From the NCBI RefSeq assembly GCF_030684315.1, contig NC_081362.1:61717744-61781743 (forward strand): 64,000 nucleotides of DNA, in the 5' to 3' direction. Source of the DNA: Stegostoma tigrinum (Eukaryota). Shown here one piece after another: positions 1-64,000 of this stretch (within the stretch, counting starts at the first letter, position 1; every line of letters starts with the position of its first letter). A model generated the notes under the pieces. That model was given only the letters and a program-made list of their open reading frames with translations. It searched no databases and was not told the DNA's origin. Both the position numbers and the translations under genes were made by a program.

Positions 1-931
1 CCCTGATCCATATTTAACCATCAATGTCACAAGAACAAAATTAGGAGAAAGTTTACACGTTGCCCTCTGTTGGATTGTGCTATGTGCAAAGTGGGTTTTT
101 TTGCCTACATTGCAACAATGTTGATATTTCAATAGTACTTCATTGGCTGCAAAGTGTTTTGGTACATCCAGTGGCCATAGATTTATTTCTATTGGTTTTT
201 GTTCCTTTTACTTGCAGAATGAACAAAACTCAGCAGTAATTCACTATATTTCATCACCCAACCAATTACCAAGGACAGCAACACACCAGATAACAGTGTA
301 AAACAGCAGCAGCACTGGGTGAGGACAGATATTATTACATTTTCTTCATTATGCAGAATGAAAAATGTAGCACCACAGTAAACATTGAACAATGTTACAC
401 ATTAAACCAGTCTTAAAATAATGCAAATAATCTGAGACATGTTTTGAAATATATAAAACCATTCGTAACCTTAAAAAATTGACAACCCCAACTGAATTAT
501 GATCCGATTCACAAGATTTTTGTAAGTAATGTCAATAAAAGCATATTGGATATTTTTCTGCATACAGACCTTTATAAAAGGTCAGTCAATTAAAGTTGCA
601 GGGAAAACTATCATATTACATGGTTGACCAACGCCACAGTCTGTTCAGCACAGATGTTGGTTTACAACTACTTTAAAAATTTCCAAGTATTAATACTGTA
701 GTCCACGCAAATTAAAATTAAACCAATTGTAAATGGCACTGTGAAGTCATGTCTGTAAAAATATGATCAGTTCCTCAAACAAAGTTAGATTATTTTTTTC
801 CACATGTAATTACTTCAAAAATTTATAATTGCACCTTCAAGATTCAGGCTAAATTAGAACTTTTCAAAATATAGCAAAGATGCAATTTAGAAAAGAGAAC
901 ACGTTATGAATAACATTATTTTCTTGCCAAC

Positions 932-1088
932 CTTTCAAAGCTGCCCATGCACAGAGATCAGCCAGTGTCAATTCATGTCCAACCAGGAAAGTCCTGAGAG
1001 AAAGTGCACAATCCAGCTCTTGTATTGCTGCAGGGAACAGAGCACAACTTGCCAACCTTGTTTTGCTGAACTCCAACCAATGATCAAC
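932..1088 (-). CDS. EPRS1: Bifunctional glutamyl-prolyl-tRNA synthetase, coding exon 4 (GST-like N-terminal domain)
   Basis: 157 nt, ttggcag|...|gttggc. Encodes [53 protein letters not shown], matching the vertebrate EPRS1 IDHWLEFS...LSLRTYLVG...LADLCVWATLKG segment. Gene continues off the window. Confidence 0.96.
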
Positions 1089-1215
1089 CTGCCAACAGAA
1101 GGATTATTGCAAAAAGTAGTTTAAAGTTCATCATTTGCCAGTGGCCACATCTGCACAGGTAAAATGTTAAAAGGTTTTTGTTAATGCAAGTTTTTATTAA
1201 GGCCAACAATCCTTG

Positions 1216-1293
1216 GTTCATGACATTTACCGAAAGATAATTCCCATTGTTATAGTTCATGACATTTACCGAAAGATAATTCCCATTGTTATG
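1216..1293. repeat. 39-bp tandem duplication (2 copies)
   Basis: gttcatgacatttaccgaaagataattcccattgttat(a/g) at 1216 and 1255. Confidence 0.95.
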
Positions 1294-4200
1294 GTAATAC
1301 TGCAAAAGAAATGGTGAAAGCAAGGAACCTGTTACTTTGTAGAAAGTGATAGAAGTCTGCATCCCTAAAGTATCTAAAAAGAATGATGATTTTATTTTGT
1401 TTCAGAAAAGCCAAATACTTTGACTCTAATTCCAATATAAAATTACATTCCTACCTGATACAAAAGATGATCACTTCTTGATACAAGTTAGAAATAAAGA
1501 TGTCAAAAAGTTTCGTTAAATTACTAATGGCTTTCAGAAATTTAAAAAAAACTGATCATTACATAAATGTTACCATCATAATAAAATTATGGAAAGTCAG
1601 GCTACCAAAAATCTGGATTGCATGGTCAGGAAAAATGAATGACCTTTTAACATGCAGACAATACCATCACTAAATTTACATTATACAAGTTGATTTGTTT
1701 TAATGCCATATACAATTACTCTGTTCTGCAACCAGTGTCAATTCACATCCAACCAGCAATGCCCTATCACAGAGAGCTGTAATCATCACACATTATTCCA
1801 ATGTTGCATTATCTCCAAACACATCACAACTTCGATATAACTGGGAGTCACTCATTATTTGATTGAGCATTTTAACATGATTTTGGATCCCAACCCTTAC
1901 ATTTCACTCAACCCCTAGTAAATTGCCAAAAAAATGTTTGCTATGTTGCTTTCCTGAAAGCCTTATTATAACAGAAAACTGGAACTTAATATGCAGGCAT
2001 TTTCTTCTTCCACCATGTTAACTGTTTACCGTAAAGAAAGAGGAATTGTTCTTTTCCAATCTCATCTAACTTTCTCCCCAGAAACCAGGACCATAGAATG
2101 GGATATAGATCCAAGAACCTCCAGTCAATCAGGGTCATTTTAAGCTCTTTATCAAAGCTCACACATTAGCAATAACCATTTAACAAGAAATGAAATCGTT
2201 GCTGAGGCTGGTAGGTGAGGATGACGAAAAGAATAGGCACTGACGTAATAAAGTTACCATGATATTTAAGTTTGTTTTCTTACAGAAATTTCTAACTTCC
2301 CTTTTTAAAACAAAGAAAATGATGCAGATAGTCCTAAGAAACGTAAATCATTATATGTAATGCAGACAAAACCTGACAAAATAATACATTATAGATTATT
2401 AGTTTTCTAACTTAAATGTTCTAAATCCACTGAACCAGTAGGGCTAAGAAAACTAAGTGGCACACACAAATTATTTCCATCTGTCTCCACTGGTGTACAG
2501 TTACAGAATTTTACAAACAGACAAGCTGACGTGGCAGCAGAGCACAAATTCAATGTACATGTCCTTTATTCTTCAGATTCACAACCAGTTCCAAAGAATA
2601 CAAGTCATTTAGTGGACGATAGGTGCAAGTTACAAGCAATAAAACAAATGCCATAAAAATTCTCATCACCACCTCAGGAACAACAAAAGCCAAGACTGTT
2701 TGAGCATACAAATTTAAATTGACAAAATCCACTGTTACTTAAACATCAACGTTTTTAAAACTACAAATCTTTAAGGTCTTGATTAAAGCTTAAATTTGAA
2801 GAAAAAAAGTCTTCAAAAACATCAAACCGTGTGTAATTTCCGAAGAACAAGTTGGAATGGTCCAAAATAATGAAGCCCACACAAAATACATTTGCTTTTT
2901 TTTTTAAATTTTGAACATCAACTGGTTCAAATTGAAAATATGCCAGCAACTGAAATCATATTATTGGTGTCGCAAATTAAGTTATCTGAACAGGCAAAGA
3001 CTGTCAATTAGAATCGCAAAAATTACGAAAGTTGGTTGCTTTGATCACTGTAGGGGTTCAACGGATTTACAAGTTTTGACCTTTGTGGATTCTTTTTTAA
3101 AAAACAAAAATTAAGCTAACAAAATTTTTAAAAATCATGCTAATTATGCACTAATCAGATCAAATGTGGGGTGCTTAGTATCTTGGAGATGTAGTTTAAA
3201 AATATTGACACGATTTGCACAACTTAGCCTTCAATTATGTCAAACACTTAAAATTCACATCTTGAAATGAATGCTTTTTTGGTAGTTCAGTATAGTAAAG
3301 CAATTCTTTCCTTCGCCATACAAATTTTCTTGTGTTAATTCATCAATTTCCCACACTCAGTCTGAGATAACTAGAGGGAATTATATTGTGTTACAGAGAA
3401 ATACTTTGGAAGTCAAAAATAGAAAGAACAAAGGCATAGATATCAGTTTGACCAAAGGTGCAAAGTCAGAGCTAGAAATGGGCAATGTTGTGGGCATGCA
3501 AGTAAATAGCCTTGCTGTTAGAGAGGATATGAGTTAGAACTTACAGTTTAGGGCCAGATTGTAACAGTGTGGCTCAACCTCAAGAGTGTGTCCAGGAAGA
3601 TACAGAGCACTAGGGGACAGAAATGGAGTTTTTGATGATGACCAAGGAGGCTTCAGCCTTCCCAATACTTTCAAGAAAAAATTTTGACGAATACAACACA
3701 GAATAATCAGACATTTTTGGTCAAAATACTCGGACTCACTCTCAGCACTGTGGCAACATGTGAATCACATGGATGATAGCAGTTAAAGAAAGGCTGTTCA
3801 ATCACGTAATCAAAGTTAGTGATAAGCAGCAAATGCAAATTTGTCAGTGATACTCATGTTCCAACCACAAATCAAACAAAAGCAGTCTGAAAATCAAACA
3901 TCAGGAATGGGCAAACAGAAGCGTTGACAAGGTAGTGGCAAGCAACATTCTGCTTTCAGATATCAAGGAGCAGCACATACATGTGAAGTGGGAGGGAGCA
4001 AAAAAAGGAAACAGGTATAGTCAGAGCATGCATGATTAAAATGTCAGCTGTCGACGTTGTCTCGATAGAAAGAGTGTTGATAAAGCACAAATTCTGGCAG
4101 TCAGGTACACTGGGAGTGGGAAAATACCACGAAAAGCAAAAACCTGGTGATCAAGGAAGCAAGTGATAACAAGGAAGCAGCAACAGTGTGATTTTACTGC

Positions 4201-4379
4201 CTCGAGCCAGTTGACCATAAAGGGGCCACCTGTTCAGACCTCACCCAGCAAGCTAGGCTTCAGATAATCCATCTACCTGGAATAGGGACAGACCAATTAA
4301 TGGAACTAGGGACTAGCTGAGGGCGCAGTGTGGAAATGAGGCAGTTTGAGGTGGTGTATAAATAGGTGACTACATACCA

Positions 4380-4719
4380 AAGCACAGCTCAGTGGTTAGA
4401 ACTACTGCCTCACAGCCCTGGGGATGTGGGTTCAATTCTACCCTTGAGTGACTGTCTGTGTGGAGTTTGTACATTCTCCCTGTGTTCGTTTGGGGTTTCC
4501 GCCAGGTGTTATGGTTTCCTCTCACAGTCCAAAGATGTGCAGGTTAGGATGGATTGGCCGTGCTAAATTGCCCCGCAGTATCCAGGGATGTGTAAGCTAG
4601 GTGGATTAGCCAAGATTGGTGTGGGGATGTGGTGGGTCCATGTGGGATGCGCTCCGGAGGCTTGGTGTAGACTCGATGGGCTGAATGGCCACTATCTTTG
4701 CAGTGTCAGGGTTCTATGA
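4380..4719 (+). mobile_element. HE1-type V-SINE
   Basis: tRNA-like head (cagtggttag...gggttcaattc), V-domain (gtgtggagtttg...ggtttcctctcacagtccaaagatgtgcaggttagg) and CR1-like tail. Confidence 0.85.
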
Positions 4720-5764
4720 CAAAGTGGGAAACTGCCAGGCAGTTCCTTGTCCTGCTAAAATCTGAGATAATCTTGATCCCTTTAGTGTATTGAAATCTCA
4801 GTCTTGAATGCGCTCAGTGTGAGGGGAGGCACAGTGGACTCCATAGATTCTGAGTCATCTGAGTGCTGTCATTTCCTTTTCTCTTCATCCCAACTCCTTT
4901 TACTGAGACTGTCAACAGTACTGTCTCCCACCACGCTCCCCCCCCAACCCCTTGACTGTCAAGCCGTTGGAAATAGTCTTTCAGTGTTTCACCTTTGCAC
5001 CAAGCCCTCTATGAGTTATTGTATGCCCCTTCAGGCTGTGCCTGCCTTCCTCTGCTCTTTAGCATTGCCCTGCAGCTGCTTAAGCTGTTCCAACCAGATG
5101 ATTTTGCCTTCTTGATAAAAATCAGCCCCAAATTGAGGCACCCCAGTGTATCACCAGCCTGGGGTAGAGCTTGTATCTCGTGCTGACAAGTTTCTGGATA
5201 TGAAACTAACAGTGCGCAATGGCGGTCTGATTCTAGTTATAAAACAGAATCTAGTTTCCTGTCTTCCCTCCAGTTCAGCTATTGTTTTCAAAATGATTTG
5301 GTTGCCAGTCATAGGAAATGGCCTTGAAAATGATTTACTTCAACTGTGTAACCCATTAACTTTACAAATGCTGAGCTGGATTTTGGGAGAATGTGGTTAC
5401 ATTCATTCAACCACCATTCCCCGCTTTTCTCCCTCAAAGGCAATGGATCTTTTTGGCTGCTCTCCAACATCTCATTGAAAGGGCCATTCTGCATGTTTGA
5501 AAGATCAGATGTGAGCATGGACAGCATCAAGAAAGATAATATTCTGGGCCTCAGACATCGAGAAGCAATAAAGGAGGAGAAACTGGCAAATGGCAATAGG
5601 GTTTGGAGAGAAAATTTGGTGATTGTTTTTAATATAGAACATTATAGAACCCACGTGCTAAAAATTTCAGAACAAAGACAGATTGTACCAGCGAAGGTTG
5701 CATTCCCTGGAATTTAGAAGATAAATTTTGGTTTATTCACTCCTTCAATGAATGTGGGCATACT

Positions 5765-5985
5765 AACAGGTTCTTTACTCAGAGTGGTAAGGGCGTGGAA
5801 CGCCCTGCCTGCCAATGTAGTTAACGCAGCCACATTAGGGGCATTTAAACAGTCCTTGGATAAGCAGATGGATGATGATGGGGTAGTGTAGGGGGAGGGG
5901 CTTAGTTTAGTTCACAGGTCGGCGCAACATCGAGGGCCGAAGGGCCTGTTCCGCGCTGTATTGTTCTATGCTCTATGCTCTATAT
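5765..5985 (+). mobile_element. CR1/HER1-type LINE 3' end
   Basis: FFTQRVVRAWNALP-encoding segment, 3' UTR and (tatgctc)n-like tail. Confidence 0.8.
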
Positions 5986-7067
5986 GCACAGCCTCAGAAC
6001 AGTTAGAATAAGGCTGTCATGGGCTGGAATTAAAAAATTGTAAAATCTAATTGGTCTAACAAAGTCTAAAAATCAAAAACTGAAAGTTTCCATGAAAGAT
6101 AAATGCAGGTATTCAAGTGATTCTCACAGCCAAAAGAATCCATCAGATGGTTAATGGCTAACTCTATTTTCAACTAGGGGTTCAGATCAGTATTATTAGT
6201 GTTTTAATTTTCTTCCTGATTCAAGGGAAATGATTGCTTTTAACTGGCCTTCCACAGTTCCTGAGAAGGGATGCAATTTAAAGTTATTGAATTTCCTATG
6301 ACTTCAAATGTAGATTTGTGGGGCTTGGGCTCTACCTCATTATCACTGCTAGTGGTCAGTGCTTAGCCTGTTACGACAGGGTCAAAACGGTCTTCTGTCA
6401 GCAATATGCCCCTTCTAGCTACATTTTTGAGTGAACGTTTAGTCAAGTGTTTGGATCAAAAGAAAATGCGAAATATTTTCTATAAATTTACTAGAATCCA
6501 GAGAAGCAGGCATACAAAAAGTTAACAACATGGACAATTTTAAGTTGTCACTTGACAATATTAATGGCTGTGGAAATTGGAAGATGTGGTACTTTCAAGG
6601 ATCTCATTGATTTGGTTTGTAGATCCTAGTGACAGAAAAAGAGTTAAAAGACTAGAAGAAACAAGTCACCTTCTTCCAGCCAAAGCAGGGCAGTTAAAAC
6701 AACACACCCAATTAAATATTGATTAAATTATCATCTGAAAATAGATGCAACAATTAGCCAGCAACCAAGGCCTACTGAATTTCAAGACAAACGTTGCCAT
6801 CAGACACCTTACTCTAAAAAGGAAATATTTCCATTAAAAAAATACTGCTCCTGATTATTATACTTTTCCATTGCCAAGACCAGGTTTAAAAATTAGCATA
6901 GAAAAAGTTACTGTTTTCAGTTGAAACATCTGCACATTTAAAGTCCATTAAACTCAACGATGGTCAATTTTGTTCCAATGGTGAGAAATCAATGGAGATT
7001 GAATGAAGAAAACATCCAAGATAACGCATTTGCCATTATCTCAGCCTACAGAGGCTCAAACTCTTAC

Positions 7068-7167
7068 CTCAGCATGTTCCAGCAGATTGGAGCCATAGAG
7101 CTTATTTTCTGTATCTACGCGAGCCAGGTAGCGAACGATGGAATTCACATCATTAAATACAACATCT
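7068..7167 (-). CDS. EPRS1: EPRS1 coding exon 3
   Basis: 100 nt, ttttacag|...|gtaaga. Encodes [33 protein letters not shown]; phases 2/0 join exons 2 and 4. Confidence 0.96.
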
Positions 7168-8557
7168 CTGTAAAATTGAAAGTAGATTACACTATGTAAC
7201 ATATAGCAATCAATAAGTTCTTGCTATAATCATTCAAAAAAGGTAAAATAAATAAATTGGTATTTTTATATTCCTTGACACAAATGATCTGTCACGTTCT
7301 TGGCACGTGCGTGATCTGATGAAGGTGATTTGAGTACAGATAATATCAAAAGTAAAGGAGTAGTATAAAAAGATTATAATGGTCCAGTATTTCATTTGCA
7401 CGTCAAGTCAGACTGTAATTCTGAAAGTCACAAATTTGTCTGATAGGTACAGACCAGGAGTATTCACGTTTTGTATGATTTGGCCACATGAAGTCTGTAA
7501 AGTGCATTTTTTGAAACTGATGCTCTGATTTAGGATTTACTGACCAAGTAATTATGCTTAGAGCAGTTCTTTCCAAACTTTAAGATCTATAAAATTCAAC
7601 TGGACAAAAAGGAAAATAAGTTTAAATACAAAATTGTTGTCCAAGTTTCATCAACCGGAATAGCAAGGACCAAGGTCATGCTTGGCCTGTGGAATAGTAT
7701 TTCGACATGCCTGCCACAAAACAACAAATCAGTAAGGTGAAACACGTGGTCAGCAAGGACAAGAGGCAACAGAAAGTGAATGCAGACCAAGCCAACAGAT
7801 GTTAGGAGACATGTTAGCAGAAGAGAAGAAATTGAGAATATGGAGTGTTGTTAGTTCTGACTTTAAGAGCAACTTTTTAAAAAATGTATAGCTTTAGAAT
7901 AAGGAAAGAAAGCTATGTTAGGACTAATTCAGCAATGGCTTCCCTACAGTTCATCACAAAAGAAGTTGCTGAGTTTATGAAGATCACAGGAGGGTTTCAG
8001 ACATTCAGGTGTAGAGATTTAGAATTCAGTACAACAGGCAGCTTTTAATTTTTCAACTATCATTATCAAGCTTTGGCTTGAATTCTTAGTTTGTCTCAAT
8101 TTATAATTCAAAATCAAAACCATCACTCTGTACATCTACCTAGTGTTCGATGCTCCTTCATCTCACACATCTGCTTTTCGTTGGAATCTTCCAAAAAAAA
8201 GTGATCCAAACCAATAATCCCACCAGGGTGATCACATCCATGAAAATTCATGATGTGAATGCACAATTTATTAGCATTTATTATTTTTCTCCATGAGACA
8301 TCGACAGAAGTCACAATACATGATACTTTCTGCCAAACTGTTGTGGGTCATCATTTGAATCTGATCTCAAGGCTGTCATCTAGGCCTGCTCCATTACAAA
8401 TATAGCACTCAAAACTTGTTTCAGCACCCAACTCTTAAATGAACAGTAAAGTCCTCACTGTTCATTTCTTTCAGTTCGAAAACCCACTATCTCCCTACTT
8501 GCACTTCCACATGTACTTTCAGTTCCTTTGGAAGTGACAACTTGCCCTTTTCAATTT

Positions 8558-8874
8558 TCCTCCCACCCCAAGCCGCACCCCCAGCTACCTACTAACCTCA
8601 TCCCACCTCCTTGACCTGTCCGTCTTCCCTGGACTGACCTATCCCCTCCCTACCTACACTCTCTCCACCTATCTTCTTTACTCTCCATCTTCGGTCCGCC
8701 TCCCCCTCTCTTCCTATTTATTCCAGTTCCCTCCCCCCATCCCCCTCTCTGATGAATGGTCTAGGCCTGAAACGTCAGCTTTTGTGCTCCTGAGATGCTG
8801 CTTGGCCTGCTGTGTTCATCCAGCCTCACATCTTATTATCTTGGAATCTCCAGCATCTGCAGTTCCCATTATCT
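8558..8874 (+). mobile_element. Penelope-like element 3' end with degenerate hammerhead motif
   Basis: Same sequence as the end of the GIY-YIG element at 37204-38060. 11-bp TSD cttttcaattt at 8547-8557 and 8875-8885; CTGATGA...GAAACGTC from 8749. Confidence 0.85.
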
Positions 8875-9608
8875 CTTTTCAATTTGGTTTCTGTTTCACG
8901 TTTGTAGCAATTTGGCCTGATGGATCAAACCACACAATGTCTTCCATCTTAATTGCCAATTACCCCATGGACTTTCCACTGTAATGTCTCTTCGTGATTC
9001 AACTCCTCTATGCCCATTGGCCAGCACGTCTCCAATACAATGTCCCATGATTCTATTTGTGTTACCTTACTGCTAATCATCTGCTTCAGTGTAGAATTAA
9101 CTACTATTTTAATACAACTTTTATGTTCTTGGAATGCAGATCATAAATCACAAATTCAAACTCCACACTGGTGATTTGAGAATTCTATTTCAGCTTAAAA
9201 AGTTTGGAGATAGTAAGCTTTGATCAATGAAAGGAAAGAAAAAGTGACCATAAAGCTTTTGGATTGTCAACCAGCTCATTAAAGTCCTGAATAACAATAC
9301 TAGCAAGTCAGTAATTTTGGATTCCAAAAATGATAATGTTCATGACCGCAATGATTAGTTCCTCAATGCTGCAAGTATCAGCATTTAAAACAATTTACAT
9401 CTGTGGAACACATTTTGCACTGAACATCTCAAGATTCATTGCAAAAGCAGGAAGTCATAAAGAAATTTTGAACTGTGACCCAAGCATAGACATGGATACA
9501 GATTTTGAGCATTCTTTTGAAGGAGCTTTGACAAGTATAAAGGCAAAGATAACAAGAATAAACTCAGCATGGCAATTCAAGGCCACCATTTGTGATTTCT
9601 GAGAGGGA

Positions 9609-9645
9609 TGTGGCTGTGGCTGTGGCTGCGGCCGTGGCCGTGGCC
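9609..9645. repeat. (TGTGGC)n-like hexamer repeat
   Basis: About 6 imperfect units. Confidence 0.8.
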
Positions 9646-9926
9646 AGCAATATCAGTTTTATTACCCATTCCCAATGGCCCTCATGATGACAGCAGGACG
9701 TTGCATTTTTGAAAACAGAAGGTTCTTAGGCTATTTCACAGGGTAGAGGAGTTAAGCATACCCGAGAGTCTGAGGTTACCAATATTTCAAATGTTGAAAT
9801 ATTCTAAGTAGTAATCCATAACTTCTAAAAGAATTAAATATTGACTATCATTCTGAAGTGATGACTGCGTCCTGTTTAAAGAGCCAGGCAGCCTCAGTTA
9901 AAATGGCAGCAACAGAGGATACTTAC

Positions 9927-10011
9927 TCAGAAATTTGCAACGCATTCTCTTTACCCTCTTCAATCAACACATTGACAGAATTTTTCACATGTTCCACAGT
10001 TAGTAATACAC
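9927..10011 (-). CDS. EPRS1: EPRS1 coding exon 2
   Basis: 85 nt, cttgtag|...|gtaagt. Encodes (G)VLLTVEHVKNSVNVLIEEGKENALQISE; phases 1/2. Confidence 0.96.
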
Positions 10012-10472
10012 CTACAAGAAAAAAACGTAAACATTCTAATTCTCAGTTTTATATTAAATATCCGGTGTCAGTGAAGTAATTCTTCACATGAGAATTAAAG
10101 CACAATGTTAGGTGAGGGGATAAGGAAATTTTGTCTGCAAATACAGATTTTTTTGAAAAAATAAACTGCTACTGAAATGGCATATGCATTACACACATTG
10201 CCACCAATACTCTCCTTTTCTATGTGAAAACGGTTGCTTCACAAGTTTCACACATAATAGGTTTAGTTTCTTTCCTAGACGCGAATGTAGTGACAAATCC
10301 CATGTCTATCCAAAAATTTTATCGGCCATTTGAAAGTATTAATCCAAATGGACTTTTGATTGCCTCGGAATTGACTAATTTCAATATCACTAAATTACTC
10401 AAAGTTGATTAAGACACTTTAATAAAAAAATGCTTTCAACTAAATAACAATCTCTATACAAGTATTCCGAAT

Positions 10473-11879
10473 GCTTTAATTATGAAAGTTTGTGTGCACA
10501 TTCTGGTGTCCCTTTACTGGGATGCATGTACTTTTTAAAGAACAATTAATATTTTTATTTTATTGGTGTTTCAAGATAACAAATAATGAGACATAAAAAC
10601 AGGAATTGCTGGAAAAACCCAGCAGGTCTGGCAGCACCTTTGGACAGAAAGCAGAATTAACATTTTGGGTCCAGTGACCCCTTCTTCAGAATTTTTTTGT
10701 TCAGATTTCCAACATCTATAGATTTTTTTCAAAATGAATAATGAAAGATTTTACTGATTAGGTGCAGGAACAGGACATTTTGAAGGAGGATTGATCAAAC
10801 AAAGTGGCAAGATCACAAACTTCTGTTATTTTGCACATTTTTAATAGGCTTGGAACATTCAACTGGACATCTCAAATCAAGGAAAGAAAAGGAGGACCTC
10901 AAAGCCAGTGATGGGTAAATTAAGAGATCAAGATGAATACCAAACATTATTTGAAGTCGAAGTAAAGCAAGTAAAAATGAAGATGCCATTATTACACTCG
11001 CATCAAGTCTAGCTGCACCGACTACTGAAATTGCTGCTTTTAAGAACAGAAACACAATGAAATATCATTTCAAGTAATTATATATATATATATATATATA
11101 TAAATAAACCACTGATCTATCCAACCAATTCTGTGGTAACACACAGCATTACAAGTGTGTCAGAAATCCAAGGCCACCTCAAAATCTTTCACTGGACTGG
11201 TCAAGAATGAGAACTAAAAGTGATCCTTCAGTATCAATACTTCACAATGTCAGCACGCATCTGATCTGCACTGCAGCAATTCCACTGGTCAGAGCAGCTC
11301 AAACTGGCTGCTCCCACAATCAATGTTGATGCCCTCTTGCTACTTGAGGAAAAATCTATATCAGATGCAAAGTAACAGGTTAGAAGACTTTGAATTGGAT
11401 TAGGCATTTTAAATTTTCCTTTAACAACACAGCTGTAGTACTCAAAAGCCATAGTAAAATATTATTATATTATTTATTGTGGGAGGGACAAGAGTGATCT
11501 GTTTATCCATTACAGAAGGGGAAGCTGATGGCAATTTTGCTGTTTACAATGTAGGAACGGTGATAATGGCCTCAGTGGATGGTTGTTTTCCAAACTACAG
11601 AATCAGATAAATAATCTCAAATAAAAAATCCAATCTATCATAACATCAAAGTTTTCAGTCATTCTTACTTTAGGATTATGCTGGGAGGGAGGCTGGGAGT
11701 AGGTATTTTGTTGAACTCACTGTATTCATGTAATACACTACGTGTAGCAGACTGTCGGCACTCCCAACCAGCATCACAGTATATTCTGAATGCATCATGC
11801 GCAGAATTGTTCTTTGAAAAGTACATGCGTCCCAGTAAAGGAACACCAGAATGTGCACACAAACTTTCATAACTAAAGC
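10473..11879. repeat. 75-bp inverted repeat pair (10473-10547 / 11805-11879)
   Basis: Arms are reverse-complementary with 4 mismatches; spacer about 1.26 kb. Confidence 0.9.
11079..11102. repeat. (TA)12 microsatellite
   Basis: Direct reading. Confidence 0.95.
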
Positions 11880-12757
11880 TTTAAAAATTGCAGATCAAAT
11901 GAAAGTGACCATAAGACTCCTCAATTACAAACAATTAAAATTGACAACTAACCAAACTGGCTCCAATCAAAGGTGTTAAGTACATTTGCTTTGCAGCACT
12001 AGAATTTCCAAAATAAACATGCTAACAAACAATTTCAAGGAATTTTGTTGAAAGTATCATTTTCACCAATTTTTACACACACTTGGACATTTAAAACATC
12101 ATCTTTCACCAATCAGCTAGGTGGTATACAGAATGTTAAATAAACTAAAAACCCAAGATACAAAAGGGCAGTTTGAGTCTTACTAGTTGACTGGTCAAGA
12201 GAATGATTCAAAAAGTTTCTGCAGAAGCACACATTTAATTCCCAAAATATACAGAAATATTCAATATGATACAGTAAGCAGCAATGAAGGTCATGACATT
12301 TCTCTCAGTAGCCGATTCCAGTAATGATGGCTAAATTCAATCCAATCCACATCTATGACATCAGTGCATTTACACTTTCCAACAGGTAAAGTTGATCCTG
12401 TAGCATGATTAATGCAGAATCAGCTGATACTAACAGTGACCATTAAAAGTGGTTTTAGCATTCGTAAGCAACAGCGAGAAAATTGAAAAGAAAAATAGTT
12501 AGCACTCCAACTCATTAATAAACCTTGCTGGAGATTGCAGGCAAGTTAACAAAGTGGGCTTAAGAATAGTCTCAATGCTGTAAAGACCTTACCTTTTAGT
12601 CCAATGTTTTTAAAAAGCTCAAGAATAATAAGAAATAACTGTTTTGAAACCCAGGCATTTCCAAGGAATGGCTGCATGCTTTGGGAGTATGGAATGATAC
12701 CAATTGTGAACACTGATTGTGCAACTGTGGATTCCAGCAATGTGCAGATGAACTGGA

Positions 12758-13091
12758 GCAGCCTGCTGACAGTGATTAGCACTGCTACCTCACCTCACCA
12801 GGGACCTGGGTTTGATTTACACTGAGGCAACTGTCTGTGCAGAATTTGCACGTTTCCATCACGTCTGCGTGGGATTCCGCCGAGTATTTCAGTTTCCTCC
12901 CACAGTCAAAACATATGCACGTCAGATAGATTGGCCATGCTAAATTACCCATACTGCTCGGGGAGATTTTGTTTAAGTGCACTAGCTATGGGAAAACAGG
13001 GTTATAAGGTAGAGCGGTGGGATGCTCTTTGGAGGTTCGGTATGGACTCTTTGGGTCGAATGGCCTGTTTCCACACAATATGGATTCTATG
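12758..13091 (+). mobile_element. HE1-type V-SINE
   Basis: Same head, V-domain and tail as the copy at 4380. Confidence 0.8.
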
Positions 13092-13393
13092 GAGCTGAGG
13101 GTTTACAAACAAAACTAATTGGTGAGGACTACAGACAACTGTCAATGACAAAGGTCCGTAGCCCATCACCTTGTGACAGAAAATCAGTTAGCTGTCCTGT
13201 TCAGAGCCCAAGCCATTCACAGAGAAACAGGTCTGTAGTAGCCAGAGAAGCTGAGGTCTGCAGTAAACCGCTTTAGACCTGAAGAAAATCAGCTTTTCTT
13301 TCCTTCAGCAGAGGCTGTATGTTGTGATTTGGAATTGGGTAAGTCAGAGACCTTTCTTAAGTGAACCAGGCAACCTACGCCTCCTGCAAGCCA

Positions 13394-14028
13394 TGAGACC
13401 ATAAGACATAGGAGTGGAAGTAAGGCCATTCGGCCCATCAAGTCCACTCTGCCATTTAAATCATGGCTGATGGGCATTTCAACACCACTTCCCTGCACTT
13501 CCCCCCCCCCCCCCCCAGCCCTTGATTCCTTCTGAGATCAAGAATTTGTCAATCTCTGCCTCGAAGGCATCCAACGTCCCGGCCTCCACTGCACTCCGTG
13601 GCAATGAATTCCACAAGCCCACCACTCTCTGGCTGAAGAAATGTCGTCTCATTTCAGTTTTAAATTTACCCCCTCTAATTTTAAGGCTGTGCCCACAGGT
13701 CCTTGTCTCCCTGCCTAACAGAAACAACTTCCTAGTGTCCACCCCTTCTAAACCATACATTATCTTGTAAGTTTCTAGTAGATCTCCCCTCAACCTTCTA
13801 AACTCTAATGAGTACAAACCCAGGATCCTTAGCCATTCATCATACGTTAAACCTACCATTCCAGGGATCATCCGTGTGAATCTCCGCTGGACACGCTCCA
13901 GGGCTAGTATGTCCTTCCTGAGGTGTGGGGCCCAAAATTGGACACAGTATTCTAAATGGGGCCTAACTAGAGCCTTATAAAGCCTCAGAAGCACATCGCT
14001 GCTCTTATATTCCAACCCTCTTGAGATA
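13394..14028 (-). mobile_element. Young 5'-truncated CR1-type LINE
   Basis: Open frame 13479-14015 (LYKALVRPHLEYCVQFWAP...LERVQRRFTRMIPG...LEFRRLRGDL) typical of the CR1 ORF2 C-terminus, followed by 3' UTR. Confidence 0.92.
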
Positions 14029-14285
14029 AAAGCCAGTTAAAACATTCAGAGAAAGGAAGATTGAGAAGAAACCTTTTGATTAGCAGATCTTATGAAGGAA
14101 GACAACAAAACTGTTTTCTCTCCATTCATGTGTTTTGCTTTCCCCTCATTTACATTGGTGCGTGTACAGACAAGGATGGACTTGGGAGTTTTACTCCTGT
14201 CCTTTACTGTGGTAGGCTGAAAGATGTTTTGGATTGCAATTTTTGAAACAACACCACTCTTATTTGTCCATATGATTAAAGTTAA

Positions 14286-14640
14286 GGGGAAGGTGATGGC
14301 GCATTAACAGTGAATGGTTAATCCAGAGACCCAGACAATGTTCTGGGGACTTGAATTTGAATCCGGCCACAGCAGATGATGGAATTTGAATTCAATAACT
14401 ATCTGGAATTAAGAACCTAATGATGACCATGGTCCAATGTTGGAAAAATCCATCTGGGTCACTAATATCCTTCAGAGAAGGAAACTGCCATCCCTTAACT
14501 GGTCTGGCTTACATGTGTCTCCAAATCCACAGCAATGTGGTTGACTCTTGACTACCCTTTGGGCAATTAGGGATGGACAATACATGCTGGCCTAGCCAAA
14601 GACGCTCATATTCCATGAATGAATAAAGAATTTAAAAAAT
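14286..14640 (+). mobile_element. Second tRNA-derived SINE family
   Basis: Homologous to 27845-28200. Its 3' tail (gggcaattagggatgg...atgctggcc) is shared with the LINE ends near 61700 and 17630. Confidence 0.75.
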
Positions 14641-16206
14641 CAAAAGATAGGAGTTTATTAACAAAGTTTTGAAAACACCTTTCAGCCTACCTCTAAGGGA
14701 CAGGAGTAAGTCAACGATATCTTGGTACACTGGCCTTAGGAGAGGCAAAGCAAGCCTACTGTCAATTCATTCCTAGAAGCACCATGAAGAGGGTTTCTTT
14801 CTGTACATCACTTCCAGCAGCAAGAGAATTTACAGAGTTTAATGTCCGATTCGCTGCTGATGACAGAGGCTTCACAGTTCCCTGCTTCTGAACTTCCTGT
14901 TATGCTGTCATTTTTTGTGTTTCTACCATAACCTGGATAAACAGAGATAATCATGGGATGGGATGGGGAATAGAAGAGAAAAGATGGCACTGTTTGGGGC
15001 AGGGGGTGTGATGAAAAGCAGATGTTAAGTAGTCTTAAGTGACTTTTAACACATGGAAATTAACTGCTCCTTCATCCAAACACACAAGCGCTCAAGAAAT
15101 TAACTCAGAAGAGACAGATAATAAATTACAATTTTGTCAAATTCAGAGGTATATGAAAGAAAATCCAATATCAGTTAAAAGTCCAGATGGTCGGTGTTCA
15201 AAAATATTTTCCTCAGTGAGCAGGGTTCAGTAGTTTTTCCTTCTTACAGGCAAAATGGAGGCTTTATTACAGCCAGCAACTTGGAAACAGATGGAGTATC
15301 TGAAGCAGGCTGGCAACTCAGCCCAGAGTCCTAATCTTTCTCTGAAGGTCAAACAGCAACTGACTTGCAAGCTTAAAACAATTTAACAAGCTCAAATTTC
15401 AATCACGACAAGAACAGACATTTCAGGTGCTGAGTGCCCATCTCAGGGGTGAATTGGAAGGTCATTATGCTAACAGTGGAGCTTGACCTCCTCCACGGTT
15501 TCCACCAAGGTGAAGCACTGTAAAATAATTAGCACCCGTTTAACACAAAGGGTTTTGAGGTTTATCCCTGTTCTGAGTTGGCTGGAGGCAATGGTTCATC
15601 CCTGGGCTTTTCGTGTCAGTTTTTGTTGAAATGTCTATACAACAGAGGATCCAGAAGCTTCTAGAAATCAGATCATATGATCAGCCTCAGCCATTTTACC
15701 ACAGTGCCCATCTTTTTCATTTTAAACAACAAAGATGTGAAGTATGGAAATATGAAGCAGAACACAGCCCTCGTTGGGATTCTCTTCATACCCTCAGGCC
15801 ACAGCAAATTAAACAAATTTGAAATAAAACACTTATCAGTAATGACAACCTGGTCTTCTCCATTTGCGACTGAAGCTCCACAGAATGTGGGTGACACTGA
15901 CATCTTCTGATGAGGTCTAACAGGCCTCTCAGTTGTATCAGAGATATCAAAATTTAATGAGAATAAGACAGGCAATCAACCACTGGGACAGCCCAAGATA
16001 TGATAAGATGCACATAGCCTAGTCGACCCTGCGAAATGTTCTGTGGTAACCGTGGACCTTGACTAAATTTTAGACAGTTGTCAAACAACAACCTGTCATA
16101 GCCATGTCACTGAATTAAACCTTTCAGCTAATATTCTAGACTCCGACAATAACAACCTTGATGGTAGAACAAACCCAAGAGATGTGGCAGCATAGTCGTA
16201 CATATC

Positions 16207-16522
16207 ACAGAATCCCTACAGTATGGTAGCAGGCCACTTGCTCATTGAGTTCATACCATGCCTCCAAAGAGCAGCCCACTACTTTATCCTTGTAACCCTG
16301 CATTTACCATTGCTAATCCACTGAGCCTGCATATCCCTGGACAACATGGGCAATTTAACATGGCCAATCAACCTGAATTGCACATCCAAATTCAGGGAGG
16401 AAACCCATGCAGACATAGGGATAATGTGCAAACTCCACACAGACAGTCGCCCAAGGCTGGAATCAAACCTAGGTCCCTGGTGCTTTGAGACAGCAGTGCT
16501 AACAACCGAGCCCCTGTACCAC
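16207..16522 (-). mobile_element. HE1-type V-SINE
   Basis: Reverse-complement match to the copy at 4380. Confidence 0.8.
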
Positions 16523-16917
16523 CTATCAGAAGGCAGTGAGCCCTCGGCATTCACTCCCAACCTAATAAAATCTCTTTTAAAAACTGTGCAAAAACGTTCA
16601 TTATTTCCACCACCAAGAAAACACCCATGTGGCCAGGGAACCAATTACAAGCAAAGCCCAATAAGGACAACGCTGATGTGGGGACAAGAGTGAAGGGAGG
16701 GGGTAGGGATTAAATCAAAATAGAACCTGATAGGGAAATAAAGCAATGCACCACCCACGGTGCTCACCTTCCCCTAAAGGTGACAACAACATTGGTGGAC
16801 ACAGTGTGCTCCCTCACCAAGAACACCCAGGCTGGAACATACTCACAGAAGAGGGACAGGAAGCCAGTCGAAATGAGCCCCCTCCACGGCCCGCTGCCTA
16901 GACTTGTTTATAGCCAG

Positions 16918-17020
16918 TTGAGGAAGGGTCACCGGACCCGAAACGTTAACTCTGCTTTCTCCTTCACAGATGCTGCCAGACCTGCTGAGCTTTTCCAGCA
17001 ACTTTGTTTTTGTTCCTATG
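16918..17020 (+). mobile_element. Short PLE-type terminal fragment with broken hammerhead
   Basis: TGAGGA-A-GGGTC-ACCG-GACCC-GAAACGTT; 9-bp TSD tatagccag at 16909-16917 and 17021-17029. Confidence 0.7.
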
Positions 17021-18433
17021 TATAGCCAGCCTGGTAGGGAACAGGATCTCCTCGAGGGGCTTCCACTTGCCCACACTCCTCCAGACCAGATGCCCAAAGA
17101 TCAGGAGCATGGGGCTGAAGTGTAATGGAATAGTCAAACCCAACAACTCAAGCATGGCACCATCCAAAATGAAAGTAGCTCAGTTGATTGGCACCTCATC
17201 TAACTTAACGTTGACTACCTTCATTATACCATTGCGGCAGCACTATGTACCAAGTGTACCGCAGCAACGCACCAAGCCTCCTTTGATAATGACTTGCAAA
17301 CCACACTCTCACTTAGAAAACACCAGGGCAGCAGACAAAAAAAGTCACTACGGAAGAAGGGTCCAGACTCGAAACGTCAGCTTTCCTGCTCGGCCTGCTG
17401 TGTTCATCGAGCTCTACACCTTGGTATTGCAGATGCTCCAGCATCTGCAGGTCCTACTACCTCCCTCTGACCGCCTACATGCCACACACGCACACACAAT
17501 CCAGAACTTGGATATAAATCACAGGTTCTTCACTATCACTGGGTTAAAATTCTGGATTGTCCAATTTAATAACAGCTTCATTGTACTCATTACCATGAAG
17601 CAAGGTGACAGCTCATCAGCACTTTCTAAAGGGCAATTAGGAAGCTAGCCTTGCCAGGAACTACCACATCCCATGTTTGAATAATAAAAAAAATCCCTGC
17701 CAACACCACTCTATAACAGATTTTAAAAAGGCAACAAGCCTTTTTAAAAAAAATCAAAACCACACCCAGTGTACAATTTTAAAAGTCTGCATAGCTCAAA
17801 ACGTGGCCGCGATATCCCCAGAACATAAATCACACCATGTCATTTATTCGCCGCACCTTTAAAAAAATACACATGCAAACTCAGAGGTTCAAACTTAAAA
17901 TAATTTTATTAAAAAGCGGGAAAAAAGGTTAAACTTACATATTTCAGTGTAATTGAATATTTTTATTCAGAACAAAGATTTTTTAAAAACATGACAAGTT
18001 ATTCGAGCAAAAAAATTCCAGAGCAGAATATGATCGAAAGTGCCACGTTAATTAAATTGGCAAGTGACTCTATTAACAACACCGGCTTTAAATATATAGT
18101 TCTTCAATAAAAATGTAATACAATATTTGACATGGTCAGAGCAGTAAAACCAGAACAAGTGCAAAATGTTGTAAATGGCGGGGGTAAAACGAAAATGCCG
18201 GGTAACAGTCTAAAAGCGAAACCTAGCTTCGTTTTACAGATACATATTTTTCTGCCTTTTAAAAAAATGTTAATACATAAATCACAGATTGTCAATAACT
18301 GACAGTGCTGACTATAAAAGTACATACGATTCTACATATTGAAGAGCAAATTCCTCCCTACCCCCCAAACACCCACTCCATCCTCCAAGGACAGGCTGTT
18401 AATCCCCGGCTCCCGGATCAGGCTGCCCCACAC

Positions 18434-18443
18434 ATGATGCAAT
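18434..18443. promoter_or_regulatory. C/EBP-ATF response element (CARE/AARE, ATF4 site) in EPRS1 intron 1
   Basis: ATGATGCAAT, an exact ATF4 consensus, 67 nt into intron 1. Confidence 0.65.
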
Positions 18444-18509
18444 ACCGTGTGCGGCAGTGGACCAAACGGCTTCACCCCCTCCACCGACCCGACCCCGGCC
18501 GACACTCAC

Positions 18510-18552
18510 CTAAGCAAGGGCTGGAGATGTTCACTGACAGAATCAAAGCCAT
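18510..18552 (-). CDS. EPRS1: EPRS1 coding exon 1 (start codon)
   Basis: ATG at 18552-18550, 43 nt encoding MALILSVNISSPCL-G, donor gtgagt. Lies in a CpG-rich region and resembles human MATLSLTVNSGDPPLG. Confidence 0.93.
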
Positions 18553-19369
18553 CTGCCGTACTGTTAATAACCGCCACCCGACTGACAGGCACCACCGGCG
18601 ATCAGCAGCCGCTTCCCCGCAGACCCGCGTCCACGATGAAGCGCACCGGCACCACTTCCGGGTGTCACACAGTCAACACCGCCCCCGACTCTTCACGTCG
18701 CTTCCGGCGTCTCGCCCCAATCTTCCCTCCTCTCCGAGGAACACGTAGGTGGTGCCGGTTCTCCTGAACGACTGAAGTTGTTCGAGCGTAGAAGGGATCT
18801 ATTGAAGTTGATTCAACCACTGTTCGGGGGTACTTGTCATATTCGTGACAGCGATGCGGGCACCTGGGCTTATTTTCACACAGATATGACAAATGGGCAT
18901 ATTCTGCCTAACTACCACGTATTAAACCTCAGAGCAGACATGCATACAGGATCGGAGAGGGTGTCGTATGGGATGGTGGTTTAAAGAGGGTTAATGCCAC
19001 ATGAACATTGTGTTCGTGTTGATAACTTTGATCCTGTTCTCCGTATAATGTATTTGTTGGAGTCGTGACCACCAGAACCACCGAAGACATCTAGCTTTCA
19101 CTGCCACAAATCCTTCTTATTGACATTGGGAAGTCGAAGAGTTCCCAAGTGCAGAACACCCACAAAAAGTTTTCAGCAAAACAGAGGCTCAGTCTTGATA
19201 AACATAAAATGTTTGCTACATAGTTAAGCACGATGACATCCGTTAGGGTACTTTGTGAGATTACAAACTGTAGTGAAGAGGGCTGTAAGTGTACAGGTTA
19301 GTTCTTTGCACAGCCTTTTATAGATACTTTAAATAAACCTGTATTCAAATACTGCAACACACCTCTAGA

Positions 19370-19495
19370 CGAGAAAACAGACTTAACGTTTCGGGTCCGG
19401 CGGCCCTTCCTCAGATGCTGCCAGACCTGCTGAGCTTTTTCAGCAACTTTGTTTTTGTTCCTGATTTACAGCATCCGCAATTCTTTTGGTTTTTA
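19370..19495. mobile_element. Partly inverted PLE-type terminal fragment
   Basis: Hammerhead segment on the - strand (19385-19414) fused to the downstream segment on the + strand; same family as 16918. Confidence 0.65.
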
Positions 19496-19659
19496 CACCC
19501 TTAGAGGTGGGACTTAAACCGGGTGTCCTGGCCTCGACAGAGGGGCATTTTCACGACACTACAAGCAACCTTCATAGTCTTTTGCAGTCAGGATGTGTAA
19601 ATCTTATTTTAGACGTCAGTTAATACGATAGATATCATTCACACATTGCATGTGTGAGC

Positions 19660-19860
19660 AAAGTCAAAAATCACAACACCATCTTACAATCCAATAGGTT
19701 TATTTGAAAACACAAGCTTTGGAGTCTCGCTCCTTCTTCAGGTGTTGGAAGCCAGACTCCAAAAGCTTGTGTTTTAAAATAAACCTATCAGACGTTAATT
19801 AGTGTCATGTGATTTTTGACCTTGCCCACCCCAGACCAACAGGGGCACCTCCACATTTGT
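19660..19860. mobile_element. Inverted-repeat PLE-type fragment
   Basis: Arms such as ataggtttatttgaaaacacaagctttggagtct / agactccaaaagcttgtgttttaaaataaacctat. Degenerate hammerhead CAC-CTGAAGA-A-GGAG..CTCC-AAA-GC-TT-GTG on the - strand. Related copy at 55248-55432. Confidence 0.65.
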
Positions 19861-20184
19861 GCAAGGAGACGGCTGTGTCCTGCTTTGAGAGGAGAAAATG
19901 TAACTGCAAGCTCTGAGATCTGCGTAATTATGTTTGACAAATGTAGATGTGCTGTTGCTACGTTAAAAAAAGTCATGTATTAGTAGAGCATGAATATTAC
20001 TAAAAAAAAGACATTTTGTTGAGCTATTCTATCTTGTACTCGTCAGAACATTCTCAAGAATACAAATTAAAGCGAAAACAACATTTTATACTATTACAAC
20101 ATGGCTTCTCATTTCAAACTGCAGCAAACTACGTATTCTACAAATATGTAGCAAATTAGATGTTTTAAATTGTTGAAAGAAAAT

Positions 20185-20490
20185 ATAGAATCCCTGAAGT
20201 ATGGAAGCAGGCCATTCAACCCATTGAGTCCACAGCGACCCTACAAAGAGGATCCCACCTAAACCCACCCTATCTCCATAATCCCACATTTACCATGGCC
20301 AATGCACTTATCCTGCACATCCCTGAACACTATGGACAATTTAGCATGGCAATCAACCATGGATGAAACCCACACAAACATGGGGAGAATGTCTGTGTGG
20401 AGTTTGCAGAGTCAACTGAAGGTGAAATCAAATCTAGGTTCCTTGTGTTGAGAGACAGCAGTGCTAACCACTGTGCCACCATGGCACCCT
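20185..20490 (-). mobile_element. HE1-type V-SINE
   Basis: Reverse-complement match with internal deletion/rearrangement. Confidence 0.75.
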
Positions 20491-22424
20491 AGACAATTAA
20501 TGTGACTCTAGATGCTAGCAAAAAGCAAACTAAGCAGCAATAAAAGTAGGACAAAGTTTGTGTTATAAATCACATAAATCTTATAAATATGAAAATATGT
20601 TAGTGAAGTATTTTTAAGAACATTATTCATTTATATACTCATGCAGAATTCAGCCTTGGTTTCCACTACATTCGCCTGGGTAAACAGTTGGGCTGCTTCA
20701 AAAGCATGTTAATCAGTTTGGTCATTCTGTTTTTGCAGGAATCCTTGTTTGGACTTGGTTTAATTAAGAACTCCAACAAAAGCATTAAAGTCTGAATGAA
20801 CAGCAAGCATGTTGTCAAATTAATTTTAGAATCTTACTTCATCTAAACTGGGTTCTTCAAAGCCTATTTCTGTGAAGTCTAAAAGTATTTAGGAAGAACA
20901 CTTTGCAATAAGTGCAAATTGGGTTATCAAAATGCAGCACTGCATTGTTTCTGGTGCTTTTACATTTTTGCAATTTACTAGTATTGAAGCTTCTTGCATT
21001 TTAAAGCTAATTTCAATAAAGCACATAACTGAATGAAGAACAATATTTGTGTCATCAGATTTTTAAATGCAGTGAAGAATTCTGCAAGTTAATTTTTGCT
21101 GAAGATCAGAGGTCACTCTTCACACTCGCCTCCAGTGCACAAGTTTAAACTTGACAAAAATCAATAACTAACTCAGTACAGAGTTCACCTAACATTGGAA
21201 ATTTGAGTAACTTTATTTACATTTTCTGCAACCATGACTACCAAGTGTTCTGATGAAAAATAAAGACTTCTGTTTCAGGTTCAGGCTTGGCTTCTCCCTC
21301 AACTTCTATCCCATCCCAGGTGTGCTGAACCACATGGAAACGACTTAGCTGTTCCTTCTTATTTCCCTCCCCATCTCCACCACTCTGGTCACTAGCTCTT
21401 CTGACCCATCACCCATGCCCTGTCCACCACTGAGCCTGCGGTTCCACCAGTCCTTTCTCCAGGCCTGCCCATTCCCACACCTCCACCAAGTTTCTTGCAA
21501 CTGAGCACATCATCCATGTGTGATGAGTGGTGACTCCAGAGCCTGTGCAGACTTCCCAGTCCCTATTTGCAGCTTTTACTGGTAGAAGGGAACAGCAACC
21601 AAAACCAGGCAAGTTCATAATGTGTCATTCAAAATTCAGAATTCCAATAAAACTTCTCTTCATTGCTACTGTGATAGACAAGCCTCCCCTGCTTTTCTAG
21701 CCCTGCAATGCCAGAGGTTGAGGAACATGTTTGATACCTGAACAGTGACTGATCCCTCTCAGCAACACTTGTGTAGGGGTGGCTTGTACTTGGCTATGTA
21801 AAGGTGACTTGCCCCCAAACACATTAAGCAGCTCATACCAGCTTACTCGATGGCAGACAGAAGGAAGCAAAGCTAAACAGCCTGCTCACTGTGAAATACA
21901 ATGGTACGTTTGAACAAACTGCTAGAAAGTTAGTAAAAGAACACTATATGTTCCCATCCAGGACAGATCTAATAAAAAGGTGCCTTAGGGCAGAAAAATA
22001 ACCAATTCCAGCTTCATTAATGAAAGGATGATAATCCCAGTAAATTAATGACATCAGGTGCTAGATCAGGTCCTTTAACTGTTATCATTGTAGCTGATCA
22101 AGTTAGTTCATAGTAAACTGTTGCCTCTTTGAAGCTACCAGCAATATTAAATAGTTTCTATTTAAAAATGCTCTAATCACAGAAGTTGGTTTCAATACAT
22201 AACCAGGATATAATACAAACCTCAAAAAAAAATTTCAGCTTCGATGTGAAGATTAACTAGCCTTCGGAGTCACCTTCTCTTCTGTCCTGAACAAGACAGA
22301 TTGATCACAACCCATGAATTACAAAATGCTAACAGAAGTAGTTGTCTACATACAATTAACTTTATAACGGAAGTTAACCTTTTAACTAATTGCTCTAACT
22401 GACTGACTTTTTATTTATACATTA

Positions 22425-22957
22425 TGTAATGGGGACAGTGGAAAATAAAACAACTAACTGAATATGATAAAAGATAACATCAAAATATAATGGGTAACAG
22501 AATTCGAGCTGTTCCTTCAGATAAACAAGCCTGAGAAAGACTCGAAGGAGTTTAGCCATTAAGCCTTTGGAATGTGAATGAATAGGATGCATAGAAGGAT
22601 CGCAAGGCCCAGAGATTACAATGTCTAGCGAATACCATAAGATCATGGGAACCTGGGGCTGTCCACAGAAGGACCCATCATTGATTAGGTGTCCCACGGG
22701 ATTGGGTGTTTGGGTTAGGGAAAGGACAGCGAATATGTTGCATTTGATTATTGTAACACAAAATGTATAAAAATGCTGTATTTCTTTGTAAAAGCAGAAG
22801 GTGTATTATTGATCTATTTTCTGAAACCAGATTCAGGGAAGATCCCTTAGCCCTCTCCCTGCATAAACTGGTTTCTGCTTGAATAAATATCTTCCACTTT
22901 CCTGAATCCTTCCTGCCTCCTGAATCTTTGTCCCACGTCAGGAAAAACGCTCCTACA
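22425..22957 (+). mobile_element. Candidate solo LTR
   Basis: TGTA...TACA termini, TATAAAA at 22766, AATAAA at 22882, 533 bp; no clean TSD. Confidence 0.45.
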
Positions 22958-23416
22958 ACCTGCAAAAGAAAGAGACTCTCCATATTCTGAAGAAGGGTCC
23001 TAGCCCGAAGCATCAGCTTTCCTGTTCCTCTGATGCCGCTTGGCCTGCTGTGTTCCTCCAGCTCCATACTCCCATTGATTTTATGAGGCTAAGGTGATGC
23101 CTTGGGAGATCTACAACTGGCCTCCCACTCTGTACATAGCTCCCTTCAGCTGATGCAAAACTTATACATTCCTTTCAAAATTATATCTTCTGAAGCCTCT
23201 GACAAGCTCTTTATGAACCTAACTATTTTAGTTGGCTTCAAGGGAAGGCTTTCCAAGCACCTTAGTCAACACAGCTAGCACAGCAAAACTTTCCAAAATG
23301 AGTTGATTAGTCAATGCGAGTATAGTCATCCACAACACTCAACCTGCCCATTGCTGGGTGGGCGAAAACCAAACGTCATTTCTTTGAAACAGCACACTGT
23401 AAAGTATCAACTGCTA

Positions 23417-23422
23417 TTTATT
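23417..23422 (-). terminator. Candidate BPNT1 polyadenylation signal
   Basis: AATAAA on the - strand about 560 nt past the stop codon; usage not verifiable from sequence. Confidence 0.45.
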
Positions 23423-23984
23423 TAAATCAATGATGTCAAATATAAAGAAATCACAATTTTCGTGCAAACATTCACTTACTTCTCCACACCAGAAAAGATG
23501 GAAGATTAGTGAGAATCTATGCAAACAACAAGTTTGTCGAACTCGAGAAACCAATTTTCCACTGTGCAGAAATAACAAAGATCAAAATGTATTTAGATTC
23601 ACCAATGAGGACAAAATGCAATAGAAGGCAGCCCATGAAAACTGAGGCCAGATATTGTTGTAGAGAATCATAGAAAATTGCATCAGTTCAGTCAATTCAT
23701 AAGAAAAAGAGAATAATTTCCTACACTAAATGTTTCTACAATCAAGATTAGTTTCAGCTGACCCAACGTGTATAAAGTATGAAATCAAGTGAATTTTGCA
23801 CAACCACAAAACAGGTAGACAGTAGCTCTGTACATCAGCACTTGTACTGCAAAGTAGAAAGAACTCCCTCTTATTAATATTCACAGGACTGCAACTTATT
23901 TGAACAAGTAATAGATTAAACCAAAAGAACAATTTCAGACATTTGGTCATTCGAGGTTACAAAGGCAGCATATTAGAATTTTTT

Positions 23985-24133
23985 TTAGGGAACTAGTTCC
24001 TTTTTAACAGAGTCAGGAACACGGCTTGCATAGTAATCAAAGTTCCTTAAAGTTGCAAGCACTCCAGCTGAGTTCATATGCTTCACGTCTTTATGATACT
24101 GCAAGGGATTCCCATGAATATCTGTCAGCTTAC
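23985..24133 (-). CDS. BPNT1: 3'(2'),5'-bisphosphate nucleotidase 1, last coding exon (8)
   Basis: 149 nt, tttctag|. Encodes (G)[48 protein letters not shown] then TAA. Confidence 0.97.
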
Positions 24134-24439
24134 CTAGAAATAAAAACAATTACAATAAAACATTTGCCAAACAAGACAATGTGGGTGCTTTATTTGCAGC
24201 TACTGGAATTGGTTCACCCAGACAGTACCCTGTTGATACCTCTTGAATCTAATGAAGGTTCTAATAACCAGCCTATGTATGGTAACGTTGCAGAGGTAAA
24301 AATAGGTGTAACGTGTGATCAGAAGCACATTATGACTTTAAAATGTGACACCAAGCTTCTAAACAGACTGATTTAACCTCAGATTTCTCCTAGGAAGGAG
24401 AGGAACAGAGTCTACAGGTAGGGAAGAGGTACAATATTT

Positions 24440-24830
24440 AATTGGAGGAAACTTCTAAATCATTAAGGTCTAGATGTTGGAAAGCAGGCGAATAAAGTAG
24501 CAACAGGGGAGGAATCGAAGACAAAATTGATGCGAGGTATAGGTGGGTGTTGTCATCTACAATGGGAAAACTAATGCTGTGTTTCAAATCATCATCTTGG
24601 GGCAGCGTGCAGATGAGAAACAGGAGGACGACCGTGAAAAGTAGGAGTTTGTGGACAATAAGACAAGCAAGAAACTGCAAGTGATTTTCTGCTCGTGACT
24701 AGATAGATAAGAAGGAAAACTGTGTGACAGCAGTCTCATTCAGCTGGACAATAGTGAAGAGGCAGTCCTGGAAGAAGATGCAGTTAACCATGACAAAGGC
24801 TGTATCCAAGTCATGGAGGATGAGGAGGAA
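24440..24830 (-). mobile_element. Old L2-like LINE RT relic
   Basis: HSISFPIVDDNTHLYL resembles a decayed ISFHxYADDTQLYL RT motif. Confidence 0.45.
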
Positions 24831-25058
24831 ACATTCACATTTTTCAATCCATTCAGAAGTGTTATTTAATCTATGCATTAAATTTAGCTCCAAGATCATA
24901 TCCTGATATCACAACTTGAAGCCAAGTTTGACAGGCTCTTTGATAATCAAAAATCAAGCTGGGCAAGTCCACTCCACAGATTATATTTTATTCCATTGTT
25001 TGCTCGCAAATTTTAGTTTGAGGCTAATTCAGATTTAATAATATAAAGAAACAGCTAC

Positions 25059-25164
25059 CCGAAACAGCATGAAGGATAGCCTCAGGAGCACAGGTATCCC
25101 ATTTCTTACAGCCGGGACTGGCAAATACATAAGCGGAGGCCTTCCCCTCAATGAGTTGTATTAC
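25059..25164 (-). CDS. BPNT1: BPNT1 coding exon 7
   Basis: 106 nt, ttaacag|...|gtagct. Encodes [36 protein letters not shown], with the WD motif of the inositol monophosphatase family. Confidence 0.97.
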
Positions 25165-26250
25165 CTGTTAAAACACAATGAAAGAATAGTTAACTAATTT
25201 TGGAGAGAACACAATAAGACAACACTTCATATTTATGTAGGATATGTATGAGGATTAGAGTTGCAGAAATTACAACATTAGAGGTGGAAGTAGGAAGTAT
25301 TTGTGATGGAAATGGAATATAGTTACAGACGAAACTGGGGCTAAACGTGGATTGAGGGTGCAAACAATCTGGTACACACAGTCTGGGAAAGTGGTCTAAG
25401 AAAGTGATGAGTCCAAAGCTGAAGATTATTCCCTGAATTCTCCCTCAAAAGAAGAATGCATAAGAATCCAAGACCAGATAGTAGAAAAGCAGTCCAACAG
25501 TGTGAAGGATTAGAGATATAGCGATGGCGTTACCCATATACAAGAGGAAGATGATTAACAACTGAGGGGGATTATGTTGCTGAAGTCAGTCATATGGAAC
25601 AGAAGCAGTTGAGGGTATACCTTCAAAAAAAATCTACAGTGTAGATAGGAGGAAGGCTATTCCCAATATTTACAAATCAACAAGACTGGAAGCAAGCATT
25701 TGCTGTTCTGTTGAGTTGAACAATACAAGAGTAGCAAATTAAGAAAATTGCTGAGGTTTATCATATCAAAGTTTGCAGAGACCTCAAAGATGGGTAATGT
25801 ACATTACATTATATGTTATATTTTGGTTCCGAACGTACATTAAAGAAATCAAAACGATAGAGGCTGGAAGGGGCTGAATTCATGTTTGATAGGTTTCCAC
25901 ACTGCCATGTAGAAATGGCTCTGAAATTCACAAATCATGACAGCGGCAAAAAGAACACGATTACTGTTCACCATTGTTGTCCCCTCTACAGCCTTTGACA
26001 GAGCACGATAGGTGATCTCATCTCAAAGCTCAGGAGTTTGGTTAGTATGGGAATTCAGTGAAGTAAGGGAAGAATTTCTAACCTTGATTTTCCTTATCAA
26101 TTTGGATTGCACCAATTCAGCTGCTAGGAGATGGCACAAAACGTTTAATTTTTAAAATATAGTAAAAATAAAGGTTGTCTTTATAGGAGATAACAAAGTG
26201 TGGAGCTGGATGAACACAACAGACCAAACAGCATCTTAGGAGCACAAAAG

Positions 26251-26280
26251 CTGACGTTTCGGGCCTAGACCCTTCATCAG
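26251..26280 (-). ncRNA. Minimal type I hammerhead ribozyme motif (intact core) in PLE fragment 26187-26283
   Basis: CUGAUGA-A-GGGU-CUAG-GCCC-GAAA-CG-UC/AG on the - strand. Confidence 0.7.
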
Positions 26281-26449
26281 AAGCACAAAAATGTTGATAT
26301 TGATACTTAAAGCAGTTACTAAAAACAAAGAGTGGATCCAGTTGTCACAGGCCATGCAAGTGCCAACAACATAGGGCTTGGAAAGAAGTTCTACTCAGAT
26401 AATATGAGGAGCAAGGCACCAATCTGAAGACGAGAACGTCAACAGTAAT

Positions 26450-28530
26450 AATCTCTATTACTGGTAGAATAGACCAACACTAAAGGTTAGCTGTTACAAA
26501 GACAACAAGAAGAAAAGGTTAAAGGCTCCGTATCTTAATGCACATGGTATCCAGAAATTGAATGAATGGAGAGGGCACATTAAAGTAAATAAGCTTGATT
26601 TGACATCCACTGCAGAGACATTGCTGGGCTGCAAAGTGGCAAAGATTGGGTCCTGAATATCATGGGGCACACGACATGGAAGAAAAATAGCAAGCTCAGT
26701 AAAGGTGGAAGGACAGCATTGATAACCAAGGATGCCATTGGTGCAATGGTTACAGGCCACTTTAATTGAGTAGATCGGGATGTAGAATTAGTTTGGGTGG
26801 ACGTGAGAATTAGTCAAGTAAACTTGTCGTCAGTAGGACAGGCCCCGAACAGTAGCAACTTGTGGGATAAAATATACTACAAGAAATATTGAGTACCTAT
26901 ATAAAAAAGAGACACAATAATCATAAGCAATTTTAATCGACACATCAACTGGAAAAATTGTGAACAGTCACCTGCACAATGAGTTCACAGGATATTTCCA
27001 AGATAATTTCTTAAGGCAGCATTTCTGAAACAATAATTGTGTAATGTGACGGGAGTAATGATGTCAGAGTAGACAGCCTTAGGCAGCAGTGATCACAAAA
27101 TAATTGAATTTTACACTGTGTTTGGAAGGGAGAAGAGCAGGTCCAAGACGAGAATTGTGATCTGAAGTAAGTGAAATTCTGTGGGTGTGAAACCGGAGTT
27201 AGTAAGAGCACACTGGGATACCAAGTTAGGACAGACAGGTCAATTGAAAAGCAGGTCAGACGTTTAAGGTGCTATTTCTGGACACCAAGATGAAGTATAT
27301 TCTTCTTGCCACAAAGAAAAACTTGAAGGGAAGGGCCCATCATCCATAATTAATTAAAACCGTCAATGAAAATATCAAACTAAAGGAAAAGCACATAATT
27401 TAACAATTATGAGGGACAGATCAGACAATTAGTCAACATATGGCATCCAGCATGGACAAGAGCAGAGAATGATCCGGAAAAAGAAATTATAAAATGAGAG
27501 GAAACTAATCAGAAAATGTAAAAACAGATAACCAAAATTTCTACTGGTATCTGAAAAGGAAAAGAGTAAGTCAAGAGACCTTTGGTCCTCCAGAGATAGA
27601 AAGAATGGGATGTCAGCAATAGATAACATGGAAACAGCAGATTAAATGATAAATATTTTGCTTTCTTCACTAGTGAGGATACAAAAACATTCTATAATAA
27701 CTGGAGAGAGGAACTCAGTGAAATTACAATCACAGGGAAAGCAGTGCTGAACAAACTAATCGAATCGCAAGATGACGAGTACTCAGGTCCTGATGGACCT
27801 CCTCCTAGGGTCTGAATAAAAGAGATGGCTAATTGGGTAGTAATAATTTTATTCATTAATAGGATGAGGGCATCGCTGGCCAGGCAGCATTTATTGCCCA
27901 TCCCTAATTGTTCAGTGGGCAGTTCAGAGTTAATCACATTGCTGTGGGTCTGGAGTTACACGTAGGGCAGAGCAGGAAAAGATGGCAGCTTCCTCTCCTA
28001 GAGGACATCAGTGAACCAGATAGGTTTCTCCTGACAATCGGTATTGAATTCATGGTCATCAGTAGATTCTTAATTCCAGATATTTTATGAAATTCGAATT
28101 CCACCATCTGCCATAGGATTTGAACCCTGGTCCCCAGAACATCACCCAGGTCGCTGGATGAACTGTGCAGTGATGACACCACTAGGCCATTGCCTCCCCT
28201 ATAATGGTTTGTAGTTGCTGATAATTTTCCAAAATTCAGTGGATATTGGAAAGGTTCCATCAGATTGTAAGGTAGCAAATATAAACCGTCTATTCAAGGA
28301 GGGATGGGAGCAGAAAAAGGAAATAATAGGCCATTAAACTTGATATCTAGCATGGGGAAGACATTAGAATCAATGAGGAGGTTATTGCCGGGCATTTAGA
28401 ATTTCTGAGGAGCAAAGAGATCTAGATGTTCTCGTGCACACGCCACTAAAAGTTCAAATGCAAGTACAGCAAGTAATTAAGAAATTTAATGGACTGCTAT
28501 CCTTTATTTTGAGAGAAACTGAACATAAAG
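26450..28530 (+). mobile_element. Degraded CR1-type LINE ORF2, interrupted by a SINE
   Basis: Decayed endonuclease motifs (YLNA-like, DFN-like, SDH), SGPDG and NRP segments. Confidence 0.65.
27845..28200 (-). mobile_element. Second SINE family copy nested in CR1
   Basis: Reverse complement of the element at 14286. Confidence 0.75.
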
Positions 28531-29639
28531 TAAGTATAAAAGTGAAATACTACAAATACTAAATGGATATCTAAAATAAAACAATAAAAATTCAGCAGAT
28601 CTGACAACATCTGGGGAGAAAAGAGTTAGCATTTACAGTCCAAAAGGACACTTCTTCAAAACTGAAAGTAGATGCTGCCAGACCCGCTGAGTATCTCTGC
28701 TGTTATTATGGAAAAAAGGCCTGTGGGCTAATTACTACTTTATAGAACGTAGAACATAACAGCACAGTACAGGGCCCTTCGGCCCTCCGTGTTGTGCCGA
28801 CCTGTCGTACCGATCTCAAGCCCATCTAACATACACTATTCCATGTACTTTGAGCCAATAAAACAGTCTAAGAAGATGTTTGCAGTCTTATAAATGTGTT
28901 ATTGGAACAAATTGTGAGTTATATCTACAATGTATCCAAGCAGTGATGGAACACTCATTATCTGTGGGTTCAATAACATTTTGCTGAGAGACAGCCTTTT
29001 GATTGGTTTTTCAAATGGGTTGAGCTGATGTAGGCTCAGAAGGCCTCAGCATAAATAACAACCATGTGATTTGATCCGCAGTTACTACTTGGCATACAGG
29101 CAATGCAACTGAAACACTCAGCCTGCCATGAAAAACCTTCCATCTTTCTCTTCCTCTGTGTGCAGTAAAACAATAGGGGTTAAAAAATGCCTTCAGAGAC
29201 ACTAGAGAGGCGAATGCTGAACCCATGAATGAATAACCAAAAATTAGTGTAACCACAACCCCGTATTGTTAATAAAAGGAGTTGAAAGAAAACAAATTAT
29301 CAGAATGTGTTGTCTGGCTTGGTACCAGAACTATACCCCTTACTTTTTTTGTAAAATCTGCTTCCATGTACAATATTTGAGTGCTGAACCACATCTTCTT
29401 ATACCTGTTTGTGTGTCTGGGAATTTTAACAAAGGGATAGCACCTATGTTACAGGGTTATAGTTTTACAATTCAACGTATCTATGTTTTGCCATTACTGT
29501 AATCAAGTGCATTTTTAAACAGTTATTTTCTTATTAATGGAAAAAGAGCCTAGTGTAGATATACTTTTGATCTAAATTAGACATTCAGTGGATGAATCAG
29601 ATCTGTGACAATTCCATGAATAACGGGGCTTGATTTCCA

Positions 29640-30470
29640 TCACACTACTTCAGTGAATCAAGACAATCGGAAGGTTGTGAATGTGCTGGAGCCCATCAGA
29701 GAAGTTTGACGGGATTGATAACTGAAATACAGGGTTTGTCATGAGGAAACGTTGGACAGGCTGGGCTTATTTCCACAGAGTTTAGAAAGGTGAGGTAGAA
29801 CTCGACCGATGTATAAAATCTTGAATGGTGTTGATGAGGTGGACATAGAAGGGCTATTTCCTATTGCGCTGAGTTCAGAACTGGGGTGGGGTGCTGTTTA
29901 AGAATTTGGGGTTACTGTTTTAGGACAGAGGGCGTGCAACTTTGGAACTCCTTAGAAAGTGGTACAGCTGGGAATCACTGAATATTTTTAAATTGGAGGT
30001 AAACAGATTTTTGCTGGACAAGGAAATTCAGGGTTATAGGGGGTAGATGGCAACGTGAAATTCAAAACATAATCAGCCTTGACCTTACTGACTGTCACAG
30101 CAGGGCTGAGGTGCTGAATAGCCTATTTCTATTTATTATGCGCATATTGGATCATACAAAATTCTGATGGACTTTAACAGGATAGGCATTGAGTGAATGA
30201 TTCCCTTCACTGGAAAATCTAGAGCCAGGAGGTATAATTTAAAAATAGGAGGGCCTCATTTAAGAATGTGATCAGGAGGATCAATTGTCTTGAACTTCTC
30301 TTTCGCAAAGAACAATGGAAATTGAGTCATTGAATATATTCAAGGTTGTGTTTGGCAAATTACTGCTCAGCAAGGAAATCAAGCAGAATTAAGGCCATAA
30401 TCAGATCAGCCATGATCTTACTGAATGATTGAACTCAATGCGCTAAGTGGCCTGCTCCTGTTCTTGAGTA
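29640..30470 (+). mobile_element. Two old CR1 3'-end fragments
   Basis: Decayed LGLFxLExRRxR and WNSL motifs plus 3' UTRs. Confidence 0.6.
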
Positions 30471-31473
30471 AAACATATACTTAGAAAACCACCTGCAATG
30501 ACTTGTCTTCCCCGCTCCAGCAATGTGACTTCTCATGTCCCCCAAGAATCTGTCTTTTGCGCATCTTGTTTCTAATCTAGCTGTTGCCATTCAAATACAG
30601 AATGCGAAACATATCACTTTCCACATGTATACTGATGGCTGTATGTCACCGGACCTCTCCACTGTTTCTAATTTGTCAAGCCATCATCCAGTATACAGCA
30701 GAACATCCATCAACCTAAGATTAGGAAGAAAGAGGTCACAAAGTCTAGGCCACAAATTGTTTGCTGACCATCAACTCCACCCCTGTCCTTGGAAACTGTC
30801 TTTCACCTGTTTAGAACGTTAATGGCATAGTTGCTATTCCAAGAAGACATTGCAACCACATAACTATGCCATAACTTGGAGTGTCTACTTCTACCTCCAT
30901 AATATCATCCAGCTCTGATCCATTTCAGCTCATCTGCTGCTCAAAATCTCACCCATGGACGTAATGGCCTCCAGATTTGAGTATGCCAATTAACTCCCAG
31001 ATGGTCTGCCACTTTCTATTTTCCACAAACTTAAGGTCATCCAATACTGTTACCCATTCATCTATCGCCTTCATGTTCAGTGACCTACATTGACTCCCAT
31101 TCAAGAATTGCCTCAATTACAAATTTTAGATCTTTAGTTTCCAATTTTTATGAAGACCTCACCTCTCTCCCAGTTCCACAGCCTTCCAAGATTTGTGACC
31201 TTCTCTAAGGCCAGACTCCTGAACATTCCCAATCTTAAAAACTCCAATGCTTTCAGCAACCAAATCTCCATGATCTGGAATTTCCTCCAAAAACATCTCA
31301 GCCTTGCTTTCTCCCTTGAATATAATACTTAAAATATACCTTCTTGAACAAAGTTTTTGACCATGCGCTATAATCGCTGTTGCCCAATGAAATTTTGAAA
31401 TATAATTTATGTAACAAAATCAAAAAACTATATCCTCAAAGTTATTCAAGTGTTATGTTGCTTCAGCAAGTAC

Positions 31474-31671
31474 CTTGTTGCCAGCTCCTCCAACCCTTAT
31501 TATTTCATCAGCATTCATCGCAGAAATGCAGTCATTTACCAGCCTATTGCTGTGGGAACGAGTCGTAGTGATGATATGTTTCCCTTCTGGCACTTCCTTC
31601 AATTGAATTCCAAACACTCCAAGATTCAGAACACCCCAAATGGTCCGACCCAGAACAGCACCAGCTCCAGC
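31474..31671 (-). CDS. BPNT1: BPNT1 coding exon 6
   Basis: 198 nt, atttcag|...|gtactt. Encodes [66 protein letters not shown]. Confidence 0.97.
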
Positions 31672-31744
31672 CTGAAATAAAATTATGCTTTCAAAAGTAA
31701 TACATTCATACAAAATGAGTATTTTTCTTCTGGCATATAACTTG

Positions 31745-32038
31745 CTCTGGATGTGAGTTTGCTCGCTGAACTGGAAGGTTAGTTTTCAGACGTTTTGTCA
31801 CCATTCTAGGTAACATCATCAGTGAGCCTCTGATGAAGCGCTGGTGTTATGTCCTGCTTTCTAAAAAATTCTAAACAGATAAATAGAAAGCAGGACATGA
31901 CACCACCGCTTCATCGGAGGCTCACTGATGATGTTACCTAGAATGGTGACGAAACGTCTGAAAACTAACCTTCCAGTTCAGCGAGCAAACTCACATCCAG
32001 AAACTCAACCTGAGCTACAAATCTTCTCAAAACTTGCT
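31745..32038. mobile_element. PLE-type insertion forming a 118-bp hairpin
   Basis: Arms 31746-31863 and 31884-32001 (4 mismatches); 10-bp TSD atataacttg at 31735-31744 and 32039-32048. Confidence 0.85.
31921..31961 (+). ncRNA. Minimal type I hammerhead ribozyme motif (intact core)
   Basis: uca-CUGAUGA-U-GUUACC-uagaau-GGUGAC-GAAA-CG-UC/uga; predicted cleavage after 31958. Confidence 0.7.
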
Positions 32039-32840
32039 ATATAACTTGTTTTCTGAAATTAATTTTTACTCACTTCATATTCAACACAGTAAGTGGTTAG
32101 AATCTGGGGCACTCAAACAGCTATTTTCTTCAGTGTTTTTCTTAAACCAGTACGTTATGAAAAGAAAGCTGTAGTGGCCAAAAATTGCTTCAAAAAGACC
32201 CATGTAAACTTTACCCCTTCGTAATTGAAGAAGCAAAAAGTGACAGTCGCTACTTCTGTGATACACACAAAAGCACACTTTTAGGTGTGTCAAAGATTGA
32301 ACATGATTGTTGATAATGCTTTGCCTCTTCTTAGTATTAACATCTGGAAAACAAAAAAGGCGTCTTGGGCTTCCACCAATAGAAAGAAGATGCTTTAAAT
32401 CAGACTTGGACCACTGGTTCTTCATTTCCCTCCATTCATCAGCACAGCTAGGACTAGCAGCGTAAGTCAGCTGTAAAATTAAGGCGATGCTTCAATTGTA
32501 TAGAGAAGGTGCTGGAAACACTCAACATCAGTGAGCATCCGTGCAGAGAGAATCAAAGTTCATGGTTCAACTCGAAGTTTCACAACAAACTCGTTTGGAA
32601 AGTATCTCAGTAACTTCCATAATTTATGAGCAGCTATGTTCAAGTGAAAAGATTGAGTGAATGGCAGCAGTAAAATGCGGTGGGAGACACGCTAGCAGAT
32701 ATTGATGCTGGTAACTCACTAATTATGATGGAAAAAGAAGAGCATATCAATTGCATTCCATCACATTGCTCTATTGTTGAGATTATCAGTTTGCTGGGCA
32801 AGAGCTTTGAAAAAAAATGCTAACTTTTTAAAAACCGTAC

Positions 32841-32932
32841 CTGATAATTGTAATATGGCTGATTGATTACACCAGCTATTGCTTTACCGTCATAAGCAAT
32901 TCCAATAAGCACAGTCACATGATCCAAGAGAC
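32841..32932 (-). CDS. BPNT1: BPNT1 coding exon 5
   Basis: 92 nt, ttcacag|...|gtacgg. Encodes (G)[30 protein letters not shown]. Confidence 0.97.
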
Positions 32933-33498
32933 CTGTGAATCAAAACATTCAAATTAATATAAGCCTAATTCAAAGGTAAATTCAGCTGTCTCATGCAAGA
33001 AATACCTCTTCATGTCAGCCAAGAATCCTGGAACTTTCATCATGAAAGAAAATAGAATTGATTTGTTTGTTTCAAAATAATTCAAGTGGTAACTTGCAAC
33101 AAAAATCAAATTCAAAGTGCATTTCAGCAAATCTGATTTAATCAAAGAAAATATTAACTATTTTTGTAAAAAGCAAAGGGATATCCTGATAGCTAAGACT
33201 GCTAAACTTTCTCCATCTCAAACAGGAGAATGAGCCATTTAACACTTGCATTCAACATATATTATACAAGAGGTAACAGAAACACAATGATATTTTATGG
33301 CACTCAAAGCCAAAACTTACCCTCAGGTAGAGTGTTGTCGGGATGAAACACTCAAGAGTTCATTAACTTATGATTACCCAATTCAAGAGGTTTACAGCCT
33401 AATAATTCCCTTGGTTTTACAATTCTCTTTGTGTTTGGTAACATCATGAAAAATATAAAAGATGAGCCCAGATGATGCTAAAACAATCAAATGCTTAC

Positions 33499-33547
33499 CT
33501 TCGGTGTATTCCTTTGTGCCATCAAGTGGATCGACCCAAACCACAAT
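33499..33547 (-). CDS. BPNT1: BPNT1 coding exon 4
   Basis: 49 nt, ttctcag|...|gtaagc. Encodes IVVWVDPLDGTKEYTE-G, with the metal-binding DPLDGT motif. Confidence 0.97.
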
Positions 33548-34756
33548 CTGAGAAAGTGTATTGAATTTTTCTATAAGATAATCATTCTTCTGGATACAGA
33601 ATTACACAAACTAACAAGGCTGTTACTCCTATTTTTCAGTGCTGTAGACACACACAAATTGTACAAGTGCATGATAATACTGATTTCTGCTCTGGGTACA
33701 GATAGTGCTCAATCACACTATAATCACTGCCTGCCACTGCATGACATTCCACCTATGAGGCCTGCCCAATTTTCATTTTCACCTTATACACAATGAACAA
33801 AAGAACATCCTCACTAATAACTCTACTCCACACTCATTTGCAGAACAAAGCAGAGAATTCCAGACACAAGTTAAAACCTGGCCGAGTACTACCAGATTTC
33901 ATGGAAGTGACCCCAGCAGAGGAATTATTAGGGTTGGGAACATCATCAGCAGAGAAGGGCAACGGATTTCATTTATACTCACTTATCTCCCAAAACCACT
34001 TGAGCTTATTTCAACATAATCAAAAGTAAAACTAAATGTTTCCACGTCCTTGCCAACATTACTACATCTGTGCAGGCGTCAGCACATTGAGTAGGCATGT
34101 TAACCAAACAGATTAACTATCCTTCGGCAAGTTTGACAGCAAGAGCAAATGGAATAGAAACTGAGGGGCACATGTCCTCAGTTTCTCCTCAGTGGAACAA
34201 GGACGTACAAATCCCTGGTCCACCCACAAGAAATGGAATACATGAGATACACAAACAAACACGTGCAGTGTTGAAATTCTGGTCCAAGCATTGAAGAATC
34301 CCCTTCCTTCATCTATGGAATCCTCAACCCTACAATGTACCCTGGAGTGTGTTGTCACCACCAGGGATATTGCAACAGGGTCCTCACTGTAAATGGCTGG
34401 TATAACTGATTTTGCAAGTGAAGCAATCAGATTCTGATTTTACTTTCATGTATTACCTTCTGAGTGTTGGAATTTTCTATTTGGGGTATATGAGAGTACA
34501 TTTTTCTCTTCCTTTGAAGCTGCCTGCATTGGATCTTCAATCACAATGCCCCTCAGAGCAGAGGGGAATAATCTACCAATGTCACTCCACAGCCACCTTT
34601 CCAGGAATCTTTTAAACTGGAAACAAAACTTAATTGCTCTACCTGTTTTCAAAAACCTAGATCTATATACCATGTCCAGAAATTAAAACCGAGTTTTAAA
34701 CAGAGTCTTTTCTGCTTATATACCATTCACATTTTGTTAAATTTGTTACATTTCAC

Positions 34757-34864
34757 CTCATCTTCCTTGACGTGGCTGTATTGAGTTGGACAGGAGTACT
34801 TCAATACATCTTCAGATTGACCAGCTTCAATTAAACTTTCATCTACATCTTGGGTTGACAATTC
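34757..34864 (-). CDS. BPNT1: BPNT1 coding exon 3
   Basis: 108 nt, attttag|...|gtgaaa. Encodes ELSTQDVDESLIEAGQSEDVLKYSCPTQYSHVKEDE. Confidence 0.94.
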
Positions 34865-35753
34865 CTAAAATAAAAATGATGGAATTAACAAAAATATCCC
34901 TTCAAGAAATTTACACCATCATTCATTTGCATGGATACCAGTGTCACTGGTAAGGGACAAATGATGCAGACGCTTAGAAGCCCATGCTTAATGTTAGTGA
35001 AAGCACACTTGAAGTTTAGAGTTCTTTTCAAAGAATGTTCATCAGATTTCTTTGGGGGGATGAAAGGATTGCTTGTCAGTGCAGTTGAGATTTCAACTCA
35101 TCAGAGTCCAGAAGAACGAAAAATAACCTTACTAAAACATACAAAATTATGTTGGGACATGAAAAGTGAGTTGCTGGAAGGATATTTCCTCTGTAAGGGG
35201 TATCTAACACTAGAGTGCATCACTTCAAAATAAGAGTCACTCATTTAAAATGGAGAAGATATTCCTTTCCTCGTAGGGTGCAGAATCTTTGGATTCTTCA
35301 ACTCTCAAGAGTTGTGGAGGGTGAATCGTCGAACATATTGAAGATGGAGTTACATATTTTGTTTGAACGGCAGGGCATTCAAGTATTATGGGAAACAAAG
35401 AGGAATTGAGGCCAAGATTAAATCAACCATGATCATACTGAATGACTGAGCAAGCATGAGAGGTCATATGACTTACTCATGCTCCGATTTCTCACTTTGT
35501 ACCTTTCTCCCATTGATCTTGTATGAATATATCGCATGGAAAAGATGAGCAAGAGAATTGTCATGAAGACAAATGAAAGGTCAAGGGTAGCCAGGTAACC
35601 TTGTAAAAAATGTTACTTAAAAAGAAAGGCAATTAATATGCCAGCTTTTCTTATCAGAGCATGTCACAAATTGGGACAGGAAACTACACTAAGAGGATAT
35701 CCACAGAACAAATAAAAATGAATTAAATATTTAGAAATTTTGTACTTCCATAC

Positions 35754-35858
35754 CTCCTCTCCAATTATAGTTAGTTTGGGGAATTTGCGGGCCAGTGACG
35801 AGCAGATGCTTATCTGCACCAATCGATCAGCCTTTGTTTGTAGATCATTGGCTCCAGT
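35754..35858 (-). CDS. BPNT1: BPNT1 coding exon 2
   Basis: 105 nt, aacgtag|...|gtatgg. Encodes [35 protein letters not shown]. Confidence 0.97.
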
Positions 35859-36754
35859 CTACGTTAGAAATACGAAAAAAATGAAAATATAAACAAATAT
35901 CCAAGCAGAGTTCAGAAGAGTCAGACTGGACTTGAAACATTAATTCTGTTTCTCTTTTCACAGATGCTGCCACATGTGCTGAGTTTCTCCAGCATTTTCT
36001 GTGTTACTTACTTGTATTACATTCCACGACAGACCAGAAAGCTGTTCACTACACGACTGACAGTCTATGCCACGTTATTGGGACAGCGTAGTATATGTAA
36101 GAGTTATTAACCTGAAGCAAAGAAACTAAACTGAACTTGTCAAATTTTCATAACACTTACCTCCCTCTCCCCCTATAATTCTTTCCCCATCACCCTGCAT
36201 TTTTCCTTTTTTGCATCCTATTTTGAAAGCTCACATGGGATCCACTTCTACCAATCTGATTCTTCTGCCAATTATTTTAAATCCATGATTTAGCTGCCTG
36301 CCAGTTGACACAGTTTCTTCTTACTTACTCTAGCAAAACTTTGATAAATCATTAGTGAGATCTCAGTCAGAACGTCTCCAGCACTGGGGTGGCAAAGGCT
36401 CAGAAGGATGTCAAAGCCTCGGAAAAGATTCATAGTAATATTACAAAAATTATGCAAAAACAGGAAGGACTATGTTTATGTTGAGACAAAATAGATAATG
36501 TGGAACAGTGGTTTAAGGGAAGATTTTTCAATACGTGTTTCAAATTATTCCAATATACAGGGGGATCTTGTGGTGCAGCAGTTATGTCCCTACATCTAGA
36601 CTAAGAAACCCAGGTTTAAGTCACACGTGCTGTAGAGCTATGTGATAGCAACTCTGAACAGGCTAATTAGAAAATAGAAAAAAAACACAGGTACACTTAT
36701 GTTTGCAGCACCAAAGGAGGTCAACTGTTATTATTTTTAAAATTTAGTTGGACG

Positions 36755-38060
36755 GTTGTAAAATCCACATCGATACCATTGGGTTGCAGGGTTCCCAAGC
36801 GGAATATGAGTTGCTGTTCCTGCAATCTACGGGTGGCATCACTGTGGCATTGCAGGAGGCCCAGGATGGACATGTCGTCTAAGGAATGGTCGAGGGCGTT
36901 CTCGACCACAGCGGGGGTGCGGGTGCGGTCCTTGAAGAACAAGGACATCTGGGATGTACGAGAGTGGAATGCCTCATCCTGGGAGCAGATGCAGCGGTGG
37001 CAAAGGTGGGAGGAGGTGTATTCCAAGTAGCTGTGGGAGTCGGTGGGCTTGAAATGGACACCAGTTTCTAGGTGGTTGCCTGAGATGGAGACAGAGAGGT
37101 CCAAGAAGGTGAGGGATGTGTTGGAGATGGTCCAGGTGAACTTAAGTTTGGGGTGGAAGGTGTTGGTGAAGTGGGTGAGCTGAAGGTTGGGGTGGAAGGT
37201 GTTCAAGAACGCCCTTGACCGTGTCTCCCGCATTTCCTGCAACTCATCCCTGACACCCCAACCCCACAATAACCACCAACAGAGAATCCCCCTAGTCTTC
37301 ACATACCACCCCACCAACCTCTGAATACAACGCATCATCCTCCAACACTTCTGCCATCTACAATCCAACCCCACCACCAAAGATAGTTTTCCATCTCCAC
37401 CCTTGTCGGCCTTCCGGAGAGACCACTCTCTCCGCAACTCTCTTGTCTGCTCCACACTCCCCTCCAACCCCACCACACCTGGCACTTTCCCCTGCCACCG
37501 CAGGAAATACTATATTTGCCCCCACACCTCCTCCCTCACCCCCATCCCAGGCCCCAAGACGACTTTCCACATCAGGCAGATGTTCACCTGCACATCCACC
37601 AATGTGGTATACTGCATCCGCTGTACCTGTTGTGACTTCCTCTACATTGGGGAAACCCTAGCGAGCCTTGGGGACCGCTTTGCGGAACACCTACGCTCCC
37701 TCCACTGCGTCCCAAAACCAGCCCAGCTAATCCCCGCCTCTCTAACCTGTTCTTCCTCTCACCTCCCCCTCCTCAAGCCGCACCTCCATTTCCTATCTAC
37801 TAACCTCATCCCACCCCCTTGACTTGTCCGTCCTCCCTGGACTGACCTATCCCCTCCCTACCTCCCAATCTATATTCTCCTCTCCACCTATCTTCTCCTC
37901 TATCCATCTTCAGCCGCCTCCCCCACTCTCCCGATTTATTTCAGAATCCTTTTCCCATCCCCCTTTTCTGATGAGGGGTCTAAGCCCAAAACGTCAGCTT
38001 TTGTGCTCCTGGGATTCTGCTTGGCCTGCTGTGTTCATCCAGCTCCACACCTTGTCATTC
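36755..38060. mobile_element. Rearranged Penelope-like retroelement (RT thumb on -, GIY-YIG endonuclease on +)
   Basis: Minus strand: FHPKLKFTWTIS...FLDLSVS...FKPTDSHSYLEYTSSH. Plus strand: IPLVFTYHP...FRRDHSLRNSLV...FTCTSTNVVYCIRCTCCDFLYIGET...RFAEH. Terminal region has a hammerhead-like motif from 37968 (G12>A). Confidence 0.9.
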
Positions 38061-38590
38061 ATTATAGGTTGCGTTTTCAACTCCCAAAAAGCTTTAGGTT
38101 TAGGTATGCATTTTTATAGCAGTTGTAGAACTGGCGGGCAGCATTACCTTATGGATATCTCCAAAAGGTGTACAATTCAAAACATTTTAGAAATAATCTT
38201 AAAAGCCAGAAGGTCCCAGGTATGGACTCCTTTGATTGCACCAAGTTAGCTGATCTCAGTCAGGGCAGCATCTCACGAGCTACAACCGGACTCAGCACTC
38301 ATTGCACGAAAAGTCAAAGTCTGTGGCCATCAGGTAGGAAGGCTGGGGTCCTCCATGGTTGGCTAACCTCTTTCCACCCGCAGTTCAGGCTCATGCACAA
38401 TGACCACTTGGCAGAAAAACACAAGGGCCATCAGTGCCTCTGGAACTGTATCTTAAAAGAAGTGAATGCCTTCAGGAAAACAAAACACAATTCAAAAATA
38501 AATGCACAGACCAAGGCAATTACGCACTCGTGTTCTCCCCCCAAGATCTTCTCCATTAATCGGCAAAACACAAGGTGATTACGGTATAAT

Positions 38591-38761
38591 AGATAATAAA
38601 ATGTGAGGCTGGATGAACACAGCAGGCCAAGCAGCATCTCAGGAGCACAAAAGAAACGTCAGCTTTTGTGCTCCTGAGATGCTGCTGGGCCTGCTGTGTT
38701 CATCCAGCCTCACATTTTATTATCTTGGATTCTCCAGCATCTGCAGTTCCCATTAGCTCTG
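38591..38761. mobile_element. PLE 3'-end insertion forming a 63-bp hairpin
   Basis: Arms 38591-38653 and 38663-38725 (1 mismatch); TSD aggtgattac(g/a)gta at 38573-38586 and 38762-38775. Confidence 0.85.
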
Positions 38762-39434
38762 AGGTGATTACAGTAATTCACTCCAGAATGCTTGCCATTA
38801 CATACATCTTCCACTACAAGAAATTTCACAGCAAGTACTGTTGCATACCAAAAGTCAGCGCAAGGGTCAACTTGGAAAAAAGGGCATTTTTTAAAATCTT
38901 GTTATCTGTGAGAAAACCAAGGCGCATCAAATCAAGGGCGATCAGTTGCAATTAGCCACCACTCAACACTGCTTCACTTGTTTTGCTACGAACCAGTTAA
39001 GGTTTTTAGACTCAGATGACAAAGCGAGAGGCTGCACATTGAATTGTGCTGCCGTTTTCAAATAAATTAAAGTGTGAAGTATAAGTCAGGGGTTAACGTA
39101 AATGCAAATTAGAGTTAACGCACTCCAGACATTTATATTAAACATCTGATGTGATAATAGCAAGCATGGGTTTAATACAGACTTTCAAATTGACTGTACA
39201 AAGTGCGACATGGAAGGGAGGAAAAAAAAGCAAAAAACAACCAATCCACTGCGGACACAGGATATGCTTACAACTCAATTTTGTGCAATTGGAAACTAAA
39301 GTTGGTGCTGAAATCCGTACTGCCCTGTAATCAACAGTTGCTGATAATGGGACATTTCTCCCTTGCACAACAGCAGGAAGTTCGGTCGAACAAGGTGAAC
39401 GGCACAGTCCGGGCCTGTCCTTGCACAAACCCAC

Positions 39435-39557
39435 CTTCTCCACAATGCCCAGGTCTCCTCCGCTCATCACCTGCTGAACTATGGTCTGCGCCTTCTCCGC
39501 AATGGAAAAGGTCGACGCCATAAGCCGCATCAAAAAAGCCGGACTCGCAGACGACAT
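39435..39557 (-). CDS. BPNT1: BPNT1 coding exon 1 (start codon)
   Basis: 123 nt from ATG at 39557 encoding MSSASPAFLMRLMASTFSIAEKAQTIVQQVMSGGDLGIVEK, donor gtgggt. All eight exons join to 930 nt. Confidence 0.95.
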
Positions 39558-39639
39558 GCTTCGCAACAGAGCAACGAAAAAAATAATTGCACAAGATGGG
39601 AGGGGCTAAAGGAAGAAGAAGGCAACGACTGAGCATAGA

Positions 39640-39730
39640 GTGCAGACGCCTGCCACTCCAAAGCGGCGCGCATGCCCTTAGATAACCAGCAACCATTCAT
39701 TGGAGCCCGAACCAAAACGGAAGCCACCTC
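39640..39730 (-). promoter_or_regulatory. Probable BPNT1 proximal promoter
   Basis: NRF1-like GCGCGCATGC at 39666-39675, CCAAT on the - strand at 39699-39703 and ETS CGGAAG at 39718-39723, all 100-170 nt upstream of the ATG. Confidence 0.6.
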
Positions 39731-42269
39731 TTCTCACTGTTTGCAAAATGCAACTGGGGGGCTGATCGAAACTCGAGAAATTGTTTTGCGTTAACGTTAC
39801 CAGAACATTGTGTCCTTTTTCTTGCTCTTGTCTATAATTATTGCCCATTATAACTAAGATAATTTACAAATAGCGTACAGTGGGGTGATCTGCTGTTGTA
39901 GCAAGTTTTTTCAGAACGCAAAAGTGGATTGGTTCATACATTAAAAAAAAACAAACAAGCACTTCACTTGCCCTGTCCTGAATCCAAATCAGTATGGAAT
40001 TTCTTGTTTTGTGAAATTGTGCAGCCTTCCTGGTAAATCCCTGATTTTAAAAGCAGTTATTTTCCCTTGCTGTCCAGTTTTCAAAGATATAAAAATAAAT
40101 TGACGCCGTTCTTACAAGACAAAAACAGCGGTGTTATGTGGTCCAAGAAGCATAGTGTTTAATATTTGAGGTATGCTACAAGCAACTGTCCCACAAACAG
40201 GGCACCAAATACGAGGAAACTTATACATATTGCGTAATCAAGAATTCTCACTTTTCAGTGGGAAGGAATGTCTTATCTTAGTCTTATTTAAAAGGTGGAA
40301 GAGGTTAAAGAGCACAAGCCAAGGATCTCCTTTGAACAGTAATATCCTAAATTAAAGAGTTCCACAAGCTGGGTACTGAATGCAGCATCATGTTGAACAA
40401 ATATGCCAAACACCCTGGACGATCCCACATTCCTTTTTGTGAAGCAAATTGACAAGTATCTTACAGGAACCTGGGATTTCTCAATATCAGTTGGTATGGT
40501 GTTGAGGGTTGGCCACACCAGAGTTTGGCTATGGAAGCATATTTTGTGCACGGACTGTATTTTATAATTGGGGATGGATGATATAATGATGAATGGCTGG
40601 TCATTCCATTTTCATTTCAGGAAGGTGTCTTAGGGAAGCTGCAACAGGCATACTTGAGAATCACCAAATGCAGAGTTAGAAATGATCAATGGTGCAATTT
40701 ATTTGGATCTCCAAGAATTTTGAAAATCTCGTGGTTAGTTGTGAGACCTCTACCATTCACTGACCAGAGTGATGCAAAGTGTTAATACCCAACACATTCC
40801 CCACCAGACTGTGGGAATGTGGGCACAGATCTACCTATTTTCAATGTAGGATTGAATGGCATTTTCATTGATTATTTCTCCTAATGGACAGAGGTTAAAA
40901 AATTGCATACTACAACAATTGATGCAGTTTCTGGGTCTTACATCAGATATTTGCAATGCGTAATATTCCTGATGGTGTAATTTTGGACAGTGGGACAAAT
41001 GCTGCCTTGACCATACTTGAATTGTTGCCACAGGAGTTCATTAGATCTGAAGCAAATACTAAGGACAAACAGGACAACTTTTTTTTTTGTATAGTATCGC
41101 ACCAACAACTCTGCTGGTCTGTCCAAGAATAGGACATATCCCAGGGATAGGGATGGTGCTGTCTGTAGTATGGCCTCACAGATATGATTCCATGAGAATT
41201 ACTATATTAAGCTGGTGAGACAGCTCTCCCAAATTTGACAAGTCCCACATGTTAGCAAGAAGGACTCTAGACCAATGACAGGCCTGCATGTGCCATTGTG
41301 ATTTCTGGTACTTCTATTCATGCTAGGTGACCTGTGTGGCTGCATTCCTTTCTGAGAGCTTATAGGATTAAATAAATCTGAGCGCTCACTAGGCCAATTC
41401 AGTTGGCATTTAGGAGTCATCCGCATTTCTGATGCCTGGAATATTTAGTTCCAGGTCACATGAATTCACATTTTAGCATTAGTTACTAGATCAGGCCTAT
41501 TTATCTCTACTTCTGTGACTTGTTTCCCCTATCATTTCACTAAGCATCCCAGCATTTGATGTGTTAGTGTTTATCTTAAAGGAACTGAAATATGGAGAGA
41601 AGTTGAGTTTCAATTGGATGTAGCATTGGTTAGAATCCATGTGTAGTACCAAATTCCTTTTATTCATTGTACTTTAAAGGGCATATTTGCTTTGCAGGAT
41701 ATACTTTTAGATTCCCCAGAATTATAGCAGGATTTAGAGTTCAATAAGAGGACACATTGCACAAACATCTCTTGTGTGATTTGGACAGCGAGGGATTATT
41801 TAAGGAAGTCTTTTTCTAAATGTGAAGAAAATCATCAAGGTACATGCAGGTAAATCATTTTGTCTGGTGGCTAAATCAAGAACAGGAGTTAACAATCTTA
41901 AATTAGGCCTAGATCATTTAGAAATGAATTTCAGAAGTATTCACACAAGAACGTTGTGGAAGCTGGGTCAATTTGAAGTCTAAGATCAACAGATTTTTTT
42001 TATAAGGGCAAAAGGGGAGGCAGTCAATGTGGTATTAAGAACCAGGTATGATCTAACGTAATGGTAGAACATACTTGAGAAGCTGAGTAATCTATTTTTA
42101 CTTTGTTTACTATTTTTACTGAGCCACCAGGAAAATCTTTATGACCCATCAAATAGAAAGTATTTCATTAAAATCACTTTTCTGTATCTGGTATTGTTGC
42201 TAATTAATCAAGTAGGGTTGACTTGAAAAATCCACGAAATTTGAGAAGATTTATCACTTTGACCAAGTA

Positions 42270-42715
42270 AAAGATTTACAAGAATGTTGCCATGGTTGGA
42301 GGCTGGAGCTATTTTTCCTGGAGCATCAAAGGCTGAGGCATGACCTTACAGAGGTTTATAAAACCTTGTGGAGCACGAATAGGATAAACAGACAAGGTCT
42401 TTTGTCTTGGGTGGGGGAGTCCAAAACTAGAGGACATAGGTTTAAGGTGAGAGGGGAAAGATTTAAAAGGGACCCAAGGGGCAACTTTTTCACACAGAGA
42501 GTGGTGTGTGTATGGAATGTGCTGCCAGAGGAAGTGGTGGAACATGGTACAATTAAACATTTAAAAGTCATCTGGATGGGTTTATGAATGGGAAAGGGAG
42601 AGAGGGATATGGGCCAAATGCTCCATATGGGACTACATTTATCTAGAATATCTGGTCGGCACAGATGAGTTGGATGGAAGGGCCTGTTTACATGACGTAT
42701 ATCCATGACTGTCTG
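42270..42715 (+). mobile_element. CR1-type LINE 3' end
   Basis: ESKTRGHRFKVRGERFKRDPRGNFFTQRVVCVWNVLP. Confidence 0.85.
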
Positions 42716-43179
42716 GATGTTACTTTCTGAGAGAAATATCAAGGAAATCATTCGTAATGTACATGAATTAGATTAAAAAATAACAGAGAAAAAGAAAAGT
42801 TGTTTGAAAGACAATTGTAATATTTAATTCAGTCATGAAGAGTTTGTTCATTTTCCATGGAAAGAGAATGCTAGGGGAACGTAGCAATTGGAGCCAACCA
42901 GACAATAGTGTGTAATCTGTATTCCTGGTAATAGACATGCCTTGAAGAAACAAAAACAGAAATTGCTGGACAAGCTCAGTACATCTGGCAGCATCTGTGG
43001 AGAGAAATTTGAGTCAATATTTCAGGTTGAGTGACCCTTCCTTAGAACTGATGGTGGCTAGGAAAATGTTGGTTTAAGTGCAGAAGATAGGGTGAGGGGT
43101 AAGGAGTAAATGATCGGTGGGGATAGAGAACAATTGAGCTGACAAAGGAATTGAAAATGGCCTGGCTATTTTTTTTCCC

Positions 43180-43490
43180 CATAGAATCCCTACAGTGTGG
43201 AAACAGGCCCTCCAGCCCAAGCTGAACCGCAAAGCATCCCACTGAGACCGACCCTGCTATAACCCACTTAATCTATGCATCCCTGAACACTATTTAGTGT
43301 GGCCAATCTGTCTAACTTGCACATCTTTAGACTGTGGGAGAAAACTGGAGCACCTGGAGGAAACCCATGCAGACACAGGGAGAATGTGCAACTCCAGACA
43401 GACAGTTGCCTAAGGGTAGAATTGAACCCAGGTCCCAGATACTGTGAGGCAACAGTGCTAACTATTGAGCGACCGAGCCACCATGCTGAC
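43180..43490 (-). mobile_element. HE1-type V-SINE nested in an older PLE relic (about 42950-44020)
   Basis: Reverse-complement match to HE1 copies; flanks resemble PLE termini and decayed GIY-YIG sequence. Confidence 0.75.
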
Positions 43491-44229
43491 CTCTGCCTAG
43501 GAGGGTGAATAGCTATTATTGGGGACTGTTAATGGCTAATAATCAGTTGTGTGCAATAGTATACTATGTGATAATAAGGCCTGGTGTGCAGAGTTTAGGG
43601 TAAGGACATGGGGCAGTTCAAGCCCAAAAGTTATTGAACTTGATATTGAGTCCAGAAGGCAGCTGGGTCCCCAAGTGAAAAATTAGGTATTGTTCTTCCA
43701 GCTTGCAGTGAGCTTCACTGGAACACTGCAGCAAGCCTGAGACAGATGTTGACCGGGGAACAAGACAGAATGTAGGCGCTCTACAAAATGGTCACTCAGT
43801 CTAAGCTGCGTTTCCCTCATGTAGAGGGGACCACGTTGTGAGCAGTGAATGCAGCAGACAGGATTCAGTAGAGTGCAGGTGAAGTGTTGCTTCAGCTGGT
43901 AGGTGTGTTTAGGTCCTTGAATACTGAGGAGGGAGGAAGTAACTGGACAGGTGTTACACCTTCTACAATTTCTGTTTTCTGTTCCTGATTTACAGCATCT
44001 GCAGTTCTTTGGGTTTTTACACTTTGAATGAGCCTGAGATAAACTTAATTAAAATCACTGCACTGGTTCGAGAAAGTTTCTGACATTCTGCCTCTGTAGA
44101 CTGGACATTTTTGGTTTAAAGTTCCATGTGTTGAGACACGGTTAAAAATAAAGTCACATATTTTTCTGTTGGTTTACAGTTGAAAGCTTTTTCTTGTTAT
44201 GTCCTGAACTGATAGCTGTTGGATACTCA

Positions 44230-44376
44230 GCTGAGCAATAGAGGGGGCTGCTAAGCGCCCTGGGAAGGGAGAAAGGCTGCGGTTTTTAGGACGCGCGTTC
44301 TGGGCCTCGGCGGCCGCCGTTACCGGTGCTGTGGGAGCCGCTGGGTCTTGAGGCCCGCCAGCTGTACCCTCCTGCC
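44230..44376 (+). promoter_or_regulatory. CpG-rich IARS2 promoter / 5' leader
   Basis: Abrupt rise in GC and CpG immediately upstream of IARS2 exon 1. Confidence 0.6.
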
Positions 44377-44589
44377 ATGATCGTGGTGTTCCGAGTCCGC
44401 CGTGGCTCCTCGCTGCCCGGGAAACTGCGGGATGCCGCCGCCCAGTACTGGCGGTCGGTCGCCCGCGAGAACTCGAGCACTGGCACGGGGAAGAACAAAT
44501 ACCGGGAGACGGTGCTGCTGCCCCGCACCGACTTCCCCATGAGACCGAGCGGCCAGGAGCTGTTGGAAAAAGAGCTGCAGATCCAGAGG
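44377..44589 (+). CDS. IARS2: Mitochondrial isoleucyl-tRNA synthetase, exon 1
   Basis: gccATG start, Arg-rich presequence, then KYRETVLLPRTDFPM (IleRS N-terminal motif); 213 nt, donor gtacgg. The start could extend to GTG 44326 (see findings). Confidence 0.9.
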
Positions 44590-44619
44590 GTACGGGGGGG
44601 GGTGTGCGCAGGGCAGTCA

Positions 44620-45450
44620 GAGGGACAGTGTCCAGGACAGGGCCAGTCATTGGGGGAGCGGGGGTCAGGGGGACAAGTGTCCAGGACAGGGTCAGTCATT
44701 GGGGGAGCGGGGGTCAGGGGGTCAAGTGTCCAGGACAGGGTCGGTCACTGGGGGAGCGGGGGTCAGGGGGTCAAGTGTCCAGGACAGGGTCGGTCACTGG
44801 GGGAGCGGGGGTCAGGGGGTCAAGTGTCCAGGACAGGGTCGGTCATTGGGGGAGCGGGGGTCAGGGGGTCAAGTGTCCAGGACAGGGTCGGTCATCGGGG
44901 GAGTGGGGGTCAGGGGGTCAAGTGTCCAGGACAGGGTCGGTCATCGGGGGAGCGGGGGTCAGGGGGACATTGTCCAGGACGGGGATCAGTCGTTGGGGGA
45001 GCGGGGTTCAGGGGGACATTGTCCTGGACGGGGGTCAGTCGTTGGGAGAGCGGGGGTCAGAGGGATAGTGTCCAGGACGGGGGTCAGTCGTTGGGAGAGC
45101 GGGGTTCAGGGGGACAGTGTCCAGGACGGGGTGTCAGTCGTTGGGGGAGCGGGGGTCAGGGGGACAGTGTCCAGGATGGGGGAGAGTCATCGGGGAGGGA
45201 GGTTCAGAGGTCAGTGTCCAGGACAGGGTCAGTCATTGAGGGGGGTGGGGTTCACGGGTCAGTGTCCAGGACTGGGTCAGTCATTTGTAGGGTGTGGTAT
45301 CAGGGGGACAGTGTCCAGGACTGGGTCAGTCATTTATAGGGGGTGGTGTCAGGGGGACAGTGTCCAGGATAGGGTCAGTCGGGGGTCAGGGGAACAGTGT
45401 CTAAGGCAGGGCCAGTCGGGGGGAGGGGCCTGTGCCCAGGACAGGGTCAG
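44620..45450 (+). repeat. G-rich 49-bp minisatellite, about 17 copies
   Basis: Unit gtgtccaggacagggtcggtcattgggggagcgggggtcagggggtcaa starts at 44628, 44677, 44726, 44775, 44824, 44873 and 44922, then decays. Confidence 0.95.
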
Positions 45451-46898
45451 CCAGGGGTTGGGCTGGCAGCAAGGGTTTCACACTGCAGAGAGCAGTGAGC
45501 CTCGACCATGCTGTCGCCTTGGTCACAGGTGTCATGATGAAAGGCAGATGGATGTGCCACTGATCTATCCACTGTGAGCTGGTTGTAAACCTGATTCTTA
45601 TCCAAGTTCTTCTCCCTCCCAGCAGTTGAGGCAGAAATGAGGAGGTGGTTCTTTGCTCAGTGGGAATGAGTCTGTGGAATTTTTTGGTGTGGGCGGGGGG
45701 CGTCAAAGCTGTATACTTTAGTACATTCAGGAATGAGAGATTTTTTAATCAGTAAGGGACTGGGAATTACGGGAAAATTCAGGAAAGTGGAGTTGAGCGA
45801 TTATCATGACCTCATTGCATGGTAGAGCAAATTTGATGGGCTGAATAGTCAACTTTTGGCCCTATTTCTGATGGCTTTATTTTGTTTGTCAGTTTGGTTT
45901 CATTGGTAACTGAGATGGTACTCCAAAGTCTCACTGGTTTTTGAAGCAACAATCCACTGCATCAGGGCAGTGCCCTTGTATCACACATCTCCCTGGTGTC
46001 CCCCTTCAGAGCTAGGATCATTAGCAGCATCGAACTGTCATCATTTCATTCTCTTAGAGGGCTGTCATTCCTAGCTATGCCGGACTCTGAACTTATTTTT
46101 GCCCATCAGTTGAGGTGAAGTACCAGATCATGCCTACTGCTGGTATGTGTTGCCTGTAGCTCGAATCAGTGAGAGCTGTGGACACTATCACAGAATTGAC
46201 ACAACATCAAAGGAGGCTATTTGGCCGGGAACGTTTGCACTGACATCTGGTGCCATTCTTCTTCCTTCTCCCTGTAACAATACATGTTCTTTTTTCAGAT
46301 AACAGTCCAATTCCCTTGTGAATCCTCCCATTGAGCATTTGGGTGTTGATTTGGCAGTGCATTCCATACCATAACCAGTGTGAAAAAGTTTTTTTCAATT
46401 TCGATTATTAATATGGTTATAGGAACTGTATTCGAAATACAAAGTTAGAACTGAGTAACAGAGTGTCCCTGATTTATAAACTGACTTACAAATATGATCT
46501 CACACAGGGGTGTAATTTTCATGACCTGATGTGAACACTTCCTGTACTTTACGAATGGCTCTTTTATATTGTCCTGCATTGTGCACTGACTTGCACACAA
46601 ATTGACTTGGGAACAGACTTCAGAACGGAACCCTTTCGCATCCGGGGGAACTGCCCGTAGGCCGACAGTTGCAACATGCCTTTTGAATCACTTCTCATAA
46701 TGAATACACTTGATTTATTCCTATGTGCCATTCAATGAAGAATTGACTGTGCAAGGTGATGAAGTAATGGAGAATTCTTCATGTTTATCTTTCTTATGAA
46801 CACTTACTCGTTTGTTGCTGTTACTTTGAGTTTACCTGTGTAGTATGTTGATAAGAAATTGCAAGTCGTTGAAATCTTGACATTTGTTCTTTCCATAG

Positions 46899-47045
<147 letters not shown>

Positions 47046-47247
47046 TAAATATGCACATTTATTTTTGCAATTTCCCTCAAAGGAAATGTATATTAAACTA
47101 TTTTGTTTTCTGTAGGAGTATTGCAAATTATGATTTGATAATGTGTTAATGCCTGGTGTAATTTTTTAGATGGAAAATATGTATTTACGTAAGTGAAGTA
47201 ATGTTATTCCTTGACTTGTCATTATTTTCTAATTCCCCTACCTGCAG

Positions 47248-47407
47248 ATATTGAAGGATATCATTAATAGGTTTCAGGTGATGAGAGGCTCCAGAGTTCA
47301 CTTTATACCAGGCTGGGATTGTCATGGGTTGCCTATTGAACTTAGAGCCTTGGCAGAATGTGGTGAAGAAGCTAAAACATTTTCTCCAATGGAGATCAGA
47401 CAAAAAG
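47248..47407 (+). CDS. IARS2: IARS2 exon 3
   Basis: 160 nt, cctgcag|...|gtatgg. Encodes [31 protein letters not shown]...EIRQK. Confidence 0.97.
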
Positions 47408-48661
47408 GTATGGTTTTTTTTCACGATACCATTAACATCAGTGAATTCTAATACCTGAAGATGTTCTCTTCCCATTTACAAGCATTGCAAACAATTACAA
47501 TTGAACTTCTTTGAAAAAAATTGAAGTCATTAACTAAAATCAGCTTCAACTGTCTAGCTTTAGCAGTACTCAGTGTGATTTGTTTTCTTAATTGCAGATT
47601 GTGTCTGGGAAGTTATTTTATTCTTGCATGTTTCTAATTTATAGATTTTCACCCTTGACTCAACATTTGCTAAATGCAAAAGCCATTGTTATTTGTTATT
47701 TATGTGTGATAGCAAAAAAAAAATGGAGTGCTAAACTTGCCTATGCTCAGTTTTTTTTTCTTAGTTTTTGTTTTCCTCCTTATGCCTTTGAATCTTCAAT
47801 GATGTAATTCGACAGTTAAGACAGGTCATCTGGTATTTTCCCACTATGTAGAACTTGAACGTTATTGTTTGCCAGCTATTTCACTTGTGGAATCGGTACT
47901 AAGCCCCATGCTTTTTTTAATGTGCATGGAAGCCCTTTGAGCCTTGATTCCCTTAATAATGGTTGGAAACATCAAGTTCCCTTTTCTCTAGCCCTGAACT
48001 TGATTGTGATCTCAACCCTCCAATAAAGTTAGAGAACAACCAATTATTTCTCTATGACATAACGTAGTGTCAGTTGAGTGTTAAGGCTGTGATATTGTTG
48101 AGAAATTTTTGTCAGATCTGAAACCCTAACTTATGCCTTCAAAAGGGATTTATTCTTGAGGAAGCCCGTTTCAGTACTAATCTGTGATGGTGCTTACGAT
48201 AATAGTGTCCATGATAAAATTTAGGAATGGTGGTGGTGTGGAACTGACCAGACCCAAAGTGAAAATTAGAGTGAATGAAAACAGTTATACTGTGATTGCT
48301 CCTACCTTCCATTTTAAGTTACAAAAATTCTGACTTGAACTCAGGTGGACAGTTCAGGTTAGGCAATAAATGCTGGCTCAGCTGGCGAAACCCACAGAAG
48401 AAAAATTAATTGAGTATAAGAGTTTGGTGGTGGCTGTTTTTAAGACAGAATTAAACTCATTACTACAAAACGATACTAGCTCTTACAACTACAGTAAAAA
48501 GGCATCTGTACTTTCAATGTTTATGATAGAAAGAAGTGTTGCTTCCTGTCTCACCTACTCACAACTGAGGATAGAATTTTCCATACAGGAAAGTGCAGGA
48601 GAGTTAACAGACCCAAAATTCCTTGCGACTTAAAATGTTTTATGTCACTTTTGTCTTCTAG

Positions 48662-48810
48662 CCAGAGAATTTGCAGAAAGAGCGATTGAGTGTCAACGAG
48701 CAGCTTTCATTCGATGGGGTGTGATGGCCGATTGGGATAATTGTTATTATACGTTTGACAAAGAGTACGAGGCTAAACAGTTACAAGTTTTCCACAAAAT
48801 GTTTGATGAG
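48662..48810 (+). CDS. IARS2: IARS2 exon 4
   Basis: 149 nt, cttctag|...|gtattt. Encodes (A)[49 protein letters not shown]. Confidence 0.97.
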
Positions 48811-48888
48811 GTATTTTATCGTTCTTGTCTGTTTCATGTGTTGTCCAAATCTTGAAAATGTGTTAATTTTACCTCTCTTTGCCTTAAG

Positions 48889-48938
48889 GGGTATATTTAT
48901 CAAGACTACAAACCTGTATTTTGGTCTCCTTCTACGAG
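48889..48938 (+). CDS. IARS2: IARS2 exon 5
   Basis: 50 nt, ccttaag|...|gtttgt. Encodes GYIYQDYKPVFWSPST-R; flanked by 78- and 91-nt introns. Confidence 0.95.
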
Positions 48939-49029
48939 GTTTGTCACTTTTTTTTGTAGATAACTTTGCATGTTAAGTTTTTTTTAGCAGAGTAAAGCGT
49001 TTGACAAATTTTTTCCTCTATCTTTGCAG

Positions 49030-49139
49030 GACAGCCTTGGCTGAAGCTGAACTTGAATACAATCAGCAGCATGTTAGTCGGTCGACATATGTCAAGTTTC
49101 CTCTCATAAAAGTCCCCCCCAAATTAGCGTCAGCATCAG
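49030..49139 (+). CDS. IARS2: IARS2 exon 6
   Basis: 110 nt, tttgcag|...|gtagag. Encodes [36 protein letters not shown]. Confidence 0.96.
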
Positions 49140-50049
49140 GTAGAGTGTTTTTCACAAATTTAGGATTGTTCACTTTAGAAGTTTTGGCTCAGGCTCAGCC
49201 TGTTGGTGCAGCTCATTGAAGCACCAGTGTATAAAATCTACGGGAAACTGAAGGTAGAATGGAGAGTGGTTGATTAGCTGCTTTTGTACGCCTTGCCTTT
49301 TATATAAAGAAAAATTTATAGATAGGCAAAATGATAACCATTTTTAATGCTATGAATGAATAGCCTGAAAACAGCTATTTATGTAAGTTCACATTTGAAC
49401 AACAAGTTGACAGCTGCTTTCAGCCCTTCAGTAACTATCAGAGATACCTTGACGAACTGTACATCCCACCGCTTAATTTAATATTTGTATTAATGGCTGT
49501 AATCACTAGTTAATCTGGTTTTGTTACCTGGAGGGATGCTGAAATTCTGCTTTGTGTTCGTTGTCTTGGAAGACAATTTTCAGCCAGCATTCCTCTCATG
49601 CTGCCTCTTTGTCAAGCCCTGCTGAAAAGCGTGTTACGTGTAGTAAATATAATCAAATCAAGCTTGACTGCAATGAGTTTGCACAGAGTGAACATAATGC
49701 TGATGCTGTTTCTTAGACTTGAAGTGTCACCTGTTGAGGAAGCTTCATAATAGTTGTCCGCAGTTAAAATATACTTTCTTCTGTTTCCAAATTGTACCAC
49801 ACTAAGGTGACTGACTGTGTGAGGAAAACTGACTATCTGCCCAGTTGTTGTGGCCCATGGAGGTGGAAAGAGGTTCTAAGGGAATGTGAGTAGTTAACTC
49901 AGGGAGGAGGTGTGAAGGGCCCAGTGGATATGTTCAGTTGCATGGAAAATAAGAAAATAAAGGGTAAAGACAAAAGTCAAATTGCAGGTTAGTGATTGGG
50001 CTGATTGTTACCAGAAAATAGAAAGAAGGGATGGAATATATGATGGTCA

Positions 50050-53000
50050 TACTGGACCAAATAACCATAAAAGTGTAGGGAAATTCAATAGCGGAACAAC
50101 CTTAAAAGACTTTGTATCTCTATGCACAGAGCATTCAGAATAAGTAGGTAAATGAATGTGATCTCATAGCTATTACGGAAACGTGATTACGAAGAAATTA
50201 AAACTGGGAACTTTACTTAGAAGGATATTTGACCTTTCAGAAATACATGAGTGATGGAAAAATTGGTGGGGTAGCACTATTAATGAGAGATGAAATGAGG
50301 ACAGTTGTGAGATATGATCTAGGCCTGCGTGATATAGAATCTGTTTGGGTGGAGTTTTAAAAAGCAGCAGGGATAAGAAAACATTGGTGGACACCCCCAA
50401 ACAGTAGCCAATCTGTAGGCAAGGCTATATGTCAACAAATAATAAGAGCATGTAAAAAGAATAGAACAATAATTCTTGGTGATTTTAATCTTTATGGTGT
50501 TTGGGTTCATCAAATTGGGAAGGGTTTCGCTGACAAGAAATTCACAGACAGTAGCAGGGATAGTTTCTGAGAATGATATTCTTGGAGCCAGCCAGGGATC
50601 CAGCTGACTTGGATCTGGTGATAAGGCAAGCTTAACAAATGAACTCAGAATAAAAGGTTGCTTAGGAAGTAGTGATCATAACAGAGAATTTAATACACAG
50701 TTCAAGAGTGAGAAACCTGTGTCAGAAACAACTGTGTGCAACTTAAATAAAAAGAATTATAATGAAATGAGGATAGAGTTAGCTAAAGTGAATAGGTTGG
50801 ATAGATTACAAAGGGTATCAGTAAGCAAGCAGTGGTAGGCATTTAAGAAGATAATTCGTGACTGTTGGCAAAAACAGCAATAAGGCAAAAAGATTCTGAG
50901 AGAGAGATAAATCAACCATGACAAAGAAGTTAGGGAGGATATTAAGTTGAAAGTAAAAGCATATAAGGAGGTCAAAGTCAGTGATAGCCCCAAAGCCTGG
51001 GATAAATTCAGATCCAGCAAAGGAGGTGTAAAAATTTAATAAAGATGGAGAATAAACTAGGTGGGCGAACTAGTGAGGAATATAAAAACTGACATTAAGT
51101 TTCTTTGAATATATAAAAGGAGCTGCGAGATCAAAGTGAACGAAGGCCCCTTAGAAAATAAATTTGAAGAGATGATTATGGGTATCAAAGAAATGGCAGT
51201 AGAGTTTTTAAAAAGTGCTTTGCATCAGTCTTTGAAGATAATTTGAACATATCATTAATACCAAAGGCTATAGGGGCAAAATTAAGTACCATCATCTTTA
51301 TTAAAGTATTGGACAAAATATTGAGGCCAAAGGCAGTTCAGTCTCCTGGATTTGATGGCTTGCATTCTAAGATCCTAAAATAGGTAACTGCAGAGACAGT
51401 GGATGCATTAACTGTAAGTCCTTGGCTTCTGAAGAATCAATGATTCATAGAATCCGTACAGTATGGAAACAGCCCTTTGGCCCAACAAGCTCACACCAAC
51501 GCCCAGACCCGTTCCCCATAACCCATAATCAACCTAATCTGCATATCCCTGAACACTATGGAAAATTTAGTATGGCCAGTCCACCTACCCTGTACATCTT
51601 TAGACTGTGGGAGGAAACCAGGCCACCTGGAGGAAATCCACACAGATGGGGAGAATGTGCCAGCTCCACACAGACAGTCACCTTCCGTAAGACCATAAGA
51701 AATAGGACAGGTGGATTTGAACCCCTGTCCCTGGCACTGTGAGGCAGCAGTGCTAACCATTGAGCCACGGTGCCATTCCTGAGCCACCATGCTACAAGAA
51801 GTACTACAGGATTGTAAAACTAGTAATGTGATAATCCTATTTAAAATGCAAGTGAGGCTAAATGTGGCTGATTAGCCTAAAATGTATTATTGGAAAAGTA
51901 TTGGAATCAATTTTAAGGAAGTAATAGTAGAACGTTTGGAAAGTTTTGATCCAAGCAAGCAGAGGCGGAATGGTGTCATGAAAGGGAAATTATGACTGTT
52001 AGAATGTTTCCAGGAAATATAAACTAGAGTGTGTAGAAGGAAACCAGTAGATGTGTTGTATTTGGACTTCCAGAGGCATTTGACCAGATATCATACAAAA
52101 GGTTAAATCTTAAGAGCCCCTGGTTTTGGAGGTGGTATATTGGCAAGGATAGAGAATTGGCTAATGGGCAGAAAATGATGAGTGGAGATAAGGGACAAAA
52201 ACAGAAATTGCTGAAAAAGTTCGGCAGGCCTGGCAGCATTTGTGGGAAGAAATCAGAGTTCATGTTTCAAGCTGAGTGATTTGATTTTGTTTTGATTTCT
52301 TTCCACAGGTGCTTTGAGACCTGCTGAGCCTTTTCCAGCCCTTTTCTATTTTTCTTTCTGATTCACAGCGTCTGCTGTTCTTTTGGTTTTTATTTAGTGG
52401 AGGTAAGGGGTTCTTTTTCAGGTTGGAAGGTTTTTTCAGGTTGGTGACCCACAACTAGTGGGGTTCCACAGGTATCAATGCTGGGACCACAGCTGTTCAC
52501 AATATATGCTGATGACTTGGAGGATGGAAGAGAATGTACTCTAGCTAAATTTGCAGACAGTGCCAAAACAGGTGGAAAGTCGAGTCGACAGAGGGCTAAA
52601 AACAGTTTGCACAGAGATATTGACAGGTTAAGCATGTGGGTGAAAAGTTGTCAAATAGAGTATAATGTGGGAAAATGTGAACTTGTTCCTTTTGGAAAGG
52701 AGAACGAAAGAATAGAATATGGTTTATATGGACAGAAATTGCAGCAAACCACAACACAAAGGAACTGGAGTTACCTTTAAATGAAACACAGAAATTTACC
52801 ACACAGGTACTGATGATAATCAGGAAGGCTAATGGAATGTTGGCTCTTATTTCAAGGAGGTTAGAGTGTAAGGGTAGGAAAGTCTTACTGCAACTGTGCA
52901 TGGTGTTGGTGAGATCGCTTCTGGAGTACTGTTAGCAGTTTTGGTCCCTTATTTAGGGAAAGATGTAATTTCATTGGAGGCAGTTCAGAGAAGGTTCACT

Positions 53001-53455
53001 AGAATGACCCCTAGTATGAGAGGGGTTGTCTCGTCAGCAAAGGCCAAACAGATTGGGACTGAGTAGGGTTTAGAAGAATGAGAAGTTATCATGTAGAATT
53101 CATATGTTGAAACATATAGGATTCTTCAGGGGCTTGACAGGGTAAATACTGAGAGGATCTTTCTCTTGATGGGAAAGTCTAGGACTAGAATAAAGGGATG
53201 CCAATTTAAGACTGAGATGAGGAGGAATTCCTTCCCTGAGTGTTATGAGTCTTTGTAACTCCTTGCCACAGGGAGCTAAGGGGCAAAGTCCTTGTATACT
53301 TGAGGCTGAGATAGGTTCTTGATCAGTAGGTGAATCAAGCGTGAAGGGAAGAATGCAGGAAAATGACTGAGGAATGTTGGACCCACCATGATTCCACTGA
53401 ATGGTGGAGCAGGCTCGGGGAACTGAGCAGCCGACTCCTGTTTCTATTTCTTATG
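50050..53455 (+). mobile_element. Long degraded CR1-type LINE with nested insertions
   Basis: Decayed endonuclease motifs, then RT motifs SGVPQVSMLGPQLFTIYADDLE...KFADSAK...YNVGKCE, then 3' UTR. Confidence 0.85.
51446..51790 (-). mobile_element. HE1-type V-SINE nested in CR1
   Basis: Reverse-complement match to HE1 copies. Confidence 0.85.
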
Positions 53456-53803
53456 TTAGGAAAAAGTTGGGAAGGGGAAAGTATCCTGTGATACAGTATT
53501 AACAGGGGTGTGTTCATTACATAAGGGTAATATAGTGAGGTATGATAAGTATGGACTGACTGGTTGATGTCTCAAGATTATTTTATGTCTCCTTTAAATA
53601 AGATAGTTAGTAAAATGTTGTTATTGTCCGTAGTGCTGAAGAATAATAGAATACATTTGGTAAGTTAACAGATAGCACAAAGATGCTTTCAGAAGAAAAA
53701 GTATATTTGAATTTGGATGCAGCTGTATTGTGGATGTCAGATGGTAAAAAATGATTTTTTCTTAACTTCAGAGTAAGTAGAAAAGAACTATTTTATCTTT
53801 CAG

Positions 53804-53894
53804 GGGGTGTATCCTCTGTTCATGCTTTAATCTGGACTACCCAGCCTTGGACGATTCCAGCTAACCAGGCAGTTTGCTATATGCCAAATGCTGA
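53804..53894 (+). CDS. IARS2: IARS2 exon 7
   Basis: 91 nt, ctttcag|...|gtaagt. Encodes [29 protein letters not shown], with the editing-domain WTTxPWT motif. Confidence 0.97.
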
Positions 53895-54732
53895 GTAAGT
53901 TCTGCTGTTGTTTATAAATTCCACATTAGAATGATGTACCTCCTGGAATTTGAATACATCCACACTTATTGATTGAAGTAAACGGTCACAACGTTGTTTG
54001 CTTCTAACTTCTAGCCCAGAAGTGTCCACAATCTAATAAAAGTTACTTGATCAAACAACAAATGAACCTTGAATGACCTGACCCTCTGAATACAGTTTGA
54101 CTTTGTCGTTCTTTGTGAAGAGGACAGTTCTGTAGCAGAAAGAAATCATTATGTTCCATGTAGAACAGTGGTTTATTTTGTGAAAAAAAACTTGAAAATG
54201 TTAAGCCAAGGTATATTGTCTTTGGGACAAACGCAATATTTGAATATAGTGTGACTATGGGCCCATAGGTGCTTGCCATCAGTATTAATTAGTTTTGTGT
54301 AGAAGAATCTAAAACCCTAAAATTTTCCCCTGAATTGAAATGAATCTGTTGCTTTTAGTGTAATGAAGTTGAAGATTTGTGTGAATGCTTAATAAAGTCT
54401 TTACTTTAGAGAGTGATGGCTTTTGATGAACGTAGGATAACTTCTTGCATCTTGGACATAGGATATTTCAGTTTAACTGTATTAAAGTTTTCTTCGGCAC
54501 ACTTGAAAGATATAGTTGTTAGCTCAACAAGTTAACTGTTGCAGTGCAACAGTGAGTTTTCACAATAATCACACAGTGCAGCTGACATCAGTAACTGTCA
54601 AGTTGTATTCAAAAACTGGAAGACAGCTAAGTTTCTTGTTTTAGTAAGGTAAAATTTAGTTATCAAATGGCCTTGATTATAAAATCAGTAAATTCCTAAT
54701 GCAATGCAATGCTGTGATGTTTCTGAATGCAG

Positions 54733-54848
54733 GTATTCTCTAGTGAAGTGCTTAAATACAGAAGAACTCTACCTTCTAGGTACAGAATGTGTAGAATCTA
54801 CAGCAGCTATCCTGGACACGCAGTTTGATATTCTTCAGACAGTTAAAG
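54733..54848 (+). CDS. IARS2: IARS2 exon 8 (GC donor)
   Basis: 116 nt, aatgcag|...AAG|gcaaga. Encodes YSLVKCLNTEELYLLGTECVESTAAILDTQFDILQTVK-G; phase 1 joins exon 9. Confidence 0.88.
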
Positions 54849-55247
54849 GCAAGAGAAATTAAAGTAGATTTATCTTGAGTGTCTCTCTTTATTTCATTGA
54901 AAATTATAGCACGTTATAATATATTCTAAATTATATCCCATCTCCCGTTTTTACTTTAGTGTCTGTGCCCTAAGGGTTGCATTTATTATAGGGCCATGGT
55001 TTCATGTACCAAAATATTCCTCTAAGACTTTGTCCAGATGATAGTTTTACAGGTATAAGCCTTGATAGTGAGTGTGTTAAGAGACTTCTTGAGAAGTAAT
55101 CTAGACAAGCCCTGAATTGTATACAAGACTACTTTCAGCAGACCTTGCTCATTAATGATCAGAATATAGAACATGTCTGAATTTCTTTTTGCCCTTCCTA
55201 CTCATGCATGGAAAACTGAGATGAATTACATGGCACATGTTGAATCA

Positions 55248-55432
55248 TGATGCGGAGATGTCGGTATTGGACTGGGATGGACAAGGCCAAAAATCACATG
55301 ATACCAAGTTACAGTCCAACAGTTTATTTGAAAGCGCAAACGTTTTGCAGCTCAGCTCCTTCCTCAAACCTGAATATACCTGTTTTCGAATAAAGTTGTT
55401 GGACTATAACCTGATGTCATGTGATTTCTGAT
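55248..55432. mobile_element. Inverted-repeat PLE-type fragment (same family as 19660)
   Basis: Arms aaatcacatgataccaagttacagtccaaca / tgttggactataacctgatgtcatgtgattt. Confidence 0.65.
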
Positions 55433-55560
55433 TTGTGTAAAATCAAATTAGCTTATCTATTACCAAATAACTTGAGTGGGTTTCATTGTATGGAGATTTT
55501 ATACATTTTTAATCCTTCATAACTCTTGATGCAGATACGTTATTACTTCTCCTGGTGTAG

Positions 55561-55730
55561 GTTCTGATTTAAAAGGTGGAGTCTGTAGCCATCCCACAAT
55601 TCCTGGAAGAGAATCCCAGCTTTTGCCTGCAAACCACGTCACAATGGTGAAAGGGACAGGGTTGGTCCATACTGCCCCAGCTCATGGAATGGAAGATTAT
55701 GGTGTCGCTTCCCACCACAAACTCTCTGTT
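55561..55730 (+). CDS. IARS2: IARS2 exon 9
   Basis: 170 nt, ggtgtag|...|gtaagt. Encodes [56 protein letters not shown], with the GTGxVHxAP editing motif. Confidence 0.97.
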
Positions 55731-56699
55731 GTAAGTTACAGATTAATATGTGCACCAAACTCAAATATCTAATGGGCCTCATGGTGACCACCTGTGCTCT
55801 GTGGTTGTTGTAACAACAACACATTGAATCCAGTCAAGTTGGGAGAAATGAAAACCACAACAACGTTCTTTATTTACATAGTCAGTGTAGACCCGCAAGG
55901 GCAGTAGTGTTGGGTAAGTAGGTTGCTGTGGATTAGAATATGGCATAGGGGCAGGAGCTGGCTACTTAATCCTTTGAACTGGCTATTTCATGATACCATT
56001 TCACAAAATCAGGGCTGAACAGAAACCTGCCTTCATATCTCTGCCTTTACCCCATATCTCTCTGACAATTTTGGTTCACAAAAATCTATCATTCTCTGAT
56101 CTAAAATGTACAATTGGCCTAGTGTGTACTCCCATTTTTGGAAGAGCATTTCAAGCTTTTAACACCCTTTGTGTTTTCTAATTTTTCGAACATCTTTTTC
56201 CAAAGAAGCCTGGCTCTAATTTTTTCTCTTCATCCTAGATTCCCCAGACTGAGGGAATAGTTTCTGAATACAGTTTAGATAAGCTTAAGTTTACAATGGG
56301 TGGAAGATGAGATTCTGGCTGGGAAAGAATTTTGAGTTTGGAGGTAATAAAATCATGAATCAGGGTTACAGCAGCGGATGGATGGCAGCAGGGGTAGAGA
56401 TGGACAATAGTACAAATGTATAATTGTCATCTTTGTGAATTTAAAAAAATGATTAGAAACTGAGTTCACATTCAAGTAGGATGTGGAGGTGGCAGCCAGT
56501 TTAGTCGAGCCTCAAACAGCCTTCTAGAGGGTTGCTGAAGTTAGTAGCTCGGAAGCTGGTACCTGCAACAAAGACTAAGATAATAGCTTTAGTCTACACA
56601 TTCTTTAATTGGGGGGAATTTTGCCTTATCTAATACTGGGATAATGCATCATGTTCACCATTGCTGCAGTTTTAATTAGTTTGGTTTTCACTGTTTTAG

Positions 56700-56790
56700 G
56701 ATTGTTTAGTGGACGAAAATGGTTTTTTCACTGAAGCGGCTGGATTGGAGCTTCAAAACAAGTATGTCCTTAATGAAGGAAATGAAACAG
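56700..56790 (+). CDS. IARS2: IARS2 exon 10
   Basis: 91 nt, gttttag|...|gttagt. Encodes [30 protein letters not shown]. Confidence 0.96.
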
Positions 56791-57217
56791 GTTAGTAATA
56801 CCTCGGTTGAAGAATGTTTACAAAGCCTTGTTTTGTTTGTTCTCCCAAGGACTTATTGGGTTTGGGGATTAGTAGCTAAACGATGGAGCAAAATAGTGTT
56901 CACCAGTTAATCCATGCTTTGGGCTTGCTTAGCCGAGCTCAGCTAAAGTTGTAAGTGGCTTTCATGTCTTTTCTTTAGAGAAAAATCAATTGGAAATGGC
57001 TGTGCAAAATCTCTGATTAAGAAAGCATATTCATTAATATTTCACAATGTTTGGCTTGTCCAACTTGCGGTTAATATCCAATCAAGAACTTTTGAAGAGT
57101 TGTTACCTGGGAAAATGATGAGGAAAATTGTGTAATGCCCCCATACCCACTGTCACCGCACATCCTGCTCGTGCTTCTTGCTGGGATATTCCATATTAAT
57201 AATGTTTAAAGGAGGTC

Positions 57218-57565
57218 ATAGAATCCTTACAGAGTGGAAACAGGCAAATTGGCCCAACAAGTACACACCACCCCTCCGAAGAGCATCCCACCCAGACCCA
57301 TCCCACTACCCTTTCCTTCTTACCCTGCATTTCCCATGGCTAATCCACCTAACTTACGCACCTCTGGATACAAAGGGCAATTTAGCATGGCCAATCCACC
57401 TAACCTGCACATTTTGTGGAGTGCGGGAAGAAACCCGAGTACCCGGCGGAAACCCCTGCAGACACTGGGAGAATGTGCAAACTCAACACAGATAGTTGTC
57501 TGAGGGTAGAATCAAACCTGGGTTCCTGGCACGGTGAGGCAGCAATGCCAGCCACCGTGCCACCC
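57218..57565 (-). mobile_element. HE1-type V-SINE
   Basis: Reverse-complement match to HE1 copies. Confidence 0.85.
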
Positions 57566-58481
57566 GTGTTGTTCAGCTATTCAAGGTTACCCAGTAATTA
57601 TAAAGCCAACAGGAGTAAACCAGGGAAAAATCAAATCCTGAAAAAGTAGAAAGAAGAAAAATAGTGAAAACATCAAAAACTTTTAATTCTGAGTTTAATT
57701 TACTTTTGTTTTCTCACTGCTTTGCCTTGTTCAGCCATCCATTTGTGTCCATCTTCAACAAGGCAGATGACAATGATATGTCCATGATGGATGAGTGTGT
57801 AAGTTTTATGCAGAGAGAGTGGTTTTTATTTGGTTTCTTCCTCTTCGTGCAAGGTGATCCCCAGTCTGTGCTTAGTTCTTCTTCGACATAATTGCAAATT
57901 TCTGTGGAAGGAATTGTCAATGTGCACTTGCATTCTCATCAACTATTGTATGTTACGAAGTTAAAATTTGTGGAATCATATTTGTTCTAATTTTACAAGT
58001 CAACAGAGCATCACTGACTCTATTTGATGCACTGGTGGCAATCAGGTGTTATAAATTGACCAGTCCTTGAAAATAATTGAAGGCCTATAATCAAAAGAAC
58101 ATGCTTAGTTTCAATCAACTGATTGCATATCATGGTCTCAGTTTGATTCCAGCAGCTCAGCTGAAAGGTACAAATTTAATATGTAGTCGAGAAGTTGCAC
58201 AGGTGTGTAGTTGTTTTTTAGCTGCTATGCGATTGCTGATTCTAGTTTCTCTTGAGTAATGTCACTGCTTTATGTGGACAAAACAGCAGTGAAGAGTGCG
58301 CAGTCCTTGTATTGAATTCATTGTAGTTTCACGTTGCCAAGTATTTGGTTATTATAATGATGATTATTATTAACACTGCTTTAGTTTCTTGTTTATCTTT
58401 CTTGGAAACAGTGCCACATTTTGTAAACAGGTTATAGTCTTCATACAATTTTTATGGATTATAATTTCTGAATTTCATTAG

Positions 58482-58633
58482 TCATCCAAATGTTGCATGG
58501 GGCGAACATGCTGTTGAAAGAGGAAGACATAAGACACAGTTACCCGTATGACTGGAGAACAAAAAGGCCAGTAATTATACGAGCCAGCAAACAATGGTTT
58601 GTGGATACTGCAAATATCAAGAACAGAGCCCAG
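58482..58633 (+). CDS. IARS2: IARS2 exon 11
   Basis: 152 nt, tcattag|...|gtaaat. Encodes (V)[50 protein letters not shown]. Gene continues off the window. Confidence 0.97.
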
Positions 58634-59019
58634 GTAAATTTTTTGTTTGAGATTAAGTTATTGTAATGAAAATTTAAATTGTTAGTACTTGTAATTTTGC
58701 CATATATTACTGTGTAGATAGAATTTTTGGATTGTTTTAGACATCAGCTTTTGTCGTTTTTCTTCTGTTGTGAGTTTGCCAAATCTCATCTGTTTTACCA
58801 TACTTTAGAAGTTACTGATGCTATAATTATATTTTTTTCATTTCAAATTTCTCCTCTTTGTTGAAGGTGAAGTAAGGTAAGTACTAAAATGAATGCAGAT
58901 ATATTGGAAGCAAAGCTGATTTTATGTGAGTGAGAAGGAACAACATACATCTCTGCAACCTACCTGAATCTGAACTGTATTTCTAATTTTTTTAAAAACT
59001 CAAAGATGACAATTTTATG

Positions 59020-61770
59020 TCTATGCCATCATCTGTGTCTCAGCGGTGGTGGGCAATTAAACAACTGACTGGAAGAGGAGACTCCACAAATATCTCCATC
59101 CTCAGTGATGCATGCGTCCAGCACATCAGTACAAAAGATTTGGTTGAAGCTTTTTAGCAAGCTTCAACCAGAAGTGCTGAGTGGGTGGTCTATTTGGCCT
59201 CCTTCAGTGCTCCCAAGCATTTACAGATACCAGTCTTCAGCCAGTTCAATTCACTTGATGTGATGTCAAAAAATAGTTGGGGACAGTGGACACTGCAAAG
59301 GCTAAGGCCCCTGAGAACATCTGGCAATAGTACCAAGTTGCACTTGCTCAACAATAACCTGCTCAGTGATGTCTAGTTTGGATTCCACCAGGATCACTCA
59401 GCTCCTAAGATAATAGGAACTGCAGATGCTGGAGAATCCGGGATAACAAGGTGTGGAGCTGGATGAACACAGTAGGCCAAGCAGGAAAGCTGACATTTCG
59501 GGCCTAGACCCTACATCAGAAATGGGGGAGGGGAAGAGGGTTCTGAAATAAATAGGGAGAGAGGAGGAGGTGGATCAAAGATGGATAGAGGACAACTTAG
59601 GTGGAGAGGAGATAAACAAGTAAAAGAGGCGGGGATGGAGCCAGTAAAGGTGAGTGAAGGTAGGGAGGAGATAGGTCAGTCCAGGGAGGACGGACAGGTT
59701 AAGTGGGCGGGATGAGGTTAGTAGATAGGAAATGGGGGTGCGGCTTGAGGTGGGAGCAGGGGATAGGTGAGAGGAAGAACAGGTTAGGGAGGTGGGGATG
59801 AGCTGGGCTGGTTTTGGGATGCGGTGGTGGGAAGGGAGATTTTGAACCTTGTGAAATCCACATTGATATCGTTGGGCTGCAGGGTTCCCAAGCAGAATGA
59901 GTTGCTGTTCCTGCAACCTTTGGGTGGCATCATTGTGGCGCTGCAGGAGGCCCATAATGGGCATGTCGTCTTAGGAATCGAAGGGGGAGTTGAAATGGTT
60001 CGAGAACTAGAAGGTGCAGTTGTTTATTGCTAGCCGAGCATAGGTGTTCTGCAAAGCAGTTCCCAAGTCTCCGTTTGGTTTCCCTGATGTAGAGGAGACC
60101 ACAACGAGTACAATAGATGCAGTATACCACATTAGCAGGTTGCAGGAACAGCAACTCATATTCCGCTTGGGAACCCTGCAGCCCAATGGTATCAATGTAG
60201 ATTTCACAAGCTTCAAAATCTCCACTCCCCCCATCGCATCCCAAAACCAGCCCAGCTTGTCCCCACCTCCCTAACCTGTTCTTCCACTCGCCTATCCCCT
60301 CCTCCCACCTCAAGCCGCACCCCCATTTCCTATCTACTAATCTCGTCCCGCCCCCTTGACCTGTCCATCTCCCCTGGACTGACCTACCTCCTCCCTACCA
60401 CCCCACCTACACTCACAGTTACTGGCTTCTCTCCACCTATCTTCTCCTCTATCCATCTTCGATCCGCCTACCCCTCTCTCCCTATTTATTTCAGAACCCT
60501 CTTCCCCTCCCCCATTTCTGATGAAGAATCTAGGTCCGAAATGTCAGCTTGCCTGCTCTCATCCAGCTCCACACCTGTTCACTCAGCTCCTGACCTCATT
60601 ACAGCCTTGGTTCAAGCATGGACAAAAGAGCTGAATTCCAGAGGCGAGGTGAGAGCGACAACCTTTGATATCAAAGGTACGTTCGACCAAGTGTGGCATT
60701 GAGGAGCCCTAGCCATACTGGAATCAATCGGTATCCGTTGGCAAACTTTTTGCTGATTGGAATCATTCCTGGCACAGAAGATGATGTTCTTGGCTGTTGG
60801 AGGTCAGTCCTCTCAGTTTCAGGATGTCCCTGCTGGAGTTCCTCAGAGTGATGTCTTAGCCTCAACCATCTGCAGCTCCTTCATTGATGACCATTCCCCC
60901 CATCATAAGGTCAGAAGTGGAGATGTTCACTGTGCAATGTTCAGCATCTTTCATGACTCTTCAGGTACTGAAGCAGTCCATTGTCAAATGCAACCAAATC
61001 TAGACAATATTCAGGCTTGGGCTAACAACTGCTAAGTAGCATTCTTGCCACACAAATGCCAGACGATGACCATCACCAATAAGAGACAATATGACCACCA
61101 TCCCTTGACATTCAATTGGTGTCACCATCACAGAAATCCCCACTATCAACAATTTGGAGATTACCGTTGACCAGAAACTCAAGTGGACTCTCCACGTAAA
61201 TACAGTGGCTTCAAGAGCAGATCAGAGGCTAAGAATACTCTGGCGAGTAACTCACCTCCTGACTCCACAAAGTCTGTTTCACCATCTATAAGGCAGAACT
61301 CAGGAGTGTAATGGAATACTCCCCGCTTGTCTGGATGGCTGCAATTCCAAAAACGTTCAAGAAGCTTGACACCATCAGAACAAAGCAGCCTGCACAATTG
61401 GCACCACATTCACAAACATCCTCTCATTCCGTGCAGAAATTCACCAAAGATCCTCCAGACAGCATTTTCCAAACCTGTGACCACTTCCATCTGTAAGGAC
61501 AAGTAGATACGTGGGAACACCATCACCTCCAGGTTCCATTCCAAGCCACTCACTGCTCTGATTTGGAAATACATCACCATTCCTTCAGTGTTGCTGGGTC
61601 AAAATTCTGGAATTCTACCCCCTAATGACATTATGGGTCTGCTCACAGAAGGTGGACTGCAGCAGTTCAAGAAGGCAACTCATTCCAACTTTCTCAAGGG
61701 CAACTAGGAACGGGTAATAATAAATGCTGGTCAGCCAGTGACGATCTCATCCTACAAACGAATACAAAAA
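59020..61770 (+). mobile_element. Degraded non-LTR retrotransposon (CR1/L2 group) interrupted by a PLE
   Basis: RT motifs FGFHQDHS, DIKGTFDQVWH, AGVPQSDVL and MEYSPLVW; 3' tail shared with the second SINE family. Confidence 0.8.
59407..60578. mobile_element. PLE insertion with long inverted arms
   Basis: Minus-strand GIY-YIG segment (NVVYCIYCTRCGLLYIRETKRRLGNCFAEH) followed by an inverted copy of the 3' end; 13-bp TSD tcactcagctcct at 59394-59406 and 60579-60591. Confidence 0.9.
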
Positions 61771-63679
61771 GAACTTGCTGAGAATGAAATAGAAAGTAAT
61801 GAGAAACATTTAAAGCTGAAATCAGTAGAGTCAGGAAACATGTATGCCACTGCAGTGCAAAATAAAACGTGTGACTCATCACCCATGAAACTGAAATACC
61901 CGCTAAAATTTTAAGTAAAGAGAAAAGGTGTGCGTGAATATGAAGGGGAGGATAATGAAAGGAGTATGACAAGGTTATAGGTTGGAAGCCAAAAGTCAAA
62001 TTTGGAGGCCAAGGAGAACCTGCAAAACTGAATTAACAAAGAAAATTAAAAGACATAGCCAAGTATTATATAAACGTAAAGAAGAAAAGAAAATCACGGT
62101 GGGGGAAATTAAAGATATACCTGATAAGCTCTCATGTCTTAGCGGTATGAGCAAAATATTCAATGATTGAGTGCTTCCAGAGAGACTTAGATGGTGGACA
62201 TGGCATTATAAGAAAAAAAATGGCATAGTGATATTTAAGATTATAAAGGATAGATGACTGAATTTGTTCAACCTGAAGCGCATAGACTGTATGATCGGAT
62301 GGATTGCACCCACATGCATCAAAAGAACTGGTGGAAGAAAGGACAGTGGCATTGACGTGTGTCATTATATAAATATTCTAAAAGGAGCAGTGCAAGGGAA
62401 TTGGCAGAGAACGAATAGTGTAAATGTATTTAAGGGGAAACCACTTAAGCATTTGAGGGAGAAAGGACTACAAGGATATGTTCATAATTTAGATGAAAGA
62501 CTTTGGGAGGCGATTCTTTTAGAACATAAACATCATCTTGGACTTGTTGGGCCAGACTTCCTGTTTCTCAGCCGTAACTACTTTTAATGTAGTATTGTCA
62601 AAGAGGCATCAGCCAATCCTCTGAGTATCTTTTTACTATCTAAGACTAAATAATGATCTGGACTGAATGACTTCCTTCTATCCTGTGTGATTCTATAATC
62701 TACTAGTCATTCTTTAAGTATGTATCCCATGTATGTTCAGAGCTTCTATTTGCAGTTTGAGGTTTGTGATATTAGAATTAATTTATGGCATTTTCTCTTT
62801 GTCAATATTGTCAGGATTGACTGACGTACAATTGTCAGAATACAATTAAGGACCTCAGGCCTTATCTTGATTTGTGCAATGTTCCACAGAGGGATGCACT
62901 TTTTATTGAAGTACATATTTTTATTTAGAAGTGAAATGTGTCGTGTAAATGAATAAGCAATTGCTAGTTTGGACTATTGCAGTAGCAGCATAGTGCCATG
63001 CGAGTGTGCTATTGCCTCCGTTGAATATAGGTTATTAAATCCTTATACTCAAAATTTAAAGTGTTTTACACTAATGTGCTCTTTATCGTACATGTTGCCT
63101 AAGTGTGCGTATTTCTTGATTGACAGGCAGTGGAAACTATGAACAGTAAAAACACAAAATGTTGGAAGTAGTAGCTCATACAGAATCTGTGGAGAGAAAA
63201 CCAAAATGTTTCAAGCCAATGATCTTTTGTAGCACATAGAAAATACTAAACTGACACAATCAAAGTGTTTGTACCTTCCAGTTGCCCACCGCAATTGCAG
63301 TTAAAGATGACAAATTGCAGAGAACCAAGTACTTCACGCCATCTGTTTGAAGCTTGCAAGTTCTTTGTATTTTGTGAAGTTTCTTCACCAAACCACAATA
63401 AAGCACTACAATGCTGGATAAACATTTGAGTCAGTCATCAGCCATGGAGAGAAAATGATTGTTGCTAAATTTGTCTAGTTTTAAAGCTTGAGCCCATTAT
63501 TCCTAATTGTTCCCAATGAGGATATTGAATGACATTGTGTATATTTGCAGATTCATCTTTTGTTTCAGCAGTGAAATTCTGGTTGTTGTGAGGGTGTACC
63601 TGCTTAATAATTAGATTTTGTAGCTTTAAAGAATCATTGCTGTTTTAAAATTTGTTATAACATTGCTTTCCATTCAGAC

Positions 63680-63885
63680 CCCTTTAGAAATGAGATGAGA
63701 AGGACTTTCTTCAGCCAAAGGTTGGTGACTCTGTGGAACTCATTGCCACAGAGGGGTGTGGAGGTGAAATCATTGAGTGTATTTATGACAGACAGAGATA
63801 GGACCTTGATAGTAAAGAGATCAAAGGTTGCAGGGAGAAGGCAGGAGCATGAAGTTGAGAAACATTGTTGCACTAGCCACACTGT
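63680..63885 (+). mobile_element. CR1-type LINE 3' fragment
   Basis: MRRTFFSQRLVTLWNSLP. Confidence 0.75.
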
Positions 63886-64000
63886 TTAGCTGGTATATCC
63901 TGCAAAGGATTTTGAGTCAACTTTTAATAGTATTTGAAAATGATCTTTGTTGATTATAACACCATTAATACTATAATAATGATTACGCTACAAACTAACA

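What the first reader, a model, noticed from the sequence alone, without database searches (positions are those of the whole stretch)
8749..60550. At least four Penelope-like families each carry a minimal hammerhead ribozyme, with covarying stem II
Seen: the pattern CUGANGA - one extra nt - stem II - GAAA - CG/GC - UH recurs in otherwise different repeat ends. Family A has GGGU/GCCC (8749+, about 22985+, 26251-, 37968+, about 59491-, 60518+). Family B has GGGUC/GACCC (16918+, 19385-, relics near 10660- and 43020-). Family C has GUUACC/GGUGAC (31925+, 31789-). Family D has GGAG/CUCC (about 19712-). Core residues are shared while stems differ yet still pair. Established: minimal type I hammerheads with a tiny palindromic stem III are known in PLE termini and are thought to cleave as dimers; an extra nt between A9 and G10.1 occurs in natural hammerheads. 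The class is therefore known, but the density (more than 10 in 64 kb) and family diversity here are striking and are normally hidden by repeat masking.
Basis: partly seen in the sequence, partly recalled or inferred. Interest (0 to 1): 0.7.

Follow-up and report, generated by a model that had tools for sequence, protein, structure and literature searches.

The report
Penelope retrotransposon ends carrying minimal hammerheads
These are mostly decayed end-pieces of Penelope-like jumping genes that carry a known miniature self-cutting RNA motif, no denser here than elsewhere in this genome, and the places where the copies begin likely record where the element's RNA starts and, less often, where it cuts itself.

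Summary
All 13 listed motifs exist, but only 3 keep an intact core plus stem II and 1 passes the published minimal-hammerhead descriptor. They end Penelope-like elements of three lineages: A and B are sisters (Neptune-type linker), D is a distant Neptune-type, C resembles Poseidon. The class, extra nucleotide and several families per genome were published in 2014 (PMC4209133). Density is ordinary for this 3.2-Gb genome: 47 intact cores per Mb against 104 per Mb in a 740-kb sample, about 330,000 genome-wide, against 4,000-9,000 published for coelacanth and frog. Covariation holds between lineages (60 of 64 cells paired); within families copies decay at CpG. Copy 5' ends pile up about 30 nt after a TATA-like box (-4 in A, -17/-16 in C), with a smaller peak at the predicted cut (A 32 of 100, C 24 of 86, B inconclusive). 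This fits reverse-transcriptase run-off from mostly uncut, sometimes cut RNA; no RNA data were available. The scan noted both patterns before, in this and other genomes. New member of a known kind.

The parts
8557..8879 (+). Family A 3' end (-208 to +130 relative to core C3); core 8749-8776, G10.1>U breaks the first stem II pair; TATA-like TATTTAT at 8715
10606..10691 (-). Family B stub starting 2 nt before the core (C3 at 10689); core damaged
16918..17026 (+). Family B stub starting at +1; U in place of C3, no native stem I 5' strand
17353..17454 (+).
19371..19487 (.). Family B inverted junction: minus arm 19371-19415 with intact core (19385-19414, one stem II mismatch, 1 bp stem I) joined to plus arm 19412-19487 lacking the core
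19663..19856 (.). Family D head-to-head pair; minus core at 19741 lacks G12, plus arm starts inside stem II
22986..23062 (+). Older family A stub starting about 6 nt before the core (22987); A14>G and G16.2>A
26188..26283 (-). Family A stub with intact core and stem II (26253-26280), 2-bp stem I; predicted cut between 26253 and 26252
31746..31863 (-). Family C minus arm of a head-to-head pair; core 31789-31822 with G12>A
31863..32040 (+). Family C plus arm; the only window motif that passes the published descriptor (core 31925-31958, stem II 6 bp, stem I 3 bp); ATAAATA at 31879; predicted cut between 31958 and 31959
35915..35992 (+).
36758..38058 (.). Rearranged family A insertion with broken RT-thumb, cysteine-linker and GIY-YIG remains; core 37968-37995 (+) with G12>A
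   Evidence: (GIY-YIG E=0.007, below cut-off)
38591..38761 (.). Family A hairpin; arms start at +30 and +20, so both lack the first half of the core
42949..43963 (-). Family B copy (core at 43045, G5>A; native upstream promoter region) with endonuclease-region remains at 43497-43963
52188..52384 (.). Family B head-to-head pair without core
55246..55431 (.).
59409..60558 (.). Family A head-to-head pair with GIY-YIG-region remains; cores at 59519- (A9>U, C15.2>U) and 60518+ (stem II broken)

Best explanation
The motifs are minimal type I hammerheads in the terminal repeat (pseudo-LTR) of three lineages of Penelope-like retrotransposons, and the window holds short, mostly mutated copies that likely arose when the element's reverse transcriptase ran off the 5' end of an RNA that would begin 4-17 nt before the hammerhead core. 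Shown: the motif, its covariation between lineages, its position 230-350 nt downstream of GIY-YIG coding remains in A and B, a TATA-like box 32-46 nt before the core, two classes of 3' ends, a main peak of 5' ends about 30 nt after the TATA-like box, a smaller peak at the predicted cut, CpG-driven decay. Inferred: Pol II starts at the main peak, so the hammerhead is the first 32-51 nt of the transcript; reverse transcription starts internally about 85-145 nt further on at two sites (as shown in vitro for the anole element, PMC11167929); uncut RNA gives stubs from the start site, often with an extra G that would come from the cap; a minority of RNA is cut and gives stubs from the cut site; read-through RNA gives longer copies; two cDNAs joined give head-to-head pairs. 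Cutting would need a partner core or the element's protein, since a lone motif is not predicted to fold. Inserted copies have no sign of function.
For: Descriptor hits far above shuffles. One copy each of 8 sub-lineages: 60 of 64 helix cells paired, shuffle mean 34.7, 0 of 10,000 reach 60; changes on both sides at II.2, II.3, II.4, I.1, I.2 and the stem III palindrome. PLE link: RVT_1 E=2e-11 and GIY-YIG E=0.002 for C; RVT_1 E=0.007 for A; B 50% and D 32% identical to A's endonuclease region. 5' ends in unselected DNA: A 28 of 180 at -6..-1 (4.7 per position) against 18 at -79..-7 (0.25); B 22 of 80 at -6..-1. C: 63 of 85 junctions at -17/-16 by hand from the first 100 of 1,078 rows, 22 of 30 by script, so the boundary follows the TATA-like box (-34 A, -46 C) and not the core. 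G before -4 in 20 of 31 unique-flank rows, p=7e-6. Cut site: A 32 of 100 over 8 positions, 38 of 100 junction rows against 15 of 100 at a control position; C 24 of 86. 3' ends are bimodal in A, B and C. CpG positions are 76-84% conserved in A against mostly 92-100% at non-CpG positions that do not mark a subfamily. Monomer stem I probability is at most 0.08 for RNA starting at the inferred start.
Against: No RNA evidence for a start, a cap or a cut. The cut-site peak is modest: absent in the unselected sample (2 of 180 A copies at +28); 7 of A's 32 rows are microhomology with an inverted arm and an AGCT palindrome begins there; in C the first 30 rows gave only 3, and the scripted recount of 74 matches gave 16 of 69 (p=0.01) beside 11 and 13 at the next two positions; B gave 21 of 100 with about 10 explained by microhomology or deletion. 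Tallies cover the first 100 listed rows, mostly by hand, and both arms of a hairpin can count twice. In head-to-head pairs the G can come from the other arm. Family A has only 2 bp of stem I and its stem II is not predicted to form in context. PMC11167929 found no RNA reads ending at the cut in anole. No full-length element with two direct pseudo-LTRs turned up in the DNA fetched. Pfam scores for A, B and D are below cut-off or absent.
Confidence: 0.72

Rival explanations
1. The hammerheads are carried along but are not cut in vivo; the small peak at the cut site comes from reverse-transcriptase pausing at the RNA structure or from microhomology joins.
For: Monomers do not fold stem I; A has 2 bp of stem I; uncut RNA is the dominant substrate and cutting is dispensable in vitro for the anole element (PMC11167929); B is inconclusive; the unselected sample shows no peak; Naiad elements spread without hammerheads (PMC8557442 passages).
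Against: The excess falls on the base predicted beforehand in two unrelated clades, C has no palindrome there, and core and pairing are kept across lineages that share 32-34% protein identity in short stretches, which implies selection on the fold in active elements.
Confidence: 0.2
2. The short copies are separate non-autonomous elements (retrozyme- or SINE-like) with their own hammerhead-based circular RNA cycle.
For: Most B copies in the unselected sample are only 100-140 nt; a 2026 preprint derives animal retrozymes from PLE pseudo-LTRs.
Against: Stubs are continuous in sequence with long copies that run into RT and GIY-YIG remains; no hammerhead-bearing tandem array among the 5 tandem rows of the window; neighbours are mostly head-to-head; the main boundary is upstream of the core, not at the cut.
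Confidence: 0.05
3. The genomic copies act today as host regulatory ribozymes and are kept by selection, which would explain a local cluster.
For: Some tens of thousands of copies still match the full descriptor (13 in 740 kb).
Against: No local cluster; 10 of 13 window copies are damaged; core CpG positions decay like any CpG.
Confidence: 0.03

Closest known systems
Minimal hammerheads (min-HHR) of metazoan Penelope-like elements, Cervera and De la Pena 2014, PMC4209133 (read: parts 1-2 of 4 of the text, parts 2-3 of supplementary file 2; file 1 could not be searched)
   Same: CUGANGAH core, extra nucleotide, G10.1-C11.1, palindromic 15.2-16.2, NUH, location in pseudo-LTRs, several families per genome, mostly single truncated copies, opposite-strand pairs 100-700 bp apart.
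   Different: Estimated 263,000-416,000 intact cores here (30,000-96,000 with the full descriptor) against about 4,000 and 9,000 in coelacanth and frog; the dominant family A has 2 bp of stem I and is missed by the published descriptor (55 of 68 sample hits); no cartilaginous fish named in the parts searched.
Poseidon element PAc of the green anole, Frangieh et al. 2024, PMC11167929 (read: parts 1-2 of 4)
   Same: Hammerhead at the pseudo-LTR/ORF boundary; ORF starting at stem II (family C has ATG ATG in the core and a frame open for 40 codons); two 3' end classes 30-40 nt apart; uncut RNA dominant.
   Different: PAc was tested in vitro (protein-assisted cleavage, internal RT start); no reads ended at its cut site. 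Here only DNA was examined, and it shows a minority peak of copies starting at the cut.
Penelope elements of Adineta vaga, PMC3846280, and PLE architecture in PMC8557442 (both: passages only)
   Same: TATA-like box plus initiator-like TCACT in the pseudo-LTR, head-to-head palindromic junctions, optional 30-40 bp tail; Neptune clade marked by a zinc-finger-like linker between RT and EN.
   Different: The passages seen do not tie copy 5' ends to the start site or to the hammerhead; Drosophila virilis Penelope has a TATA-less internal promoter (PMC2377424, passages).
Animal non-LTR retrozymes, bioRxiv 10.64898/2026.07.22.740005 (read: parts 1-2 of 5 and passages)
   Same: Type I hammerheads related to PLE pseudo-LTRs; one chondrichthyan genome was positive.
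   Different: Retrozymes are tandem arrays with a motif in each unit; these copies are dispersed and continuous with PLE coding remains.

Membership tests
min-HHR of metazoan PLEs | Core CUGANGA ... GAAANNUH | tested here: met
   Family-level: 8 of 8 representatives, 77 hits in 740 kb. Copy-level in the window: 4 of 13 keep the core letters, 3 also stem II.
min-HHR of metazoan PLEs | Extra nucleotide between 9 and 10.1 and G10.1-C11.1 pair | tested here: met
   8 of 8 representatives.
min-HHR of metazoan PLEs | Palindromic 15.2-16.2 (no stem III loop) | tested here: met
   CG in A, B, C; GC in D; two single old copies carry CpG changes.
min-HHR of metazoan PLEs | Stem I of at least 3 bp (published descriptor), families B, C, D | tested here: met
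   B 4 bp, C 3 bp, D 3-5 bp.
min-HHR of metazoan PLEs | Stem I of at least 3 bp (published descriptor), family A | tested here: not met
   2 bp in young and old A. The same paper accepts a 2-bp helix I in Drosophila virilis, so A is a variant outside the descriptor rather than outside the class.
min-HHR of metazoan PLEs | Self-cleavage as dimer or with help | not testable with these tools
   Only indirect DNA junction counts.
EN+ Penelope-like elements | RT followed by C-terminal GIY-YIG endonuclease upstream of the repeat | tested here: met
   C: RVT_1 2e-11, GIY-YIG 0.002. A: RVT_1 0.007, GIY-YIG 0.007. B: 50% to A. D: endonuclease region only, 32% over 77 aa, no Pfam hit.
EN+ Penelope-like elements | Full ORF flanked by two direct pseudo-LTRs | tested here: inconclusive
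   No copy in the fetched DNA continued from the tail into its own ORF; no search aimed at full-length copies was run.
EN+ Penelope-like elements | 5'-truncated and inverted copies, optional 30-40 bp tail | tested here: met
   Head-to-head pairs dominate; bimodal 3' ends.
Neptune clade (A, B, D) versus Penelope/Poseidon clade (C) | Cysteine linker between RT and EN present or absent | tested here: met
   C-x4-C-x2-C linker seen in translations of A, B, D, absent in C.
Neptune clade (A, B, D) versus Penelope/Poseidon clade (C) | Placement in an RT tree with named references | not tested
   No reference PLE proteins were fetched; clade names rest on the linker and on the description in PMC8557442.
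Non-LTR retrozymes | Tandem units each with a hammerhead, no coding remains | tested here: not met
Rfam hammerhead families | Match to a curated covariance model | tested here: not met
   None of 13 matches at E up to 10 is a hammerhead; minimal motifs lack the helices those models score.

The most novel reading that the evidence does not exclude
The genome is a fossil record of the Penelope cycle: the hammerhead is the capped first 32-51 nt of the transcript, and thousands of insertions were copied from RNA that the ribozyme had cut in germ cells, including a family with only 2 bp of stem I. That would be in vivo evidence of cleavage by minimal PLE hammerheads, at about one cut template for every 5-10 uncut ones, in the largest such population yet counted (about 300,000).
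Probability: 0.55. Interest if true: 0.58.

Novelty: new member of a known kind. Interest (0 to 1): 0.33.

Why it matters
The finding as posed is an expected feature of a repeat-rich vertebrate genome. What remains of value is quantitative and mechanistic. Whether minimal PLE hammerheads cut in vivo was left open in 2014 (PMC4209133) and 2024 (PMC11167929); insertion ends give exact bases to test by cap and cyclic-phosphate sequencing. The commonest family escapes the published search descriptor, so counts in other genomes may be low. The scan has already recorded these points several times, so this window adds an independent re-test rather than a new object.

Tried and rejected
Rfam scan: no hammerhead model matched. 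Local enrichment: rejected. Selection on inserted copies: rejected by CpG-type decay. An alternative pairing of the core with the strand after GAAA in family A was considered; folds gave other competing structures instead. MAFFT alignments misplace stems of unequal length, so covariation was counted on a hand-anchored table. Search for full-length elements by downstream extension found only a chimera with another LINE. Family B cut-site test: inconclusive. Family D start site: too few junctions. In one search two of seven A references were themselves short copies, which adds noise upstream. In one search, 14 pairs labelled tail-to-tail at under 25 nt are overlapping head-to-head pairs. Rows dropped before counts: 14 of 100 long copies (and inverted or duplicated flanks for the G test, leaving 31), 14 of 100, 15 of 100, 5 of 74. 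About 5 of the 88 descriptor hits listed belong to no family and were left in the density estimate. Literature: searches listed no paper on shark PLE hammerheads or on copy ends at the cut site; the library lacks most subscription papers, and supplements of the 2026 preprint and file 1 of PMC4209133 were not seen.
Full report
Observation. The descriptor printed in the supplement of Cervera and De la Pena 2014 finds 1 motif in the window with stem I of 3 bp or more, 2 with 2 bp and 3 with no stem I demand, against a mean of at most 0.03 in 30 shuffles. The other ten sites have lost a core base or a stem II pair. Rfam has no matching hammerhead model.

Density. The window lies in a 3.2-Gb genome. 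The repeats resemble those of sharks, but that is recalled and echoed by earlier scan notes; no call named the organism. In 74 stretches of 10 kb taken at regular positions on large contigs (740 kb) the descriptor found 13, 68 and 77 motifs at the three settings, and three shuffles gave 0-2. That is 104 intact cores per Mb, about 333,000 genome-wide (Poisson range 263,000-416,000), or 56,000 (30,000-96,000) with the full descriptor. The window has 3 against 6.7 expected, and 24 remnants against 22.8 expected. It is not enriched. Exact words occur 89,060 times for A, 6,988 for C, 887 for one B variant and 189 for a D pattern. The published counts are about 4,000 for coelacanth and 9,000 for Xenopus tropicalis, with 6 and 8 families.

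Families. Long copies link each motif to Penelope-like coding remains. C: RVT_1 E=2e-11 and GIY-YIG E=0.002, no cysteine linker, and an ATG pair inside the core with a frame open for 40 codons, as described for the anole Poseidon. A: RVT_1 E=0.007, GIY-YIG E=0.007 and a cysteine linker. B is a sister of A, 50% identical over 115 aa and alike in DNA downstream of the core. D has the linker and is 32% identical to A over 77 aa, with no Pfam hit. So there are three lineages; clade names rest on the linker described in PMC8557442, not on a tree.

Structure. Across one copy each of 8 sub-lineages, 60 of 64 helix cells pair, against a mean of 34.7 in 10,000 shuffles, none reaching 60. Both sides change at II.2, II.3, II.4, I.1, I.2 and at the stem III palindrome (CG or GC); G10.1-C11.1 and the extra nucleotide are constant. 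The rows are related, so the shuffle figure is not a probability. Stem I is 2 bp in A, 4 in B, 3 in C and 3-5 in D. A lone RNA from the inferred start does not form stem I (probability at most 0.08), and in A stem II is also lost to other pairings. Within families, variation is decay: in 103 A copies the two CpG pairs that overlap the core (C11.1-G12, C15.2-G16.2) are 76-84% conserved, most other positions 92-100% apart from subfamily marks. This explains most of the damage in the window.

Where copies begin. I had seen that B copies start a few bases before the core; the start-site, cap and cut-site readings came as leads from earlier scan notes and were then tested. In unselected DNA, 28 of 180 A copies begin at -6 to -1, 18 at -79 to -7, 42 at 0 to +33 and 60 extend beyond -80; 22 of 80 B copies begin at -6 to -1. 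TATA-like boxes lie at -34 (A), -32 (B), -46 (C) and -41 (D). The telling case is C: 54 junctions at -17 and 9 at -16 among 85 (first 100 of 1,078 rows, by hand; 22 of the first 30 by script). The boundary thus follows the TATA-like box at about 30 nt, not the ribozyme. For A at -4, 20 of 31 rows with unique flank have G just before the junction (p=7e-6 against 0.26), as a copied cap would give. TATA-plus-initiator motifs in pseudo-LTRs are in print for a rotifer, whereas the fly element is TATA-less.

Cut site. With patterns that exclude long copies, 32 of the first 100 A junctions over eight positions fall on the base after GUC (others 5-15; 25 of 93 without one microhomology class, p=1e-4), and 38 of 100 rows are junctions there against 15 of 100 at +31. 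C gave 24 of 86 by hand (others 1-13), but only 3 of the first 30, and 16 of 69 when 74 matches were recounted by script (p=0.01). B gave 21 of 100, about 10 of them explained by microhomology or deletion. The unselected sample shows no peak (2 of 180). Scaled counts put the start-site peak about 5 times (A) and roughly 10 times (C) above the cut-site peak. The signal is real in A, weaker in C, unclear in B.

Mechanism. Frangieh et al. 2024 showed in vitro that a Poseidon RT starts inside the RNA at two sites that define the genomic tail, nicks and extends both DNA strands, uses mainly uncut RNA, and that its hammerhead cuts only with the protein. The 3' ends here are bimodal in the same way: A 35 of 97 at +90-110 and 43 at +130-150; B 13 and 22 of 49; C 16 of 58 at +80-90 and 25 at +110-130. 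Copying from these sites to the RNA's 5' end would give the 100-145 bp stubs; a cut template would give stubs from the cut; read-through RNA longer copies; two cDNAs the head-to-head pairs (38 of 56 neighbouring A pairs once overlapping pairs are reclassed). These steps are inferred. No RNA holder was listed.

Comparison and verdict. B, C and D meet the sequence definition of the 2014 minimal hammerhead; A meets it except for stem I. They are not retrozymes. The searches listed no paper on these families or on insertion ends at the cut site, but earlier scan notes report both for this genome and others. New member of a known kind; interest 0.33, with a testable side result on in vivo cleavage.

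Noticed in passing
L097:4745-10000 (+) and L222 (minus strand, core at oriented 1972): Two loci on different contigs where a family C end with the same core change (G12>A) runs directly into an L1/Tx1-type LINE (ZCCHC3-like ORF1, APE endonuclease, RT), 93% identical over 1,452 nt with different flanks. Fits a LINE that targets the Penelope hammerhead and carries a dead copy at its front, as note e1-8593294 says.
   Followed up: partly
window 44616-45458: Array of a 49-nt unit, 15.7 copies, G-rich, after a GC-rich stretch at about 44170-44610 with long open frames.
   Followed up: no
window 16281-16521, 20267-20486, 43355-43480, 51493-51775, 57308-57570: Another dispersed repeat family of about 250 nt, SINE-like (families D4, D7, D8); likeness to shark tRNA-derived SINEs is recalled, not tested.
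   Followed up: no
window 13479-14036 (-): 185-aa open frame that reads like the C-terminal part of a CR1/L2-type LINE protein (recalled motif; no clear Pfam hit).
   Followed up: no
L146, L129, L142, L113, L121, L153: Further hammerhead-bearing sub-lineages not in the window (C2, C3 and a GAGUC/GAUUC stem type), with their own stem I and II pairs.
   Followed up: partly
L301 and rows: Family C hairpins whose turn lies exactly at the predicted cut (5 rows of 100, two of them one locus).
   Followed up: partly
window 1216-1292: Perfect two-copy repeat of 39 nt.
   Followed up: no
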